This document shows positions 1-61,155 of a DNA stretch of 61,155 bases, piece after piece. The notes under the pieces were generated by a model, which was not told the DNA's origin, made no database searches, and saw only the letters and a program-made list of their open reading frames with translations. Location of the stretch: contig JBILEK010000005.1 of the NCBI GenBank assembly GCA_044352155.1, positions 1-61,155 on the forward strand. Reading direction: 5' to 3'. The translations under genes and the position numbers were made by a program. The number at the start of each line of letters is the position of its first letter. Within the stretch, counting starts at the first letter, position 1. Origin of the DNA: Bdellovibrionia bacterium (GTDB taxonomy: Bacteria; Bdellovibrionota; UBA1018; JBILEK01).

Positions 1-330
1 GAGCTGCTTCCGGCCGAGCTTTCAGGTGGCATGCAAAAAAGAGCTGGTCTTGCTCGAGCCATCATCCTGAGACCTCGGATCATCTTATTTGACGAGCCCA
101 CAGCAGGCCTGGATCCCGTGAACACCAAGCGTCTCATCCAGAACATTAAAAAGCTTAAACTGCAGGGTATTACTGGAGTTTTTGTGACTCACGATATACC
201 CGCCGCATTTGAGATCGTGGATCGTGTGGCGATTTTAAGTAAAGGCAAAGTACCTGTGCTTGATACTCTTGAGCAAATCAAAAAATCTAAAGACCCATTG
301 GTCCAATCGTTCATTAGCGAGGCTGTCTGA
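1..330 (+). CDS. mlaF: ABC transporter ATP-binding protein, MlaF/Mkl type (5'-truncated by window)
   Basis: LSGGM signature, Walker B ILFDEPTAGLDP, VTHD H-loop; precedes an MCE gene. Confidence 0.85.
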   Translation, partial: ELLPAELSGGMQKRAGLARAIILRPRIILFDEPTAGLDPVNTKRLIQNIKKLKLQGITGVFVTHDIPAAFEIVDRVAILSKGKVPVLDTLEQIKKSKDPLVQSFISEAV

Positions 331-331
331 A

Positions 332-1165
332 ATGAAAACCCCAAGAAAACTTGAGATCGAAGTCAAAGTTGGAATCTTCGTCGCGCTCGGAACTCTTTTG
401 ATCGCTCTATCCATCATGAGCTTGGGCGAGGGGGGTACAAGCTTCATCACAAAAAACAATAAATACGTGGTCCGTTTTCCCGATGTTACGGGACTCATCC
501 AAGGGTCAAAAGTGATCTTAGGAGGTGTACGCGTAGGAGTCGTAGAAAGTTATGACCTTGATCCATCAAAGCAGGGCATTCGGGTCCAACTTTCGATCAT
601 GCGTAAGTATGAAGGATTTCTGAAACCCGACTCAGTTGCAGAGCTCGCAACACAAGGGGTTTTAGGTGACAAGTACATCTCCATTTCGGGAGGCTCCGAG
701 AGTCAAGCTCCGATTCCAAACGGAGGCGAGATCCGTACAATGCCCTCTAAAGGTCTTGCAGAACTTTTAACGGGCGGCGAGGCCGTTATGGTCTCTCTCA
801 AGTCGATCGCAAGTTCTCTCGACCGCGTAATGAAGTCACTTGAGTCCAACGGACGTGCGGAAATTCTTTTCTCGAGTCTCGCCAAAACTTCCACAAACTT
901 GGCCGAGCTCTCTGGAAAGTTCAATAAAGAGTTCGATCAGATCCAACTTAAAAAATCGATCGCCTCCCTCTCGCAGATCCTCGACAAGATCAACTCGGGC
1001 ACAGGCACGCTCGGAGCACTCGTCAACGATCCGGGCCTCTACGACGACGCCCGCGCACTCCTCGGCGGCGTCAACCGTAACCGCATCATGCGTAACCTCG
1101 TCCGCAAGACCGTGCGCGACGGGGATGAGCCTCCTCCTACATCAACACCCAGCGAGCGGCCTTAA
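332..1165 (+). CDS. mlaD: MlaD/MCE family protein
   Basis: N-terminal TM (VKVGIFV), GL..GS.V..GGV.VG.V and LATQGVLGDKYISI MCE motifs, GTLGALVNDP tail; ATG at 332. Confidence 0.88.
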   Translation: MKTPRKLEIEVKVGIFVALGTLLIALSIMSLGEGGTSFITKNNKYVVRFPDVTGLIQGSKVILGGVRVGVVESYDLDPSKQGIRVQLSIMRKYEGFLKPDSVAELATQGVLGDKYISISGGSESQAPIPNGGEIRTMPSKGLAELLTGGEAVMVSLKSIASSLDRVMKSLESNGRAEILFSSLAKTSTNLAELSGKFNKEFDQIQLKKSIASLSQILDKINSGTGTLGALVNDPGLYDDARALLGGVNRNRIMRNLVRKTVRDGDEPPPTSTPSERP

Positions 1166-1399
1166 GCACACAGGCATCGCCCCATATTCGGCGAGCACGC
1201 AACCCCGAAGTACCAAAATCGCCTCGTCCTGATCCGCGTGTGCGAACTTGGGAGAAAAACGCTTCGACGAATCCTATCGCATCTGCACGCACACAAGAAC
1301 GCGAGTAGAGCGCCCCCCTTTGTGATGATCTCAGCTTAAGAAACACATACTCCGTGGGGCGCGTGATTTTCATTCCCATTGAGATTCCCAAAACACGAA

Positions 1400-1426
1400 C
1401 GCCCGAAGCGGAAACCGCCCCGGGCG
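1400..1426 (-). terminator. Rho-independent terminator of the sigma54 activator gene
   Basis: Minus strand CGCCCGGGGCGG-TTT-CCGCTTCGGGCG stem (two G-U pairs) followed by TTCGTGTTTT, 27 nt after the stop. Confidence 0.6.
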
Positions 1427-1453
1427 CCCATGAAGTCTAAGACTCAACAGAAC

Positions 1454-2566
1454 TTATTCGTGGTTCTTGATGATCGAAGAAGCGATCGAATCCGTATTGG
1501 AAATCGCATTAGAGCCCATCGAAGCCGCAGCAGCGAGAGCTGCCTTGGAGTTCTTCGCAGGCGTAATCATTCCGCGCTTGCGGAGCTTTTCCACGAGCGT
1601 CGTACGGTTCATCTGGAGGAGCTCGCTCGCCTTGTTCTTGTTATTATGCGTACGAGAGAGCGCCTGATCGATCAGGTGATTCTCAAAGTTCGCAACAATC
1701 GTCTTCAGATCAAGACCGTTTTCAGGCAGCGCCATGCGCGGAAACTCAGGATCAGATGCCGATACAGCGCCAGATCCTTGGGCTTCGTTATTGAGATAGT
1801 TACGAACAACTTTTTGAGGGAGATCGCCGAGTTCCACGTTTCCTTTTCCTTTCAGAATAACGAGACGCTCGATGGTGTTTTCGAGTTCTCGTACGTTACC
1901 TGGCCATTGATAGACCAGCAGAGCATCCATGATCTGACCAGTCGGTGGTGCAACCTCGTGGCCCGTCAAACGGTTAAAGTGCGAAATGAAATGATGCACC
2001 ATCTTGGGAATATCGCTCTTACGCTCTCGCAAAGCGGGTAGCTTCACGGGAATAACATTTAAGCGATAGTACAAGTCTTCGCGGAACTGCTTATTGGCAA
2101 CCGCATCTTCCAAGTTCACGTTTGTGGCCGCAATGATTCGCACGTCGACCGACACGGTCTTCGACGATCCAATGGGCTCAAAGGTTTTCGCTTGGAGCAC
2201 GCGCAGGAGCTTGACCTGGAGATGCAGAGGTAGGTCCCCCACTTCATCCAAGAACAGTGTCCCGCCGTGCGCGAGTTCGAAACGACCGATGCGTGCCTGG
2301 GTTGCCCCAGTAAACGCGCCTTTGGTGTGCCCAAAGAGCTCGGCCTCGAGCAGTTCTCCCGGAATCGCGCCGCAATTCACGACCACGAGCGGGCCTTTGG
2401 CCCGATTCGAGTTTTCGTGAATACTCCTCGCCACGAGCTCTTTCCCGGTCCCGGACTCTCCGGTGATCAGGACGGTGCTCTCCGAGTGCGCTACACGCGC
2501 AATCGTGTTGAGGACAGACGTGATTTCGGGGCTGTCTCCTATGAGGAGAGACTTGACTAAGAGCAT
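1454..2566 (-). CDS. Sigma54-dependent enhancer-binding protein lacking an N-terminal regulatory domain (FleQ/FlrA-like HTH)
   Basis: GESGTGKE Walker [20 protein letters not shown]-terminal [13 protein letters not shown]; AAA+ domain begins at about residue 8. Confidence 0.9.
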
Positions 2567-2749
2567 CAATGCCCCCTTTTCCTTCCGTGGTTCATCGTCA
2601 TCATCTCACCGCTGATTCTTAGGTCCATCCGGGACCCTCAGCGGCACTTACCTACGTACAAAAGGCTAAGCAGATTTTGCCGGCCTGTCAAAAATCTTTT
2701 CAAAAGAAATCAACAGCGGCTTAAAGTTATTGAAATGATTAATTAAAAA

Positions 2750-2974
2750 TCATCTCTCCACCCAGGTCCTCACCCAGGTTTCTGCATGCAAGTCACCCCG
2801 CATGACAATCCACGTTATCGCAAGCCCAACGAGCGCTCCAGAAAAGGCTCCCCAGAGAAGGAAGGTGAGCTTTTTTCTTCTCCTACGAAAATGCAAAACC
2901 GCGGGAAAAAGCGCGATTGCCAGAGCAACAGCCCAGATCGGAAAAGTTCTCGCAGCAAGGTAGATCAAGCTCAT
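2750..2974 (-). CDS. Small two-TM membrane protein
   Basis: 74 aa, two hydrophobic segments separated by RRRRKK; directly downstream of metK. Confidence 0.6.
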   Translation of the reverse strand: MSLIYLAARTFPIWAVALAIALFPAVLHFRRRRKKLTFLLWGAFSGALVGLAITWIVMRGDLHAETWVRTWVER

Positions 2975-2996
2975 TGGATCGTCCGGACTCTCTCAC

Positions 2997-4163
2997 TTAG
3001 AGCGCGCGCAGAGCGGCGACTTTGTCCGTTCGCTCCCAAGTGAACTCAGGCTCTGTGCGCCCAAAGTGACCGTAGGCTGCGGTCTTTGAGTAGATGGGAC
3101 GCAGCAGATCGAGTGACTCGATGATCCCGCGAGGACGAAGCTGAAACACTTCGCGAACACCTTTCTCGATTTTCTCTACTGCAATTTTCTCGGTTCCAAA
3201 CGTATTGACCATGACACTCACCGGATCCGCGACACCAATCGCGTAAGCAAGTTGCACCATGCAACGATCCGCGAGCCCTGCTGCTACGATATTTTTTGCG
3301 ATGTAGCGTCCCATGTAGCAGGCCGAGCGATCCACTTTGGAAGGATCTTTCCCAGAAAAAGCTCCCCCCCCGTGCGCACCGTGACCACCGTAGGTGTCCA
3401 CGATGATCTTACGTCCCGTCAGCCCGCAGTCTCCCATGGGGCCACCAATCACAAATCGTCCGGTCGGATTGATGAAAAACTTTGTTTTTGCATCGAGCAA
3501 ATTAGCGGGAATCGTCTTCTTAACCACTTCTTCGATCAAAGCTTCTTGAATCTGCTGATGGGTAATCGCTTCGTCGTGCTGAGAGCTCACGACCACTGCG
3601 TCTACGCGCTTGGGTTTATGATTCTCGTACTCGATGGTGACTTGCGTCTTGCCATCAGGTCGCAGCCAACTGAGCGTTCCGTTTTTGCGCACCTGAGAGA
3701 GCCGCAGAGCCAATTTATGCGACAAATCGATCGTGAGCGGCATTTGCTCGGGTGATTCGTTGATCGCGTAACCGAACATGATGCCCTGATCGCCAGCACC
3801 CTGCTCTTTTTGATTATGAATCCCCTGCCCCGTGGTCACCCCTTGGGAGATATCAGGCGACTGACGATCCAAAGTCACCATCACGCCACAAGTTTTGTAA
3901 TCAAAACCCTTATCAGAGTGATCGTAACCGATACGCTGAATCGTTTTTCTTGCGATCTCCTGATAGTCAATGCGCGCATGAGTCGTCACTTCGCCCGCGA
4001 CAACAACAAGTCCAGTGGTCACCAGCGTCTCGCACGCTACCCGCGAAGTCGGATCTTTTTCGAGAAGTGCGTCTAGAACTGCGTCCGAAACTTGATCTGC
4101 AATCTTATCTGGGTGACCTTCGGTCACCGACTCAGAAGTGAAAAGGTAGTGCCCTGCGCTCAT
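2997..4163 (-). CDS. metK: S-adenosylmethionine synthetase
   Basis: [35 protein letters not shown] motifs. Confidence 0.98.
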
Positions 4164-4210
4164 GCGAACCTCAGAGAAGAAAAAACTACGTTAAAGCTTC
4201 CTGCCAGCCT

Positions 4211-4333
4211 CTAGATGTGCACAGGGAACTTAGGGGTCGTGCCTTTGTTTTGTTGACGGCGCTTACGGCGCTTCCCCGTGCGAGCGACTTTAACTTTTCG
4301 GGCCATGCGGGTTTTCCCGGTACGTGACGACAT
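4211..4333 (-). CDS. Small highly basic protein, 40 aa (not in ORF track)
   Basis: Manual translation MSSRTGKTRMARKVKVARTGKRRKRRQQNKGTTPKFPVHI; AGGAG RBS 5 nt before ATG; fills the metK leader. Confidence 0.7.
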   Translation of the reverse strand: MSSRTGKTRMARKVKVARTGKRRKRRQQNKGTTPKFPVHI

Positions 4334-4441
4334 GGAATCTCCTACGCGATCGTTTGTTGCTGAGCCAACTCCTCAGAAGGCTTGGGTTTTGCCTTCTCCG
4401 CTCCTCCTTGTCAACGTCGCATTAAGCTGGAACCAACGCAC

Positions 4442-4457
4442 TGGCGCACGGATTGCT
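4442..4457 (+). promoter_or_regulatory. Sigma54 (-24/-12) promoter of the secretin-ATPase operon
   Basis: TGGCGCACGGATTGCT = GG-N10-GC with TTGC; ATG at 4474. Confidence 0.65.
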
Positions 4458-4473
4458 CCCGGTCCTCGAATCC

Positions 4474-5943
4474 ATGCTTATTTTTTTTCAAAGCCTTGTT
4501 TTAGGCGTCTGGGTTTTTCTCGTCACTCCCGCCTTTTCCGCGCCTGAGCCACAGCTGCGCGCGCCACTTTTATTCGGAGAAGGAGAGCAACGCTTTATCC
4601 TGACGCAGGACGAGATCTTACGCTTTACACTCTCAGGAGATGCATTTCGAGCGCTCACACCGCCTCGAGAGCTGCACACCCCTAAGACACTCCTGGTGCG
4701 AGCCGTAAAACCGGGCTCCGGCGAACTCCTCGTTTGGACTAAGTCTTCGGAAATAATAAGGTTTCCCCTTCAGTCGTTTCCAATCTCAAGTCAAGAGCTC
4801 CCCCCTGCGCTCCTCCGGGAGCTCAGCGGACTTCAAGAGGTCGAAGTGCATCATGCCTCCGGGAATGTCCTTCTTCGCGGTGAAGTGCGCTCGATCAGCG
4901 AGGCCGCTCGCATCCGACTCCTCAAAGACGCTCACGGCGAAAAACTACGTGATCTCACTCGGACGCATGCCACTTTACTCGAAACCCTACTCCCACGTTT
5001 ACGTGCAGTGCGGATCGAGTCCCCAGAAGGCACTCCCCCACCCCAGGTTCGGTTAGAGGAGGGGCGCATTCGCGTGGGGGGACGCTTCACTCCAGAAAAA
5101 AGCGCGCACGCCAAACGCTGGGAAAACGCCTTACGCGCGATCTATCCGCTCCTCGATTGGGACGTCGAGCAACTGACTCCGTCAGGGCCGATGGTCTTTT
5201 TCCGCGTCTACTTGCTCGAAGTACGCAAAGAGAGCCTCCGTAGTCTAGGCGTGCGTTGGCCTGCGCTCGTGGAGAGTGCCTTTGTCGTTGAGCCACAACA
5301 GCCGCTCGCAGGCGCCCTCAACTTTGAGGCCTCCATTCAAGCCCTCGAGTCTCAAGGAGGTCTTAAGATCCTCTCTCACCCCGAGATTGCAGTGCGCTCC
5401 CCAGGCGAGGCTGAGCTTTTTTCTGGAGGGGAGATCCCGCTCCGTACTCGCACTCGTCTTCAGTCGATGATTCAATGGAAGTCCTTTGGACTGCTCCTCA
5501 AACTGAAAGTCATCGAGACACAAGGAGCACAAGTGCGTGCCGAGATCCAAACTGAAGTGAGTCAACTCGATCACGCTATCTCACTCGATGAAACGCCTGG
5601 GATTCGCGCAAACCGCTTAAAAACTCAGGTAGATGCGCGACTGGGCGCGCCTCTGATTTTGTGTGGGATGATTCAAGAGTCCACTCGAAAGAAAACTCAA
5701 GGCCTTCCTGTTCTCAGCTCCATTCCTGTGCTCGGTGCGCTCTTTGGCTCCAAAGATTATCAGGAAGAACGCTCTGAACTCCTTGCAGTCCTCATTCCCC
5801 ACACGCAACCCAAGTCCGTCGACCCAGAGTCAATTGGGGAGGAGTTTCCACGGGGTCCTGTGCCCCCTCCCCGAAACTGGATCTCTCCTTCGGATTATCG
5901 TCGCATTCGTCAATCCCAAGATTTTCCATGGAACGCTCTATGA
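4474..5943 (+). CDS. Tad/Flp secretin, RcpA/CpaC-like (second copy)
   Basis: Signal peptide; secretin motifs FSGGEIP, GLPVLSSIPVLGALFGS, ERSEL; followed by a TadA-like ATPase. Confidence 0.8.
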   Translation: MLIFFQSLVLGVWVFLVTPAFSAPEPQLRAPLLFGEGEQRFILTQDEILRFTLSGDAFRALTPPRELHTPKTLLVRAVKPGSGELLVWTKSSEIIRFPLQSFPISSQELPPALLRELSGLQEVEVHHASGNVLLRGEVRSISEAARIRLLKDAHGEKLRDLTRTHATLLETLLPRLRAVRIESPEGTPPPQVRLEEGRIRVGGRFTPEKSAHAKRWENALRAIYPLLDWDVEQLTPSGPMVFFRVYLLEVRKESLRSLGVRWPALVESAFVVEPQQPLAGALNFEASIQALESQGGLKILSHPEIAVRSPGEAELFSGGEIPLRTRTRLQSMIQWKSFGLLLKLKVIETQGAQVRAEIQTEVSQLDHAISLDETPGIRANRLKTQVDARLGAPLILCGMIQESTRKKTQGLPVLSSIPVLGALFGSKDYQEERSELLAVLIPHTQPKSVDPESIGEEFPRGPVPPPRNWISPSDYRRIRQSQDFPWNAL

Positions 5944-6875
5944 ACTCGCTCCCTCTGACGCTTCAAAATTTAATCAAAGATCCCTCAGTCACCGACCTAT
6001 GCTTAAACGGTCCCTTCGAGCTGTTTGTAGACCGCGGAGAGGGGATGGAAGCGATCGACCTCTCGCGCGCTCCCGGCTGGGGTGAGCGCGAGCTTTGGGC
6101 GTTTTGCCTTGAGGCTCTCTCTCACGCAGGGAAATCGTGGGACTCACGAGCACCATTTGTCGACGGAGTGCTTAAGAGTGGACATCGATTTCATTTTCTA
6201 CTCCCTCCTCTCAGTCCAAAGGGAGTTCTTGTTTCTCTCAGACGTCTGCGCCAGGCCAATCGATCGCGCTCCCTCCAATGGAAACAAGACCCTCTTTTCG
6301 AAACTCTGAGCCAAGCCCTGCAGCGGGGCGAGACTTGTTTGATTTCCGGAGCGACCGGAAGCGGGAAAACCACTTTAGCATCCGAGCTCATTTCGACTCT
6401 GCCTGCACGAACGCGGATCTTGGCACTTGAGGACACTCCGGAGCTTGAGCCGGATCATCCGCACTTTTTAACTCTTCAGTCGCGCCCCTCTAATGCGGAC
6501 GGATTTGGCGCAGTGAGCTTGCGTGAGCTGCTTCGTCAGGCCCTCCGGATGCGCCCGGATCGAATCGTCCTGGGAGAGTGCCGCGGGGCTGAGGTCTTAG
6601 ATCTTTTACAAGCTTTGAACTCGGGACACGCCGGATCGCTTGCGACTCTTCACGCAAACTCCCCCCGAGAAGCGCTTCAAAGAATTGAATTGCTCTGCGC
6701 AATCTCCTCGCAAGGGGCAATCCCACCATCGTCTTTAAGTGAGCTCCTGGTGCGAGGTGTAGGCTACATCGCTCAACTCAAGCGAGACGAGCGCGGCAAA
6801 CGAAAAATCGATGCTCTTTGCAAAGTAGCCGGAAAAGAGGGCGATCTCGTTCTCTTAAGGCCCATTGCACCCTAA
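5940..6875 (+). CDS. CpaF/TadA-family secretion ATPase (short form)
   Basis: [44 protein letters not shown]; ATGA overlap with the secretin stop. Confidence 0.88.
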   Translation: MNSLPLTLQNLIKDPSVTDLCLNGPFELFVDRGEGMEAIDLSRAPGWGERELWAFCLEALSHAGKSWDSRAPFVDGVLKSGHRFHFLLPPLSPKGVLVSLRRLRQANRSRSLQWKQDPLFETLSQALQRGETCLISGATGSGKTTLASELISTLPARTRILALEDTPELEPDHPHFLTLQSRPSNADGFGAVSLRELLRQALRMRPDRIVLGECRGAEVLDLLQALNSGHAGSLATLHANSPREALQRIELLCAISSQGAIPPSSLSELLVRGVGYIAQLKRDERGKRKIDALCKVAGKEGDLVLLRPIAP

Positions 6876-6899
6876 GCACGCCTGACCTTATCTGAGATT

Positions 6900-6912
6900 T
6901 AAGTTGTTGATA
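6900..6912 (-). promoter_or_regulatory. IHF-like binding site
   Basis: TAAGTTGTTGATA = reverse complement TATCAACAACTTA, a perfect WATCAANNNNTTR match in an AT-rich intergenic patch. Confidence 0.5.
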
Positions 6913-7019
6913 AAATTGAATATTTAAAAAAATCAAGCCCGTGAAAGCTTGATTCCCTCCTCAGCGTTCCTCTCACACTAGACGCAAACGCAAGAGCATG
7001 GAAGGATCCGAGCGTCACT

Positions 7020-8117
7020 ATGATCTCCGCTTCCACCTCCCCCACGACCGCCACACTCTCCACACAAAAGCTCCCCGCTCTCCCGCAGGGAATCACTCCA
7101 CGTTGGAATGTAGAGGGAGCTCATCCTCGCGGAGGGCGCTTTGAGTCTTGGACACTTCAAGCCGCTGACACCCAAGAAGGGGGAGTCGCGTTCTGGATCC
7201 AGCTCTCCGTGCTCGTAAGCGCTAACGCGTTCCGGAGGATTGCGGAGGCGCGAATCAAGCTCGCATGGAAGCCAAGCGCAACATTCTCGCCCCTAGAAGA
7301 AAGTAATCAGATCACCTTGCGCCAACAGCACGATATCGCGCTCTTTAGCTCCAACCCTGACACTCCTGGCTTTCAAATCGGTCCGTGCTCACTTCAAGAA
7401 GACCGAAGCAAAGGGGAAATCGTTTCACGCGGTAAGCGTGTGGAGTGGGACCTGCGCCTTGACTCTCAGGGATCTCAAGGTTTTCGAATGACTCCAAAGC
7501 TAAAACTGCAAGGCAGCCCCGGCCCCTTTGGCAGAGATTGTTTGGCAGAAGCGATCCATGTGAGTGGAGTTTTGCGTTATGGGGATCGAGAATGGAAAAT
7601 TCAAGGTGCGTGCGGATCCCTCGATCACTCGGATGGAACGCGTTTTCCTGAAAACTGGGCACGCCTACATGCAGATCGCTTCGTGACCGACTCTGCCGAG
7701 CCCGTCGAGTGTGAGATCGATGCGTACTGCGTGACTCCACGGGGCGGATGGGGCATGCTGCGTCCAAACTATCAAGCTTTTCAAATGGAGTGGCGAGGAC
7801 AGCGCTTGTTGCTCAACGGCTGGCTGCACGCGTTTCGCTCAAGATCCAAGTTTCAACTGACTGAATGGAATTTTGAATTCAGTCAACGTGGCTACAAAGT
7901 ACAAGGCACGCTCCAATCTAACCTCAAAGATCTCTCTGCGCTGACTTACGAGAATACTGACGGGAAATCTTTTTTCTCGGCTTTGTCACTTTCCTCTTAC
8001 CTACGATTGTTGATTTTTCGCGACGGGAAGCTTGAGCAACGTTTGACCTGCTCGGACTCGGCTTATTTTGAAATGATGGCAAACGCAAAGTCTCAATACG
8101 TGCAACCGAGCGCTTAA
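7020..8117 (+). CDS. Hypothetical protein, possibly tocopherol-cyclase/AttH-like beta fold
   Basis: Long ORF rich in aromatic beta-strand patterns (FESW, VEWDLRL, TEWNFEF); family assignment weak. Confidence 0.5.
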   Translation: MISASTSPTTATLSTQKLPALPQGITPRWNVEGAHPRGGRFESWTLQAADTQEGGVAFWIQLSVLVSANAFRRIAEARIKLAWKPSATFSPLEESNQITLRQQHDIALFSSNPDTPGFQIGPCSLQEDRSKGEIVSRGKRVEWDLRLDSQGSQGFRMTPKLKLQGSPGPFGRDCLAEAIHVSGVLRYGDREWKIQGACGSLDHSDGTRFPENWARLHADRFVTDSAEPVECEIDAYCVTPRGGWGMLRPNYQAFQMEWRGQRLLLNGWLHAFRSRSKFQLTEWNFEFSQRGYKVQGTLQSNLKDLSALTYENTDGKSFFSALSLSSYLRLLIFRDGKLEQRLTCSDSAYFEMMANAKSQYVQPSA

Positions 8118-8219
8118 GAAGCTCGTTAAAGCCCACTTGAAACGGCCAAGGCTCACCTTCGGCAATCAAGGCAAGTGGAAACGCGAGCGTCAACCAGAGC
8201 AAGCTCTCTCCAAGCGCTC

Positions 8220-9239
8220 TCAATGCGTGAGTCCCCCAAGCCAGATTGCACCTACAATCAGAATGAAAAAACCGGGCGCAACGCACAGAAAAAGAGGAGC
8301 AAGCGCGCGCGTGCTCAGTTGACGTACTCCTCTCGAAAGCTCTGCACGGATCTCCTCTTGTACCTGATCAAGGAGACGCTCCAGAGACTCAACAGCCGCT
8401 CGCCCCTCTAAGACCGCATGAGCGACAATCCTTCGCTGATCCTCAATGCCGCGATCAATGATTTCAAGGAGACCCAGTCTTGATCGAGTCACGGTTTGAG
8501 TGCTCCAGAGGCTCGAGCCCATGCGCGTCGCAAACTCTTGATCCTCTTGCACAATCTTTCGATACACTTGAGACCAGGCAAGATCTCCCGGCACTCCACT
8601 CTGAATCTCGCTCACCAATGCAGTGGCGATCTGAGCCGGAAAAAAAATCCATGCCCTCCGATGAGCGGGAAGTCCGCCCCACTGAGCAAGCGCGCTCATT
8701 CGGAGCATCCAAAAATAGCCAATCGCACCCAAAATCAGCGCTACGGCACAAAAAGCGCCCCAGCTCAAAGCGCTCTGACGCAAGTCTGGGAGAAGGAGAG
8801 TCAATCCCGCCGAAAAAAGCGGAAAAAGGATAAGACAAGCCCCAGCCTGCGCGCGAGCTCCCGCACTCTCCTCTGAAGCTCGCGCCAGCAAGCTTGCAGC
8901 TCGAACGCACTCCGCGCGCACTCGACCCAAGTAAGGAAGCACCTGAGCTCCTCGCTCACGTATGTCTCGCGCGGCATCCATCGCTCGCTGGACAAAAACA
9001 GGGGCACCCTGCTCCCATCCTTCTTTCCCGCCCCCGCCCACATCCCATCCCTGACCGGACTCGAGTCTGGACTCAAGACTCCGAATCTCAAGCGCCGCCT
9101 GATGCCAGCGACGCGCTTCAGCTTGAGCACCCCAAAGTGCCCTCAAGCTTGGTGCAAAAATACGGAACAGCAGCTGGAAAGAGTAGAGTGCAAGAGCGAA
9201 AGAAAAAAACCAAAGCAACATAGCCCCCAAGCTATGCAA
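8220..9239 (-). CDS. Type II secretion F-family protein, apparent TadB-TadC fusion
   Basis: Two tandem T2SSF-like halves (LESG...ARAQA then two TMs; IQSG...APLFLCVAPGFFILIV). Confidence 0.65.
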   Translation of the reverse strand: MHSLGAMLLWFFSFALALYSFQLLFRIFAPSLRALWGAQAEARRWHQAALEIRSLESRLESGQGWDVGGGGKEGWEQGAPVFVQRAMDAARDIRERGAQVLPYLGRVRAECVRAASLLARASEESAGARAQAGACLILFPLFSAGLTLLLPDLRQSALSWGAFCAVALILGAIGYFWMLRMSALAQWGGLPAHRRAWIFFPAQIATALVSEIQSGVPGDLAWSQVYRKIVQEDQEFATRMGSSLWSTQTVTRSRLGLLEIIDRGIEDQRRIVAHAVLEGRAAVESLERLLDQVQEEIRAELSRGVRQLSTRALAPLFLCVAPGFFILIVGAIWLGGLTH

Positions 9240-9248
9240 AGATAATGC

Positions 9249-10172
9249 TTAGCGCGTGCCGCCCCAGAGCCATTGCCAGGCGAGCGCGCGAGTCGATGGT
9301 ATCCCAAGACCCCTGAGCTCTAGACGCGTCTCTTTGAGTTTAGAGCTCACAGACTCTCGCAGGGAAACGACACTGCTCCTAAGCTCAGCAACCTGGGCTT
9401 CGGTGAGAGCACGAAGCGCGAGTGTGGAGGAAAGATAAGTGTCCACTCCAGTGGCTCTCTGAAGCGTGGCTTCAAGCGCCTGAACCGCCAGAGTGAGCGC
9501 GTGCGCGCGAGCGAGTTTTGGGTTTTTCTTTGAATCCGCGCGCGCCTGAGCAGCTTGCGATTGAGTCGCAAGCGCTTTTAAAAGCAAAGTTGCAAGCGTC
9601 GGAAAAGATCGCATCACCGAGTGGGCCCATCGCTTTCCAGCTGGGTCTCGACAACTCAGGAGAGCTGCACTCCATTGAGGCTCTTTACCTGGAAAAATCG
9701 CCTCAAGCGCCGAAGCAAGTGCGCCGTGTTCAGGCCCGATCGCTCTCTTCCGTGACGAGATTTCAGACTCCTCTGGAATAAACTCGATCACCCAAGAGGA
9801 CTCCGCAAAGTGCTTCTCAGAATCGATCACAACCGATGGACGCGGGTACTTTGATGCCTCTTTTAAAAACTGTGAACAAAATGAGTCAATCCGAGATTCC
9901 CAAGCTTTTTGCTCTCCAAACAAAGGTAGACTCGGATCGAGATACCGCTCCAATGCAAACCGAACCAAACTCTGCTGCGTTTTAAGAGCAATGGGAAGTG
10001 CTGTCATCGAAGCACCGGGGCGTAAAATAAAAAGCACTTCAGGCTGAAGCCAGACCCCTCGCACTTCCCAACCCTCCTGGACGACGGGAGCTTGCACTCC
10101 CTCTGGAGCCCCCTTACTCACGGTCGGAGAGAAAGCCCCAACCAGAATCGCGTACAGCGCGAAGAGCTTCAC
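9249..10172 (-). CDS. Hypothetical exported protein
   Basis: 307 aa, N-terminal signal-like peptide, helical C-terminus; abuts neighbouring genes. Confidence 0.55.
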   Translation of the reverse strand: MKLFALYAILVGAFSPTVSKGAPEGVQAPVVQEGWEVRGVWLQPEVLFILRPGASMTALPIALKTQQSLVRFALERYLDPSLPLFGEQKAWESRIDSFCSQFLKEASKYPRPSVVIDSEKHFAESSWVIEFIPEESEISSRKRAIGPEHGALASALEAIFPGKEPQWSAALLSCRDPAGKRWAHSVMRSFPTLATLLLKALATQSQAAQARADSKKNPKLARAHALTLAVQALEATLQRATGVDTYLSSTLALRALTEAQVAELRSSVVSLRESVSSKLKETRLELRGLGIPSTRALAWQWLWGGTR

Positions 10173-10808
10173 TTACTTGCTCCATCTGACATGGGTCACG
10201 CTCGCCGGCGGTAAGCTTAAGAGCACGAGTTTTTTTCGGATGATTTTTCCTTCTGTCTTGGCTCGAATCAGACGCTCAAGCTCTCGCATCCGCTTGCGGA
10301 GGTCGGAAAACGGAGCCCATTTCCGCACCGTGCGAAAAATCAGATATTCAAAGTAAGAAACACTCCCTCCCGGTACCAGCAAACGATCAAATTGCTCAAA
10401 CACACTCGCGACCCAGCTTGCACTAAAGTTAGTGAGCGGAAGTGCTGAGATGATCGCGTCGAATTTTCGAGGATCTTCGTACTTGAGAACATCCCCCTCG
10501 ATAATCTCCAGCTGAGGACAACGAGGACTAAGCCTCCAGTCACGCGCTTTCTCTCGAAGGATTTCACAAAAATAAGGATTCACTTCAATGAGGACCAAGG
10601 TGTCTTTTTGATCGAGCTTCTTAAGAATTTGCTCAGTAACGGGCCCCACCCCAGCACCGACCTCAAGGACTCGTAGACTCGATGATCCAGCCGCAAGCAT
10701 CCGGGCCATCTCTTGACCGAGCTGTGAAGTGCTTGGCCAAACTGAGCCAATCTGGCGTTGCAGCCTCAAAAACTCTCGAAGAAACACCCACCACCGCCGT
10801 GCGGCCAT
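10173..10808 (-). CDS. Class I SAM-dependent methyltransferase, phospholipid N-methyltransferase (PmtA)-like
   Basis: IGSVWPS, VLEVGAGVG, IISALPL motifs; ATG at 10808. Confidence 0.75.
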   Translation of the reverse strand: MAARRWWVFLREFLRLQRQIGSVWPSTSQLGQEMARMLAAGSSSLRVLEVGAGVGPVTEQILKKLDQKDTLVLIEVNPYFCEILREKARDWRLSPRCPQLEIIEGDVLKYEDPRKFDAIISALPLTNFSASWVASVFEQFDRLLVPGGSVSYFEYLIFRTVRKWAPFSDLRKRMRELERLIRAKTEGKIIRKKLVLLSLPPASVTHVRWSK

Positions 10809-10812
10809 CGCG

Positions 10813-12267
10813 CTAATCTCTCCAGTACTCGTCGAGCGGCACCTCACCCCCCACCGTGAGAGTCCGAATCCGGAGCGTGGGTTGCGCATCGGTTACGGGC
10901 GCTCCTTGTCCGTCTTTCCCACACGTCCCGTTGATAAAACCCAAATCTGTGCCGAGACGATCAATATCCTGAAGCACTTTGGGTCCGTTGCCGACGAGCG
11001 TTGCTCCGCGGATTGCTTCTCCGAGCTTACCGTCTTTTATCCAATAGCCCTCGTTCACCGCAAAAACAAAATCGCCGGTGACCGTATCCACTGACCCGCC
11101 ACCCATCTGCTTAACGTAGACGCCTAACTTCGTGTCTCGCACGATCGAGTCTGGATCATGGGGGCCCGGGGCAATGTAGGTGTTGGTCATCCGGACAATC
11201 GGACGATGCCGAAAAGTCTGACGCCGACCGTTGCCTGTGGAGGGAAGGTCAAACTTCATTGAGGAGAGTCGATCCACCATGTAGGTTTTAAGCACGCCGT
11301 TCTCAATCAAAACATTTCGCTGCGAGGGGTGCCCTTCATCGTCTACGGCAAAGCTTCCACGCTTTCTTGGAATTGAGCCGTCATCGATAACGGTGATGAG
11401 TGGAGATGCGATCTGCTCGCCTATTTTTCCTTGATAGACCGAAAGTCCGTTGCATGCCAAATCAGCCTCGAGTCCGTGTCCTACGGCCTCATGAATCATC
11501 GTTCCACCCGCCTCAGCCGCAATCACGACTGAGAGCGCTCCTGAAGGCGCTTGACGAGCGGAGAGCAGGGTCTCGACCGTGCGCGCAGCTTTTGCTCCTA
11601 TTTCTTCTGGGAGCTCGCGATCGAAAAACTCAAAGCCTTCTTGTCCACCGCGAGACTGATAGGCGGTTTCGATGCGCCCTTCTCTCTCGCCAACGACTTC
11701 GACAAACATCTGAATCTGAAGCATCTCATCGGCAGAAACTCGTCCTTCAGAGTTTATGACTAGGATTTTACGCAGATAATCCGCATAAGATGCCGAGACC
11801 TGTCGGGGCTTAGGGATCACTTGATGCACTCCCTTTTCTGCACGCTTTAAGAGCTCAATTTTTTCAGCTGTAGGCACTAATCGAGGCGAGCGTTTAACGA
11901 CTGAAGCACGCTTAAGATTGAGCGCGGGCGTCCACCAATCCGTACGTGGCGAGCGCGACAGCGTCTCTTGAGTGATCGCAACAGAAAGGTCATCTGCAAG
12001 AGCGTCTAGGGCTTTTTGGTTCAGTTGGGTGGTGTAGCCATCTACGGATCTGCCGCGCGCAAGAATTCTTAAACCCACACCGCGATCGCGCCCCTCAATC
12101 GCCCGGTCCAACCGGCCCGCCTCCCAGAGAAGCTGCGTTTGATCTCGATCCTCAAAAAAAAGTTCTGCAAACTCGGCCCCCGTGCTCAAAGCTTTTTTCA
12201 AAGTTTGCAGAGGATCAATCCCGTTCAACCCAAAGCGCTCAAGCTCGGCGCTGATCTCAAAGTTCAT
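10813..12267 (-). CDS. tldD: TldD metalloprotease
   Basis: HEAVGHGLEAD, DDEG, TGNGRR, RMTNT, GTCGKDGQ motifs. Confidence 0.93.
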   Translation of the reverse strand: MNFEISAELERFGLNGIDPLQTLKKALSTGAEFAELFFEDRDQTQLLWEAGRLDRAIEGRDRGVGLRILARGRSVDGYTTQLNQKALDALADDLSVAITQETLSRSPRTDWWTPALNLKRASVVKRSPRLVPTAEKIELLKRAEKGVHQVIPKPRQVSASYADYLRKILVINSEGRVSADEMLQIQMFVEVVGEREGRIETAYQSRGGQEGFEFFDRELPEEIGAKAARTVETLLSARQAPSGALSVVIAAEAGGTMIHEAVGHGLEADLACNGLSVYQGKIGEQIASPLITVIDDGSIPRKRGSFAVDDEGHPSQRNVLIENGVLKTYMVDRLSSMKFDLPSTGNGRRQTFRHRPIVRMTNTYIAPGPHDPDSIVRDTKLGVYVKQMGGGSVDTVTGDFVFAVNEGYWIKDGKLGEAIRGATLVGNGPKVLQDIDRLGTDLGFINGTCGKDGQGAPVTDAQPTLRIRTLTVGGEVPLDEYWRD

Positions 12268-12472
12268 TCACCCATTCTCCCAGGTCTTCAAGGATTTCGT
12301 CGACCTCAGAAGCAAAGTCTGAGCTGAACGTCAATTCTAAGTCGCGATGTAAGTCTCCCACGTGGTGAGGGAGGGTCGAGTAGCTCGTGATCCCTTCGTG
12401 CGACTCCAAGATGAAGTAAACGTAAGCCGAGTCCTCTTTCTTGACCCGAATCTTTTTCTTAAGGGCTTCCAT
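12257..12472 (-). CDS. DUF4911-like small protein
   Basis: YVYFILESHEGI motif, 71 aa, overlaps the tldD start. Confidence 0.65.
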   Translation of the reverse strand: MEALKKKIRVKKEDSAYVYFILESHEGITSYSTLPHHVGDLHRDLELTFSSDFASEVDEILEDLGEWVNEL

Positions 12473-12510
12473 GCTTGCGGGTTTCCTTACCCAATCTTAT
12501 CCTGAGAGAC

Positions 12511-13359
12511 ATGGCAAAACACGTCCAAGCTTGGCCTACTGTCAAAATATTACCGCTGACCGGAGTGACCCGGTGGATCCTATTGCTCCCCCTTTTTGTT
12601 TGGGGATGCGCGCACACCAAGAGCGATACCAAATCAGAGAAGCCGACTGAAACACAAGAGCTCCAAAGTCGAGTCAGTGAGCTCCAAAATCGAGTATCAG
12701 AGCTTCAGAAAAAACTCGACGACGTCAACGGCCGCATGGGTGCACTCAGCGACAAAATCGCCGTAGCTCCCACTGCTTCAATGCCTCTTGCTCAGTCCCC
12801 CATCGCACCTTCCACGGGCGTAGGCCGTAAAGCACAACCCCCGCTTTCTCAATCAGATCCCGAACTCGGGTTGAGCCAAGGTGATGCGATCCAGCAGTTT
12901 CGAGGCGCTCTGGTGTTCTTTGAAGCGGCCAAGTACCCGGAGGCCATCTTAGGGCTTTCTAACTTTCTCAAGGAGTATGCAGATCACTCCCTCGCTCCTG
13001 CAGCGCAGTTCACGCTCGGAGAAGCGTATTTTCAGCAAAAAGAGTATCGAGTCGCCGTAGAGGAGTATCAACGCGTGCTCCTCTCCTACACACGCTCAAG
13101 CTACGTGTCCGACAGCCTGAAACGTTTGGCAGAATGTTTTGAAAAAATGGGACGCAAAGACGATCTCAATCGTAATCGCCAGCTTTTGATGAGCCTTTTT
13201 CCTCAATCGCCAGCAGCTTACGGGTTTGCAAACGCCGCAAGCCCTGAGCCTGCTGCAGGTGCACCCGCTCCCTTGACCGCTCCACTCCCTGACGCTGTTC
13301 CTGCCATCGAGCCTGGTACTCCCACTGAAGAGACCGCTCCCCAAGGGCTGTCCGGATGA
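12511..13359 (+). CDS. cpoB: CpoB/YbgF-like TPR lipoprotein
   Basis: Lipobox-like FVWGC, coiled coil, TPR repeats (AAQFTLGEAYF, FPQSPAA). Confidence 0.75.
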   Translation: MAKHVQAWPTVKILPLTGVTRWILLLPLFVWGCAHTKSDTKSEKPTETQELQSRVSELQNRVSELQKKLDDVNGRMGALSDKIAVAPTASMPLAQSPIAPSTGVGRKAQPPLSQSDPELGLSQGDAIQQFRGALVFFEAAKYPEAILGLSNFLKEYADHSLAPAAQFTLGEAYFQQKEYRVAVEEYQRVLLSYTRSSYVSDSLKRLAECFEKMGRKDDLNRNRQLLMSLFPQSPAAYGFANAASPEPAAGAPAPLTAPLPDAVPAIEPGTPTEETAPQGLSG

Positions 13360-14915
13360 TGCACTCCTCGTTGGGAATAATCGCAGCGTTGCTGATCGCA
13401 CCTGCGCAAGCGTCGGTCGCGCCCAGTAGCCCAGAGATGCAGTCTTTGGGAGTGGCGCGCAATCTCAGTCCTATCAGTGATGAGCAGTGGAAGTCGATCG
13501 CAGGTGAGCGCGCCACCGAGAACTACGAAATCGCTAAAGGCGATACTTTGTTTGATGTTTCAAAACGATTTTTTGGTGATGGAAAATACTGGCCGAAGAT
13601 CTGGGCCATTAACAACGGACGCGTTCTGAATCCCCATCTCATCTATCCGGGCAATCGAATCGCGTTTAATCCAGGCTCAGGCTCAAGCTTACCTTCGATT
13701 GACGTCAGCGGCACTCTAAGGACAAGCACGATCCACTCGGATGCAGGCACTTCAGTTCTTCCAGTTAAAAGGCGCTCGGAGGAATGGAAGACTCTCCCCC
13801 CGCAACGCTGGGAGCAAGTGACTCTTAAGCCGAGCCAAGAAGTGGATCCTCTAGGCTTTGATCGACGCAGCAAGATCGTGTTCAAGCAACCGACCGGAAC
13901 GACACTGAAGTACATCGTTCGCGAGGAGGACTACGAGCCGCTCGGCACGATCCAGCACGCAAAGACCGAAGCCACAAAGCTTGGCATTGGAGATCAGGTG
14001 TTCATTGAAAATCACTCAAACCTTCAAGTGGGCGAGGAGTATGCGATCGTTCCGTCAATCGCCTATCCGCTCTTAGGATCTACCTCTGGCGCAGGCGCTT
14101 ATGCGTATGAAAACTCGGGCGTCGTACTGATCAAAGGAGTGCGAGGATCTGTTTTTCTAGGGGAAATCACTCAGGCTTACAGCTTGATTGAGCGAGGCTC
14201 CATCCTTGTTCCTAAAATTGAGCGCGTCCCTGAGCTTGCCCCAATTCCGGGGCCTGAGCCGATTGAAGCAAGCATCACTTTAGATCCGGGAAACTCTACT
14301 TTTCTCTCCTCGCAGCTTCGTTATGTGTTCATCGATCGAGGAGCAAAAGATGGCATCACTTCTGGCATGGTTTTCCGAAGTTACCAGCGAACTGACCCAA
14401 ACATGAAAGTAGAATTCACTGACTCCAATATCGTGCGCGAATCCGATTTCATGGTTCTTCAGGTCACAACAAACTACAGCGTGGCTTACACCATTCACTC
14501 CATCGGAACATTCGGATCAAATAACCCAGCGTTTCTACTCACTGACGTCTCGGAAGTTCAGCGCCAAATGGAAGGGGGAGCCGCCGCTCCTGCTATCGGA
14601 AGTGAGCTCGATCAACTGGACGAGCTCGATCAAGGCTCTGAGCTCAGCGAAGAGGAACGACGAGAGCTTGAACAGCTTGAGAACTATCCTGGCGAAGGAG
14701 AAGCACCTCCCGCAGAAAGCATCGAGCAAAACTCACCTCTTGAGCAAGACGCAGGATTAGAGCCGCCCAGCGACGAGATCCCAAGCGATATACCGACGGA
14801 GGAGTTGCCACCTCCTGACGCTGAAACTCCTCCATCAAGTGATCTTAGTCCTGAAGCTCCTGAATCAACGACTCCACCCAGTGCAGACGAGCCCCTGGAC
14901 TCTCTCCCGGAGTGA
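13356..14915 (+). CDS. LysM peptidoglycan-binding protein, TsaP-like, with acidic Pro-rich tail
   Basis: Signal peptide, LysM (GDTLFDVSKRFFGDGKYWPKIWAIN...NPHLIYPG); upstream of dprA like tsaP. Confidence 0.75.
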   Translation: MMHSSLGIIAALLIAPAQASVAPSSPEMQSLGVARNLSPISDEQWKSIAGERATENYEIAKGDTLFDVSKRFFGDGKYWPKIWAINNGRVLNPHLIYPGNRIAFNPGSGSSLPSIDVSGTLRTSTIHSDAGTSVLPVKRRSEEWKTLPPQRWEQVTLKPSQEVDPLGFDRRSKIVFKQPTGTTLKYIVREEDYEPLGTIQHAKTEATKLGIGDQVFIENHSNLQVGEEYAIVPSIAYPLLGSTSGAGAYAYENSGVVLIKGVRGSVFLGEITQAYSLIERGSILVPKIERVPELAPIPGPEPIEASITLDPGNSTFLSSQLRYVFIDRGAKDGITSGMVFRSYQRTDPNMKVEFTDSNIVRESDFMVLQVTTNYSVAYTIHSIGTFGSNNPAFLLTDVSEVQRQMEGGAAAPAIGSELDQLDELDQGSELSEEERRELEQLENYPGEGEAPPAESIEQNSPLEQDAGLEPPSDEIPSDIPTEELPPPDAETPPSSDLSPEAPESTTPPSADEPLDSLPE

Positions 14916-14954
14916 TCGAAACGTTTTGGTCGCAGGCTTGCATTGCTCACTCGT

Positions 14955-15806
14955 ATGAGTGTGCAAAATTTTTTTATACCTCGTGCTGATCTACCTCCGT
15001 TTATTAGAGCCATTTGTAAGAGACAGGGTCTCTACATTGCTCGACGCGATGATCGTGCACTTCAGCTGTTGGAGCGTATTCCAGATCGCGGAATTGGCAT
15101 CGTAGGCACGCGGGAGCCCCGAGAGCGCTCCGTACGACTTGTCGACTCCTGGGTGCAGGCTTTTTCTAAAAAAGAGCTCGTCGTACTATCTGGATTTGCG
15201 CGTGGCATCGACGCTGCTGCTCACGAAGCCGCACTGAAGCACGACTTACCGACGGTTGCATTTCTTGCTTGTGGCCTCCTGCTCCCCTACCCTGCAGAGC
15301 ATGCACAGTTACGCGAGCGCATTTTGGACGCCGGCGGACTACTGATCACTGAGTACGAGCCTCTTGAGCCTGCTGTGAAATCGAACTTTCTCGAGCGCAA
15401 TAGATGGATCGCGCTTTGCGCTCGTGGCACTTGGGTTGTCGAAGCTGCACGTCGCAGTGGAGCGCTAAACACGGCTAAATGGGCACGAGATGCATCACGA
15501 ACCGTCTGGGCGACTCCTGCATTTCCGGGAGATGTAGCCTTTCAAGGCAATCTCGATTTGCTCGAGCTTCACGGAGCGATCGCACTCTGGGGCCCGGGCT
15601 GCTTTGCTCAAGAGTGGATGGACTGCGCAACTCTGATCCGCCCTGAGCCCGCCTCGGAGGAGCCTGAGTTTTTTGAGTCGCGTGACTGGAGCAATTCCTA
15701 CCACCGCGCCAAAAAGATCTTAGGCACCCCTCCTCCTGACCAGCGGCTCTGGGATCGCTTGCTGGATGAGGGGCCTACTGCTTCAGCGCCGACCACTCCC
15801 GCTTGA
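14955..15806 (+). CDS. dprA: DNA-processing protein DprA
   Basis: IVGTR, SGFARGIDAAAH, FLERNR, VVEAARRSGALNTA. Confidence 0.9.
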   Translation: MSVQNFFIPRADLPPFIRAICKRQGLYIARRDDRALQLLERIPDRGIGIVGTREPRERSVRLVDSWVQAFSKKELVVLSGFARGIDAAAHEAALKHDLPTVAFLACGLLLPYPAEHAQLRERILDAGGLLITEYEPLEPAVKSNFLERNRWIALCARGTWVVEAARRSGALNTAKWARDASRTVWATPAFPGDVAFQGNLDLLELHGAIALWGPGCFAQEWMDCATLIRPEPASEEPEFFESRDWSNSYHRAKKILGTPPPDQRLWDRLLDEGPTASAPTTPA

Positions 15807-16941
15807 GTTGCATCTTGCGCTCTCCGCGCTTGAGTGCAAGCTCAATCAGACGGGTTAGTAACTCAGAGTATGATACGCCACTTGCCTCCATCATCTTTGG
15901 ATACATAGAAATGGACGTGAATCCCGGAATCGTATTGATCTCATTAAAAAAGAGCTCTCCACTGTCGCGATCCAAAAACAAATCCACGCGGCTCATGCCC
16001 TCACACTCCAAAACCTGAAACACCGTACGCGCGATTTCTTGCCCCTTCTGCACAAGCTCCGTGGGAAGTCGAGCTGGGAGCTCAAGAGCCGCTCCATTCT
16101 CGTCGAGGTACTTCGCTTCGTAGGAGTAAAACTCATGTTTTGGGATGATTTCTCCCGGCACGCTTACGATCGGTAGCTCTCCGACGTTCTGGGACTCAAG
16201 CACTGCAAATTCAATCTCGCGTGCGTTGATCGCACGCTCAACAAGAACCTTAAGGTCGTACTGAAACGCATCCTCCAGGGCAGATCGAAGATCTGCGTCG
16301 GTTTTTACTTTATGCACACCTACGCTCGAACCCAAACTCGCCGGCTTGACAAACATCGGCGTCCGAAGAGTGCTCAGAACTTTGCGCAAGCATCCTTCTC
16401 GATCGGAGATCCACTGAGACTTTTTCAACGTAACCGAGGGGACAACGGCGATCCCAGAGGCCTGCACCAGGCGCTTGGAGAAGTCCTTGTCCATACCGAC
16501 TGCCGATGACAACACACCCGGTCCGACGTAAGGGATCTCACCTAACTCAAGAAGACCTTGGATCGCTCCATCCTCACAGTGAGTTCCGTGCATGACAGGA
16601 AACACGACATCAAAGGCTTGCGCTTGGATGGCTCGAGCGGTTGCCTGCAAGGGCATGAGCTGTGCAGGCCCCGAGCTCACTCCTGGTTTTAAAACCACTG
16701 CGTTTTCAGGAAAGGCTAAAACACATAACTCCTGAGTCTGACTGACCTCTCTCTCTCCCCAATCTCCCAGATACCACTGCCCCTTGTGGTCAATCCCGAT
16801 CGGCACCACATCAAAACGCGTACGATCGAGATTGCGAATCACGCTAGCTGCGGAGCGCAGCGAGATTTCATGCTCGCTTGACCTGCCGCCATAAAGCACT
16901 GCGACACGAATTTTTTGAGTAGGAGTGGATTTGCTCATCAT
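15775..16941 (-). CDS. ddl: D-alanine--D-alanine ligase
   Basis: GGRSSEHEISLRSA, HGTHCEDG, GSSVG, YEAKY, EINTIPGFT. Confidence 0.95.
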   Translation of the reverse strand: MMSKSTPTQKIRVAVLYGGRSSEHEISLRSAASVIRNLDRTRFDVVPIGIDHKGQWYLGDWGEREVSQTQELCVLAFPENAVVLKPGVSSGPAQLMPLQATARAIQAQAFDVVFPVMHGTHCEDGAIQGLLELGEIPYVGPGVLSSAVGMDKDFSKRLVQASGIAVVPSVTLKKSQWISDREGCLRKVLSTLRTPMFVKPASLGSSVGVHKVKTDADLRSALEDAFQYDLKVLVERAINAREIEFAVLESQNVGELPIVSVPGEIIPKHEFYSYEAKYLDENGAALELPARLPTELVQKGQEIARTVFQVLECEGMSRVDLFLDRDSGELFFNEINTIPGFTSISMYPKMMEASGVSYSELLTRLIELALKRGERKMQLKREWSALKQ

Positions 16942-17036
16942 CAAGTCTCATGATCCCTCGAACTCAGCGCTTGATTCAACCTGAAATGCTCATTACTGTG
17001 AGCACCTCACTTCACTACAGGAAGGATAGCCTCCAC

Positions 17037-18335
17037 ATGGCATCGAACCACGACCTCAGCTCCAATCTTTGGGACACAAGCCTTCTCTACCAAAACGCTG
17101 CTGCCGATCTTGCTGAAGCAGCCAAGACCATGAAGCTTGACGGCAACATCCTGGAGCGCCTGATGCGTCCGAAGCGCGCTCTGTGTGTGAGCGTGCCAGT
17201 TCGCATGGACAACGGTGAAGTCAAAGTTTTCGAAGGATATCGCGTACACCACTCCATGACGCTCGGACCTGCAAAAGGGGGCATCCGATTTCATGAAGAG
17301 GTCAACATCTCAGAGGTTGCAGCTCTGGCCATGCTCATGAGCTTTAAGTGCTCGCTTGTCGATCTGCCCTTGGGCGGAGCGAAGGGGGGGATTCGCGTAA
17401 ACTCCTCGCAGCTTTCGCGTGCAGAACACCAAGCTCTCATGCGGCGCTATACGATGGAGATCGGTCAAATGATCGGCCCTGAGATCGATGTCCCGGCTCC
17501 GGACGTCGGCACTGATGGTCAACACATGGCCTGGCTCATGGATACCTACTCGCAAATGAAAGGCTATGCCGTGCCTGGTGTCGTGACCGGAAAGCCTGTC
17601 GAAATCGGCGGATCACTCGGTCGAGCCGAAAGTACCAGTCGAGGAGTTGTCTACTCGATCGAGGAGGCTGTGAAGTACCTCGATAAGACCGGGGAAATGC
17701 GTCTCCGCTTGGACGGAGCAACCGCGACGATCCAAGGCTTTGGTAAAGTCGGAGCGATTGCATCGCTTGAGCTCTTTAATCGTGGTGTGAAAGTCATCGC
17801 TGTCAGCGACGTCTACAGCGGTATTTACAACAAAAACGGTCTGAATATTCCTGCCGTTCTGAAACATGTCGCCGAGACGGGTCGACTTGAAGGTTTTCGT
17901 GAAGCCGAGAAGATCACCAACGATCAGCTGATTGAGACTCCAGCCGATATCTTTGCACCGAGCGCGATCGATGGCGTTGTGACTGAGAAGAACATGCACA
18001 AAGTAAAAGCAAAAATCATCGCCGAAGGTGCAAACGGACCGCTCAGCTCCGTTGCGCAAAAGCATCTCGAAGCACAGGGAACGTTCATCATTCCTGACAT
18101 TCTCTGTAACGCTGGAGGCGTGATTGTCTCGTACTTTGAGTGGGTGCAAGGGCTTCAGCAGTTTTTCTGGAGCGAAGACGAAGTGAACAAACGCCTTCGC
18201 ACTGTCATGGACAACTCGTTTGCCAAAGTTGCGCGCACTCGAGAGAAGTACAAGTGCGGGATGAAGTCCGCAGCGCTCATCACTTCTGTTGAGCGTCTCA
18301 GTAAAGCAATGCTTCTTCGGGGATTGTTCCCTTAA
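17037..18335 (+). CDS. gdhA: Glu/Leu/Phe/Val dehydrogenase (glutamate dehydrogenase)
   Basis: GPAKGGIRF, GGAKGG, PAPDVGT, EGANGP, NAGGVIVSYFEW. Confidence 0.93.
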   Translation: MASNHDLSSNLWDTSLLYQNAAADLAEAAKTMKLDGNILERLMRPKRALCVSVPVRMDNGEVKVFEGYRVHHSMTLGPAKGGIRFHEEVNISEVAALAMLMSFKCSLVDLPLGGAKGGIRVNSSQLSRAEHQALMRRYTMEIGQMIGPEIDVPAPDVGTDGQHMAWLMDTYSQMKGYAVPGVVTGKPVEIGGSLGRAESTSRGVVYSIEEAVKYLDKTGEMRLRLDGATATIQGFGKVGAIASLELFNRGVKVIAVSDVYSGIYNKNGLNIPAVLKHVAETGRLEGFREAEKITNDQLIETPADIFAPSAIDGVVTEKNMHKVKAKIIAEGANGPLSSVAQKHLEAQGTFIIPDILCNAGGVIVSYFEWVQGLQQFFWSEDEVNKRLRTVMDNSFAKVARTREKYKCGMKSAALITSVERLSKAMLLRGLFP

Positions 18336-18339
18336 GTCA

Positions 18340-19704
18340 TCATTCGTTCAAATCCGGGCGGCGCAATCCTAGCTCACGCATTTTGAGCTGGAGCCCTTTT
18401 CGGGACAAGCCGAGGCGCTCAGCTGCGCGCGTAACGTTTCCTCCGGTCTCGTCGAGCGCTTTTTCGATCAGCGATCGCTCGTAGGTCTCAGAGTGCCGCT
18501 TAACCAACGTCTTAAAGTCAGTACCTGCATCCTCGATCATCACTTCGGCCGGAGCCGCGTTACATCGAGGAATCTCAGGTGGCAAATCCTGAAGCCTTAA
18601 AACAGGGCCTTCACTCATCAACGTCATGCGCTCAAGAGCGTTCTCAAGCTGTCGGATATTGCCGGGCCAGGTATAAGCACGCAGCGACTCCCAACACTCC
18701 GTCTCAAGCCCTTCAATCGACTTTGAGAACTTCTGGTTGAATTGTTGAATGAAAGTGAGCACCAAAGGCTCAAAATCTTCTTTGCGCTCTCTCAGTGGAG
18801 GTAAATCGATTGGCACAACGTTCAGTCGATAGTAAAGATCCTCCCGAAATCGGCCCGCCTTCACCTCCGCGGCCAGATCCCGATTGGTTGCCGCCACAAT
18901 CCGGACATCAACTTTAATCGGCGAAACTCCGCCCACGCGCTCAAACTCCTGCTCTTGAATCGCGCGTAAGAGTTTCACCTGCATCTCAAGTCCCATGTCC
19001 CCAACTTCGTCCAGAAAAAGAGTCCCTTCATGCGCAAGCTCAAAGCGACCAGGTTTTGAGGTCACAGCACCAGTGAACGCTCCCTTTTCGTAACCAAAAA
19101 ACTCGCTTTCAATCAGCGTCGCAGGGATTGCTGCGCAGTTAATGCGCACAAATGGCTTATCTGCTCGATCGGAGTTTTGGTGGATTTCCAGAGCGACTAA
19201 TTCTTTTCCAGTTCCGCTCTCACCTGAGATCAACACGGTCGATGGGGAACGCGCGATTTTCGAAATCACGCGCAACACTTCTTTCATGGCGGGACTCGAG
19301 CCGCTGAGGCGGGAGAGCTGAGTTTCATTCTGTCTTAGGCGACGCGTCTCGAGCGCTTTTTTTACTACAGCGAGGAGCTCGGATTGATCAAAGGGCTTTG
19401 AGATAAAATCAAACGCTCCGCGCTTTAGAGCAGCGACCGCAGCCTCTACCGTTCCAAACGCAGTCACCATGACCACCGGAAGCTCGGGATCCATCTTCTG
19501 GCAGAGCTCAAGTACAGCCATACCATCGACCTGCGGCATGTAAAGATCGGTAATGACTAGACTTGGCTTTTCAAGCCGAATGCGCTCTTTTGCAAGCACA
19601 CTCTGTCCGACCGCAATCACCTCATACCCCTCGCGCTCGAGGATTGCTTGAAGAACTACGAGGATGTTTCGCTCATCGTCGATGATGAGAATCTTGTGCT
19701 TCAA
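18340..19704 (-). CDS. NtrC-family sigma54 response regulator
   Basis: REC domain (IIDDE, TDLYMP, KPF), [14 protein letters not shown], Fis-type HTH. Confidence 0.93.
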   Translation of the reverse strand: MKHKILIIDDERNILVVLQAILEREGYEVIAVGQSVLAKERIRLEKPSLVITDLYMPQVDGMAVLELCQKMDPELPVVMVTAFGTVEAAVAALKRGAFDFISKPFDQSELLAVVKKALETRRLRQNETQLSRLSGSSPAMKEVLRVISKIARSPSTVLISGESGTGKELVALEIHQNSDRADKPFVRINCAAIPATLIESEFFGYEKGAFTGAVTSKPGRFELAHEGTLFLDEVGDMGLEMQVKLLRAIQEQEFERVGGVSPIKVDVRIVAATNRDLAAEVKAGRFREDLYYRLNVVPIDLPPLRERKEDFEPLVLTFIQQFNQKFSKSIEGLETECWESLRAYTWPGNIRQLENALERMTLMSEGPVLRLQDLPPEIPRCNAAPAEVMIEDAGTDFKTLVKRHSETYERSLIEKALDETGGNVTRAAERLGLSRKGLQLKMRELGLRRPDLNE

Positions 19705-21824
19705 GCACGTCCCTCCGCGGATTTCTCTAGTGTGTTCTCAAGACGCGGAAGAATCACCTGAAAACTCGCAAATTTTCCCTCTTCGGTAGCTACCTCGATA
19801 CGGCCCGAGTGTGCTTCGACGATTTTCTGGCAGATCGAAAGCCCTAAACCCGTACCGCTTGGAGATGTCGTAAAAAAAGGAATAAAAAGCTTATCGAGAT
19901 TTTCTCTTTTGATCCCAGGCCCGTTGTCCTGGACCGTGACTCGTATCTGCTTACGCGCAGAGAGCTCAACTAAAATGACTTCGATTCGGCCTGAAGGAGC
20001 GTCTTTAAGTGCATTCAAACTGTTTTGAATGAGATTCAAAAAAACTTGTTGAAGCTGATCTGCCGCGGCTTTCACCATCATGGGTGATGGCGACTGGCTA
20101 AAAACAATCGAAATGTTTTCAGGCGTATTGGTGCGAATCAGCTCAAGCGTGCGCTCTAAAAGATTTCCTAAATTCACGCTCTGCATTTGGGTTGAAGTGG
20201 GTTTAGAGTAATCCAAAAACTCACTCACCACACGATTGAGCCGATCAACCTCTTCGATGATGATCCTTAGAAACCGACTCTCAGGTCGCTCAGTGGTCGG
20301 ATCAAGAAACTGCGCGGCACCTTTGATCGCACCCAGCGGGTTTCTGATCTCATGCGCTAGACCTGCAGCCATCACTCCGAGTGTAGCTAGACGCTCTTTC
20401 TCGCGTTGTCGAGCGTAGACATCGAGGTTTTGGAGCGTTTCTGAAACCGAGTCAAAATAAGGCTGAATCACTCGCAAAAAACCCCAGTTACTCCCCCAGC
20501 CTTCAGGAGGAGCCTCGACCTCGAGCGCCAAAAATGCAAGCACCTGCTGATCATCACTGAGAGGGATTAAGAGATTACAACCCAGAGCATGCATTGCTTC
20601 GATCAACCCACGATAACGCTCACGCTGGGTACGACTTGCCGAACGTGCAAGCTCGTTTTCGAGGATCTGCTCTAAGAGAATCGGAAACTCTCCTTTCTTG
20701 CGCATCATCTCCGCCTGCGCGAGGAGCGGATGATTTCTCAAAAGCTCTCGGGGCGCGTCAAAAGCTGCAGCACGCTCAGACTCAGGATAGCTCTCAACCC
20801 ACCGCACACGCTGGTAGCGCGTGCCTGCACTCTCGAGCATAAAAAACGCAGTCCGTGTGGGCCTTAAAACTTGATCGAGAAAGAGAAAGACTTCTTTGAC
20901 CAAGGCATCGCGATCCACAACGCCAATGAGTCTTCGCTGTGCGTCTCGCAGAGTTTGCTCAAGCTTTCGATTTTCTTGAGTCACAAATCGAGAGGCAAGA
21001 AAGCGCACAAATGCTTGCAAAGGGTCAAGCATCATCAGGAGCAAGAAAGAAAGAATAAAAGAATTCAAAAAGAAAATCGGAGTATTTCCCTCGATATACG
21101 CAAAAAGCAGCGAGTACACACCTGTCAAGATCAACGCCATGATCAGGACGATCAAGAATCGCGTGAGTAGAGCTCCGAAGTTAAGAAATCTCTGCTGCGT
21201 GATCGCTTGACTTAAGAAAAACAGATAAAACGTGAGGGCAATGTTTCCGATCGAGGGAATCACCGTGCCTAAAAACTTCACATGATCCATCACAGAAGTA
21301 GCGAGTACGATCCATGAGCCAAAATAAATCAGCGTACGGCGACCTAAACCACTGCCCAACCCCACTAAGCGCGGAATGCGCTTGAGATTGCCTTTAAACT
21401 TTTGATCAAACCAGATGAGCTGAAAGGTTTGCAAAAAAATCACACTCGGCGCAAAGATCACTAAGTTCGAGACCCAAGGCTGCGAATCAAGATCAAGGAT
21501 CACTGCGGCAGTTAGTCCAATCGCTCCAAAGAGCGAGAGATCAAACAAGCGTCGCGAGAACAGATCCTGCGAGCGACTGAGCACTCGGATGAACGAGAGC
21601 CCCAAAGGAGCAAGCCAAACGTTCATGATCAGATGTGCGCGATAAAAAAAGCCATATCCGACCAAGCGCTCTAAAAAAAAACTCAGCGCCCAGAGGCTCA
21701 CCCCAAAACAAACAAATGCGTAAGCAAGAAAGAGCTTGTTTCGGATGTTGCGTGTCAGCACCGAGCTCCCTAAGCCGAGACTCACGACGCCCACCAAAAG
21801 CGCAGACTGCCCTAAAAGATCCAT
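19701..21824 (-). CDS. Multi-TM sensor histidine kinase
   Basis: About 8 N-terminal TMs, GAF-like region, AHEIRNPL H-box, N/G1/F/G2 boxes; overlaps the response regulator gene. Confidence 0.92.
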   Translation of the reverse strand: MDLLGQSALLVGVVSLGLGSSVLTRNIRNKLFLAYAFVCFGVSLWALSFFLERLVGYGFFYRAHLIMNVWLAPLGLSFIRVLSRSQDLFSRRLFDLSLFGAIGLTAAVILDLDSQPWVSNLVIFAPSVIFLQTFQLIWFDQKFKGNLKRIPRLVGLGSGLGRRTLIYFGSWIVLATSVMDHVKFLGTVIPSIGNIALTFYLFFLSQAITQQRFLNFGALLTRFLIVLIMALILTGVYSLLFAYIEGNTPIFFLNSFILSFLLLMMLDPLQAFVRFLASRFVTQENRKLEQTLRDAQRRLIGVVDRDALVKEVFLFLDQVLRPTRTAFFMLESAGTRYQRVRWVESYPESERAAAFDAPRELLRNHPLLAQAEMMRKKGEFPILLEQILENELARSASRTQRERYRGLIEAMHALGCNLLIPLSDDQQVLAFLALEVEAPPEGWGSNWGFLRVIQPYFDSVSETLQNLDVYARQREKERLATLGVMAAGLAHEIRNPLGAIKGAAQFLDPTTERPESRFLRIIIEEVDRLNRVVSEFLDYSKPTSTQMQSVNLGNLLERTLELIRTNTPENISIVFSQSPSPMMVKAAADQLQQVFLNLIQNSLNALKDAPSGRIEVILVELSARKQIRVTVQDNGPGIKRENLDKLFIPFFTTSPSGTGLGLSICQKIVEAHSGRIEVATEEGKFASFQVILPRLENTLEKSAEGRA

Positions 21825-21962
21825 GAGATTCGAGAGATACCATCGTTATTGCCGCGCCGCAATTCGAGCGTCAAAAAGCGCACTTCGCAACTTTCTTTGG
21901 GAGAGTGTGGACTTTAAAATCCACTCAATCGTCACGCGACTATAGCCGAAACGACTATCAGT

Positions 21963-22508
21963 ATGGCGAACTCTCCTCCGTCCCGTAAGCTTCGGATCAA
22001 CCCCCTGGAAATGGGGATATTCCTCACGATCGCGCTGGTTTTTGCTCATTCGCTTTACCAGCTTTTTTTCGACTTTAGCCAAGTGAAAACTCAGGTCGTC
22101 AGCGTCAATAACCAGCCCATCACGCGTCGCCCGGCTTCCATCACCCAGGAAACGAGCACTCCCCCTGAGACGACTCGCGAACCCACGGCAACCGACTTTG
22201 TGAATCTCGAGATCCCATGTGCGATCAAAGGATCTCAAAAAACAAACGCAAACCAAGTCCGTCTTGGCGGTCCGATTTGTAGCGAAGGAGCTGCTTTGGA
22301 CCCTCGAAAACTCATCAAAACCGAGATCGTAAACCAAGCGAACAAATCTTCAGCCACAGTCTACACTGATATCAGCGCTGGAAAGTTTCTGACCAACTAT
22401 ATTCCGCTCAATACGGGCGAGAATCCGATTTTAATTCAGTTTATCTACTCTGGCGGAAAAACTGTGACCAACAAGCTCGTCGTCGTCAAAGACGCCTCAG
22501 CGCCATAA
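21963..22508 (+). CDS. Hypothetical membrane-anchored protein
   Basis: N-terminal TM, RRPAS linker, beta-rich C-terminal domain with two Cys. Confidence 0.65.
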   Translation: MANSPPSRKLRINPLEMGIFLTIALVFAHSLYQLFFDFSQVKTQVVSVNNQPITRRPASITQETSTPPETTREPTATDFVNLEIPCAIKGSQKTNANQVRLGGPICSEGAALDPRKLIKTEIVNQANKSSATVYTDISAGKFLTNYIPLNTGENPILIQFIYSGGKTVTNKLVVVKDASAP

Positions 22509-22529
22509 CTCTTGCGATCGGCTTGCGCT

Positions 22530-23417
22530 TTAAAACTGCAATCCGTATTCGAGTTGCAACTTTTGCTCGCCACCACTGGGGAGACCCGAGCGCACTGGAT
22601 CACTGCCTCTGGAGTCAGACACCTCGACCCGCACATGGGGGCTGAGCGCCTTTTTAAGTGCTGTTCTCGTGCGGGTACTCTGCACTCCATAAGAGAGGCT
22701 TGAACTGAGGTCTAAAGTGGGCAAGTCCTTGGATACGGAGAGCACGTAGCGCTCATCAATCGCTGCAAGTCCACCGCGCGAAGAGATCGACCAAGGATCA
22801 AAACCACTCCTTTTTCCGAGCTGCACATCAAAAGCCCCGCTCACGAGCGGAGTACTCATCCAGATCTGCCCACGCTGAGCGGGGAGATCAGTTCGCGTCC
22901 CCATTTTCATCTGCTCAGCAACACTGACGCTCGTCGATCCCTTGGCAATTGCACCGACTGACTCGTGCACCGAGCGAAAAGTGCGCACATCCTCGGAGTG
23001 ATTCTCCGCTTTTTTAAGTCCCTCGCTGAGCTGATAGGCCATGATCGAGCGCATGTACACTCCGCTAAACTCGCTCATGCGACTCATCTGCGCTTGCTCG
23101 TCTGAGAGATCGAGCTGCCGGTAAAGCTGTTTGCGCTCATACTCGCGCGTGAGATCCAGATAGCGCTGCTTCATTTGGGCTTGTGTTCTCTCTGGGAGCG
23201 CACGCGCGCTCCAAGCACCATCCTCCGACTCAACTTGAGGGAGCGAGGACAGATAGGAGCCATTCGGGAGATAAGTGCCGCTCGCAAGTTCGCCCTTCCA
23301 CGCAGGAGCAAGCACGCGCATACTTCGAGCAGGCGTTGGAGCTGCCCAAACAAAAGCGCAAGGCAGCATCCACTGAAGAGTGATCAGAATCGCGCTCAGT
23401 CCACCCATACGACTCAT
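22530..23417 (-). CDS. Hypothetical exported protein, possible outer-membrane C-terminal beta strands
   Basis: Signal peptide; ends LQLEYGLQF with terminal Phe. Confidence 0.6.
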   Translation of the reverse strand: MSRMGGLSAILITLQWMLPCAFVWAAPTPARSMRVLAPAWKGELASGTYLPNGSYLSSLPQVESEDGAWSARALPERTQAQMKQRYLDLTREYERKQLYRQLDLSDEQAQMSRMSEFSGVYMRSIMAYQLSEGLKKAENHSEDVRTFRSVHESVGAIAKGSTSVSVAEQMKMGTRTDLPAQRGQIWMSTPLVSGAFDVQLGKRSGFDPWSISSRGGLAAIDERYVLSVSKDLPTLDLSSSLSYGVQSTRTRTALKKALSPHVRVEVSDSRGSDPVRSGLPSGGEQKLQLEYGLQF

Positions 23418-23514
23418 GGCAGCCTCACTTTCTCCCCTCACTTAAGCCTTGCTTTGGGGAGACTAGGTTCTACCACCACGGTTGCGATGCGTCAAACCGA
23501 GCAAAAACAAATGA

Positions 23515-23527
23515 TATCAAACACTTA
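23515..23527 (+). promoter_or_regulatory. IHF-like binding site
   Basis: TATCAAACACTTA is a perfect WATCAANNNNTTR match in an intergenic region. Confidence 0.5.
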
Positions 23528-23541
23528 AGCGGAGCCCTAAC

Positions 23542-24219
23542 TTAGACAAGGGGTACGCCAAAGGCCAGAAAAAAGAGCCAAACCGCAAACCCCGAAACCA
23601 CCGGGATCGTGAAGTTATCATCGATCTCAAGCGGCACCATCTCAGCCAAACCGCCCGCAAGCCCGGACAGAAGCGTAAGCGCAACCCAACTCCCTAAACC
23701 AAGGTCAAGTGGCGCAAGCACTGCCCCAGCCACGAGCGCACAAACAAGCACTCCAGCCGAGGTCCCAATCAAGGACTTGCCGTTTGAAAAACGAATGCTG
23801 CGATCTCCATACAGATTTCCAACCAGAGAAGCTGCAGGGTCCCCACACGCCAAAAACAGAAGAGCAAGGACCGTTACCGTTTTGGGAAAAATCAGGACCG
23901 CAATAATTGCCGCAGCTAAGTAATAAGGAACGCCGCTTAAGCGACTTTCTTCGCCCCGACGCATGATTGCTCCAAGAGTCCTCAACGCAATCGCATTGAT
24001 CCTCGGATTACGGAGGCGCAACATTTCGATGCCAAAAAACATCAGAAAGAAAAAACCCAAGACCGACGCACCCGTTGTGCGTGACATTCCTGTGCCGGTG
24101 TAAATCAGGACGATCGCCATCCCCATCGTAAAGTGCCAAAGTTTGCGCAGCAGATGAAGATCGCTCCGTAACGCCAAAGTCGATCCGGCGGCGTGGGACT
24201 GGTTTTTAGACCTCTGCAT
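23542..24219 (-). CDS. CTP-dependent diacylglycerol/polyprenol (dolichol/phytol) kinase family
   Basis: RKLWH, GDPAASLVG, KSLIG, DDNFTIP motifs; multi-TM. Confidence 0.82.
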   Translation of the reverse strand: MQRSKNQSHAAGSTLALRSDLHLLRKLWHFTMGMAIVLIYTGTGMSRTTGASVLGFFFLMFFGIEMLRLRNPRINAIALRTLGAIMRRGEESRLSGVPYYLAAAIIAVLIFPKTVTVLALLFLACGDPAASLVGNLYGDRSIRFSNGKSLIGTSAGVLVCALVAGAVLAPLDLGLGSWVALTLLSGLAGGLAEMVPLEIDDNFTIPVVSGFAVWLFFLAFGVPLV

Positions 24220-24540
24220 GTCTTTAGTTCTCCCTCACTTTTGGTCTACCCGCATTATACAGAGCAAACCAGATGCCAGAGCGACCGAAAATCGGACTAA
24301 AAAGCGTCACCCTTCTAACGCTAAATACCCATGCGTTTCGGTAGGTTAGCCCCTGCCACTCTTTGGCAGCGGAGGCGCAACGCGCAATATCGGAGTAAAG
24401 CATTTTAAAACGGGAAGCCCAGTTCGCGCCTATCGCAAGGGGTGCGTACAAAACTACGCGGCGAACTTTGCCCATTGCTTTGCCCTCTCTTAGGCGAAAT
24501 CCTTAGAGAATCTCCATGGACGGAGAAAGGACGAGGAAGG

Positions 24541-25620
24541 ATGACTTTTCCAAACGAACGCGCGGAGCGCACGGTTTCTTTAAAGGTTCCAGACCCATTC
24601 GACCTCCCAAATCCTCCCATTGCTGAGCCTGGAGAGCACCCTCAACGCTCAGCAAGCGAAGATAATCCTTTTGAACACATCGCAATTCCACCCACCAGTC
24701 GCGTTAAGCAGATCTGGGCAATCGGCGGCGGAAAAGGCGGCGTGGGCAAAAGTCTGATCTCATCCAACCTCGCCATCGCTCTTTCGCGCTTAGGCAACAA
24801 AGTCATCGCAGCAGATCTCGATTTGGGGGGAGCGAATCTTCACACCACACTTGGCGCCGGACTACCCAAGCAGACGCTGAGTGATTTCTTAAGTCATCGC
24901 ACGGAATCGCTCCAAGATTGCGTAAGCCAAAGCGGGATTCCTAATCTCGAAATCCTAAGCGGCGCTCAAGACTCTATCCATGTTGCCAATCTAGAGCCCG
25001 CAGATAAAATCCGACTCCTACAAAAAGCGCGTGACCTTGATGCTGATTATCTTGTCTTTGATTTAGGAGCAGGCACTTCAACGAACACGCTCGATTTCTT
25101 TCTGTATGCTGACGTTGGAGTAATTGTGCTTCTTCCGGAGCCCACCTCGATCGAGAACGCGTATCGTTTCATCAAAAGCGCCTACTACCGACGACTCTCG
25201 GTCTCTCCGCGACTCAAAAAAGTACGCCACCTGATCGAGATCGCAATGGATACAAAAAACGAGAACGGGATTCGCACTCCGTCGGACTTGTTTCGCGAGG
25301 TCAACGCTTTTGATCCTGAAACCGGGATTCACTTAAAAGAAGAGATCGAGAAGTTTCGACTCAAGCTGATTGTGAATCAAGCTCGCACACAAACGGATGT
25401 GGATATCGGCTTTTCCGTCAAAAGTGTGTGCAAAAAGTACTTCGGCATTGAGGTCGACTACATCGGTTATCTCGACTACGACAGTGCCGTTTGGCAAGCC
25501 GTGCGGCGAAAACGCCCGCTACTTCTCGAGTTTCCGAACTCACAACTGGTCTCAAGTCTTGAGCGAATCTCCAACTACTTAGTGCGCCGGTACGGGCATA
25601 TCCGGAATCAGATTTTCTGA
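24541..25620 (+). CDS. MinD/FlhG(FleN)-like P-loop ATPase
   Basis: Deviant Walker [37 protein letters not shown]; RBS GAGGAAGG. Confidence 0.85.
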   Translation: MTFPNERAERTVSLKVPDPFDLPNPPIAEPGEHPQRSASEDNPFEHIAIPPTSRVKQIWAIGGGKGGVGKSLISSNLAIALSRLGNKVIAADLDLGGANLHTTLGAGLPKQTLSDFLSHRTESLQDCVSQSGIPNLEILSGAQDSIHVANLEPADKIRLLQKARDLDADYLVFDLGAGTSTNTLDFFLYADVGVIVLLPEPTSIENAYRFIKSAYYRRLSVSPRLKKVRHLIEIAMDTKNENGIRTPSDLFREVNAFDPETGIHLKEEIEKFRLKLIVNQARTQTDVDIGFSVKSVCKKYFGIEVDYIGYLDYDSAVWQAVRRKRPLLLEFPNSQLVSSLERISNYLVRRYGHIRNQIF

Positions 25621-25631
25621 ACGGTGCTACC

Positions 25632-26435
25632 ATGCCCAAAAAACCCACACTCGTCCTTGGTGATCGCTCGACCTTGTATGACTTGCTTGAGCTTCCGCCA
25701 GACTGCTCCCCTCAGGAGATTCTGGAATCGTATTTACGATTGAAGTCCGCTTTCGACAAAAACAGCTTGGCGCTCTACAGCTTGGTTTCAAAAGATGAGA
25801 CAGAAGATGTCCTAAAGCAGATCGAGGACGCCTATCAGATCCTCTCTCATCCCGAAAAAAGAAAAGAATACGATCGCACATTTAATCTTGGCCCCGAGGA
25901 ACGGCGCTTCGAGCCACCGGTGGGCGTGAAAAACTCACGGAAAATAATCTCGATCGATCGCGTCCCGCCGATGCAAGCTGACGCCTCTGCTGAAGAGCTC
26001 CTTGAGGCGCCTACAACTGATTTCTCCAACTCTCCGTCGCAGACAAGAGGACAAAGCCTATTCTCCCCTCCCCCGCTCCCTGCTGCTGAGCCATCCGAAA
26101 GCGAGGCCGAAGCTGAGCTGATCCAAAGTCCCATGGCGCCGCCGAACATCGGTGAGCTTGAGCGAGCGATCGAGAGTGAGCTTGAGTGGAAGGGAGAGTT
26201 TATCAAAAGAATTCGAGAAACTCGTCGGATCTCAATCGATGAGCTCTCTGAGTTCACGCGAATCTCAAAAAGCTATCTTAAGGCAATTGAAGATGAGAAC
26301 TACGCCCATCTGCCGGCGGCTGTTTTCTTGCGCGGCTTTATAGTACAAGTCGCTAAGAAGCTAAAAATCCCGCATGAAAAAGTCGCAAACGCCTATATCG
26401 CTCGTTACCGATCCCAGCGCCCCGAAAAAACATAA
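25632..26435 (+). CDS. J-like domain plus RodZ-type HTH protein
   Basis: LYDLLEL...IEDAYQILSHPEKRKEYD J-domain frame without HPD; C-terminal HTH (ISKSYLKAIEDENYAHLPAAVFLRGF). Confidence 0.75.
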   Translation: MPKKPTLVLGDRSTLYDLLELPPDCSPQEILESYLRLKSAFDKNSLALYSLVSKDETEDVLKQIEDAYQILSHPEKRKEYDRTFNLGPEERRFEPPVGVKNSRKIISIDRVPPMQADASAEELLEAPTTDFSNSPSQTRGQSLFSPPPLPAAEPSESEAEAELIQSPMAPPNIGELERAIESELEWKGEFIKRIRETRRISIDELSEFTRISKSYLKAIEDENYAHLPAAVFLRGFIVQVAKKLKIPHEKVANAYIARYRSQRPEKT

Positions 26436-27477
26436 GTCTCTTGCTGCGCGCGCGACGTTTGAAGTTCTCTCACCTCATTCAGACGAGCGCCTCGATAAGC
26501 TGCTCATGACACTTTTACGCGCTGGCCTAGGACATCTTGATCCTCCACTCGAGGAGCTTCGACAAAGCTCGCGATCACAACTTCAGCGACTGATTGAACA
26601 AGGTCATGTTCACATCGACGGCGCACCTGCGCTGTCTCGAAGCAAAGTCTCCCTAGGCTCAAAAATCCAGATCCAATTCCCCGAGCCTGAGTCACTTGAG
26701 CTCACGCCTGAGAACATGGAGCTTGAGATCCTTTTTGAAGATGAACACCTTCTTGTTCTCAATAAGCCGCAAGGCCTAACCGTCCACCCTTCAGAGACGC
26801 AAAAAACAGGAACACTCGTTCATGGGTTGCTCGCTCGGGAGGGCTCACTCTCTGGGATCGGCGGTAAGCTGCGCCCAGGGATTGTGCATCGTCTCGACAA
26901 AGACACCAGTGGGGTACTGCTGATCACTAAATCGGACCTTGCACACACACGGATGAGCGAGGTTTTTGCGCAACATCGACTCGAGCGCCGCTACTGGGCA
27001 CTTTGTTACGGAGTACCAAAGTTTCCCGATGGACGCTCTGATGGACGGCTCATCACTCCAATCGGTCGGCACCCGACTGATCGTAAACGAATGAGCACTC
27101 AAGTGGAGCGAGGGCGAGAGGCGATCACCGATGTAAGAGTCCTTGCTTGTTTTAGAAGTCCGCACACTGCAGTGGCCTCATGGATTGAAGCACGACTCGA
27201 AACCGGGCGCACGCATCAAGTCCGCGTCCATCTCGCCCACCTCGGCGCCAGTGTTTTGGGTGACCCCCTCTACGGAGTGCCTTCGACACGCGCTCATAAG
27301 TGGACTTCACTGCCATTAGGCGTACAAACTCAGATCCGAGCGCTCCCTGGACAAGCTCTGCACGCAAGAATGCTCGCTTTTAAGCATCCTATCAGTGGCA
27401 AGGATCTGCATTTTGAGGGAGAAGCTCCAACTCAGTTTTTGAAGCTCCTTGGCGCACTTCAGGAGATTAAGTCATGA
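26374..27477 (+). CDS. rluD: RluA-family 23S rRNA pseudouridine synthase
   Basis: S4 domain, NKPQGLTVHP, HRLDKDTSG, GRTHQVRVH; start codon uncertain. Confidence 0.9.
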   Translation: MKKSQTPISLVTDPSAPKKHKSLAARATFEVLSPHSDERLDKLLMTLLRAGLGHLDPPLEELRQSSRSQLQRLIEQGHVHIDGAPALSRSKVSLGSKIQIQFPEPESLELTPENMELEILFEDEHLLVLNKPQGLTVHPSETQKTGTLVHGLLAREGSLSGIGGKLRPGIVHRLDKDTSGVLLITKSDLAHTRMSEVFAQHRLERRYWALCYGVPKFPDGRSDGRLITPIGRHPTDRKRMSTQVERGREAITDVRVLACFRSPHTAVASWIEARLETGRTHQVRVHLAHLGASVLGDPLYGVPSTRAHKWTSLPLGVQTQIRALPGQALHARMLAFKHPISGKDLHFEGEAPTQFLKLLGALQEIKS

Positions 27478-28139
27478 CGTTGACGACTGAGCTTCCGAGC
27501 GCATTTTCTAATGCAAAGCTCGGTTACGGATTTGGGACCCAAGAGAGTCCGATACCCGAAAAACTCCTATCAACTTGGGAGCAGCGGCGTCCACTGTGGA
27601 ATCAAGTTCACGGCACAGGGATCGCTGTGATTTGCGTACCAAAACAAGAGTGTGGAAATGCAGATGCGCTTCTCACCTTTGAATCCGAACTCCCCATCGC
27701 CGTACGGACTGCGGACTGCGTCCCGATCCTGCTTGCGCGTGAGGACGGCGAGGGGCTCGCAGCAGTTCATGCAGGATGGCGAGGCACTCATGCCGAGATT
27801 CTCCAAGTCTTCGGCACAGAGCTTCGCTCACGCGGAGAGAACCTCAAGCGTTGGCAAGCGCTCATCGGACCCTCGATTGGACCCTGCTGCTATGAGGTGA
27901 GTGAGGAGCTTGCGGGTGAGTTTAAAAAAAAATTTGGCAAAGAAAGCTCTCCCGCTCCTCGCAGGCTTGACCTTCAACTCACGAACGCCATGATTCTGTC
28001 GCGCCAAGGCTTTGGCGAGAGCAAAATTTTGCGCATTTGTACGCACTGCGCTCACGATGCTAAGGGCTGGATCTATAGCAGTTTTCGCCGCGACGGCACT
28101 GCAACAAGACAGCACTCAGGACTCATCCGGGCGCGCTAA
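27474..28139 (+). CDS. pgeF: PgeF/YfiH family protein
   Basis: QVHG, TADCVPIL, HAGWRG, GPSIGPCCYEV; classic rluD-yfiH pairing. Confidence 0.9.
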   Translation: MTLTTELPSAFSNAKLGYGFGTQESPIPEKLLSTWEQRRPLWNQVHGTGIAVICVPKQECGNADALLTFESELPIAVRTADCVPILLAREDGEGLAAVHAGWRGTHAEILQVFGTELRSRGENLKRWQALIGPSIGPCCYEVSEELAGEFKKKFGKESSPAPRRLDLQLTNAMILSRQGFGESKILRICTHCAHDAKGWIYSSFRRDGTATRQHSGLIRAR

Positions 28140-28212
28140 TATCGAAGGATTCTCTGGGTTTGCAACGACACGCTCCAGTCATCTGAGTCCGTTGAATTAA
28201 ATTAAAAACTCT

Positions 28213-28240
28213 TAAAGCGTACCTCCGAAAGCGCCGAACT
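28213..28240 (+). promoter_or_regulatory. Putative FliA/sigma28-type promoter of lon
   Basis: TAAA-N16-GCCGAACT, 50 nt upstream of the ATG. Confidence 0.4.
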
Positions 28241-28290
28241 GAACCTTGGAGCGAGTGAAAGACGCTCTAAAACAGCGCGGAGGGATTTGA

Positions 28291-30774
28291 ATGATCACCA
28301 ACTACGACGGCGAGCAAATTGAGATGCCAGAAAATCTTCCAATGCTCCCTGTGCGTGACATTGTCGTGTTTCCTTACATGATCATCCCGCTGTTTGTGGG
28401 CCGTGATTCGTCTATCTTGAGTGTTGAGGAGTCTCTTGCACGAACAGATAAGCTGATTCTTTTAGCTTCGCAAAAAGACATCAGCGAAGAGTTCCCCTCT
28501 CCTGAAGGCATCTACAACGTCGGCACTGTTGCGATGATCATGCGGATGAAAAAGCTCCCCGACGGTCGGATCAAAATCCTGACCCAAGGCTTGTGCAAAG
28601 CGAGGATCGAAGAGTTCTCCCAGACGCAGCCTTTCTTTCAAACTCGAATTAAGCGGATCGAAGACCAGCTCTTAGGTGTACCCAGTGAGCACATGGCATT
28701 GATCCGAAACACTCGCGAGCAACTCGAGCGAGTGATCTCGCTCGGCAAGTCGATGTCACCAGACATTCTCCAACTCATGGAGGACATCCAGGATCCAGGG
28801 CGTCTGGCTGATTTGATTGCTGCCAATTTGGGGCTAAAGGTTTCAGAGGCTCAGTCTGTTCTGGAGACGACAGATGGCTTTGAGAGGCTGAAAAAAATTC
28901 ATGAGTTTCTCATGAAAGAATGCGAAGTGCTCTCCATCCAAGCCAAGATCCGATCTCAAGCGAAGGATGAAATGTCCAAGTCGCAGAAGGAATACTTCCT
29001 TCGCGAGCAGATCCGCGCGATCAAATCTGAGCTTGGTGATGCCGACTCTAAAGGTGAGGAAGTTGAAGAGCTCAAGGAAAAGATTCTCGCCTGCAAAATG
29101 CCGCCCGAAGTCGAGACAGAAGCGCTCAAGCAACTCCAAAGGCTCGAGCGCATGCACCCAGAGGCCTCCGAAGCCTCGATGCTTCGGACCTATGTGGATT
29201 GGCTGATCGACACGCCTTGGAGCAAGCACACTCCTGACAATCTTGATCTCACACGCGCAAAGGCGGTGCTGGATGACGATCACTATAATCTCGACAAGAT
29301 CAAAGAGCGCATTCTGGAGTATCTTGCAGTCCGCAAATTAAAATCCGATTCGAAAGGACCGATCCTCTGCTTCTCTGGGCCTCCCGGGGTCGGTAAGACT
29401 TCGCTCGGTCGCTCGATTGCAAAGGCCTTGGGTCGCAACTTTGTGAGAATTAGCCTAGGCGGCGTGAAGGATGAGGCTGAGATCCGCGGGCATCGCAGAA
29501 CGTATGTGGGCGCTCTACCGGGTCGGATCATTCAAGGACTCAAGCAAGCAGGGACCAATAACCCTGTGTTTGTTCTCGACGAGATCGATAAGCTCGGAAG
29601 CGATTTCCGAGGAGATCCTTCGGCAGCACTTCTTGAGGTTTTGGATCCTGAACAAAACTTCTCTTTCCGTGATCACTACTTGAATGTCCCGTTTGATGTT
29701 TCAAACGTGATGTTCATTGCGACCTGTAACATGCTCGATACGATCCCCTCGGCGCTCCGCGACCGAATGGAAATCATCCAGCTTGCAGGCTACACGGAAG
29801 AAGAAAAGTTCTTCATCGCTAAGAAACACTTGATCCCAAAGCAGATCGAGGAAAACGGTCTAAATCCAGAACAAATCGAGATCAAAGACGAGGGAGTGCG
29901 CTCCGTGGTTCGCGAGTACACTCGCGAAGCTGGATTGCGTAATCTTGAGCGTCTCATCGGTTCGCTCTGTCGTAAAACTGCGCGACTCGTTGCCGAGGGC
30001 AAGTCGAGCAAAACTGCGGTCACCGAGGAGCAAGTTCACAAATTTTTAGGACCAGCTCCTTACACCCGCGAAGACGAGCAAGAGAAAGATGAAGTTGGCA
30101 TTGCAACAGGGCTTGCCTGGACTGCGGTGGGTGGAGAGATTCTCTACGTTGAAACAACTGCAACCAAAGGTAAAGGTGGCGTCATCATGACGGGCCAACT
30201 GGGCGACGTCATGAAAGAGTCAGGCACTGCAGCACTAGGGCTGATCAAGTGGAGAGCAGCAGATTTTGGAATCGATGATGATGTGTTCACCTCGACTGAT
30301 ATCCATGTTCACTTTCCGGCAGGAGCCATTCCTAAGGATGGCCCTTCGGCAGGGATCACCATGGCGTCTGCGATGATTTCGCGACTCACCGGGATTGCGC
30401 TCCGTAAGGATGTGGCGATGACTGGAGAGATCACCCTGACGGGGCGTGTGCTCCCGATCGGTGGCCTCAAAGAGAAGGCCTTGGCTGCGATGAGACATGG
30501 TGTGAAGACCGTCATTATACCGGACAAGAACAAAAAGGATCTTGAGGATATTCCGCAGGAGTATCGAGATGCGCTCAAGTTTGTTCCGGTAAAGACGATC
30601 GACGATGTTCTAAAGATCGTGCTCACACGAAAGCTCGAGCCACGCGAAGAGAAAAAAGGCGGAAACTCGACGGACTTTGACGCTCCTGAAACGCGGGTTC
30701 AAAAGCCAAATCGTAAAAAGCACATCGCAGCCGCGGCTGCATCGGCACCGATCAAAGCTAAGCGCATTGCCTAA
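28291..30774 (+). CDS. lon: ATP-dependent protease La
   Basis: LON N-domain, GPPGVGKTS, PKDGPSAG, PIGGLKEK. Confidence 0.97.
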   Translation: MITNYDGEQIEMPENLPMLPVRDIVVFPYMIIPLFVGRDSSILSVEESLARTDKLILLASQKDISEEFPSPEGIYNVGTVAMIMRMKKLPDGRIKILTQGLCKARIEEFSQTQPFFQTRIKRIEDQLLGVPSEHMALIRNTREQLERVISLGKSMSPDILQLMEDIQDPGRLADLIAANLGLKVSEAQSVLETTDGFERLKKIHEFLMKECEVLSIQAKIRSQAKDEMSKSQKEYFLREQIRAIKSELGDADSKGEEVEELKEKILACKMPPEVETEALKQLQRLERMHPEASEASMLRTYVDWLIDTPWSKHTPDNLDLTRAKAVLDDDHYNLDKIKERILEYLAVRKLKSDSKGPILCFSGPPGVGKTSLGRSIAKALGRNFVRISLGGVKDEAEIRGHRRTYVGALPGRIIQGLKQAGTNNPVFVLDEIDKLGSDFRGDPSAALLEVLDPEQNFSFRDHYLNVPFDVSNVMFIATCNMLDTIPSALRDRMEIIQLAGYTEEEKFFIAKKHLIPKQIEENGLNPEQIEIKDEGVRSVVREYTREAGLRNLERLIGSLCRKTARLVAEGKSSKTAVTEEQVHKFLGPAPYTREDEQEKDEVGIATGLAWTAVGGEILYVETTATKGKGGVIMTGQLGDVMKESGTAALGLIKWRAADFGIDDDVFTSTDIHVHFPAGAIPKDGPSAGITMASAMISRLTGIALRKDVAMTGEITLTGRVLPIGGLKEKALAAMRHGVKTVIIPDKNKKDLEDIPQEYRDALKFVPVKTIDDVLKIVLTRKLEPREEKKGGNSTDFDAPETRVQKPNRKKHIAAAAASAPIKAKRIA

Positions 30775-30842
30775 GCCAACGGTTTGACAGTTTGACTCTG
30801 GATCCTCTTGCCGTAGACTAAAGGTTAAGGGGGTTGCAGAGG

Positions 30843-31256
30843 ATGGCAACCAAACGAACTGTACTGATCGTTGACGACATCGCGTTTGTGCGATCGATGC
30901 TAGCGCAAGTGCTTTCAGAAAATCACTTTCAGGTCGTCGGTGAAGCTGAAAACGGAATCGCTGCGATCGAAATGTTCGAGCGTACTCGGCCTGATGTCGT
31001 CTTGATGGATGTCGTGATGCCGAATCTCGGCGGCATTGAGGCGACGCGACGTATTCTGAAAAAACATAAAGAAGCAAAGATCATCATGTGCTCGGCGATG
31101 GCTCAAGAGAGCTTAGTCATGGAGGCGATCAATGCAGGCGCGCGCGATTATGTGCTGAAGCCGTTTTCAAGTCAGGATATTTTAAAAGCAATTCACCACG
31201 TGCTTCAAGGTGGTGATCTCACTCAGCGTCGTCCAAATCAAAGGGCGGTCGGATGA
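30843..31256 (+). CDS. cheY: Single-domain CheY-like response regulator
   Basis: IVDD, MDVVMP, CSAM, KPF. Confidence 0.82.
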   Translation: MATKRTVLIVDDIAFVRSMLAQVLSENHFQVVGEAENGIAAIEMFERTRPDVVLMDVVMPNLGGIEATRRILKKHKEAKIIMCSAMAQESLVMEAINAGARDYVLKPFSSQDILKAIHHVLQGGDLTQRRPNQRAVG

Positions 31257-31711
31257 GCTCACCTTGGAAAGAGGCTTTTGAATCAAGTCTGCCCATGCAC
31301 TTTGACTTTTATCACTTAGGTCGTGTTGAACGCCTCGGACGATCACTTCGACCCGAGTTTTGGAATCTCCACGACTGCGTGGCACTGCAGTTCAAAATCT
31401 ACTCGATGAGCGAAAGCTTAGTCGGGTACATCTATGTGTTTATTGACTCAGGGCTTGACTCCTCTGTCTATGCTGAGCTCGGCAATGTGATCGCAAGTCA
31501 GACTTCTCGATCCCTGAGTGACTCTCACCGCTTTGGCGAAGAGTTTTTTATCACGCCCCCAAGAACAATCACCGTTCCTCTGGTCGAGAAAATGGTAGCT
31601 CTCGGCGGAGAGTGGACCTCACTCAAGTACCGCCATCAGCACCGCGACCACTCCATTGAGGTTCCCGTTCTCATTCATACTCAGTCGGGCGCAAGGAGTG
31701 CTCGTGCTTAA
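31253..31711 (+). CDS. Divergent CheC/CheX-like protein
   Basis: ELGNVIA (ExxN motif) and ITPP; overlaps the cheY stop. Confidence 0.5.
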   Translation: MSSPWKEAFESSLPMHFDFYHLGRVERLGRSLRPEFWNLHDCVALQFKIYSMSESLVGYIYVFIDSGLDSSVYAELGNVIASQTSRSLSDSHRFGEEFFITPPRTITVPLVEKMVALGGEWTSLKYRHQHRDHSIEVPVLIHTQSGARSARA

Positions 31712-31991
31712 GCTCATTGGACTCCTTTTTAAGATCAGCCTGTTTGCTCTTGCAGTGCTCGTACTTGGAAACCTGGTACAGGTTCGAGGCCGTACGGTCT
31801 CAGATCAGATTAAAACTCAAATGTCCCATGCCGAGCGACTCCTCCCGGTGCAGCCGCTCGAAGAGTGGCGAAAAAAGATCAAAAACTCCTCCGACGATCT
31901 GTTGCACTCTGCCCAAGAAGAGATCCTCCCTTCGGAGCGAAAAAAGCTTCAGGGTCTTTTGCGGGAACTCAACTCCCAAGACTCTCGCTAA
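31704..31991 (+). CDS. Small membrane-anchored hypothetical protein
   Basis: GTG start with AAGGAG RBS, N-terminal TM. Confidence 0.65.
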   Translation: MLKLIGLLFKISLFALAVLVLGNLVQVRGRTVSDQIKTQMSHAERLLPVQPLEEWRKKIKNSSDDLLHSAQEEILPSERKKLQGLLRELNSQDSR

Positions 31992-32133
31992 ACTCCCTGT
32001 CTAAGAATTGGACAGCTGCGCGCCTCTTTGCGCCACTCGAGGGCCCCTTGGGCCACCTCCGCCCAGGGCTATTTCGTGATATAAATTCAATAATTTCAAT
32101 AACTTAATAACCAGGATCCAATTTGACTCACTG

Positions 32134-32149
32134 TGGCATTTTGGTTGCA
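32134..32149 (+). promoter_or_regulatory. Sigma54 (-24/-12) promoter of secreted peptide 1, with IHF-like site upstream at 32094-32106
   Basis: TGGCATTTTGGTTGCA = GG-N10-GC; upstream TTTCAATAACTTA has one mismatch to the IHF consensus. Confidence 0.7.
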
Positions 32150-32204
32150 CCCCTCTTCTTCAAGAGAGAGATGCGCTGATCGGCGCCGCGAAAGAGGAGT
32201 TGAT

Positions 32205-32438
32205 ATGAAGAACAAGAGCCTAAACACCATCTGGATTCTAGCCCTGACGATCTGTAGCTCTGCAGCTTATGCAGGAGGCCCTATTGGCGGAGAGCGCCGC
32301 TGGGTGGAAACTGCAAGCGAGCCAGGAGCCACACTTTGTCACGAAGGCGCAAAAGTTCTAAGCCAGGTCATCACAGAGACCTCAGACGGACAGAAAAAGT
32401 CTGCTCAAGGTCGCTCTGCTGCATCTGCTGCACGCTAA
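32205..32438 (+). CDS. Small secreted peptide 1 (77 aa)
   Basis: GAGGAG RBS, Sec signal ending AYA, low-complexity mature part with one Cys, tail KSAQGRSA. Confidence 0.72.
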   Translation: MKNKSLNTIWILALTICSSAAYAGGPIGGERRWVETASEPGATLCHEGAKVLSQVITETSDGQKKSAQGRSAASAAR

Positions 32439-32440
32439 AC

Positions 32441-32457
32441 TGTAAAAACTTTTGACA
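32441..32457. promoter_or_regulatory. Near-perfect palindrome, candidate transcription factor operator
   Basis: TGTAAAAACTTTTGACA, one mismatch from TGTCAAAA-N-TTTTGACA. Confidence 0.4.
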
Positions 32458-32499
32458 CTCAAAGTGTGCCATTCCGAAAACAGCCGCATGAGCTTAGAA

Positions 32500-32527
32500 T
32501 CAAGAGAGGATTCTGGCCATCCGATAC
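32500..32527 (+). promoter_or_regulatory. FliA/sigma28-type promoter of secreted peptide 2
   Basis: TCAAG-N15-TCCGATAC, 23 nt before the ATG. Confidence 0.55.
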
Positions 32528-32550
32528 GAGAGACAAGACAGGGAGTAACT

Positions 32551-32751
32551 ATGAAGAAGCTTTTGTTAATCATGGCTCTGATGATCTCGGCGCAAGCTGC
32601 TTTTGCAGAAGAGGTCACAAAGAGCACGCAAGGAGGCGAGATTCGCCCCGACTGTAACGCGGTTGTGGATGCGTCGACGATCCTTCCTCAGGCCCCAGTC
32701 TCAACGAGCACGCCTGCGCCGAAGTCTAGCCAAGGTCGCTCAGCTCAGTAA
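32551..32751 (+). CDS. Small secreted peptide 2 (66 aa), positional analogue of Hit/Bd0108
   Basis: GGGAG RBS, Sec signal MKKLLL...AFA, Ser/Thr/Pro-rich mature part with one Cys, tail KSSQGRSAQ; adjacent to the Bd0109-like gene. Confidence 0.75.
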   Translation: MKKLLLIMALMISAQAAFAEEVTKSTQGGEIRPDCNAVVDASTILPQAPVSTSTPAPKSSQGRSAQ

Positions 32752-32813
32752 CCTGCACAACCGCTAAGAGCCGCACTGCACACAGCAATCAACAGGTGAG
32801 GCCCACTTCAAAT

Positions 32814-34478
32814 TCAAAAGGACAGCGTAACGCCCGCAGGACGAATGATGTCCAGCAGATTTTGAAACGCGCTCGTCACTTGAAGCGCGATCCTACGGCC
32901 TGCTGACGAATCGACACTCTTCACTTCACCTGAATTACTGTAAGTCACTTTGATCGAGCCAAGCTTTGGATCAATGATCTCAATGGGCTTTGAGTTCTGA
33001 TCGTACTTGAAGTCGATTCTGCGCTTACTCTCGTCAATCATACTCGCGATTCGACCGTTACGATCGTAAATCAACTGCACACCTTTGCCCTTGTCGTTTT
33101 TCGCAAGCGCGAGATTGCCTTTGCTGTCATAGCTGTACTGAAACCAGGCACGTTTTCGATCGAGTTTTGAGAAGCGATCGACTTTAGTAACCTTGCCGTA
33201 CTGTGGATGATAGGCGAGCCGCGTGAGCTCTGAGGGGGTATCTTTTTCGACAACCCGCCCTTTAACGTCATATTTAAACTTGGTCTCATCTGATCCTTTT
33301 TTAATCAAAGTTGGGAGACCGCAGCACTCATTGTAAGTCGTCTCCGTACGATCGCCATCGACGACAGTCACTAGACGGTACTGCCAACTTTCGCCATTGG
33401 GTTTACGCTTCAAAAAGTATTCGTACGATGAGTTGGAAATCGGACGAGAGTCTCGGTTTTTGACTTTCACGCCCACCGTAAAGTGCAGGTCGTCTGCCTT
33501 ATCTTTTTGATACGAGTACTCAGTCAGTGTCCCTTCGCGATCTTTCAGAGACTTGACATTAAGGTCTTGCGCCACTCCATAGTACTCAATCTCCATCGTC
33601 GTTTTGTCCGAGTAGGTGATCTTGCGAAGATTATGATAGTTATCCGTCGAGTACTCGTAGCGATAGACATTTCCGAACGCATCTTTGACTTGCGTAAGCT
33701 CAAGCTGATCGTTGTACTGGTACGTTGCAGTCTTGCCGCCCTCACTCTCAACTTTTTCCAGTAGACCTTTGTTATTCCAACTCAAGAACATCTTGCGCAA
33801 AAAATTATCTTCAAGACTTCGTAGTTTTCCGTCCTTTTGATAGGTGAAATTCAGAAAATTATTGTTACGGTCGGTGATTTTGACAAGCTTTCCGTCCTCA
33901 TCGAAAACTTCAACTTTTCCATTTTCAAATGAGCGCTGATAACCACTCTTTAAACGCGTAATGTATTGATAGCTAAATTTATTCGAAGTGAACTGCGTCC
34001 CTTCGGGCACCTTGCGGCGCTGCAGTTTCCCACTTCGCACGAGCGCCTCCCATTCGCGATTACGCAGAACGGGATCTTCGCGCAGCTGCTTTTGATACTC
34101 CTCGATGCGTGCCGCTCCACTCACTTTGCCCGAAGAGCGCGCCGCATCTACAATCGCCTTTATACCTTGCTCGAAATCGGCCGCGTTGAACTTAACGGGA
34201 GTAAATCGATTCTCGGCACCCCCTCCGTACTCGTATACAGTGATGCTACCGTCAGCAGATACTCGCAAATATACTTCGTACTCAGTACCCCAGCCCCAAC
34301 CAAACATCCCTTTATAGATACTCTTTGAGTTGTACACGCGCTCGATCTTGGGCTCGAAGCCACCAGTATAAACAACGTCGCGATAACCGATAAAAAAGTT
34401 TCCAGTCCGCAAGCTAACGTTAGCCTGCACGCTAGGCAGAATCGACAAGAACGCGCACAAAACAAATAGAGCTCGCAT
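32814..34478 (-). CDS. Secreted YD/RHS-repeat protein, Bd0109-like, no toxin domain
   Basis: Signal peptide, DUF6531-like N-terminus (RVYNS...GMFGWGW), many YD repeats, ends FQNLLDIIRPAGVTLSF without a DPxG core. Confidence 0.85.
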   Translation of the reverse strand: MRALFVLCAFLSILPSVQANVSLRTGNFFIGYRDVVYTGGFEPKIERVYNSKSIYKGMFGWGWGTEYEVYLRVSADGSITVYEYGGGAENRFTPVKFNAADFEQGIKAIVDAARSSGKVSGAARIEEYQKQLREDPVLRNREWEALVRSGKLQRRKVPEGTQFTSNKFSYQYITRLKSGYQRSFENGKVEVFDEDGKLVKITDRNNNFLNFTYQKDGKLRSLEDNFLRKMFLSWNNKGLLEKVESEGGKTATYQYNDQLELTQVKDAFGNVYRYEYSTDNYHNLRKITYSDKTTMEIEYYGVAQDLNVKSLKDREGTLTEYSYQKDKADDLHFTVGVKVKNRDSRPISNSSYEYFLKRKPNGESWQYRLVTVVDGDRTETTYNECCGLPTLIKKGSDETKFKYDVKGRVVEKDTPSELTRLAYHPQYGKVTKVDRFSKLDRKRAWFQYSYDSKGNLALAKNDKGKGVQLIYDRNGRIASMIDESKRRIDFKYDQNSKPIEIIDPKLGSIKVTYSNSGEVKSVDSSAGRRIALQVTSAFQNLLDIIRPAGVTLSF

Positions 34479-34493
34479 GATCTCCCCCAAGTC

Positions 34494-35372
34494 TTAAACG
34501 TCGATCTTAACGACTTTTAGTATGACGAATAGAGCTACAACTTCCAAGAGTAGAACGATCATGAGCAGGATCCAGCCAAACGCAGTTGTAAACAAAGGCT
34601 GCATTAACTCTGGGTCACTTTGCTGCATGAGCAAAAGCATCATGGGTGGCACACCGAGTAAGAACATCCCCTGCATTCGAGCTTGCGCAGTCATGGCCTG
34701 GATCTTTCCTTCGACCTTGATGCGATCGCGGATCGTTAGAACGATGGTGTCAAAAGTCTCAGCCAAGTTTCCGCCGGTTTCTTTGAGGATATTGACAGAA
34801 GTCACAAACATCTCAACATCGTCAGAAACCACACGTTTTGACAGACTCGTCAGACACTCCTCTAATGGGGTGCCCAACTTGTTCTGACTCAAAACCAAGT
34901 TAAACTCCTGCTGGATTGGATTGGGCATCTCAGAGGTTACGAGCCCGAGCGACTGTACCACGCTGAGCCCTGACTTCATGCCGTTGGACATCAGGGATAG
35001 TCCGTCCACCATTTGGTTCACAAACCTTTCAACACGCTTTTGATAAAAGTAATCGACTACGAACTTAGGCACTTTCCAAGCTAATACCGACCATATCGAA
35101 GCTGCCAAAAGACCAATCACATAGTGCGGGAGGATGAGAGTGAAAAAAATGAGTCCTGGTCCCAGAGCAAACATGAGCTGTACGAGCAACACTCGGTGCG
35201 GAGGAACATCAATAAACATGAGCTTAAGTTTATCAACAATGTAGTCACGCGTGCCGACCGACTGGAATCGAAACCAGTCTAAAAACTGTTTATTGTAATG
35301 AAGAGTAAACAAAAAAACTGCAACCCCAATGAGCGCGAGAGCGGCCCAGTAGTAAAGAATTTCCGTCTTCAT
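34494..35372 (-). CDS. tadB: Flp pilus assembly platform protein TadB
   Basis: GMKSGLSVVQSL, ETGGNLAETFD, MTAQARMQ; TMs. Confidence 0.88.
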   Translation of the reverse strand: MKTEILYYWAALALIGVAVFLFTLHYNKQFLDWFRFQSVGTRDYIVDKLKLMFIDVPPHRVLLVQLMFALGPGLIFFTLILPHYVIGLLAASIWSVLAWKVPKFVVDYFYQKRVERFVNQMVDGLSLMSNGMKSGLSVVQSLGLVTSEMPNPIQQEFNLVLSQNKLGTPLEECLTSLSKRVVSDDVEMFVTSVNILKETGGNLAETFDTIVLTIRDRIKVEGKIQAMTAQARMQGMFLLGVPPMMLLLMQQSDPELMQPLFTTAFGWILLMIVLLLEVVALFVILKVVKIDV

Positions 35373-37525
35373 TTGACCGCGAAAAGACCGCGAGAAATCT
35401 TCATCCCCTTGGCCTCCATCTCCTCTACAAATTTCGGAATAAATCCCGTCGGCACGTAGCGACCGATGACTTTGCGATTCTTGTCGAGACCTTCTTGCTT
35501 AAAGTAAAAAATATCCTGAAGCGAAATCACCTCGCCCTGCATGCCGGTGACTTCGCTGATATAAGTCACTTTGCGTGAGCCATCTGAGAGACGACTTTGC
35601 TGAATAATGAGATTCACTGCGCTTGCGATTGTTTCTTTTAATGCTTTCGAGGGTAAGCCCAACCCTGCCATCGTGCACAGAGTCTCAAGTCGCCCAATGC
35701 ATTCGCGTGGATTATTCGAGTGGACGGTGGTCATTGAGCCAGCGTGACCGGTGTTCATGGCTTGAAGCATGTCAATTGCAGCGCCATCACGAATCTCACC
35801 TACAACAATTCGATCCGGTCGCATCCGAAGACAGTTTTTCACAAGATCTCGAATGGAGACTTCACCCTTGCCTTCAATGTTTTTGGGGCGCGCCTCAAGA
35901 CGTACGACATGCTCCTGCACCAGCTGAAGCTCAGCAGAGTCCTCCACAGTAATCACTCGATCCGAGGACGGAATAAAACTCGAGAGTACGTTCAACAGGG
36001 TCGTCTTCCCTGAGCCGGTCCCCCCAGAGACAACGACGTTAAGCTTGCCTTCGACGCAAATACGTAAAAAGTCAGCAATCTCCTCCGTCATCGAGCCCTT
36101 TCCTACAAGGTCTTTATAAGTCAGCCGATGTTTCGGAAATTTTCGAATCGTGATCGTAGGGCCCCGCAGGGCAAGAGGGGGGATAATAATATGCACTCGC
36201 GAGCCATCCGGAAGTCTTGCGTCCACATAGGGAGACGACTCGTTCACTTGACGCCCGAGAGGTGCGACAATCCGGTCAATGATCGTACGCATCTGAGTTT
36301 CGGTCGTAAAAGTTACTTTGGAGAGGGTCGGCTTACCTGACTTCTCAATAAAAATCTGGTCTCTCGCGTTCACCATGATTTCAGTTACCGTATCATCAGA
36401 GAGAAGATCTTCTAGTGGTCCAAAACCAAGCGCCTCATCCAGCACCTCTCTCACGATTTGCTGCTTGAGTTCACGTGTCTGTAAGATGCTACCTGCGTCC
36501 TCAGTCGGGAGAGCTTCAAGGACTGCTTGTTCAGTTTTTTTGTAAATGACTTCGCGCTGCTTGGGATCTGCGGTCTCGAAGTTCATTTTTTTTAGATCAA
36601 GTTTATCTTGAATCGCCGCAAGGAGACGGATCTTAAGCGCAGTCCAAGCATCAACTGATCCCATCCGGCTCCGTCCAAAAGGCGAGCCATCTCCTGATCG
36701 AGCAACCGAACTCTGATCCTGAGCCTTTGCGGCCACATGAGCTGCAACGCCGGTGGGCTTTTTGAGTTGCGCAAGACGCTTTAAGAGGTCCGTCTGCTGC
36801 ATTTTTCGAACAAGATCATTGTACGCCCGCGCCAGTGGAGTGCCCGGGGCAAGAATCGTCAGTGGCGTCGATTTTGAGAGACAGCCATCACAAGTTGAAG
36901 GCTCATCCGGAAGTACGGCGAACACTTCGCGATTAAGATTTTTTTGAATGACTGCAGGATTGTAGAGACTCCCTGCATTAAGTTTGTTGACAATGATCTG
37001 CACCATCTGAGGAGGAAATAATAACTCTTGAATTCGAGCGATCACACGCTTGGTTTGATTCATGACAATCAAATCAGGAGTCGTCACAACAAAAATCGCA
37101 GTCGCATACTCCAGCACACGCATTGTGTGAGAGTCCATTGAGCTTCCGCAGTCGACGACAACGAAATCAAAAATATTTGTAACGCTTTTTAGAAAACGAC
37201 TCAGACCTTCGCCATCAAGATCACTTGCAAGAATTGAATCTCGAGGTGCACCAATGAGGTGATAACCCTGCGGAGCGTTCACCATAAAAGGCGCCAAAGT
37301 TTTTGGATCCATTGGACCCACAGGCAGTTTTGATACATCCACAATACTTCTCTGCGGATTTTGACCCAAGATCAGGTTCTGATCCCCTAAGCTCGTCAGA
37401 TCGAGATCGACAATAAGGGGGCGCTGCTTAAAGTTCTGCATATGCGCGATCGCAAGATTTGCAGCAAAGACGCTCTTACCCACTCCTCCTTTTCCGCCTA
37501 CAACTGCAACGAGATGTCCTGGCAT
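35369..37525 (-). CDS. tadA: TadZ/CpaE-TadA/CpaF fusion ATPase
   Basis: N-terminal MinD-like GGKGGVGKS domain; C-terminal [30 protein letters not shown]. Confidence 0.9.
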
Positions 37526-37528
37526 GGG

Positions 37529-39190
37529 TTACTTCACCTTGACTCGAAAGTTTTTCTTAAGATCGCTCGTGCCTTCGGAGGCATCGGTCACAATTTGTGG
37601 AGTCACAAAAATCACGAACTGACCCTTTTTCTTTTTATAGTTCTTAGAGCGCGTCAGCGTGAACAGAGGTCCTGTGGGTCCTTGAAATGAGCCGGGGTTA
37701 GGCTCATCTTTGTTAAAGTTGGTCAAAACGTCTTGTGAGTTCGCTCCTGCAATGGCGGCACTTTCGAATGACTTCACATACAGAGTAGTGTTGACACGAT
37801 GAAGCGCTCTGATCGGCGTCGATCCACTCTGCCCCACTTGACTGCTCTGCTCGATGTCAGCTTTAAGCTCGATATCATCTGACTGTCCTAAGATCGACGG
37901 AGTGACCGCAAGACTGAGTCCAATGTTCACAGGTGCTCCGGCTTGAACCGTGCCGTTTGCTCCTGCGACCACAGTGGGAAACTCGGTTTGATCATTCACT
38001 TTAGCCGGAAGTCCGCTGCGCACTAGCACTGTCGCTGTCTTAAGGACGCGTGCATAGCCTGCTTGTTGAGCGCTTTGTAGCTTCGGGAACAAACTTGAGA
38101 TCGTTGCAGTAAAAGAGGTTCCGCCGCTTGCGCCAGTACTACCTGCTTCAGTCTGACCTACGGTAAGCGAAGGATCTCCCGTAAAACCTGGCTGCCACTT
38201 AAACCCAAAAAGTCGCTGATAATCTTTTGATAGCTCAACAAAGTGAAAAGTCACACGCACCAGCTTGTCCGCTTTGCGCGGAGGAGCTGGATTAATGACA
38301 ATAAACTGTTGGATCAGATCGCGATTGTTTGCAACATCCACTCGCTCATCGGCACCGAGGAGTTTGGTTGAGGACTTCACATCCGGCAGGTGCAGGCTTG
38401 CTACTTTCATCACACGGGTGAACGCACCACGATCGTCCACTGAGCCTTCGAGCCAAATCTGGCTATTCACCACTCGAGTCGTCACATTGGGTGCAAACGT
38501 GGAGATCTCTTTTTTAATGCGGTCAGAGATGATCTTCAGTGAGACGGGAGACATTTGGACCAAATTTAAAACCAGAGCCTCAGGATTTGCCGGGTCCTCG
38601 TAGGGTCGAACCACTGAAAATAGACGTCGATAATCAGCTGGGACATAGACCTCGCCATCAATGACGATTTTTTTACCGACAGAGCGGATCTTGATTCCTT
38701 CAATATCCTTTAAAAGCTCTCGTAACTCCATCGTGAGGCTATCGAGGTTCGTTCCGTTCACGCGGACATGAACAATCAGCTGCAGGACCCCGTCCTCGTC
38801 GCGCACAGTCACGGTCGTCTCACCTACCGAGAGCCCTCGAAAAACAAGCTGTCGGCGCTCTCCGACTTTTACAAGCGTATAGGAGAGAACCTTGGGATTA
38901 CCAACAGACACTCCGTTTGCGGCCAAGCGTGCGTCAAAGTCGAGGTCGATGACACGATCTTCGCCCACATTCACAATCAGGCGCCGACGATCGGCTGAGC
39001 TCTCGGTGTCGTCGCTTGTCAAGCGTGAGCGCTTGCGCTTAGGTGCTGAGGGATTTGCGCTCTGAGTCCCACCTGAGTACTCCATCGGACCCTCAGCAAA
39101 AGATGTCCGCTCAGTTGAGAGCATGAAGACGACAGTCAGCAGCACAACCATCGCGCTGAGCCTAATCTGATCTGTCTTCATTCGCGACAT
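37529..39190 (-). CDS. rcpA: Tad secretin RcpA/CpaC with BON-like domains
   Basis: Signal peptide, pilus-formation N domain (GETTVTV), C-terminal FVIFVTP; position between cpaB and tadA. Confidence 0.8.
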   Translation of the reverse strand: MSRMKTDQIRLSAMVVLLTVVFMLSTERTSFAEGPMEYSGGTQSANPSAPKRKRSRLTSDDTESSADRRRLIVNVGEDRVIDLDFDARLAANGVSVGNPKVLSYTLVKVGERRQLVFRGLSVGETTVTVRDEDGVLQLIVHVRVNGTNLDSLTMELRELLKDIEGIKIRSVGKKIVIDGEVYVPADYRRLFSVVRPYEDPANPEALVLNLVQMSPVSLKIISDRIKKEISTFAPNVTTRVVNSQIWLEGSVDDRGAFTRVMKVASLHLPDVKSSTKLLGADERVDVANNRDLIQQFIVINPAPPRKADKLVRVTFHFVELSKDYQRLFGFKWQPGFTGDPSLTVGQTEAGSTGASGGTSFTATISSLFPKLQSAQQAGYARVLKTATVLVRSGLPAKVNDQTEFPTVVAGANGTVQAGAPVNIGLSLAVTPSILGQSDDIELKADIEQSSQVGQSGSTPIRALHRVNTTLYVKSFESAAIAGANSQDVLTNFNKDEPNPGSFQGPTGPLFTLTRSKNYKKKKGQFVIFVTPQIVTDASEGTSDLKKNFRVKVK

Positions 39191-39198
39191 CCCTGAGA

Positions 39199-40059
39199 CT
39201 ACCTCGTTTGAGCAGGAGCACGCGGCTGAACTGCGCTCGATCCTGCAACTCCCATTAACTCACCCAGCGAAAGCGGCAAAATTGCTGCCCTTTCGGTATC
39301 GTCATTATTTCTCAAAGCAACCGTGATCTGTGCTCCGGCACTCGAAGTAATCAGACCCAAAGCTTGAGCCTGCCTTGGGTCCACTTCAATCGTAATGGAG
39401 TTAAAACCATCGTACTCAATCAGGGAGCGTGAGCGCAGTTTACGTGAGGCCCCTTCTTGCTCCATGACGCGCGCAACGTTGTTGGTCACGTTACGACCTA
39501 CTGCAAGTACGACAACATCTTGAAAAAGCGTTTGGGAGAACGTCCGCATGCGGTCCTGACCTGGGACAAAGGTCACAATCAGATCAACGCGGTCTCCTGG
39601 CTTCAGAAGCTTACCCACCCCACTGAGCTCATTGACTGGAACTGCGATTGCGCGCTTACCGGGCGCCACCTGTGGAGAGAGCCCAGTACGAATACCGGGT
39701 TCAGAGATCTTGTTGAAGGTAATTTGTTCGCCTTGCTTGATTGGAACCATCGCAATCATGCCCGAGATCTCGCGAAAATCCGAAATATAGACCTCACTCT
39801 CCCCTTTGGGTCGACGCTTTTCGTCCTCCACAACTGTAATAGCTGTCGGCTCCTTGAGCTTGCTGGGGATCGTTTTAATGGTCACAATTTTTTCAGTCAG
39901 GGTCTCCATCTCGTTGATATTTTTGAGCGCAACGAGGACTTGAATCTTTGAGCCGTATCGTTTCTGACTTTCATCCTCCACCGTCGAAACGTAGCTCTGC
40001 ATAAAAAACACAGCCAAAAATGCCATGATCGTCGACATCAAAACGACGTTCTTATTCAT
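39199..40059 (-). CDS. cpaB: Flp pilus assembly protein CpaB/RcpC
   Basis: SAF domain, PGKRAIAVPV, LKPGDRVDLI, VVVLAVG, LRNNDD. Confidence 0.9.
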   Translation of the reverse strand: MNKNVVLMSTIMAFLAVFFMQSYVSTVEDESQKRYGSKIQVLVALKNINEMETLTEKIVTIKTIPSKLKEPTAITVVEDEKRRPKGESEVYISDFREISGMIAMVPIKQGEQITFNKISEPGIRTGLSPQVAPGKRAIAVPVNELSGVGKLLKPGDRVDLIVTFVPGQDRMRTFSQTLFQDVVVLAVGRNVTNNVARVMEQEGASRKLRSRSLIEYDGFNSITIEVDPRQAQALGLITSSAGAQITVALRNNDDTERAAILPLSLGELMGVAGSSAVQPRAPAQTR

Positions 40060-40640
40060 TTCGGGCCTCCCCTACAGTAGCTGATATTCGCAGGCATGTT
40101 CTGACTCGGATTGAGAGTCGTATTTAAAGGCATACAAAGAGTTACTGTGTTGCGTACTCGCACAAAGCTCCGCTCGCGAACAATATCGCGCTGCCCTTCG
40201 GCGTCCTCACCCTCTGCGCGGCCTGCGATACCGCGCTCCACAGAGTTTGCCGTGCCATCTTCTTTGAAAGACTCGAAGTATCCGCCTTTACCTGGCTTAA
40301 TCTTAAAAGTCGCCGCATAAAACACTCGTCCGTCACCCCCTGCCCCCTCACGAGGAGCCTCGTTAGAAGCCACAAGTACCGTCTGATGCTCGAGGTTGGG
40401 TTGCGCTGCTCGACGCACGAGATCCGGGTACTCTGCGCTGTTGTAAGTGAGGAAAAGATTTTGAGCGCGTGCGTACTTTTGATTGACGATCGACATCTGA
40501 ATGACTGTGTTGGTACGCACAAGAAACATCGACATCAAAAGAATGACAGGCAAAACGAAAAGAAACTCCACGACTCCCTGGCCACGACAATCCATCTGAA
40601 ATTTTTTAGGCGTAAAACTCACGCCTCTTCTAGCATCCAT
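40056..40640 (-). CDS. TadE-like pseudopilin
   Basis: RG/QGVVEFLFVLP prepilin cleavage motif; start uncertain. Confidence 0.7.
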   Translation of the reverse strand: MDARRGVSFTPKKFQMDCRGQGVVEFLFVLPVILLMSMFLVRTNTVIQMSIVNQKYARAQNLFLTYNSAEYPDLVRRAAQPNLEHQTVLVASNEAPREGAGGDGRVFYAATFKIKPGKGGYFESFKEDGTANSVERGIAGRAEGEDAEGQRDIVRERSFVRVRNTVTLCMPLNTTLNPSQNMPANISYCRGGPK

Positions 40641-41247
40641 TGTCGTAGTACACCTGTTGCGGAGGTGATCCTCCGCGAGTCTTTACTTTCTCCACACATC
40701 CCGCAGGTCCGCTTGCGGCCCACGGCTCTTCTCTGCCTAACCAAGACTCTGACGTTAATTTGACTTTGGACTCTCCAGTTCGCCGAAGGGACATAAACGT
40801 CAGACTCCCCTTAAAGGTGTATCGGACTCCTTGTTGCCAACTTGAATCGCGATTAGGTCGATCTTGCCCTCGGCCGCTGAGCACGGGCCCTGGTCCAAAT
40901 GCAGCTCCAGTGACGTCTGCTTGGTTTAGACTTCCGTCTCCTTGAATAAACATCTTGAATCGATCTTGCCCTCCGCGCTTGAGCATCGTCTTAAGCACTC
41001 GTGCAGCGGCGGCTTCTTGACTTTCAGCTGAGACACGCGCTGGAAGGAGCGCGCGCGCTGACATGAATGTGGCGTACTGGATATAGCTTCCTACCGCTGA
41101 CACCATCGCCACCTGGAGGTAGAAAAGGAAAAAAGTAAACACCAGTGCCAAGACCAGGACGAACTCGATCGTCGATTGGCCGCTCGAGCGCTTGCGCTTA
41201 CTCTTCACGCGGTTTGAAATAAAAGATCCTGAAATTGCCACTCGCAT
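40630..41247 (-). CDS. TadE-like pseudopilin
   Basis: SG/QSTIEFVLVL and ATFMSARA; ends YDNGC; true start 41247 or GTG 41208. Confidence 0.72.
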   Translation of the reverse strand: MRVAISGSFISNRVKSKRKRSSGQSTIEFVLVLALVFTFFLFYLQVAMVSAVGSYIQYATFMSARALLPARVSAESQEAAAARVLKTMLKRGGQDRFKMFIQGDGSLNQADVTGAAFGPGPVLSGRGQDRPNRDSSWQQGVRYTFKGSLTFMSLRRTGESKVKLTSESWLGREEPWAASGPAGCVEKVKTRGGSPPQQVYYDNGC

Positions 41248-41491
41248 CACTAAAAACGCGGGGATGATACTCGTAATCTGCGCCCCGCTGGCGCGTCCTT
41301 GGATCCCCGAACTGATACGCAGCTCCAAAGGTCTGCTCGTATCCGCCAAAAAATTTATCCGGAAGCCCCCAGGCCTTAATCCCGTTGTAGGTTGCATAAA
41401 AAAAACCAACCACGATCGAAACAAGGAGGATGTACTCGATGATCGATTGACCTGATTCATTGCCAAGAAGCTTCTTGCGCTCTAAAACCAT
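41198..41491 (-). CDS. Flp-like minor pilin
   Basis: NESG/QSIIEYILL; GGAGG RBS before ATG 41491. Confidence 0.75.
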   Translation of the reverse strand: MVLERKKLLGNESGQSIIEYILLVSIVVGFFYATYNGIKAWGLPDKFFGGYEQTFGAAYQFGDPRTRQRGADYEYHPRVFSDASGNFRIFYFKPREE

Positions 41492-42027
41492 GCGGGACCT
41501 CCGAGCGCGCGGATCGGGTCTGCTAGAAACTCCCAAACCGCTGCGATCGCAAGCGGTACGCCGTAGGGCATCTTCAGACTACGATCCCAGCCGGGATCGC
41601 GGATCTTCACCGACGAGAGTCCAATCATGAAAGCCTGAAGTTTAAAAACGGTCTCCGGCAAACGCTTTTTCGCAATCAAGATCCCGAGCGCCAGAATCGC
41701 TCCAAGGACGATCGAGAGCAGCGCAGTATCAAACGCGTATTGAGCTCCACCCCACGCGCCAACCGCAATCAAGAACTTAACGTCCCCTGCACCAAGGTAT
41801 CTCAGCGCATACATCCAGACCAGCGCAAGCCCGCCGATGCATGCACCCCAGAGCGCAAACTTTACGCTCAAGCCAAAAACCGTGTGGTAAACCAATCCCG
41901 CAAGAAACAAAGGCGTAGTAAGCCAGTTATAGATCTTTCCTCGCCGTAAATCCGTCCAGATCGCGACACACGACCCAAAGCCGATTGCACACGCACCGAG
42001 GAGCTCAGTTGGCCCAAATGCTGGCAC
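41482..42027 (-). CDS. cpaA: Prepilin peptidase, A24 family (CpaA/TadV)
   Basis: TDLRRGKIYNW, GAGDVK, MPYGVPLA; GGAGG RBS before GTG 42027. Confidence 0.88.
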   Translation of the reverse strand: MPAFGPTELLGACAIGFGSCVAIWTDLRRGKIYNWLTTPLFLAGLVYHTVFGLSVKFALWGACIGGLALVWMYALRYLGAGDVKFLIAVGAWGGAQYAFDTALLSIVLGAILALGILIAKKRLPETVFKLQAFMIGLSSVKIRDPGWDRSLKMPYGVPLAIAAVWEFLADPIRALGGPAWF

Positions 42028-42220
42028 TGTACCTCCCGGTCTTAAGATTTTGCTCCAGGCGCGCACCGAAGCTCAACATGCCTTTATCCAGAGCAGGCAA
42101 AAGACCCCGCAAAACGGTCGTCGCTAAAATCGTGATGATCGCAAGCAGGAGAATATACTCGGTAATAGCCTGGCCGCGCTCGTTCCTGCGCATGCGAAAA
42201 CTCGATTTGAAAACCCCCAT
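42005..42220 (-). CDS. flp: Flp pilin 2
   Basis: NERG/QAITEYILLL. Confidence 0.8.
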   Translation of the reverse strand: MGVFKSSFRMRRNERGQAITEYILLLAIITILATTVLRGLLPALDKGMLSFGARLEQNLKTGRYSASIWAN

Positions 42221-42265
42221 GAATCCCCCGAAAAGATCGGACGAGGGAGCGAAAAGAAGAAAGAA

Positions 42266-42457
42266 CTACTCTGTCTCGTTTAAGACCGTATCGATTCGAC
42301 CACCGATTTTCTCGGTTGCCCCTGTGATCTTATCGCCGATCCCCTTCTTGAATTTCATCGCGATGATGACCACGACACCCAAAATCAAGATGTACTCAGT
42401 CGTCGACTGCCCGTCCTCTTCGCTCCAAAACTCCCGAATTTTTTTGAGAACGTTCAT
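42266..42457 (-). CDS. flp: Flp pilin 1 (likely major pilin)
   Basis: EEDG/QSTTEYILIL, 63 aa, AAGGAG RBS. Confidence 0.88.
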   Translation of the reverse strand: MNVLKKIREFWSEEDGQSTTEYILILGVVVIIAMKFKKGIGDKITGATEKIGGRIDTVLNETE

Positions 42458-42489
42458 AAACCCTTTGCTCCTTCACCCTAGTCCCTCTC

Positions 42490-42518
42490 TTATCGGCCAA
42501 AGAGAGGCCTAACCTTGA
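42490..42518 (-). promoter_or_regulatory. FliA/sigma28-type promoter of the flp operon
   Basis: Minus strand TCAAG-N16-GCCGATAA, with a perfect sigma28 -10 element. Confidence 0.65.
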
Positions 42519-42586
42519 GCATCACCCTACGTGCGACACTCTATCCCACTTCTAATCCTCCATTGCCTGACAAAATCAGTCAAGCT

Positions 42587-43330
42587 TTATAGATCTTCGA
42601 AATGGATCAATAAAAACGAAGCGTTACTTGTAAACTGAAAAGATTGCATAACCGGCGTCACTCGCTCAAGCCAGTACAGAGGGTCCTCTCCCTGCGCGCA
42701 CCAACGACTGACTTCAAGCTCGAATTGAGGGGGAACACCGCAACTCTGAAGCAAAACAACATCGCCACCCAAGATCCGATGCTCAACAATCTCAGGCTGA
42801 AGATCTCTTGAAGTCCCTAAGCTTGCGAGCGGAACACCAGAGTCAGTTTTAGTAAATGGATCCCGCATCCGACCGAGTGTTCGCGGCTCCATGAGTCGGC
42901 GACTTTGATCCGCTCGGAACAAAACCGCAGAGCACGCGCCGACTTGAGCAAGCGCTAGGGTTTGACCTTCGAGAAAACCTGCAATCGCAGAAGCTCCCCC
43001 TCTCTCATGCACATTTTTACCCGAGTTCAACGCATGCACTTGAGTGTTGGCGTAGAGAAAAGCATTAAAAAGAACATTACCCGCGAGCGTGTAGTAACTC
43101 CTGAGCTCAAACGGAAGAGTCGCTTCCGGGTCTCCCGCCTCACGACTGAGGTACTCTGAGAGACTTTCGCACGCCGTACGCGCGGCACCGCGACCTGCAC
43201 TCGGACCACCAAAGCCGTCCGCTAAAGCAAAAATCCCTCGCTCCTGATGAGAGAGACAGTGATCTTCGAGCGCGGGCATCGCTCCTTGATTCGAAAACAC
43301 GACGACGTGATCTGCTTTAACTTTCCCCAT
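42587..43330 (-). CDS. PP2C-fold protein, degenerate active site
   Basis: ED and ADGFGG retained; GDS, SDG and DN motifs appear as GAC, SCG and SN. Confidence 0.72.
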   Translation of the reverse strand: MGKVKADHVVVFSNQGAMPALEDHCLSHQERGIFALADGFGGPSAGRGAARTACESLSEYLSREAGDPEATLPFELRSYYTLAGNVLFNAFLYANTQVHALNSGKNVHERGGASAIAGFLEGQTLALAQVGACSAVLFRADQSRRLMEPRTLGRMRDPFTKTDSGVPLASLGTSRDLQPEIVEHRILGGDVVLLQSCGVPPQFELEVSRWCAQGEDPLYWLERVTPVMQSFQFTSNASFLLIHFEDL

Positions 43331-43332
43331 AT

Positions 43333-45531
43333 CTACTCCGTTTTCTGCTCCAGGGGCTTAAAGCGCGCGAGCTTCCGAGTAGCACTATCGAAGTACTTGC
43401 TTCCTCGCGGGGCCACTTCAAGTACTTCGTTAAATTTTTTCCGCGCAGTTTCAAAATCACTATAACTCTCTGCAACGACTGCCTCGATAAAAATCAGGCG
43501 CGCTTTCTCAGTGAGAGTCCCACGAATCGAGTTCATGCCGGCGACCGCATCCGCATTGCCAGGCTGTACACCAAGCACTCGCTCGAAGGTCTTGTATGCT
43601 TGCGCGAGCTCGCCTGCATTTTCCTGCGCTTTAGCTTCTGCGAGAAGTGGCTCCACTTTTGATCGAATCTCGGCGCGAATCTCATTGATCCGCGCTTGCG
43701 CTTGGCGAGCTGGACGGGGATCAGGAGCTTCAATCTCTTTGACTTTACCAAAGGCGCTCAACGCAGAAAAAAGCTTCCCGCGCTTACGGAGCAGCATCGC
43801 CGACTGATACGCCTCCCAAGCACTTTTGTTGATCTGCGTAATTGCTAGCTCGTTCTCCGCCTTACGGCGCAAATCTCCTTCGTGTTGCTCGATTTCGGTT
43901 TTCCACTTCGCTACTTCTGCGTTTTCAGGATCAATGGACAGGAGCTCCGGAAACATTGCCTGCGCGTCCTCATACTTTTTAGCAAGCATAAGGACGCGAA
44001 CATCCTCGATCAGCTTCTGAACTTTAAGTCGAAGCGCTTCTTCTCGCTCTTGTTTTTGTTTTTCTTCCAACTGAGCTTGTTGCCGCTTAAGAATGCCGTC
44101 GGCATAACGCTTTAACGCACGAGCGTCTTTGTAGTCATCGACTTTAGCGAAAATCTTATCCAGTTCGTAAACAGACTTCTCATACTCTGCACGCTGGTAA
44201 AGATCTTGTCCGAGCTGATACTGCTGACGAACGTACTGTTGATCCTCGGGTGAAAGATTTTCAAAAAGTTTTTTGCCCTCAGCAGGCTTTGCGCTCTGAA
44301 CAGCAGTGGGTTTACGCTTAGGGGGGGGAGGCAGCTCTTCTTCCTCAGTGAGTTCATAGAGGGCAAGAACGAGAAAAATACCCAAAATCACTTGAGTGCG
44401 TTTTGGGAGTTTTCGTACTTTGCCCAACAAAGAGCGGTCCTCAGGAGCTGGAGCGCCTGCAACTCCAAAAGGGATCGCCCCTGTCCCAAACCCTCCCATC
44501 ACAGGCTGCTGGTGCTGAATGTGCGGCAAGAACTCGGAGACCTGCGGGACCGGAAGCAAGGGCGCCTGCTGCTCAGGCGCGGGAGGAGCATCGAGCACAG
44601 GCAACGACTCCTCTGGCTCAGGGACAGACATAAAGCTCTCTGCGTTTGCGCGATACTCCTCGCTCTCGGCAACAAAACTAAACTCCGTATCCCCAATCTG
44701 AATGACGTCACCACCTGAGAGCTCGTGGCTTTCGATTTTTTGTCCGTTCACAAAAACACCGTTCGAAGAGCCCGCATCTTTCAACAAAAAAGTAGAACCC
44801 ACACGCTGGATGATCGCACTCTTGCGAGAGGCTTTTTTATCGGCAAGAACGATGTCGCAGCTCTTACCACGTCCGATGAGGACTTCTTTGGACTTAAACT
44901 CATAGTCTGTGACGTTTGCGCTGCCTGGCGAAAACCGCAGCCGCACCATGAGCTTTGAAATTGTAGTAACGCGCGTGACACCATCCCCCGCAAGATCCAT
45001 CTCCACCTCTGAGGATGAAGGCTGAGGTAAGTCAGATGCACTCGGCCCTAAATCGAGAGAAACATCCGGAGACTCAGGGAGTGCCCCAACTTCCTCTCCC
45101 TTCTCCTGCGACGTATCAGAGAGCTGGGCCTCAAACGAGGGAAGCTCGGGTAAAGCCTCTACCACTTGGGACTCAGCCACTGGCAAGGCCTCGGGCACAA
45201 CTCCGTCCATAGGAGGCGGAGGCGCGATCGCTTTCGGAGCATCGATGCGCAAAACAAATGGGCCGAGCGCAATTGAGTCACCACTTTTTATCAGCGCGCG
45301 GTCGCAGCCCTGACCGTTGACCACGAGAGATCCGAATTTACTCATTTTCTGAATCTCAGGACTTCCATCCACTAAACGCAAAACAGCATGCCGACGCGAG
45401 ATCGCACGATCATCCAGACGAAGAGCACACTCCTCTCCGCGGCCAATCTCAAACTCACTGTCGCTCACTGGCACTTCACGGAGGAGTGCGCCTTCGCGGT
45501 AAATCGAAAGTATCAGAGGGGCAGCGCTCAT
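43333..45531 (-). CDS. Two-FHA, TM and TPR protein
   Basis: IGRG..SRRH and IGRG..SRKS..SSNG FHA domains, Pro/Glu linkers, TM, TPR-like C-terminus. Confidence 0.85.
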   Translation of the reverse strand: MSAAPLILSIYREGALLREVPVSDSEFEIGRGEECALRLDDRAISRRHAVLRLVDGSPEIQKMSKFGSLVVNGQGCDRALIKSGDSIALGPFVLRIDAPKAIAPPPPMDGVVPEALPVAESQVVEALPELPSFEAQLSDTSQEKGEEVGALPESPDVSLDLGPSASDLPQPSSSEVEMDLAGDGVTRVTTISKLMVRLRFSPGSANVTDYEFKSKEVLIGRGKSCDIVLADKKASRKSAIIQRVGSTFLLKDAGSSNGVFVNGQKIESHELSGGDVIQIGDTEFSFVAESEEYRANAESFMSVPEPEESLPVLDAPPAPEQQAPLLPVPQVSEFLPHIQHQQPVMGGFGTGAIPFGVAGAPAPEDRSLLGKVRKLPKRTQVILGIFLVLALYELTEEEELPPPPKRKPTAVQSAKPAEGKKLFENLSPEDQQYVRQQYQLGQDLYQRAEYEKSVYELDKIFAKVDDYKDARALKRYADGILKRQQAQLEEKQKQEREEALRLKVQKLIEDVRVLMLAKKYEDAQAMFPELLSIDPENAEVAKWKTEIEQHEGDLRRKAENELAITQINKSAWEAYQSAMLLRKRGKLFSALSAFGKVKEIEAPDPRPARQAQARINEIRAEIRSKVEPLLAEAKAQENAGELAQAYKTFERVLGVQPGNADAVAGMNSIRGTLTEKARLIFIEAVVAESYSDFETARKKFNEVLEVAPRGSKYFDSATRKLARFKPLEQKTE

Positions 45532-46571
45532 GACTCACCGACCCCTTCTTTTTTCTCGAGCTTTTGGATCTCTTTGAGCTGCTCTTCGGCTTCGATGACT
45601 TTGGGATCTGAGCTTGAGCCAAAATTCATTCGCAAAACAGCTTGATAGACTCCTTTTGCTTCGCGAAGTCTGCCTGCGGCTTTTGCTTTACGACCTCTCT
45701 CCAACAGACGATCCATCTGTTTATCGATCTCTCTTAAAGCGTTATCACGATACGCTAGCGCCAGAGCGTGCCCTTGATTAGTCAGATCTAGCACGGTGTT
45801 GAACTGGGTGATCGCCCGCAGATAGTTCTCTTCTTGATACTCTCGAAACCCCACCCTAAAAAACATGTCGGCTTTCTTTTTGATATCTTCTGGTAGCTCC
45901 ACATTCGAGTACTGTGCAATGGATCGGACAGCAGGGGCGCCCGCACCTGGTTTTCGCTCGGTTCTTTTGACGTTTTGTTGCTCTTCTTCGAAAAGAAAAG
46001 TCGCACCAAGAACGAGTGCGAGCACGATGAGAATCATGCGGCTCCTGGGATTGCCTAACTGAGTCGATGGGACTGAGACATTCACTCCTGGCAGTCCCTG
46101 TGTGCGCACACCACCCACGGTGGTCATCGCACGCAAGCGCTGTTGATGAACTTGTTGATACTGTTGATCGACGAACACTTGAGTGGAAGTTTTTGCAGGT
46201 GCGGTCAAAACCTGCGTACCAGACTCCGCGGACGCGAACTCGAGTGTCGTCTCGCCGATCGAAAAAATTTCTCCAGAGCGCAGAGGGGTGGCCCGGGTCT
46301 CCTGGCCCTGAAATCGGATTCCATTGGCAGAGCCGAGATCGCGCAGCGCCCAAGGACCGCCACTGCTCGTGCGCGAAAGCTCGCAGTGAAGACGCGATGC
46401 CTTGAGATCCGAGATCATGACATCGGAAGTCTCTCCACGCCCAATCGTGACTTTGTTTGCTCCGATCACAAATACGGCTCCAAGATCCGGTCCGGATACA
46501 ACCTTTAAGCGTGCAAGCTCTCCAGGTTGTTTGGGTACTTTGGCCTGCTTGAATCGGATCGCTCCTCTCAT
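45528..46571 (-). CDS. FHA, TM and TPR protein
   Basis: IGRG..ASRLH..DLGSANG, TM, TPR-like helices. Confidence 0.85.
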   Translation of the reverse strand: MRGAIRFKQAKVPKQPGELARLKVVSGPDLGAVFVIGANKVTIGRGETSDVMISDLKASRLHCELSRTSSGGPWALRDLGSANGIRFQGQETRATPLRSGEIFSIGETTLEFASAESGTQVLTAPAKTSTQVFVDQQYQQVHQQRLRAMTTVGGVRTQGLPGVNVSVPSTQLGNPRSRMILIVLALVLGATFLFEEEQQNVKRTERKPGAGAPAVRSIAQYSNVELPEDIKKKADMFFRVGFREYQEENYLRAITQFNTVLDLTNQGHALALAYRDNALREIDKQMDRLLERGRKAKAAGRLREAKGVYQAVLRMNFGSSSDPKVIEAEEQLKEIQKLEKKEGVGES

Positions 46572-46577
46572 GCTGCA

Positions 46578-48179
46578 TCACCCTTCCTTCCGGGTGCATG
46601 TCATGACGTAAGCAAAACCAGCACTACTCTGGTGCGCAAGCATCTGAATTCGGTAAGCGTCTCCGCTAAAGTCAAAGTCCTCGGTCACGCCCATACCGAT
46701 ACTCGACTCCGCTTTTAAAAAGAGATCATTGACGAAAGAAGAAAACGCCTGATCGCGAGCACTGGCTGAAATCTCTTGACCTAAAGCACTATCAGAGCGA
46801 ATTCCAGAAACTTCTTCAAAAACAGGATTGAGAAACACGACTTTTCTTTGGGCATCTAAAAACATCACACCGAGCTTTGCGACTTCTCCAAGCGGACGCA
46901 GCGAGCGAAAGAGCTCTGCCACTGCGTCCATCTGCACCTCTTGTGAGCTATCGCTTGCACCGCTACGGCTTGCGCGCTGGAGGGCGGAGTTGATTGCATC
47001 TAAGAGCTGATCAAACTCTTCGCGCTTAAAGGATCGCGTCACCTGAGAGGCCTCGCCTTTTAAGACTTTATCGATGTCTTCATTGAGAACTTCAAAGGGT
47101 TTGACGGTCATCCGGAAAAGCACAAAAAAGACAAACGCTCCCACGAGTCCGCTTAAGATCATGGTCTTCGAATAGATCAGTCCGAGCTCCCCAATCTCCG
47201 GAAGCGACGCCTCAAGATCGATCACTACAACGGCTAACCCCACCGGCAACATCTGAGCACGACCTTGATCATAAGCCACAATCGGCTCAACTGCGGCCAC
47301 AGTCTTGTCGTTCACCAGGCGGACACGCCCACGAAACTCCCCGCCTTTTAAGTAAGTGCGCGCTTGAGCGGACGCAAAGAGTGCTGCATCACTTCCGGAA
47401 AACACTTTACCCACTCTCTCCCCAGGAGCTTGGATAGTGAGCTTCATGTCGGTGATCGCTGCGATCACGACTCCGCTTTCATACTCGATGTTGCCGATCG
47501 TGGTTTTTGATCCTTGATTGAGTGCTAATGCAGTTTGGTTGCGCTCAGCGAGCTGTCGAGCAAGCCCAAGCGCTCGCTGACCACTCTCACGGACGATCGT
47601 TGTGCGATTTGCTTGAAGCAGAGGAAACACCGAAATCAGAACGTTTCCGGCCAAAAAAACTAAAACAAGAAGGATCCAGATCGTCTTCCAATCGGTCGAG
47701 AGATTCCAGGAGTAAAACATGGGCATGACATATTTTTCAAATCCCCAGAGTACTTTACCTTTGAGATCCTGCGGAGCGAGCTCGCCCTGATACGACGGAG
47801 CCGAAGGAGTCGGCCCTGGAGCTGAGCTTGGAAAAGGGATGACATTACCAAAGTCCATTCCGACGACTGGAGCTTGACTGAGTTTAGCTTGGACGGCTTT
47901 TTTTAACTCCAACACAAACTCCCCCACGCTGACGCGATCCCCGGGGGAGAGTTTCTTGGTTCGAGTGAGAACTCCGTTTACAAACGTTCCGTTTGCCGAT
48001 CCCTCATCACGCAAGAGAATATCTTCGTTGTTCACAACCAAAACGCAGTGACGGCGCGACACTTTCGACGAAGCGAGCACAATCTCGTTTCCGGGCTGTC
48101 GACCAATTGCAGTCTCCCCGCCCTGAAGCGCATAGCTTGTGCCCCGATTCGGTCCGGCAATGACCATCAGCTTGAACAC
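46578..48179 (-). CDS. FHA, two-TM sensor with HAMP- and PAS-like C-terminus
   Basis: IGRQ..VSRRH..GSANG; TM-periplasmic-TM; HAMP-like; PAS-like GVMFLDAQRKVVFLNPVF. Confidence 0.8.
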   Translation of the reverse strand: MFKLMVIAGPNRGTSYALQGGETAIGRQPGNEIVLASSKVSRRHCVLVVNNEDILLRDEGSANGTFVNGVLTRTKKLSPGDRVSVGEFVLELKKAVQAKLSQAPVVGMDFGNVIPFPSSAPGPTPSAPSYQGELAPQDLKGKVLWGFEKYVMPMFYSWNLSTDWKTIWILLVLVFLAGNVLISVFPLLQANRTTIVRESGQRALGLARQLAERNQTALALNQGSKTTIGNIEYESGVVIAAITDMKLTIQAPGERVGKVFSGSDAALFASAQARTYLKGGEFRGRVRLVNDKTVAAVEPIVAYDQGRAQMLPVGLAVVVIDLEASLPEIGELGLIYSKTMILSGLVGAFVFFVLFRMTVKPFEVLNEDIDKVLKGEASQVTRSFKREEFDQLLDAINSALQRASRSGASDSSQEVQMDAVAELFRSLRPLGEVAKLGVMFLDAQRKVVFLNPVFEEVSGIRSDSALGQEISASARDQAFSSFVNDLFLKAESSIGMGVTEDFDFSGDAYRIQMLAHQSSAGFAYVMTCTRKEG

Positions 48180-48544
48180 AGCAAATCTCCTGGAGTGAGT
48201 CTTTGGCGCTCAAGCGTGCCGGCCGGGAGCTCTAAAGTGTGGTGCGCACTCTGATCCCAAAAAGGAAAAATACTCCAAGGCCGCACTCGAACACGCACCG
48301 AAGTCACTTCAAAACACTTCCGACCGTCCTCACTCTGCGCGTCACGCAGAAAAACGAGATCAATCGGAATCCGCATGAACCACATGTGCACATTGTTGCA
48401 CCGAGGAAACAGAAGTCCCTCGCCCGCATCAAACTGCGCGCGGCCCATCAAGCCTTTGAATCGATTCCAAAAAGACTCCGCCACATGGCACTTTTCGGCG
48501 AGAAGAGCCTGGGTGTTGAGTGTCAGAATTTGAACGCTCCTCAC
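48167..48544 (-). CDS. DUF192 protein
   Basis: RFKGLMGR, VHMWFMRIPIDLVFL, LELPAG. Confidence 0.85.
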   Translation of the reverse strand: MRSVQILTLNTQALLAEKCHVAESFWNRFKGLMGRAQFDAGEGLLFPRCNNVHMWFMRIPIDLVFLRDAQSEDGRKCFEVTSVRVRVRPWSIFPFWDQSAHHTLELPAGTLERQRLTPGDLLCSS

Positions 48545-48605
48545 GACTTTACCCCTCGATTTATTTTATCATATAAAAAGAGTCGGAGACTTTAGGTTTT
48601 CCTTA

Positions 48606-49538
48606 TTAAAAACCAGAAGATGCGCCATCTCCGGATATAAACGAAATGGCCATTGGCCCAAGACTCACAATAATCACGGCTGGCAAAATCAGAATCACCG
48701 TCGCCATGATGAGTTTCGGGGTCGCAGCAGCTCCAGCTTTTTCGGCCATCAGAAACCGATCATTCCGCACTTTCTCGGACTGTGCTTTGAGAGTCTTGCC
48801 GATCGGTGCTCCCATTTGCTCAGCTGAGATCAAAATCGCAATGAACGAGTTGATCTCCGGCATGTTCACTCGAACGCCCATCTCACGAAGCGCGTCGGTT
48901 CGCGAAGCCCCCACTTTGATTTCTTTTAAAACTTGCTCGAGCTCCTCAACCAGAGGGCTTGGGGCTGCTTTCTCGACCACTTTTCCGATTGCTCCTAAAA
49001 AATCTAACCCCGCCTCGGTCGAGAGCGCGAGAAGATCGACGATAAACGGCATCGCCTTACGGATCTGTTTGTGGCGAGCTTCGATGCGTCCTTTTACCCA
49101 AAAATCCGGCCAAAAATAACCTGCCACACCCGAGAGTAGGATCACCGGCAAGCTGAGCTCCAAAACCTCAAGAGACTTTAGCAACCCTCCAACGATCGGG
49201 AAAAATACGATCAAAAATATTTTAAACGCAATAAACTCGTCAGGAGTCAGCTCTTTTTTAAGTCCTGCTGAAATGAGCTTTCTTCGATAAACTTTTCGTC
49301 TCTCATCCCAAGAAGGTTTTCCGCGGACCATCGGAACGACGTATTGAGTAAAAAACGGGCGAGTGAGCTTTACAAGTCCACTGGATGCTGTGCGATCTCC
49401 TGACTCTCCCAGCGCTTCGGCGGCCTCACGCGCCTGAGACTCTTTGAGTATCATGTTCGCCAAAAAAAAGACGCTGAGGCCCAGCATCCCGTAAGCCAAA
49501 TATAGCAGGAGTTGATACTGCTCCATGGATCGAGACAC
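48606..49538 (-). CDS. tadC: Flp pilus assembly platform protein TadC
   Basis: DLLALSTEAGLDF, AEQMGAPI, AEKAG. Confidence 0.88.
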   Translation of the reverse strand: MSRSMEQYQLLLYLAYGMLGLSVFFLANMILKESQAREAAEALGESGDRTASSGLVKLTRPFFTQYVVPMVRGKPSWDERRKVYRRKLISAGLKKELTPDEFIAFKIFLIVFFPIVGGLLKSLEVLELSLPVILLSGVAGYFWPDFWVKGRIEARHKQIRKAMPFIVDLLALSTEAGLDFLGAIGKVVEKAAPSPLVEELEQVLKEIKVGASRTDALREMGVRVNMPEINSFIAILISAEQMGAPIGKTLKAQSEKVRNDRFLMAEKAGAAATPKLIMATVILILPAVIIVSLGPMAISFISGDGASSGF

Positions 49539-49555
49539 TCCTCTCTCTTTGTAGG

Positions 49556-49583
49556 GTATCGGAAAAAAGCAACCGAAGCCTTA
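49556..49583 (-). promoter_or_regulatory. FliA/sigma28-type promoter of tadC
   Basis: Minus strand TAAG-N16-TCCGATAC immediately upstream of the RBS. Confidence 0.55.
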
Positions 49584-49664
49584 CCTCAGGCGCTCACTCA
49601 GATGATAAGATCAAGACTCCAGTCTCAACATGCGTCACGTGGGACACACTTTCGGAGAACCGCG

Positions 49665-50405
49665 ATGAGATCCACTGTAAAAGTAACTGCCTGTTTAGCG
49701 CTCGGAGTACTCCTCATCTGCACTCAGGCGAGCACCGCACCCGCCACCCCCCAAGCCAAGACTCTCTGGGATCGCTGGTACACGCTGACGATCGAACCCA
49801 ATATTCGTTACGGGTACTACAACGAAAAAGCCGAGTCTCGGGGGGAAACGGTTTTTCTGCAAACTCAAATCTGGAAAAAAGAAGAGGACTTTATCAACCA
49901 AGAGCAAATGGGAGTCTTAAGCAAATCAGATCTCACCCCAGTGGCTTATAACTTCCGCTCGACCTATCGCTCAACTGAGACCACTCTTGATGGCACGATT
50001 GACGAGCAGCGCGTACTCAACTTGAAGTTAAAAATCTCAAACAAACCCGAGCAATCCGTCAAAAAACAGCTCCCACAGAATGTGATCTTTTCGAGCGCGT
50101 TTCCGTTATGGGTTGGAAAAAACATCGGCCGCTTAAAACCTAAAACTCCGATCTCTTTTCAAGCTTTTCTCGAAGACAGCCCACACGAGGATTTCCGAAT
50201 GGAGTCAGGCATCGTGATTCGCCAAGAACCCGATACACTCGCAAAATCAATGAAACTCAATCGCCTTTCCGTTCGATTTCGCAACCAAGACTCCACGTGG
50301 TGGGTCCGCGAACAAGGAGACGCTCATCAAATCCACCTTCCGGCTCAAAAAATTTGGATCAAAGAAGTCTCTAAGGATGTCGCTCTAAAATATTTGATGA
50401 AATGA
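49665..50405 (+). CDS. Hypothetical exported protein
   Basis: GGAG RBS, signal peptide, beta-rich; overlaps the dppB start. Confidence 0.65.
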   Translation: MRSTVKVTACLALGVLLICTQASTAPATPQAKTLWDRWYTLTIEPNIRYGYYNEKAESRGETVFLQTQIWKKEEDFINQEQMGVLSKSDLTPVAYNFRSTYRSTETTLDGTIDEQRVLNLKLKISNKPEQSVKKQLPQNVIFSSAFPLWVGKNIGRLKPKTPISFQAFLEDSPHEDFRMESGIVIRQEPDTLAKSMKLNRLSVRFRNQDSTWWVREQGDAHQIHLPAQKIWIKEVSKDVALKYLMK

Positions 50406-51292
50406 TTTGGAGAAAGCTCTTCTCTCTCATCTTGAGCCTCTTTGCAGTTGCGGCACTCTGCCAAGCTCTTCTCTTTTGCATCCCAGGCGATCCGGTAGAG
50501 ACCCTGATTGCTGAGACGGGGCTGAGCGTTGATCCCGCTCTCCTGCGAAAAGAGCTCGGGCTTGATCAAAGCTTTTTGGAGTCTTTGACCACTCAGCTCA
50601 AACGCCTCGGGCGCGGAGAGTTTGGAAAATCTCTGACTTCGCGCGAAGAGATTGGTCCCCTTCTCTTTCAGCGTGTGCGCCAATCTGCGGCGCTTGGGGG
50701 ACTCGCTTTTCTACTGGGCTTTCTGCTGAGTGCTGCCTTAGGTATTCTTGCTGCAAAGTCGGATCGATTTTCACGACTGCTTAACTTGTATACTGCCTTT
50801 TTTTCGGCTCTTCCAGCGCCATGGCTCGGGCCGCTTTTGCTCTTTCTCACCATCTCGAGCTTCAGACTGTACGCTCTGGGGGAGTCGATTCTCCTGCCTG
50901 CCATCGCACTCTCACTGAGCTTTAGTGTACCGTGGGGACGAATTTTTCGAGACCGCGTTCAAGAGCTCTTACGCTCTGAGTCTGTGCGCGCTGCACGTGC
51001 GCGTGGAGTTGGGGAAGCACGCGTTCTCATTAAGTATGCACTCTATCCTTCGTTAGGAGGTCTGATCCCTACTCTTGGATTGAGCTTAGGAGGACTTTTA
51101 AGCGGCACGGTTATCACGGAAACCGTTTTTGATCGTCCAGGCTTGGGACTTTTTTTACTGCAAAGCGTTTTAAGCCGCGACTTACCTTCGGTACAAGCTG
51201 CGGTCTTTGTCAGTGCCGCAATCATTCTGATCGCCAACCGCACAAGTGAAGGACTCGCTGAGTGGATTCAAAAACGTCCAGTCCTCCTCTAA
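50402..51292 (+). CDS. dppB: Peptide ABC transporter permease, DppB/OppB type
   Basis: PGDPV, LGLDQ, ARARG, ETVFDRPGLG. Confidence 0.85.
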   Translation: MIWRKLFSLILSLFAVAALCQALLFCIPGDPVETLIAETGLSVDPALLRKELGLDQSFLESLTTQLKRLGRGEFGKSLTSREEIGPLLFQRVRQSAALGGLAFLLGFLLSAALGILAAKSDRFSRLLNLYTAFFSALPAPWLGPLLLFLTISSFRLYALGESILLPAIALSLSFSVPWGRIFRDRVQELLRSESVRAARARGVGEARVLIKYALYPSLGGLIPTLGLSLGGLLSGTVITETVFDRPGLGLFLLQSVLSRDLPSVQAAVFVSAAIILIANRTSEGLAEWIQKRPVLL

Positions 51293-52062
51293 GCGCACGA
51301 ATCGCATGGATTTGGCTGGGAGTCTTAGCAGTAGGCTCTGTGTGGGCATCGAGTTTGCCACCCATTCCTCACACTCTTGAGCACAGTCTTCAGTCCGGTT
51401 ACGACGTCTTTGGCAGACCTCTTGTACTTCTCACGGCGCTTGCAGCTTCAAAGAGTCTGATTTTTGCTTTGGCTTCGGTTGGGATTGCAGCCTTACTCGG
51501 AACTCTGGCTGGAATCGGTCTCGCTTTTTTGCCAGAACGTCTGCGCTCGCTCGGAATGCGGGTGCTTGATTTTGTTTTAGCTTTTCCCTCACTCCTCGTT
51601 TCGCTCGCTTGGACTGCAGTGCGCGGCCCGGGCTGGGAGACTTTAATCGTCGCGCTTTGTTTAGGAAGCGTTCCCCCTCTCATCCGATTTACTTACGCGC
51701 GTGCTCGAGAGATTGCGCGAGAGGACTACGTTATTGCGGCGCACAGTCTTGGTGCGTCGCGGCTCCAAATCGCCAGAGTTCACGGCACCCCCGCTGTGTT
51801 TGAACTTCTGCGAGCAAAGCTTCCCTCACTGCTCGCTCAAGCACTGCTTGCCGAATCGACCCTCACTTTTCTTGGCGTTGGCGCTCCAATCGGGGAAGAC
51901 ACTTGGGGCTCTCTTTTGGCGCAAGCGCGAGATCTCATTTTTGAGGCACCGCATATTGCTTGGATCTCGGGAGTACCACTCATCGTCACCATTTGGGCGC
52001 TCCAGACTTTGACCGATCACTCTGCGCTCAAAGCGCTCGCACAACCCAAAAGTCTCCCGTAA
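51262..52062 (+). CDS. dppC: Peptide ABC transporter permease, DppC/OppC type
   Basis: GYDVFGR, AFPSLL, YVIAAHSLGA, ESTLTFLGVG, TWG. Confidence 0.85.
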   Translation: MDSKTSSPPLSARIAWIWLGVLAVGSVWASSLPPIPHTLEHSLQSGYDVFGRPLVLLTALAASKSLIFALASVGIAALLGTLAGIGLAFLPERLRSLGMRVLDFVLAFPSLLVSLAWTAVRGPGWETLIVALCLGSVPPLIRFTYARAREIAREDYVIAAHSLGASRLQIARVHGTPAVFELLRAKLPSLLAQALLAESTLTFLGVGAPIGEDTWGSLLAQARDLIFEAPHIAWISGVPLIVTIWALQTLTDHSALKALAQPKSLP

Positions 52063-52073
52063 ACTAATGAAGC

Positions 52074-53150
52074 ATGAGCTTGCTTCAAGACGCACTCACT
52101 CACCTAGGCGAAGTCATCCTCACAGGCTTTGACGGAACAGAGCTGAGCGATGATACGGCTGCCTTTCTGACCCAAGCGAGGATCGGAGGCGTTCTTCTGT
52201 TTTCGAAGAACTACACTAACCCCACCCAAGTCGCTCAACTCATCAATCAAGTGCAAGAGTGTCGAAACGATCTGCCCCTTTGGGTGTCGGTCGATCACGA
52301 AGGCGGGCGAGTACAGCGCTTTCGAGAGCATTTTTCGATCATCCCTCCTGCTCGTCGCATCGGTGCGGTGAACTCACCGAAACTCTCTTTTGATATTGCA
52401 GAGCTGATCGGTCGTGAGCTGAGATCCGTGGGGATCAACCTCAATTTCAATCCCGTCTGCGACATTGAGACTAACCTCAGTAACCCTGTGTTAGGAGATC
52501 GCGCTTACGGCACCACCGAGGATGACGTGTCGAAGCAAGTGACAGCAATCATTCGCGGTCAACTCACCCAAGGCGTCCAGGGTTGCGCAAAACACTTTCC
52601 TGGTCATGGCGACACCAACAAAGACTCGCACTTTGATCTTCCCAAAGTAGATACGCCTCTAGAAGTTCTCCGTGAGCGTGAGCTTAAGCCCTTTGTGAAG
52701 TGCTTTAAGTCTCGCTGCAACTTTGTAATGACCGCTCATGTGATTTACGAAAAAATAGATCCGCAAGTTCCGGCGACCTTTAGCTCAAAGATTCTGCGTG
52801 AAATTCTGCGTAAGGAAATCCGCTATTCAAAAATCATTATTAGTGACGATTTAGAGATGGAAGCGATCACCAAACACTGGGGCGCTGAAGAGGCTCCGCG
52901 ACTCGCACTCCAAGCCGGCTGCGACCTCTTAATTTATCGAACTGAAAAAGCTGCCCGCCACGCGTACATGTCTCTGCGCAAGGCACTTGAATCAGACCAG
53001 CTCGACCCAAAAATAGTGCTCGAAGCCGCAGAGCGATCACGCGAGATTAAAAACTCCGAGCTTCTTCCCTACTCCCCAGTAGATCCTCATGCTTGGAAAT
53101 CAGTTTTAAGCTCTCCTGAACATCAAGAGCTTCTTCAGAGAATCCCCTAA
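52074..53150 (+). CDS. nagZ: Beta-N-acetylhexosaminidase (GH3)
   Basis: DHEGGRVQR, KHFPGHGD..DSH, MTAHV, SDDLEM. Confidence 0.92.
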   Translation: MSLLQDALTHLGEVILTGFDGTELSDDTAAFLTQARIGGVLLFSKNYTNPTQVAQLINQVQECRNDLPLWVSVDHEGGRVQRFREHFSIIPPARRIGAVNSPKLSFDIAELIGRELRSVGINLNFNPVCDIETNLSNPVLGDRAYGTTEDDVSKQVTAIIRGQLTQGVQGCAKHFPGHGDTNKDSHFDLPKVDTPLEVLRERELKPFVKCFKSRCNFVMTAHVIYEKIDPQVPATFSSKILREILRKEIRYSKIIISDDLEMEAITKHWGAEEAPRLALQAGCDLLIYRTEKAARHAYMSLRKALESDQLDPKIVLEAAERSREIKNSELLPYSPVDPHAWKSVLSSPEHQELLQRIP

Positions 53151-53160
53151 ATCCGTGCGC

Positions 53161-54099
53161 CTACTCCCTGAGCGGGAAAAACTCAAAAAACTCGGCCCAG
53201 GATGGCACGGCTTGGATTGATCGCTCCATAAGGACGTTCGCAAGCATCTGGTTGCCATACTCATTGGGATGCCAGTCATCTGGAGATATGATTTTTTCCT
53301 TAGGGAAAACATAACTGCGCCCAGAGATATCGACTCGATACTCTTCGCGAATCTTGATTTCGTCATAAGCGGCCTGCAAATCAAACATCCGAATCCGCGA
53401 GAGCAACTCAGGTTCGATCACGTAATCTGGATCACGACTCTCCAAAACACGCACCAACCAAAACTTGCCCTGCTCTCCGGCTGGGTACGCGGGAGCTAAC
53501 TTGCCGCTTTTGGCTTTAACGTAGTCCCCACACAGAGGACTACCGATCCAAACGAGTGTCGAGTTTTGAGCAAATCTTCTTAAAATATCAACCACTCGCG
53601 TTTTGACTTCATCGATCTCAGCTCTCTTGCGCCTTCGCGCTTTTGGATCTGCTGGTAGATTTTCGATATCCTGAAGTTGCTTAAAGTCCTTATAGATCAA
53701 ATCCAGAGCAAAAATGAGATCAAAAGTTTTCCCTTTTTGCCCACGATTAACTTCCTCAGTCGTTGGGAGATTAGACTTAATCCAGTTGTAATGAGTTTTA
53801 GAAATAGTATTGAGCAAAGTCTTTTTAGTGAATTCAAACTTTGGCTTTAACTGAGCCTCAGTAATCTTTTTCTTTGCGATCTCAAAAATCCGCTCCCCGG
53901 GTGACTCGTTATCCTTGAAGATCAAATCTAGGATTGGAACACCGGCGGTACTCCCACCCATCTTGTCTGAGAGCGAAGCGCCAATCACTAAAACGCGAGA
54001 CGGGGGATGAGGAGCATGGGCAGGCGCACGCCTCGGAGTCGCGCACGCACTCAACAGGACCGCAACTGGGATCAGAGCAATTGTGCTTAACTGGGCCAT
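53161..54099 (-). CDS. SGNH/GDSL-like hydrolase lipoprotein
   Basis: Lipobox LLSAC, block I VIGASLS, block V DDWHPN..G. Confidence 0.6.
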   Translation of the reverse strand: MAQLSTIALIPVAVLLSACATPRRAPAHAPHPPSRVLVIGASLSDKMGGSTAGVPILDLIFKDNESPGERIFEIAKKKITEAQLKPKFEFTKKTLLNTISKTHYNWIKSNLPTTEEVNRGQKGKTFDLIFALDLIYKDFKQLQDIENLPADPKARRRKRAEIDEVKTRVVDILRRFAQNSTLVWIGSPLCGDYVKAKSGKLAPAYPAGEQGKFWLVRVLESRDPDYVIEPELLSRIRMFDLQAAYDEIKIREEYRVDISGRSYVFPKEKIISPDDWHPNEYGNQMLANVLMERSIQAVPSWAEFFEFFPLRE

Positions 54100-54287
54100 C
54101 CTTGGCCTCCCTCGTTTCAAGAGTGGCACCTCAAGGCCTTCTTATGCAACCAGTCATCAATTTGACGAGCGCTTCGGTGTGCAGAGGTGGCTCGGCGCAT
54201 TAGAGAAAATGCGACTCCCTGTTCCTAATTCGCCGCATCCATTGAATCCTTGTTTTCGCTCTTAGGGTCGCATGTTACGACGCTTCC

Positions 54288-55796
54288 ATGAAGACCCACA
54301 CCGTTAAAGTCTACCCCTCAAAAACCCACCTCCCAAAAGAAGATCAACTCGCCTGGAAGCTTGCGTGCGTAGCGACGGATCCAACTCCGATCTCCAGTGA
54401 AGTCATCGACATGGTCATCAACCGCATCATTGATAATGCTTCAGTCGCGATCGCGGCGATCAACCGCGAGCCAGTTGCCAACGCTCGCTCACAAGCGCTC
54501 GCTCATCCACGTCCCGTCGGCGCGACAGTGTTTGGGATGCCGAACTCCAAGCGCTTCGATGCCGAGTGGGCCGCTTGGGCGAACGGGACTGCCGTGCGCG
54601 AACTCGACTTCCATGACACCTTCCTCGCCGCCGACTACTCTCACCCGGGTGACAACATCCCGCCCATGCTCGCCGTCGCTCAACAGTGCGAGCGCTCGGG
54701 CATGGATCTTATCCGCGGGATCGTTGCGGCTTATGAGATTCACGTGGACCTCGTCAAAGGCATCTGCCTCCATAAACACAAAAAAGATCACATCGCTCAT
54801 CTCTGCCCCGCCGGCGCTGGCGGAATTGGCGCGATGCTCGGCCTCCCAACGGACACCGTTTATCAGGCCATTCAGCAAGCCGTTCACGTTTCGTTCTCCA
54901 CCCGTCAGTCGCGCAAAGGCGAAATCTCCTCGTGGAAAGCGTACGCACCCGCACACGCGGGCAAGCTTGCGATCGAAGCCGTCGATCGCTGCATGCGAGG
55001 CGAGAAGGCCCCTTCACCAATTTACGAAGGCGAAGACTCCGTGATCGCTTACATGCTCGACGGAAAGAACGGCTCCTACAAGGTGCCGCTGCCTGAGCCC
55101 GGCGAACAAAAGCGGGCGATTCTTGAGACGTACACCAAAGAACACTCTGCCGAGTATCAAGCGCAAGCACTCATTGACCTTGCGTTCAAAATGCGGACAA
55201 AGATCAAAAACTTTGACGATATTGAAAGCATCGTGCTGCATACCTCGCACCACACCCACTACGTCATCGGCACGGGGGCAGGCGATCCCCAGAAGATGGA
55301 CCCCAAGGCATCCCGCGAGACGCTCGATCACTCGATCATGTATATCTTCGCGGTCGCACTTCAGGACGGCGAGTGGCACCACGTAAAGAGCTACGAGCCC
55401 GCGCGCGCGCAGCGCCCCGATACAGTCAAGCTCTGGCAGAAAATCTCAACGCTCGAAGATCCAAAGTGGACGGAGCGCTACCACACCGAAGATCCGAACA
55501 AAAAAGCCTTCGGCGCGCGCGTCGAGATCACGCTCAAAAGCGGTGAAAAAATGATCGACGAGATGGCGGTCGCCAACGCCCACGTGTTCGGCGCGCGCAC
55601 GTTTAAGCGGCCTGAGTACATTAAGAAGTTCAAGACGCTCACCGAGGGGCTCATCACGCCCGAAGAAAGCGAACGGTTCTTGAAGCTCGTCCAGCGACTG
55701 CCTGAGTTGAAGGCCCACGAACTCCTGGACCTCAACGTGCAAGTCTCGCCGCAGATTCTGACCCACTCCGCGCGCGACAGTCGTGGGATTTTTTAA
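54288..55796 (+). CDS. prpD: 2-methylcitrate dehydratase
   Basis: [32 protein letters not shown]. Confidence 0.93.
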
Positions 55797-55799
55797 CCC

Positions 55800-56711
55800 A
55801 TGCTGTTCGCCAAGAAACCGGCCTCAGAAAAGCGTAAGGCCTTTAAGCTGGCCCTAGGCTCCGGGAAACTGCAGCGTTTCCCGGGGGCTTACTCGCCGCT
55901 TGCCGCGATGCTGATCGAGCAAAAGGGCTTCGAAGGCGTGTACATCTCGGGCGCGGTCCTCGCGAACGATCTGGGACTTCCTGATATAGGACTCACGACG
56001 CTTTCGGAAGTTGCGGGACGCGGGCGCCAAATCGCGCGCGTAACTGAGCTTCCTGCGATGATCGACATCGACACGGGCTTTGGCGAGTCGCTCAACGCCG
56101 CGCGCACACTCCAAGAACTTGAGGAGATGGGGCTTGCGGGTTGCCATATGGAAGACCAGATCATGGTCAAGCGCTGTGGGCATCTCGACAACAAGACTCT
56201 CGTCTCACGCGACGAAATGGTTGAAAAGATCCGCACGGCCATTGTAGCGCGCCGCGATCCGAACTTTATCCTTTGCGCTCGCACCGATGCGCGCGGGGTC
56301 GAGGGACTTGAGGCTGCGATTGAGCGCGCAAAAGCATACGTCGCCGCCGGTGCTGACATGGTGTTCCCCGAGGGACTCAAGGATCCCGAGGAGTTCAAGA
56401 AATTTCGCGCCGCGATTCAGGCTCCCTTACTCGCGAACATGACCGAGTTCGGGAAATCAAAGTTACTCACGACCGCTGAGCTCACCCAGCTCGGCTATAA
56501 CCTCGTGATCTACCCCGTGACGGGACAGCGCCTGGCGATGAAAGCGCTTGAAGACGGGCTTGACGTCATCCGCGACAAAGGCACGCAGGAGTCGATCGTC
56601 GAGCGCATGCAGACCCGCAAGCGCCTCTACGAGATTCTCCACTACGAGCAATACAACACGTTTGATTCCAGTATTTTTAATTTCAAAGTGAACGAGAAAG
56701 GAACCTCATGA
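55800..56711 (+). CDS. prpB: 2-methylisocitrate lyase
   Basis: KRCGH, DIDTGFG, ANMTEFGK. Confidence 0.95.
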   Translation: MLFAKKPASEKRKAFKLALGSGKLQRFPGAYSPLAAMLIEQKGFEGVYISGAVLANDLGLPDIGLTTLSEVAGRGRQIARVTELPAMIDIDTGFGESLNAARTLQELEEMGLAGCHMEDQIMVKRCGHLDNKTLVSRDEMVEKIRTAIVARRDPNFILCARTDARGVEGLEAAIERAKAYVAAGADMVFPEGLKDPEEFKKFRAAIQAPLLANMTEFGKSKLLTTAELTQLGYNLVIYPVTGQRLAMKALEDGLDVIRDKGTQESIVERMQTRKRLYEILHYEQYNTFDSSIFNFKVNEKGTS

Positions 56712-57829
56712 GCGAAGTCAAAAAAGGTTTAGATGGCGTCGTCGTTGATTCAAGCTCGGTGTCCAAAGTGATGCCAGAGATCAACTCCCTGACCTACCGC
56801 GGTTACAAGGTCCAAGATCTTGCCGAGATGTGTTGGTTTGAAGAGGTCGCCTACCTGATGTGGAACAGCGAGCTCCCAAGCAAAGCCCAGCTCGCCGCCT
56901 TTGTCGACAAAGAACGCTCTCAGCGAGATTTAAGCCCAAAACTCTTGGACGTCATCAAAATGTATCCCAAGTCCGCTCATCCTATGGACACGATCCGAAC
57001 ATCGGTGAGCTACATGGGCATGGAAGACGCCGACATGTGGAACGCGGCGCCCGCCAAAAACCTCGAGCGCTCCATCATGCTGATGGCAAAGATCCCGACT
57101 GCGATCGCAGCCGATTACCGCTGCCGCAAGGGACTCCAACCGATCGCGCCTCGCAAGGACCTCAACATGTCGGAGAACTTCTTCCACATGTGCTTTGGCG
57201 AAGTCCCGCACCAGGACATCGTGAAAGCCTTTGACGTCTCGCTCACGCTCTACGCGGAGCACGGCTTCAACGCCTCGACTTTCACGGCGCGCGTCGTGAC
57301 GTCTACGATGTCCGACATGTACAGCGCAGTGGTGGCCGGCATCGGATCTCTGAAAGGTCCTCTCCACGGCGGCGCTAACGAGCAAGTCATGCACATGATG
57401 AAGGAGATCGACGACCCGACCAAAGCGCGCGAGTGGATGATTCAGGCCCTTAAAGACAAGCGCAAGGTCATGGGCTTCGGTCACCGCGTCTACAAAAACG
57501 GTGACTCTCGCGTTCCCACGATGAAAAAGTACGCTGAAAAGCTCTCGAAGGTAAAAAATCAACCTAAGTGGATGCAAATGTACGACGCACTCGAAAAGGT
57601 GATGATCGAAGAAAAGCAAATCCACCCGAACCTCGATTTCCCTGCCGGTCCCGCCTACTACTTGATGGGCTTTGATATCGATATGTTTACGCCTATTTTT
57701 GTGATGGCGCGGATTACAGGTTGGACTGCGCACATCATGGAGCAGGCTGCAAGCAATCGCATTATCCGCCCTTTAAGCGAGTACACGGGACACAAAGAGC
57801 GCCAAGTCACTCCTCTTGCCTCGCGCTAG
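56708..57829 (+). CDS. prpC: 2-methylcitrate synthase
   Basis: YAEHGFNASTF, GPLHGGANE, MGFGHRVY, PNLDF; in the prp operon. Confidence 0.92.
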   Translation: MSEVKKGLDGVVVDSSSVSKVMPEINSLTYRGYKVQDLAEMCWFEEVAYLMWNSELPSKAQLAAFVDKERSQRDLSPKLLDVIKMYPKSAHPMDTIRTSVSYMGMEDADMWNAAPAKNLERSIMLMAKIPTAIAADYRCRKGLQPIAPRKDLNMSENFFHMCFGEVPHQDIVKAFDVSLTLYAEHGFNASTFTARVVTSTMSDMYSAVVAGIGSLKGPLHGGANEQVMHMMKEIDDPTKAREWMIQALKDKRKVMGFGHRVYKNGDSRVPTMKKYAEKLSKVKNQPKWMQMYDALEKVMIEEKQIHPNLDFPAGPAYYLMGFDIDMFTPIFVMARITGWTAHIMEQAASNRIIRPLSEYTGHKERQVTPLASR

Positions 57830-57885
57830 TGTGACAGATCATTGACGAGTTGGCCCAAACCCACTCTGAAGTTAAAGTAAGAGGG

Positions 57886-58539
57886 GTGGGCCAGCTGCGT
57901 TTTTTTATCTCTCTCGTTTCACTCCTGATCGTAGCACTTCCTGCACATGCGATTGGGATCTACACACCTTATTTAGAAACTGGGTTCGGCTACTCTCTCA
58001 TCAAAGGCGGGCAGAGTTTTTTTTCGCCCGCAAGTAGTTCGGCAGGCGGATCTGGTTTCGGAATGAACGCGATGCTCGGCTTTCCGCTCTTACACCAGAG
58101 TGTCTCGTTACAGCCGCAGATCGGGTTTAAAGCTAAGCTCTCAAGCGCATCTGCCTCTGACGGATCTTTAGGCATCCTCACAGCAACTCCCATGCTTCGG
58201 CTTGAAACTCCGCGCTTCTACGTAGGCTTAGGACTCTCGCCCTTAGTATGGAAACGCGTGCAACCTGCTTTTGGGTTTGACGGACTTGAAAAAGTACCTA
58301 ATGCCTTAGGGTATATGAGTGAGCTCGGGCTCCTATGGCGAGTGGCGCCTTTCTTTCACGTTGCGCTCGAAGGAGGGGCTTACATGGTCTCAGGTGCTTC
58401 GGGTCTGAGCCCACGCCCGGCTTTTGATGCATCCTTTCAAATGCGCTTTTTCTTTTGGGAAGAGCCCTCCTCTACCGCCGGAGCCAAAGGACGTCGTCGA
58501 TATGATGGCTGGCGCTATCCGTTCGGGCTTGAGCTTTAG
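57886..58539 (+). CDS. Putative outer-membrane beta-barrel protein
   Basis: Signal peptide (AHA), alternating amphipathic strands, conserved-looking tail YDGWRYPFG. Confidence 0.55.
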   Translation: MGQLRFFISLVSLLIVALPAHAIGIYTPYLETGFGYSLIKGGQSFFSPASSSAGGSGFGMNAMLGFPLLHQSVSLQPQIGFKAKLSSASASDGSLGILTATPMLRLETPRFYVGLGLSPLVWKRVQPAFGFDGLEKVPNALGYMSELGLLWRVAPFFHVALEGGAYMVSGASGLSPRPAFDASFQMRFFFWEEPSSTAGAKGRRRYDGWRYPFGLEL

Positions 58540-58547
58540 ATCCTGCC

Positions 58548-59804
58548 ATGCCGCTTCGCTACCTTTTGGTCGATCTGAACTCCTACTTCGCTTCAGTCGA
58601 GCAACAGCTTAATCCGCTCTGGCGCGGCCGCCCACTCGCAGTTCTCCCCTCGATGACGGATCGGACGTCTTGTATTGCAACAAGTATCGAAGCTAAGCGC
58701 TTTGGGGTTAAAACAGGCACACCGGTGCCCGAAGCGCGCAGGCTTTGTCCAGAAATTGTTTTTACGGTCGGATCTCATGACGTTTACACCGAGTTTCATC
58801 AAAAGATCGTCGAAGCGGTCGAGTCTTGCTTGCCAGTGACCCAAGTCCTCTCGGTGGATGAGATGACCTGTGCACTCAAAGGCCCGGATCAACTCGAAGT
58901 AAACGCTCGTAAACTCGCCATGGAAATTAAACACACAATCCGTACACGTGTAGGCGAAGTCCTTCAGTGCTCGATTGGGATTGGTCCAAACATCATGCTC
59001 GCCAAAATCGCAAGCGACATGCAAAAACCTGACGGCCTTGTCATCATCAGACAAGAAGAGCTCCCGCAAAACCTCTTCCACTTAAAGCTACGCGATTTCC
59101 CTGGTATCGGTTCTCGAATGGAAAAACGTCTTCATCGTAAGGCGGTCTATACAGTCGAGACTCTCGGCAATCTCAGTGTCGCTGAGATGATTCGTATTTG
59201 GGGTGGCATCAATGGGGAGCGATACTGGCACTGGCTTAGGGGAGAAGACATCGCATTTCCTCGGACACAAAAGCCTAAGAGTGTCGGTCACTCCCACGTC
59301 CTTGCACCTCAACTCCGCACACGGGAGCTGGCACTGCGAGTGGCTCAAAAACTTTTGCTCAAAGCTGCCAAACGCATGAGAGAGCAAGGTCTCTGGGCCA
59401 AGCGCCTGAACGTATCGGTGCGTCTTCTGAGCTCAAAAAACGACTCACTTGATGAGCAAGCGTACTGGGAGAGCGGCACTAAAATTCAAGAGACACAGTC
59501 TGACAAAGAGCTCCTAGACGCACTTAAAAGAAACTGGGCGTCCTATCCTGTCACACGTAATCCGATCAAAGTCTCAGTCACACTCTGTGATCTTGTATCA
59601 GAAGACCATCATCACTACTCACTCTGGGAGCGCCCTGAGCTTACAGAGCTCTCTCATGCGATGGATCGAATCCACTCTAAGTTTGGCAAGTCTTCGCTCT
59701 ACTGGGGCGCCCTCCATGAACTCAGCGGAGTGGCCCCCACTCGAATTGCTTTCTTACGAATCCCCGACAAGAAAGAGTTTGAGCCCTCAGACTTTGAAGA
59801 GTGA
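58548..59804 (+). CDS. dinB: Y-family DNA polymerase (DinB-like)
   Basis: VDLNSYFASVEQ, SIEAKRFGV, SVDE, LAKIASDMQKPDG, PGIG. Confidence 0.88.
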   Translation: MPLRYLLVDLNSYFASVEQQLNPLWRGRPLAVLPSMTDRTSCIATSIEAKRFGVKTGTPVPEARRLCPEIVFTVGSHDVYTEFHQKIVEAVESCLPVTQVLSVDEMTCALKGPDQLEVNARKLAMEIKHTIRTRVGEVLQCSIGIGPNIMLAKIASDMQKPDGLVIIRQEELPQNLFHLKLRDFPGIGSRMEKRLHRKAVYTVETLGNLSVAEMIRIWGGINGERYWHWLRGEDIAFPRTQKPKSVGHSHVLAPQLRTRELALRVAQKLLLKAAKRMREQGLWAKRLNVSVRLLSSKNDSLDEQAYWESGTKIQETQSDKELLDALKRNWASYPVTRNPIKVSVTLCDLVSEDHHHYSLWERPELTELSHAMDRIHSKFGKSSLYWGALHELSGVAPTRIAFLRIPDKKEFEPSDFEE

Positions 59805-59850
59805 TTGTTGTATCAGAACATAAACTGCCCCTAGGAGCACTCTTCAAACA

Positions 59851-59887
59851 ACAAGGGCACCCCGGGTTTCCCCTAGGATGCCCTTGT
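59851..59887 (-). terminator. Rho-independent terminator between convergent genes
   Basis: ACAAGGGCA...TGCCCTTGT stem with a GAAA loop on the minus strand, followed by TGTTTG. Confidence 0.65.
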
Positions 59888-59912
59888 GAACTACCGCGCT
59901 GCCAATTTCTGC

Positions 59913-61155
59913 TTAAGCCGCTTCTCCACCTTCGCTGCGCATGAGCTTCCGCTTATCGAGCCCGTATTTCTCAACTTTCATGATCAGGCCCGCACGCGAG
60001 ATCCCAAGCTCTTTGGCGAGCCGACTTTTGTTCCACTTCGTACGACGCAGACCTTCTTTGATCATCGTTTTCTCTAACTCTTCTAAAGCGTCTTTCAGTT
60101 TCCCGGATACACGTACGCCTTGAGCTTTAGCGTGTGCACCAAAGTCTCGGATGCGCGGAGAAAGGAGCTCTGCAGAAATGCGCTCCTCAGTCCCTGAGAG
60201 CACGATCAGGCGTTCTATTTCGTTCTCAAGCTCACGGATGTTCCCGGGCCAAGGATAGTCAAAGACTTTCTCAAGCGCGCGTTTGGCAAACGACTTAAGC
60301 GGGAGATTTTTCTCCTTACAGCCACGTACTAAAAAGTGATCCATCAAAACTGGGATATCGTCTTTTCGATCGCGTAGCGGCGGAATAACGACATTGATCA
60401 CATTGATTCGGTAGTAAAGATCTTCACGAAATGAGCCATTCTCTACCATCTCTTTGAGATCTTTGTTCGTCGCGGCAAGAACTCGAACATCCACTTTCCG
60501 TACCTCGGTGGAGCCCACAGGTGTGATCTCGCCTTGTTGAAGCACGCGCAAGAGCTTCACTTGCATCGAAAGCGACATATCGCCGATTTCATCAAGAAAC
60601 AGAGTCCCTTTGTGTGCAGCTTCAAATAAACCTTTCTTGTCTTTTACGGCACCGGTAAATGAGCCGCGCATATGCCCAAAGAGCTCACTATCAAGAAGAT
60701 TCTCGTTAAAAGCCGAACAGTTTACCGTCACAAACTCTTTATCTTTTCGAGAGGAGTTATAGTGCACGGCGCGTGCGATGAGTTCTTTACCTGTTCCGTT
60801 TTCGCCCTGAATGAGCACCGTGCTCTCGGAGCCTTTGATCTTATCTAAAAGCGAGTACAACTCCTGCATAGGCTTTGATTTGCCGATCATCGAGTCGTAG
60901 CTGTAGCGCTCGCCGAGCTGATTGTTCAAAGAGCTAATGCGTTCCTCACGCTTAGTGATCTCTGAGTGGAACGCGACGATTTCAGTCGCAACCAGATCCA
61001 CGAGCTCAAAGAAATACTTTCGATCTTTTTCTGACAAAGCCGTCAGACGCTCTGCTGCACGATCAAAAAGCTCTCCATCTAAGCCTCGCTCTTCTGCAAT
61101 TTTCGAATATTTTTTACGAGCGCTCGCATCAAGCTCTTTCTCAACAAAAGAGTAG
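59913..61155 (-). CDS. Sigma54-dependent enhancer-binding protein (5' end outside window)
   Basis: GENGTGKE, GSFTGA, WPGNIREL, Fis-type HTH; frame open to the window edge. Confidence 0.9.
   Translation of the reverse strand, partial: YSFVEKELDASARKKYSKIAEERGLDGELFDRAAERLTALSEKDRKYFFELVDLVATEIVAFHSEITKREERISSLNNQLGERYSYDSMIGKSKPMQELYSLLDKIKGSESTVLIQGENGTGKELIARAVHYNSSRKDKEFVTVNCSAFNENLLDSELFGHMRGSFTGAVKDKKGLFEAAHKGTLFLDEIGDMSLSMQVKLLRVLQQGEITPVGSTEVRKVDVRVLAATNKDLKEMVENGSFREDLYYRINVINVVIPPLRDRKDDIPVLMDHFLVRGCKEKNLPLKSFAKRALEKVFDYPWPGNIRELENEIERLIVLSGTEERISAELLSPRIRDFGAHAKAQGVRVSGKLKDALEELEKTMIKEGLRRTKWNKSRLAKELGISRAGLIMKVEKYGLDKRKLMRSEGGEAA

Follow-up and report, generated by a model that had tools for sequence, protein, structure and literature searches.

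The peptide region and its neighbours

The window, by which we mean the whole stretch of 61,155 nucleotides that was analysed, carries two short genes, here called pep1 and pep2, which lie on the plus strand and converge on the minus-strand gene of a secreted RHS/YD-repeat protein. The host of the locus is an uncultured freshwater predatory bacterium. Pep1 is placed between pep2 and the gene of a Bd0103-like protein, and 62 nt separate the end of pep2 from the RHS stop codon. An earlier note on this DNA had described two small peptides with Sec signals, 77 and 66 residues long, facing a YD-repeat gene, and both open reading frames are indeed present. The features of the region are the following.

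31656–31991, plus strand: open reading frame of a small, membrane-anchored protein of Bd0103-like type, which converges on the Tad/RHS operon and bounds the peptide region on the left
32046–32068, plus strand: terminator-like hairpin downstream of the Bd0103-like gene
32094–32106, plus strand: IHF-like site, one mismatch to WATCAANNNNTTR
32134–32149, plus strand: putative sigma-54 (-24/-12) promoter of pep1, TGGCATTTTGGTTGCA, one mismatch to TGGCAC-N5-TTGCW
32205–32438, plus strand: pep1, distal-type hit-locus peptide of 77 aa (signal peptide, GGERR, 13 residues, Cys45, a short helix-prone stretch and the tail KSAQGRSAASAAR)
32397–32420, plus strand: tail repeat copy 1, KSAQGRSA, in pep1
32453–32471, no strand assigned: palindrome TGACACTCAAAGTGTGCCA between pep1 and pep2
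32500–32526, plus strand: putative pep2 promoter of the FliA (sigma-28) type, TCAAG-N16-CCGATA, with 24 nt between its end and the ATG
32551–32751, plus strand: pep2, proximal-type hit-locus peptide of 66 aa (signal peptide, GGEIRPDCNAVVDAS, a Pro/Ser/Thr-rich stretch and the tail KSSQGRSAQ)
32722–32745, plus strand: tail repeat copy 2, KSSQGRSA, in pep2
32814–34490, minus strand: Bd0109-like secreted RHS/YD-repeat protein of 558 aa, which closes the Tad operon
32835–32820, minus strand: terminator-like hairpin of the RHS gene
34494–40059, minus strand: Tad/Flp pilus genes, assigned from profile matches
34494–35372, minus strand: TadB/C-like gene
35369–37525, minus strand: CpaF/TadA-like ATPase gene
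37529–39190, minus strand: secretin gene
39199–40059, minus strand: CpaB/RcpC gene

The RHS/YD gene matches PF05593, DUF6531 and TIGR01643, and its product has the properties of a Bd0109-like protein, namely YD/RHS repeats, an N-terminal DUF6531, a signal peptide, a length of about 560 aa and no C-terminal toxin domain. RHS_core gives no more than a partial alignment (30.8 bits; cut-off 2000), and the protein is accordingly not a full RHS toxin core. It has two vicinal cysteines, Cys389 and Cys390. The Bd0103-like protein, whose start codon is uncertain (TTG at 31656 or GVG codons some 14 residues further on), has no match in Pfam or NCBIfam; homologues (MLKLIG...GRTVSD...) occur at the equivalent position in many relatives, and the g104 genomes have an 86-aa counterpart there. 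The combination of Tad genes, RHS gene and small secreted peptides supports the locus as the counterpart of the bd0108/bd0109 hit locus.

Both signal peptides, assigned together with their cleavage sites by reading by eye plus a crude rule, consist of a K-rich N-terminus and a hydrophobic core, followed by AYA and, past the cleavage site, GG in pep1, or by AFA and then EE in pep2. The genes are preceded by Shine-Dalgarno sequences (GAGGAG and GGGAG, respectively), and the GGE.R motif that had been noticed in both products reads GGERR in pep1 and GGEIR in pep2. The single cysteine claimed for each peptide holds for the mature parts, with the qualification that pep1 carries an extra Cys within its signal peptide. 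Pep1 as a lipoprotein anchored at this Cys17 was rejected on reading the sequence, since the preceding residue is unfit for a lipobox; the distal peptides of the g104 genomes, one of whose sources gives 'Lipoprotein', were rejected likewise, with Ile, Val, Lys or Thr preceding the Cys in most of them.

Two homologues of pep1, P0004 and P0005, are 74 aa long each and share 77% and 74% of residues with it according to the search, or 78% and 76% according to the alignment; contigs of four other freshwater runs show zero differences in pep1 where they cover it. For pep2 neither a word-indexed protein library nor a HMMER scan of 1.84 billion representatives returned a relative, and its tail can therefore not be traced in sister species. 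Pfam has nothing for either peptide, the best ESM Atlas feature score for pep1 (0.78) is at chance level, and the ESM Atlas model of pep1 has a pTM of 0.23 and a mean pLDDT of 0.50. Judged by composition, the hit-locus peptides are of the disorder type. Pep1 and pep2 are predicted to be small, Sec-exported, Cys-bearing periplasmic proteins, probably disordered.

Peptide genes and promoters across the Bdellovibrionota

The RHS homologue is close to universal, occurring in all 41 relatives, in 112 of the 116 genomes of the order and in 234 of the 236 phylum genomes with at least 98% completeness; two metagenome scans for closer relatives gave none above 58% RHS identity. Peptide genes follow the RHS gene at most of the 93 deduplicated loci, at least one in 81, at least two in 39 and at least three in 7, counts that depend on the filters since the sets were curated by rule: TTG starts, reading frames lacking a Cys, the Bd0103-like protein, overlapping frames and, except in lineages L004, L008/L045 and L020, frames on the opposite strand were dropped. 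The 197 unique candidates are rich in Ala, Ser, Gly, Thr and Lys, and 194 of them have a Cys in the mature part (exactly one in 132). In what follows, proximal denotes the small gene nearest the RHS gene and distal the second one. Pep2 fits the proximal pattern G[EQ]..[DN].DC.[SA]V.D. Pep1 fits the distal pattern GE-x8-13-C, exemplified by PGAT.C in L038, and can be aligned within the order on GE-x-C and on the region past the Cys. Between lineages the sequences part company: profile–profile comparison gave probabilities below 1% and established no link. The best pair of all consisted of the Bd0108-like and the distal set of g104, aligned from the Cys onwards to the C-terminus, at E 0.011 and a probability of 3.8%. 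In hhalign the order's proximal peptides reached a probability of 0.15% against the g104 Bd0108-like set, and pep1 reached at most 0.1% against the f13 and g104 sets.

The element upstream of pep1 reads TGGCAT-N5-TTGCA, starts 71 nt before the ATG and is one of just 41 sites with at most one mismatch on both strands of the genome, which encodes rpoN and at least 17 enhancer-binding ATPases with full-length activator domains. Three activators are encoded on the contig of the window; no activator site or cognate activator emerged for pep1. The sigma-54 promoter that the first reading had placed ahead of pep1 gains comparative support, as the motif precedes 45 of the 47 distal genes of the deduplicated relatives (39–134 nt upstream) compared with 20 of the 81 proximal genes, and is missing ahead of all 32 proximal genes situated 60 nt or less from the RHS gene; the RHS coding sequences, 503,886 nt in all, give a background of 25 matches. 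Across 24 g104 genomes the division is complete, with the motif at 34/34 distal and 0/23 Bd0108-like genes. The IHF-like site next to this promoter had also been pointed out, and it exists at one mismatch, but the window holds 43 such sites against 37.25 expected, which is chance level; population variants at 32100 and 32101 hit unspecified positions of the site.

The FliA-type promoter proposed for pep2 is likewise borne out by the sequence and by comparison. It departs from the attack-phase consensus of B. bacteriovorus, TTAAG-N16-CCGATA, which is present in 92 of 140 attack-phase promoters (PMC3627812), by one -35 mismatch at exact spacing. The genome has a fliA gene, and four of its five flagellin genes, as well as flp, the pilin gene, have a motif of this type upstream. 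Genome-wide the pattern is enriched about twofold (44 sites, 16–29 in shuffles), so that about half of the sites are due to chance. Among the relatives it precedes 4 of the 81 proximal and none of the 47 distal genes, with a background of one match per 503,886 nt. The palindrome that had been noted before pep2 is present, although it resembles a terminator on the minus strand alone; the plus-strand RNA at this place folds no better than shuffles, and a variant at 32467 falls within it in two runs. No plus-strand terminator was found between pep1 and pep2, and sigma-54 transcripts may therefore also carry pep2 by read-through.

We think it rather probable that in pep1 and pep2 this lineage has its pair of hit-locus peptides, and that two inputs set the ratio in which they act as ligands on the RHS protein. 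Pep2 stands in the place of Bd0108, as the first small gene by the RHS gene, and pep1 in the place of the second, which phylum-wide nearly always has a sigma-54 promoter of its own. Both genes appear to have been turned round in the window genome, an orientation that the curated count of the relatives gives for just 3 of the 81 proximal and 1 of the 47 distal genes, and as a result neither could ride on the RHS/Tad transcript. Pep2 would instead use its own promoter of the FliA, or attack-phase, type, and pep1 would retain its sigma-54 promoter, whose activity calls for an enhancer-binding ATPase and, with it, a signal. FliA and sigma-54 inputs would then determine the ratio of two periplasmic ligands acting on a pilus-regulating RHS protein, which, by analogy with Bd0108, they may bind via their N-terminal or central GE...C parts. 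What the sequences themselves show are the genes, their motifs, the synteny, the conservation of the promoters and the tail statistics, whereas export, disorder, RHS binding, stage specificity and a function of the tail are what we infer for pep1 and pep2.

The common C-terminal tail

The tail KS[AS]QGRSA is shared by both peptides, as the earlier note had it, its two copies being identical at 20 of 24 bases and using the same codon for six of the seven identical residues. In the six-frame translation of the 2.53-Mb assembly the motif occurs exactly twice, in pep1 and pep2 alone. The note had gone on to propose two stage-switched ligands whose common tail docks on the YD-repeat protein. The uniqueness of the tail within the genome is in keeping with such docking, as is the published stoichiometry of about three Bd0108 per Bd0109, which implies that several sites exist; Bd0108 residues 24–66 mediate that binding, with a Kd of 45 uM. 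Published NMR data tell against it, because residues 24–66 lose 90–100% of their signal in the presence of Bd0109, residues 74–85 are moderately affected and residues 89–101, at the tail end, are unaffected. A complex prediction for RHS residues 24–558 with mature pep1, run with alignments, scored 0.07 against a mark of 0.32, which speaks neither for nor against binding.

Within genomes, the tails of hit-locus peptides do resemble each other: the score is 18.4 compared with 13.3 +/- 0.64 for shuffled genome pairings, a value reached in none of 5000 shuffles, and real tails score higher than reversed ones in 25 cases and lower in 8 (P=0.002), while the signal is far weaker in the 15 residues before the tail. 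Strong sharing, above the 99th percentile of the cross-genome scores, is confined to 5 of the 39 two-peptide lineages, and the tails of the B. bacteriovorus-type genome G189 differ (GTGRQ and SKGWN). Both homologues of pep1 retain GRSAAS, which favours docking, but have KPAS and KPVS in place of the KS[AS]Q part, which does not. The recurrence of matching tails, partly with diverged codons, fits a docking function as well. On balance the proposal of tail docking on the YD protein is left unsupported by the Bd0108 data and by the rarity of strong sharing, and we regard it as distinctly unlikely.

The tail might instead have no function of its own and be left over from a recent gene conversion or duplication that involved two adjacent paralogues. 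The identity at 20 of 24 bases and six of seven codons in the window could be read in this way, and pep1 and pep2 have additional short similarities in register, around the ribosome-binding site and start and in the GG-coding stretch, which point to paralogy; lineage L125, too, uses identical codons for five of six residues. In three other lineages the codons of identical tail residues mostly differ, with the same codon in 2/7 (L069), 0/5 (L060) and 1/5 (L045) cases, and the within-genome excess survives removal of the five strongest cases (15.6 against 13.0, again 0/5000 shuffles). Tails that match within genomes in spite of diverged codons look selected, and a remnant without function is in our view an unlikely account, even though in the window itself the match could be a recent conversion that has no function. 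Within our preferred reading of two inputs and two ligands, the tail would be a separate module that addresses a partner shared by both peptides, its likeness being kept by gene conversion here and by selection in other lineages.

Contigs of four runs from four studies, which cover the region in part and drop rare variants, contain no inversion or deletion joints between the tail repeats. Weak inverted repeats are present; they prove nothing about phase-variable inversion.

The hit-locus sRNA and the known system

A 2013 paper describes a 261-nt non-coding sRNA in the hit locus of strain HD100, whose transcript was detected, whose level depends on bd0108 status and which rises in bd0108 mutants (PMC3818213). 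In the B. bacteriovorus-type locus L114 of genome G189 the published interval, 96455–96716, encloses a distal 66-aa open reading frame (96483–96683), within which both of the published RT-PCR primers for the sRNA map, and which is preceded by a sigma-54 motif and a Shine-Dalgarno sequence and flanked by terminators. The sRNA corresponds to the second small gene of HD100, which has been named BD_RS00505 in PMC5941755, whose sigma-54 motif reads TGGCAC-N5-ATGCA and which public databases list as a hypothetical protein or 'lipoprotein'; in the main texts searched we found nothing that links the sRNA to this reading frame or to sigma-54. The second, apparently sigma-54-driven peptide is conserved across the phylum, and on this evidence its gene in the model species has gone into print as a non-coding RNA.

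The transcripts of pep1 and pep2 could by the same token be regulatory RNAs with untranslated reading frames, in line with the 2013 proposal for the interval in HD100. The detection of that transcript, its designation as a non-coding sRNA and the dependence of its level on bd0108 speak for such an RNA. The reading frames nevertheless behave as coding sequences: signal peptide, Cys, Shine-Dalgarno sequence and open frame are kept phylum-wide despite divergence at the profile level, differences between the g104 orthologues fall mostly on third codon positions (1194/1019/1747 for the first, second and third) with every indel in frame, the RNA around the genes of the window is no more strongly folded than shuffled sequence, and annotation pipelines already call the frame a protein. 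A purely RNA-level role appears extremely improbable.

The rise of the transcript in bd0108 mutants implies a functional link between the two peptides. A wider reading of the hit locus, as a two-ligand and not a one-peptide switch throughout the phylum, we put forward as possible but doubtful. The second peptide, driven by sigma-54 and an enhancer-binding protein and mistaken for an sRNA in HD100, would provide a feedback arm under signal control, going up whenever the Bd0108-type peptide fails. Matching tails would mark a common receptor other than the RHS protein, for which the always-adjacent Bd0103-like membrane protein would be a candidate, and the ratio of the peptides would determine how active the pili are and whether growth is predatory or prey-independent.

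For the passage of Bdellovibrio from obligate predation to growth without prey, the hit locus is the classic genetic switch, though one that still lacks an explanation, and past work has centred on Bd0108 and an 'sRNA' whose target is unknown. Should this sRNA prove to be a sigma-54-dependent mRNA that encodes a second, conserved secreted peptide, RNA and peptide effects become separable in a tractable model, and the activator and its signal, the competition for Bd0109 and the partners of the tail are opened to experiment. The window would provide a natural variant: its peptide genes are not tied to the RHS operon, and either one is apparently governed by a single alternative sigma factor.

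The pair in the window is a real variant of a known system, and the claim that the arrangement was undescribed does not stand. Arrays of short secreted genes at the hit locus were reported in 2023 (PMC10469934), and the window pair is another instance of the same kind in the same place, just as the second HD100 gene already had its name, BD_RS00505. On promoters, on likeness between tails, on the orientation of the genes and on the sRNA the text of the 2023 report is silent; the new elements are the sigma-54 arm, the reinterpretation of the sRNA, the tail pattern and the flipped genes. As in Bd0108/Bd0109 (PMC3818213, PMC4267844), a small, Cys-containing, low-complexity peptide with a Sec signal is encoded beside a secreted RHS/YD gene, and as in HD100 the hit system sits at the end of the Tad cluster with a Bd0103-like gene as its border. 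NF053838 (hit_Bd0108, predatory lifecycle switch protein; 40-bit cut-off) matches neither pep1 nor pep2 at E values up to 0.1, and gives 102 bits for the 101-aa protein of L114; without sequence homology to Bd0108, the case for equivalence is built on position, size, signal peptide, Cys, composition and promoter. Whereas bd0108 lies downstream on the bd0109 strand and is co-transcribed, the window peptide genes are on the opposite strand and convergent with the RHS gene. A further difference from bd0108 is the separate FliA-type promoter of pep2, a feature found in three other lineages too. The pep2 motif, of a type equal to that of the window flp gene, fits the Bdellovibrio system in which FliA is the master regulator of the attack phase (PMC3627812, PMC5430801), the Tad operon being FliA-driven in two Bdellovibrio species (PMC5430801). 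Pep1 resembles BD_RS00505 as the second small gene between the RHS and Bd0103-like genes, with a signal peptide and its own sigma-54 motif, which in BD_RS00505-like genes, usually bearing a single Cys, is found 39–134 nt before the ATG. It differs from the g104 distal family in its flipped gene, in the absence of profile-level similarity and in the position of the Cys, which lies 22 residues into the mature part of pep1 compared with 3–6 in the g104 family.

Two small, predicted secreted peptides beside the RHS gene

The peptide genes pep1 and pep2 are directed at the 3' end of a Bd0109-like RHS/YD gene, the last gene of a Tad operon encoding CpaB, a secretin, a CpaF-like ATPase and TadB/C-like proteins. 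The features of the region are:

30834-31256, + strand, CheY-like receiver, on the same flank as the small membrane-anchored protein
31253-31711, + strand, 152-aa protein downstream of the CheY-like receiver
31656-31991, + strand, small membrane-anchored protein on the opposite flank of the peptide pair
32134-32149, + strand, sigma-54 motif TGGCATTTTGGTTGCA upstream of pep1
32205-32438, + strand, pep1, 77 residues, Shine-Dalgarno sequence upstream
32500-32526, + strand, FliA-type motif TCAAG-N16-CCGATA upstream of pep2
32551-32751, + strand, pep2, 66 residues, Shine-Dalgarno sequence upstream
32814-34490, - strand, secreted RHS/YD protein, 558 aa, matching PF05593, DUF6531 and TIGR01643

Both peptides begin with a Lys-rich N-terminus followed by a hydrophobic core, with putative cleavage sites, read by eye, between AYA and GG in pep1 and between AFA and EE in pep2. 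Ala, Ser, Gly, Thr and Pro are abundant in the mature parts, which contain one Cys apiece and have GGE.R and the tail KS[AS]QGRSA in common; the DNA encoding this tail is identical at 20 of 24 positions. This confirms an earlier note's description of two small Sec-signal-type peptides with these common elements; in a six-frame translation of the whole 2.53-Mb assembly the tail motif is confined to pep1 and pep2. Contigs of four freshwater runs (four studies) are >99% identical to the stretch where they cover it. The listed differences (32100, 32101, 32112, 32467 and 32486) are all intergenic, and none falls inside either peptide gene in the covered parts; no joints occur in these contigs, which hide rare variants and cover the stretch partially in three of the runs.

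The mature RHS protein has just two Cys, a vicinal pair (residues 389-390, ECCG); this pair is present in 82-85 of 154 surveyed loci, while 32 further loci have four other Cys instead. Mixed disulfides between RHS and peptides are conceivable because each window peptide carries one free Cys. The 152-aa protein has a weak CheC-like match under the cut-off (E 0.056, 13.8 bits) and an E..N-type motif, and together with the CheY-like receiver it recurs upstream of the gene for the Bd0103-like small membrane-anchored protein in loci L008, L013, L016 and L020.

The locus across the phylum and its promoters

All 41 relatives carry an RHS counterpart, as do 112 of the 116 genomes of the order and, at 98% completeness or more, 234 of 236 in the phylum; the window's genome is the sole member of its family, with an RHS identity of at best 60%. 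The 154 loci formed 93 clusters (80% RHS identity); the survey then took in small ORFs up to 1.7 kb past the RHS stop codon whose N-terminus resembles a signal peptide. Curation left out TTG starts, Cys-less ORFs, the Bd0103-like protein, any ORF that overlapped a preceding one, and opposite-strand ORFs save those of L004, L008/L045 and, for promoter and orientation counts, L020; in L010 a signal-peptide protein of 122 aa that looks folded is among those left out. This gathering of small ORFs beside Bd0109 homologues, proposed in the earlier note, yields at least one peptide gene in 81 of the 93 clusters, at least two in 39 and at least three in 7. A Cys past residue 20 is present in 194 of 197 unique candidates (exactly one Cys in 132; the three Cys-less candidates are visibly spurious), and 143 of the 194 end in K, R, Q or N. 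The window locus corresponds to the hit locus, at which an array of such peptides is general. In L115 (G190:C1) the Bd0108-like ORF, 24-221 past the RHS stop, keeps NPGEDPNEA and then diverges without the Cys pair; a frameshift is possible, and the distal sigma-54 gene is intact.

By motif, pep2 is of the proximal type (G[EQ]..-DC-.[SA]V.D), that of the first small gene beside the RHS gene, and pep1 of the distal type (GE-x8-13-C; for example PGAT.C in L038). The sigma-54 motif of pep1 is one of 41 genome sites at most one mismatch from TGGCAC-N5-TTGCW, and besides rpoN the genome encodes enhancer-binding ATPase domains, at least 17 of them full-length and three of these on this contig. Scanning the 93 representatives (GG and GC invariant, up to two mismatches, at most 150 nt upstream) places a sigma-54 motif upstream of 45/47 distal versus 20/81 proximal genes, and of 0/32 proximal genes abutting the RHS gene, with a background of 25 matches per 503,886 nt of RHS coding sequence. 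The sigma-54 promoter that the earlier note assigned to pep1 is present as a motif that distal genes of relatives share. Matches like the IHF-like site placed beside it are at the level of chance. Elsewhere in the genome another sigma-54 motif (G000:C38:55028, +) precedes a 76-aa, Ala/Lys-rich signal-peptide protein.

The FliA-type motif claimed for pep2 is likewise present. A published attack-phase consensus of B. bacteriovorus, TTAAG-N16-CCGATA, applies to 92 of 140 promoters; in the window's genome, which has fliA, this motif type precedes four of five flagellin genes and the flp pilin gene. Alone, the pattern is weak evidence (44 sites genome-wide versus 16-29 in shuffles); among relatives it precedes 4/81 proximal and 0/47 distal genes, with a background of one match per 503,886 nt. 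The pilin site lies at 42518 (-), before flp (42266-42457), and another at 40845 (-) inside ORF 40630-41466 of the Tad cluster. Proximal genes of L016 and L046 combine a sigma-54 motif (73 and 54 nt upstream) with one of FliA type farther out (137 and 149 nt).

Peptide genes lie almost always on the RHS strand (opposite strand in 3/81 proximal and 1/47 distal genes of the curated clusters). Among surveyed loci the window alone has both flipped, and the closest neighbours of every flipped locus have same-strand peptide genes. As chromosomal order is kept and each gene turned, a single block inversion cannot give this layout. Two further lineages, L008/L045 and L020, have only their proximal gene turned to the opposite strand; that of L020 has its own sigma-54 motif. 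A perfect 11-nt inverted repeat (31992-32002/32536-32546) surrounds pep1, its promoter and the pep2 promoter; by our own estimate, chance would give roughly 0.1 per region. The palindrome at 32453-32471 is terminator-like on the minus strand alone. With its minus-strand T-run it sits where the terminator of relatives' same-strand proximal gene is expected, and it may be left over from the earlier orientation. Plus-strand RNA between pep1 and pep2, and past pep2, folds like shuffled sequence, so that read-through from pep1 into pep2, and then antisense into the RHS gene, is possible.

Recurrent matching tails

Comparing the C-terminal 15 residues of a genome's first and second peptides in 39 clusters, with related genomes not fully independent, gave a score of 18.4 within genomes versus 13.3 +/- 0.64 with shuffled genomes (0/5000 shuffles reach 18.4). 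True exceeded reversed tails of the same composition in 25 cases and fell below in 8 (P=0.002), and the excess stays without the five strongest cases (15.6 versus 13.0). Similarity is far weaker in the preceding 15 residues and weak in the head. Five of 39 clusters score above the 99th percentile of the cross-genome pairs, and no two of them have the same tail: PAPAGK[VT]DVSK, T.T.I.GN, the window's motif, HS.G.T and PGAGV. The codons give mixed evidence. In three of these five clusters identical tail residues mostly use different codons (shared in 2/7 for L069, 0/5 for L060 and 1/5 for L045), a sign of selection at the protein level; the window has 6/7 alike, which leaves room for recent conversion. 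In the Bdellovibrio-type genus g104, tails are also common to Bd0108-like and distal peptides (for example NGAIGN/NGAIN within L125; KGI(N)D(R) across L139, L140 and L116).

Conservation of the window's own tail is partial, as two pep1 homologues keep GRSAAS and lose KS[AS]Q; sequence searches found no detectable relatives of pep2. The earlier note had the common tail docking on the YD-repeat protein. This step is not supported, and the published NMR, read by analogy since Bd0108 has no sequence relation to pep1 or pep2, counts against it: Bd0108 residues 24-66 respond to Bd0109 and residues 89-101 do not (Kd 45 uM, about 3 peptides per Bd0109).

The predicted second peptide of the model organism

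The B. bacteriovorus-type genome G189 is a single 3.78-Mb contig with its RHS gene at 97206-98843 (-). A 101-aa protein, scoring 102 bits on NF053838 (hit_Bd0108), lies 25 nt past it, followed in order by a terminator, CTGGCACACGCGATGCA, a Shine-Dalgarno sequence, a signal-peptide ORF and a second terminator:

96483-96683 of the genome (L114, G189:C1, 1984-2184), - strand, 66-aa signal-peptide ORF, sigma-54 motif upstream

This ORF fills the interval published as a non-coding hit-locus sRNA. PMC3818213 reports a 'small non-coding RNA' spanning 96455-96716, raised in all bd0108 mutants and without a clear target, and both RT-PCR primers given there map exactly within the ORF. In 24 genomes of the genus the sigma-54 motif precedes 34/34 distal and 0/23 Bd0108-like genes; orthologues differ at codon positions by 1194/1019/1747, the third being highest, and every indel is in frame. 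Public databases label the ORF hypothetical protein or 'lipoprotein', and PMC5941755 names it BD_RS00505; a literature search covering main-text passages found no paper tying the ORF to the sRNA or to sigma-54.

The second, sigma-54-driven peptide is general, which bears directly on the published sRNA, and matching tails are recurrent. The earlier note had called the arrangement undescribed, which is true only in part: the array at this locus was already known, and what is new against the literature searched is the sigma-54 peptide, the recurrent tails and the apparent uncoupling of pep1 and pep2 from the RHS operon, each putatively under one alternative sigma factor. The window contains a genuine, lineage-specific variant of a system already known.

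Follow-up and report, generated by a model that had tools for sequence, protein, structure and literature searches.

A contiguous, two-unit Tad pilus gene array with FHA and PPM phosphatase genes in an uncultured member of the Bdellovibrionota

Gene content and organization of the array

The window analyzed here, a stretch of 61,155 nucleotides (contig JBILEK010000005.1), encodes a type IVc (Tad) pilus system; its source is an uncultured bacterium of the phylum Bdellovibrionota. The ORF list, Pfam matches and motif reading together give 17 minus-strand genes in an unbroken run from 49538 down to 32814, bearing out the gene count and single orientation claimed in a first-pass annotation. Successive genes either overlap or are spaced by 2-61 nt, the sole exception being a 129-nt gap at 42458-42586, and the array is made of two back-to-back units, each preceded by a conserved sigma-28 (FliA)-like motif. 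The first, unit 1, encodes, in order, TadC, a DUF192 protein, three FHA membrane proteins (FHA-2TM-PAS, FHA-TM-TPR and 2xFHA-TM-TPR) and a PPM/PP2C phosphatase, and unit 2 encodes three Flp-type pilins, TadV, TadE, a TadF-like protein, RcpC, RcpA, a TadZ-TadA fusion, TadB and a short YD-repeat protein:

49557..49583, minus strand: sigma-28-like motif before tadC, TAAGGCTT-N12-TCCGATA (match to the sigma-28 consensus)
48606..49538, minus strand: tadC, inner-membrane platform protein, T2SSF family (Pfam T2SSF 57 bits; hydrophobic segments)
48167..48544, minus strand: DUF192 protein, 125 aa (Pfam DUF192 57.5 bits; conserved after tadC)
46578..48179, minus strand: FHA-TM-periplasmic stretch-TM-PAS protein, 533 aa (FHA 62 bits; sensor-like, without kinase domain)
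45528..46571, minus strand: FHA-TM-TPR protein, 347 aa (FHA 48.9 bits; TM-like 175-198)
43333..45531, minus strand: 2xFHA-TM-TPR protein, 732 aa (Pfam: two FHA stretches and TPR)
42587..43330, minus strand: PPM/PP2C-family phosphatase, 247 aa (Pfam PP2C 29.1 bits, cut-off 20.3; PP2C_2 27.8 bits, above cut-off)
42490..42518, minus strand: sigma-28-like motif before flp, TCAAGGTT-N13-GCCGATAA, inside the 129-nt gap
42266..42457, minus strand: flp1, Flp-type prepilin, 63 aa, G/QSTTEY (Pfam Flp1_like 36.4 bits)
42005..42220, minus strand: flp2, second Flp-type prepilin, 71 aa (by motif)
41482..42066, minus strand: tadV, A24 prepilin peptidase (Pfam Peptidase_A24 60 bits; GAGD motif)
41198..41491, minus strand: third Flp-motif gene, 97 aa (ORF 41198-41536, start ATG 41491)
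40630..41247, minus strand: tadE-like pseudopilin (Pfam TadE 23.0 bits, barely over the cut-off of 22.9)
40056..40640, minus strand: TadF-like pseudopilin, 194 aa (by GQGVVEF and a hydrophobic helix at the N-terminus only)
39199..40059, minus strand: rcpC/cpaB (Pfam RcpC 78.5 bits)
37529..39190, minus strand: rcpA/cpaC secretin (Pfam Secretin 49.6 bits, T2SS-T3SS_pil_N 32.4 bits)
35369..37525, minus strand: tadZA, ParA/MinD-like TadZ fused to TadA ATPase, 718 aa (CbiA 45.9 bits and T2SSE 218 bits in one ORF)
34494..35372, minus strand: tadB, second T2SSF platform protein (Pfam T2SSF 59 bits)
32814..34490, minus strand: short secreted YD-repeat protein (RHS_repeat 67 bits, DUF6531 45 bits; signal-peptide-like N-terminus)

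The Tad core (TadA-type ATPase, two T2SSF proteins, RcpA secretin, RcpC, TadZ and A24 peptidase) lies entirely above Pfam cut-offs, and the G/XXXXEY processing motif of Flp prepilins is present as G/QSTTEY, G/QAITEY and G/QSIIEY. The three array genes without a Pfam match have Flp/TadE-type N-termini (42005-42220, G/QAITEY; 41198-41491, G/QSIIEY; 40056-40640, GQGVVEF). Where the first-pass annotation spoke of a complete Tad system, every core part is indeed present, but TadD, RcpB and TadG were not recognized within the cluster in the Pfam scan; the DUF192, PP2C-fold and YD proteins that it named are each matched by Pfam above cut-off. The likely starts of tadC (by start codon check) and of the YD-repeat gene are ATG 49526 and ATG 34478, respectively, and GTG 42027 is a possible alternative start of tadV. 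The tadE ORF extends to 41466, with GQSTIEF at ORF residue 95, and its upstream stretch shares DNA, in a different reading frame, with the third Flp-motif gene; the true tadE start is probably ATG 41247.

The array was compared with 74 related Bdellovibrionota loci, found by two peptide patterns of one gene. In unit 2, flp2 is conserved behind flp1 in most related loci, tadV is missing from five, and the third Flp-motif gene, which probably encodes a minor pilin, is aligned by tblastn over at least 60 aa at the same place in 48/74. The place of the TadF-like gene is likewise conserved, the TadZ-TadA fusion is found in 39/39 complete orthologues (713-729 aa), and the YD gene stands directly behind tadB in 33 of the 34 assessable loci. 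The YD protein matches only the YD-core stretches of solved Rhs proteins, and the clusters nearest to it are 540-563-aa DUF6531/RHS proteins of Bdellovibrionota. Its reading as an Rhs toxin was rejected, the protein having 558 aa, against more than 1000 aa for a YD shell, and no C-terminal toxin domain. Behind the YD gene there is no small same-strand gene resembling Bd0108 of Bdellovibrio bacteriovorus HD100. Two small secreted proteins are encoded nearby on the opposite strand.

In unit 1, the tadC orthologues in place at related loci are 49-65% identical, and the DUF192 protein gives a weak PDB match to 3pjy (E 0.003). The FHA residues GR..SR.H..N are invariant across all three FHA families, with G26 R27 S41 H44 N63 invariant in the 533-aa family and G44 R45 S59 R60 H62 in the 347-aa family. 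A scan of the 533-aa family finds FHA in 57/57 and PAS (PF00989) in 43/57 members, and TPR_2 is present in 43/59 members of the 347-aa family. The 347-aa and 732-aa proteins are paralogues (hhalign probability 99.8, E 6e-30), and some 30 full-length homologues share 31-40% identity with the latter, every one bearing a Bdellovibrionota-type name. The earlier placement of the FHA proteins in the inner membrane agrees with hydrophobic, TM-like segments at 163-191 and 334-360 of the 533-aa protein, with that of the 347-aa protein, and with a hydrophobic 17-mer behind a conserved LPKR in 27/29 members of the 732-aa family.

The phosphatase family profile matches solved bacterial PPM phosphatases over its full length (2y09 at E 4e-18), and acidic residues are kept at E22 (50/50), D23 (47/50) and D38 (50/50); the acidic residues of the conserved ED, DG, DG and DN motifs belong to the PPM/PP2C metal site. 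At position 197, 38 of 50 family members have D and the window copy alone has C; position 235 holds D in 30, E in 11 and S in four of the 50, the window copy having S. Because it is without two Asp residues that most relatives keep, the phosphatase may be inactive in this genome.

Both upstream motifs are putative promoters by consensus match, the consensus used for the tadC-upstream motif being that of sigma-28. The -10 core of the latter motif, CCGATA, spans 49557-49562, some 31 nt ahead of ATG 49526. The 150 nt preceding the tadC start contain CCGAT in 38/52 loci (300 shuffles: mean 6.1, maximum 13), the 52 including at least two (L051 and L073) in which the best "tadC" match is tadB. Likewise, CCGAT is found 20-100 nt upstream of flp in 33/55 loci (500 shuffles: mean 2.9, maximum 9), as against four loci with CCGAT on the opposite strand of this stretch.

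Conservation of the one-piece layout

The joint between the phosphatase gene and flp is intact in 53 of the 58 assessable loci (of 74) and broken in five; the scan finds only genomes keeping the one gene searched for, and 53/58 is therefore not a phylum-wide rate. tadC-DUF192-FHA-FHA stands upstream in 45/54 loci, and in the nine with an altered tadC-DUF192 joint tadC is detached, inverted or displaced. All 16 first-listed genes occur in order in 22/74 loci, the others being variant or cut off where the contig or the 10-kb flank ends. The gene order has been found again in dozens of independent assemblies and so is not due to chance. When mapped on a tree built from the three FHA proteins, the split state takes two changes and is nested in joined clades, the phosphatase-flp joint having been broken at least twice; over these proteins the window organism is at most about 41% identical to any relative compared.

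With phosphatase gene and flp joined in 53/58 loci, the lineages sampled normally carry the array in one piece. The first-pass annotation singled out this genome for keeping both halves together, which it does, but not as a peculiarity: Tad set and signaling genes in one piece are the usual layout in the group, the majority state among the 74 loci, including that of FG-1 (a magnetotactic MAG of class UBA1018, locus L016), where the 16 first-listed genes all occur in window order. The further claim, that adjacency is direct genomic evidence of one machine, goes too far; with two units, each having its own motif, and joints that can break, the one-piece array supports a functional link between its halves only indirectly.

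Proposed function and alternative readings

Predatory Bdellovibrio-like bacteria require the tight-adherence (Tad) pilus gene set for prey invasion. Tad depletion is reported to leave merely transient attachment, and transposon mutants of HD100 in Bd0470 and Bd0474 are described as failing in predation, the Bd0474 mutant being blocked after attachment (Duncan, 2019). We consider it probable that the window array is the counterpart, in one array, of HD100 tad locus 1, Bd0109 and Bd0470-Bd0475, and from B. bacteriovorus genetics we infer a predatory role for it in this uncultured organism.

Tad pili in most bacteria are described as serving adhesion and surface sensing, the window organism is uncultured, the search of the window revealed no gene specific to predation, and FG-1 and FG-2 are described from genomes of sorted magnetotactic cells only, their predatory lifestyle being itself inferred. 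A Tad pilus of the ordinary adhesive kind, serving to attach cells to surfaces or to form biofilm and having no predation role in the window organism, would accord with these points, but is unlikely given that the TadZ-TadA fusion, the terminal YD gene and the tadC-FHA-PPM genes are traits of the system reported to be required for predation in B. bacteriovorus, and are conserved across loci. Less probable still is an independent signaling operon running from tadC to the phosphatase gene beside the pilus operon, its FHA proteins and phosphatase acting on a non-pilus target. The separate promoter-like motifs, the broken joints (5/58), the detached, inverted or displaced tadC (9/54) and the reported binding of HD100 Bd0474 to Bd0075, encoded far from the tad genes (PMC12034629), would suit such an operon; yet tadC, an essential platform gene, heads the unit in 45/54 loci, the same kind of motif precedes both units, Myxococcus FHA genes are also described as adjoining the tadC counterpart kilH, and it is in predation that the Bd0474 mutant is blocked.

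There is next to no likelihood that the contiguity is an assembly artefact joining two loci at 42458-42586, a misassembly that the first-pass annotation had considered. The joint is genuine, being found in 53/58 independently assembled genomes; the window contains no N, there are no repeats at the joint, and G+C shows no step across it, only a dip in the intergenic/pilin stretch.

The protein families suggest that TadV would trim the prepilins and that the TadZA motor and TadB/TadC platform would polymerize Flp through RcpC and RcpA. In the three FHA membrane proteins the canonical residues for binding phospho-threonine are conserved, and these proteins would have cytoplasmic FHA domains and periplasmic TPR or sensor-like domains, as predicted from their families; together with the PPM phosphatase, they may make up a layer on the platform that depends on phospho-threonine and acts in control or as a scaffold. 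No Ser/Thr kinase turned up in the window, and the kinase for this layer would be encoded elsewhere. B. bacteriovorus genetics points to lasting prey attachment and later steps as the probable biological role. The one-piece layout is common in the lineages sampled, and the split layout of HD100 is probably a rearranged state. More tentatively, we propose that the FHA trio and the PPM phosphatase could be old, integral Tad parts, a phospho-threonine-switched scaffold of inner membrane and periplasm on TadB/TadC coupling prey contact to pilus action, and that the gene dispersal and TadV loss of B. bacteriovorus could be late rearrangements of a one-locus, two-promoter ancestor.

Comparison with known Tad systems

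The separation of the HD100 hit/tad genes from the tadC-FHA genes, stated in the first-pass annotation, is confirmed by published accounts, in which tadB-tadZA-rcpA-rcpC-pilins adjoin Bd0109/Bd0108 and tadC (Bd0470) lies elsewhere (Seef, 2021; Tesseur, 2026). Thus Bd0108-0119 are apart from Bd0470-0475, whereas in the window both sets belong to one array, with tadC 6.1 kb upstream of flp. Tad locus 1 (Bd0110-Bd0119) shares with the window flp ... rcpC-rcpA-tadZA-tadB and then a YD protein, the TadZ-TadA fusion being described for HD100 as well (Tesseur, 2026); Bd0109, the YD-repeat protein next to this locus (Capeness, 2013), is the counterpart of the window YD protein by position and family. 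Bd0470-Bd0475 are reported as one operon with FHA proteins (PMC12034629; Duncan, 2019), in which TadC and two genes of unstated make-up are followed by an FHA protein, the 2xFHA-TM-TPR protein Bd0474 and a last, small hypothetical (PMC12034629), and by this published description the stated items agree in order and make-up with the first six genes of the array. A FliA-type promoter before flp, putative in the window, is also shared, FliA being reported to control the HD100 flp1 promoter (Avidan, 2017). Homologue searches returned no named Bdellovibrio protein and no named cultured relative. TadV, reported missing from Bdellovibrio genomes, is present in the window, and the hit gene Bd0108 adjoins Bd0109, whereas the window has no such same-strand gene after the YD gene.

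FG-1 is a different species from the window organism, with 36-69% identity per protein and at most about 40% over the three FHA proteins. Its Tad was called a Kil system as in HD100, with synteny drawn, and the tadC-FHA adjacency is not discussed in the available text of that paper (PMC13200544).

The first-pass annotation's reference to FHA-containing Tad systems in Myxococcus holds, the Kil clusters (MXAN_3102-3108 and MXAN_4648-4661) being described as rich in FHA proteins (Seef, 2021). By make-up and position, as drawn from published descriptions, M. xanthus Kil resembles the window array in being a machine derived from Tad and rich in FHA and FHA-TPR proteins and in having two FHA genes directly beside kilH. 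It differs in that the KilF ATPase is described with an N-terminal FHA domain and the window ATPase has an N-terminal ParA/CbiA-like TadZ; in an ATPase tree of the 148 representatives kept, FHA-fused ATPases form their own group (27 rows, three changes), and the window ATPase falls in the set of TadZ-fused ATPases. The available text of Seef (2021) lists a YWTD protein for the Kil clusters but no PP2C, DUF192 or YD protein. Kil is reported to assemble at prey contact sites, whereas the HD100 Tad is pre-placed at a pole. In a feature search, Myxococcota FHA/TPR clusters came just behind Bdellovibrionota (scores 0.93-0.96), a lead only.

With the canonical Tad/Cpa systems of Aggregatibacter and Caulobacter the array shares Flp, TadV, RcpC, RcpA, TadZ, TadA, TadB and TadC, and probably TadE/F. 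Unlike these, it has no TadD, RcpB or TadG in the cluster; here TadZ and TadA are fused, tadC stands upstream in a unit of its own with the FHA and PPM genes, and a YD protein ends the operon.

Gene array and promoter motifs

Positions 49538 to 32814 hold a continuous run of minus-strand genes that overlap or lie 2-61 nt apart, the sole exception being a 129-nt gap at 42458-42586, here called the junction, which separates the phosphatase gene from flp. The count of 17 co-oriented genes in the first-pass annotation was borne out: most are named by Pfam matches above cut-offs (14 genes), and the other three have pilin-type N-termini read directly from the sequence.

Genes of the array at 49538-32814. 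The first 14 entries are named by Pfam; the last three are without a Pfam match and were read directly
Minus strand, TadC (Pfam T2SSF)
Minus strand, DUF192 protein
Minus strand, FHA protein of 533 aa
Minus strand, FHA protein of 347 aa
Minus strand, FHA protein of 732 aa (two FHA domains and TPR)
42587-43330, minus strand, PP2C protein
Minus strand, Flp pilin
Minus strand, TadV, A24 prepilin peptidase
Minus strand, TadE
Minus strand, RcpC
Minus strand, RcpA secretin
Minus strand, 718-aa fusion of a ParA/MinD-like half and a TadA-type ATPase (TadZ-TadA, or TadZA)
Minus strand, TadB
Minus strand, DUF6531/RHS-repeat protein of 558 aa (the YD gene)
42005-42220, minus strand, second Flp (G/QAITEY)
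41198-41491, minus strand, third Flp-motif gene (G/QSIIEY)
40056-40640, minus strand, TadF-like protein (GQGVVEF)

The N-terminus of an over-long tadE reading frame overlaps the third Flp-motif gene in a different frame, so tadE probably starts at the ATG at 41247; by tblastn, the third Flp-motif gene has the same position in 48 of 74 related loci. Neither Rfam matches nor tRNA genes were found across the whole window.

The gap before flp contains TCAAGGTT-N13-GCCGATAA at 42490-42518, which we take to resemble the sigma-28 consensus, and a similar motif lies about 31 nt upstream of the tadC start (49557-49583). Among the related loci, CCGAT stands 20-100 nt upstream of flp in 33 of 55, against a mean of 2.9 and a largest value of 9 in shuffles and 4 loci in an opposite-strand control. 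The same pentamer is found within 150 nt upstream of tadC in 38 of 52 loci, against a shuffle mean of 6.1 (largest 13), a count in which at least two of the 52 genes are actually tadB. CCGATA is without enrichment across the window (18 found, 15 expected), such that only its position across loci is informative, and a scan of the region for sigma-70 promoters and terminators stayed at chance level. Because a sigma-28-like motif precedes both flp and tadC, the array reads as two co-regulated units, tadC to the phosphatase gene and flp to the YD gene, and not as a single transcript. FliA has been reported to drive the flp1 (TAD operon) promoter in B. bacteriovorus and B. exovorus (Avidan et al., 2017).

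Convergent with the YD gene are two tandem plus-strand genes (32133-32438 and 32452-32751; likely ATGs 32206 and 32552) for small secreted proteins that are 33% identical and have a common ...QGRSA C-terminus, the second with CCGATA 31 nt upstream of its ATG. Their position is that of the small disordered Bd0108 of B. bacteriovorus HD100, on the opposite strand, a likeness of position alone. Divergent from tadC, a plus-strand gene (49512-50405, likely start near 49665) codes for a secreted protein that belongs to no known family; ABC permease genes come after it, and it keeps this divergent placement in 34 of 44 loci. Elsewhere in the window are an orphan ParA/MinD-like ATPase of 392 aa between genes of no known family (24442-25620, plus strand), three sigma-54-dependent activators and one sensor histidine kinase (1454-2569, 18340-21824 and 59913-61037), and the methylcitrate-cycle set prpD-prpB-prpC (54288-57829).

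The junction in related loci

To place the array among its relatives, we scanned species-representative genomes, taking 10-kb flanks, with a query built from an alignment of 29 homologues of the 732-aa protein, and compared the window proteins against every ORF of the loci returned. The scan reaches only genomes whose copy of this gene fits two peptide patterns; within that reach it yielded 74 loci, nearly all from metagenome-assembled Bdellovibrionota, with none from B. bacteriovorus, Halobacteriovorax, Bradymonas or Myxococcus among them.

At least 1 kb of DNA extends beyond the phosphatase gene in 58 loci, and in 53 of these Flp/Tad genes come next on the same strand. The possibility that the junction is a misassembly was weighed through this comparison, and the junction is judged real because the same order recurs in 53 of the 58 assessable loci; in addition, the window sequence contains no N, and neither repeats nor a step in composition was found at the junction. 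The other five loci (L003, L019, L028, L029, L044) have unrelated genes after the phosphatase gene, among them ABC permeases, aldehyde and 2-oxoglutarate dehydrogenases and an LRR protein. In a quick IQ-TREE phylogeny of the three FHA proteins from 53 loci and the window, the three split loci included are nested in joined clades and call for two changes to the split state, and the window lies on a long branch (best identity 41%). The first-pass annotation had held that this genome keeps both halves together: joined they are, and the part of the claim that made this special to the genome falls away, since the one-piece layout is the majority state among the sampled loci, a common condition and no peculiarity of the window genome.

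On the other side of the unit, 54 loci have sufficient upstream DNA for judgement, and 45 of them show tadC-DUF192-FHA-FHA in the window order. In the other nine, tadC is inverted (L009, L013, L033), absent from the neighbourhood (L031, L036, L047, L051) or split off by an insert (L057, L069), and the joint between tadC and DUF192 is therefore also unstable. All 16 of the genes first listed occur in order in 22 of the 74 loci, the remainder being variant or truncated, either at the end of a contig or where the flank stops. The YD gene directly follows tadB in 33 of 34 loci (the 34th is an ORF-calling overlap), and the TadZ-TadA fusion is present in all 39 complete orthologues.

Five loci (L020, L030, L033, L053, L066) have an array that lacks the TadV gene; they are scattered on the FHA-protein tree and represent five changes by parsimony, echoing the TadV loss reported for Bdellovibrio. 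Three records with a full Bdellovibrionota-type array are titled Lysobacteraceae, Proteobacteria and Pseudomonadota (L030, L057, L064) and are probably mislabelled or mis-binned genomes.

FHA proteins, phosphatase and YD protein

The 533-aa protein consists of an FHA domain, hydrophobic segments at 163-191 and 334-360 that flank about 140 aa, and, at the C-terminus, a PAS domain; all 57 members of its family have FHA, and 43 of the 57 have PAS. The 347-aa protein has an FHA domain, a single membrane segment and TPR (TPR_2 in 43 of 59 family members), while the 732-aa protein has two FHA domains, a hydrophobic 17-mer and TPR, the 17-mer being preceded by Lys/Arg and followed by Asp/Glu in 27 of 29 members. 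Profile comparison (probability 99.8, E 6e-30) shows these two to be paralogues across the FHA domain, the membrane segment and TPR. Every FHA domain has invariant Gly-Arg, Ser-Arg-x-His and Asn positions, which in FHA domains generally bind phospho-threonine. About 30 full-length homologues of the 732-aa protein were found at 31-40% identity, all under Bdellovibrionota-type names, and searching with a profile of the 2xFHA-TPR family brought back already-known members only, with no named cultured relative.

The profile of the phosphatase family aligns along its whole length with solved bacterial PPM phosphatases (2y09, E 4e-18), and the acidic motif residues are kept across the family. The window copy (42587-43330, minus strand) has Cys at a position that is Asp in 38 of 50 relatives, and Ser at another that is Asp in 30 of them and Glu in 11; judged from these residues, it may be weak, dead or inactive. 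No gene of the window was recognised as a Ser/Thr kinase, and no cultured Bdellovibrio or Myxococcus was among the 120 matches listed from the 402 of a phosphatase-family profile search. The YD protein has a signal-peptide-like N-terminus and a short YD core only; reading it as an Rhs toxin was rejected, as it has neither Rhs-toxin length nor a toxin tail.

Comparison with Bdellovibrio and Kil systems

In B. bacteriovorus HD100, the tad and tadC loci are separate, as the first-pass annotation had stated (Seef et al., 2021; Tesseur et al., 2026). Bd0110-Bd0119 are the Kil/Tad counterparts and Bd0470 is a lone TadC (Seef et al., 2021), and a preprint analysing HD100 as its sole genome describes a TadZA fusion, a separate tadC locus with FHA/TPR/PAS neighbours, and a missing TadV (Tesseur et al., 2026). 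Bd0470-Bd0475 form a single operon in which Bd0473 is an FHA protein and Bd0474 combines a pair of FHA domains in the cytoplasm with an extracytoplasmic TPR domain; Bd0475, annotated as hypothetical, has a predicted contact with Bd0473 (ipTM 0.604; PMC12034629). Mutants of Bd0470 do not attach, and those of Bd0474 retain attachment without prey killing or rounding (Duncan et al., 2019). Bd0109, an RHS/YD protein, is co-transcribed with Bd0108 and Bd0110-0111 (Capeness et al., 2013). Going by order and make-up in the published descriptions, the first six genes of the array would each have one counterpart in Bd0470-Bd0475, and the last eleven would likewise pair with Bd0119-Bd0109. The window also has, at 4453-6875 (plus strand), a second secretin gene (496 aa) and, immediately after it, one for a short TadA/VirB11-like ATPase (315 aa). 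The pair resembles 'tad locus 2' of HD100, a duplicated rcpA2-tadA2 module (Tesseur et al., 2026). TadV is reported as absent from Bdellovibrio and present in Halobacteriovorax and Bacteriovorax (Avidan et al., 2017); tadC is not mentioned there.

The FHA link to the Tad-derived Kil system of Myxococcus given in the first-pass annotation also holds, through KilD (FHA-TPR), KilF (an ATPase fused to FHA) and a pair of FHA genes adjoining kilH (Seef et al., 2021). An exhaustive TadZA search gave 6714 representatives (E up to 1e-30); among the best 150, of which 141 were Pfam-scanned, 61 have a TadZ-like half. In an unrooted FastTree of the ATPase domains, which retained 148 of the 150 and is labelled solely by domain make-up, with no taxa, the window falls within a supported TadZ-fused set and FHA-fused ATPases group apart. 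Median ATPase-domain identities to the window are alike for both fusion types (57.8% TadZ-fused, 56.6% FHA-fused), and the tree thus says little on kinship with Kil and shows only that the two are close kin at similar distance.

For B. bacteriovorus, the separate tadC locus with its FHA, TPR and PAS neighbours was regarded as a peculiar feature of a 'genetically dispersed' system, raising the question of whether these signalling proteins are part of the pilus (Tesseur et al., 2026). Comparison with relatives offers a cheap argument that they belong to it, because in most sampled relatives the pilin operon comes directly after the tadC-FHA-phosphatase unit and because both units carry the same kind of promoter motif. 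The first-pass annotation had called the adjacency direct evidence of one machine; adjacency and shared motif do argue that the unit works together with the pilus, and they do so indirectly. The comparison names testable parts: the PPM phosphatase as last gene of the tadC unit (hypothetical Bd0475 in HD100), the two paralogous FHA-TM-TPR proteins, the FHA-PAS sensor-like protein and the third Flp-motif gene.

Literature searches gave no explicit account of tadC-FHA adjacency, although the figures or supplements of PMC13200544 and Avidan et al. (2017) may show it. FG-1 (L016) and FG-2 (L013) are placed in class UBA1018, sister of Bacteriovoracia, and the synteny of FG-1 is drawn in Figure 6 of that study (PMC13200544). 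The Tad array is no new kind of system, and its joined layout is the norm among relatives, in part already drawn in print for FG-1 (PMC13200544).
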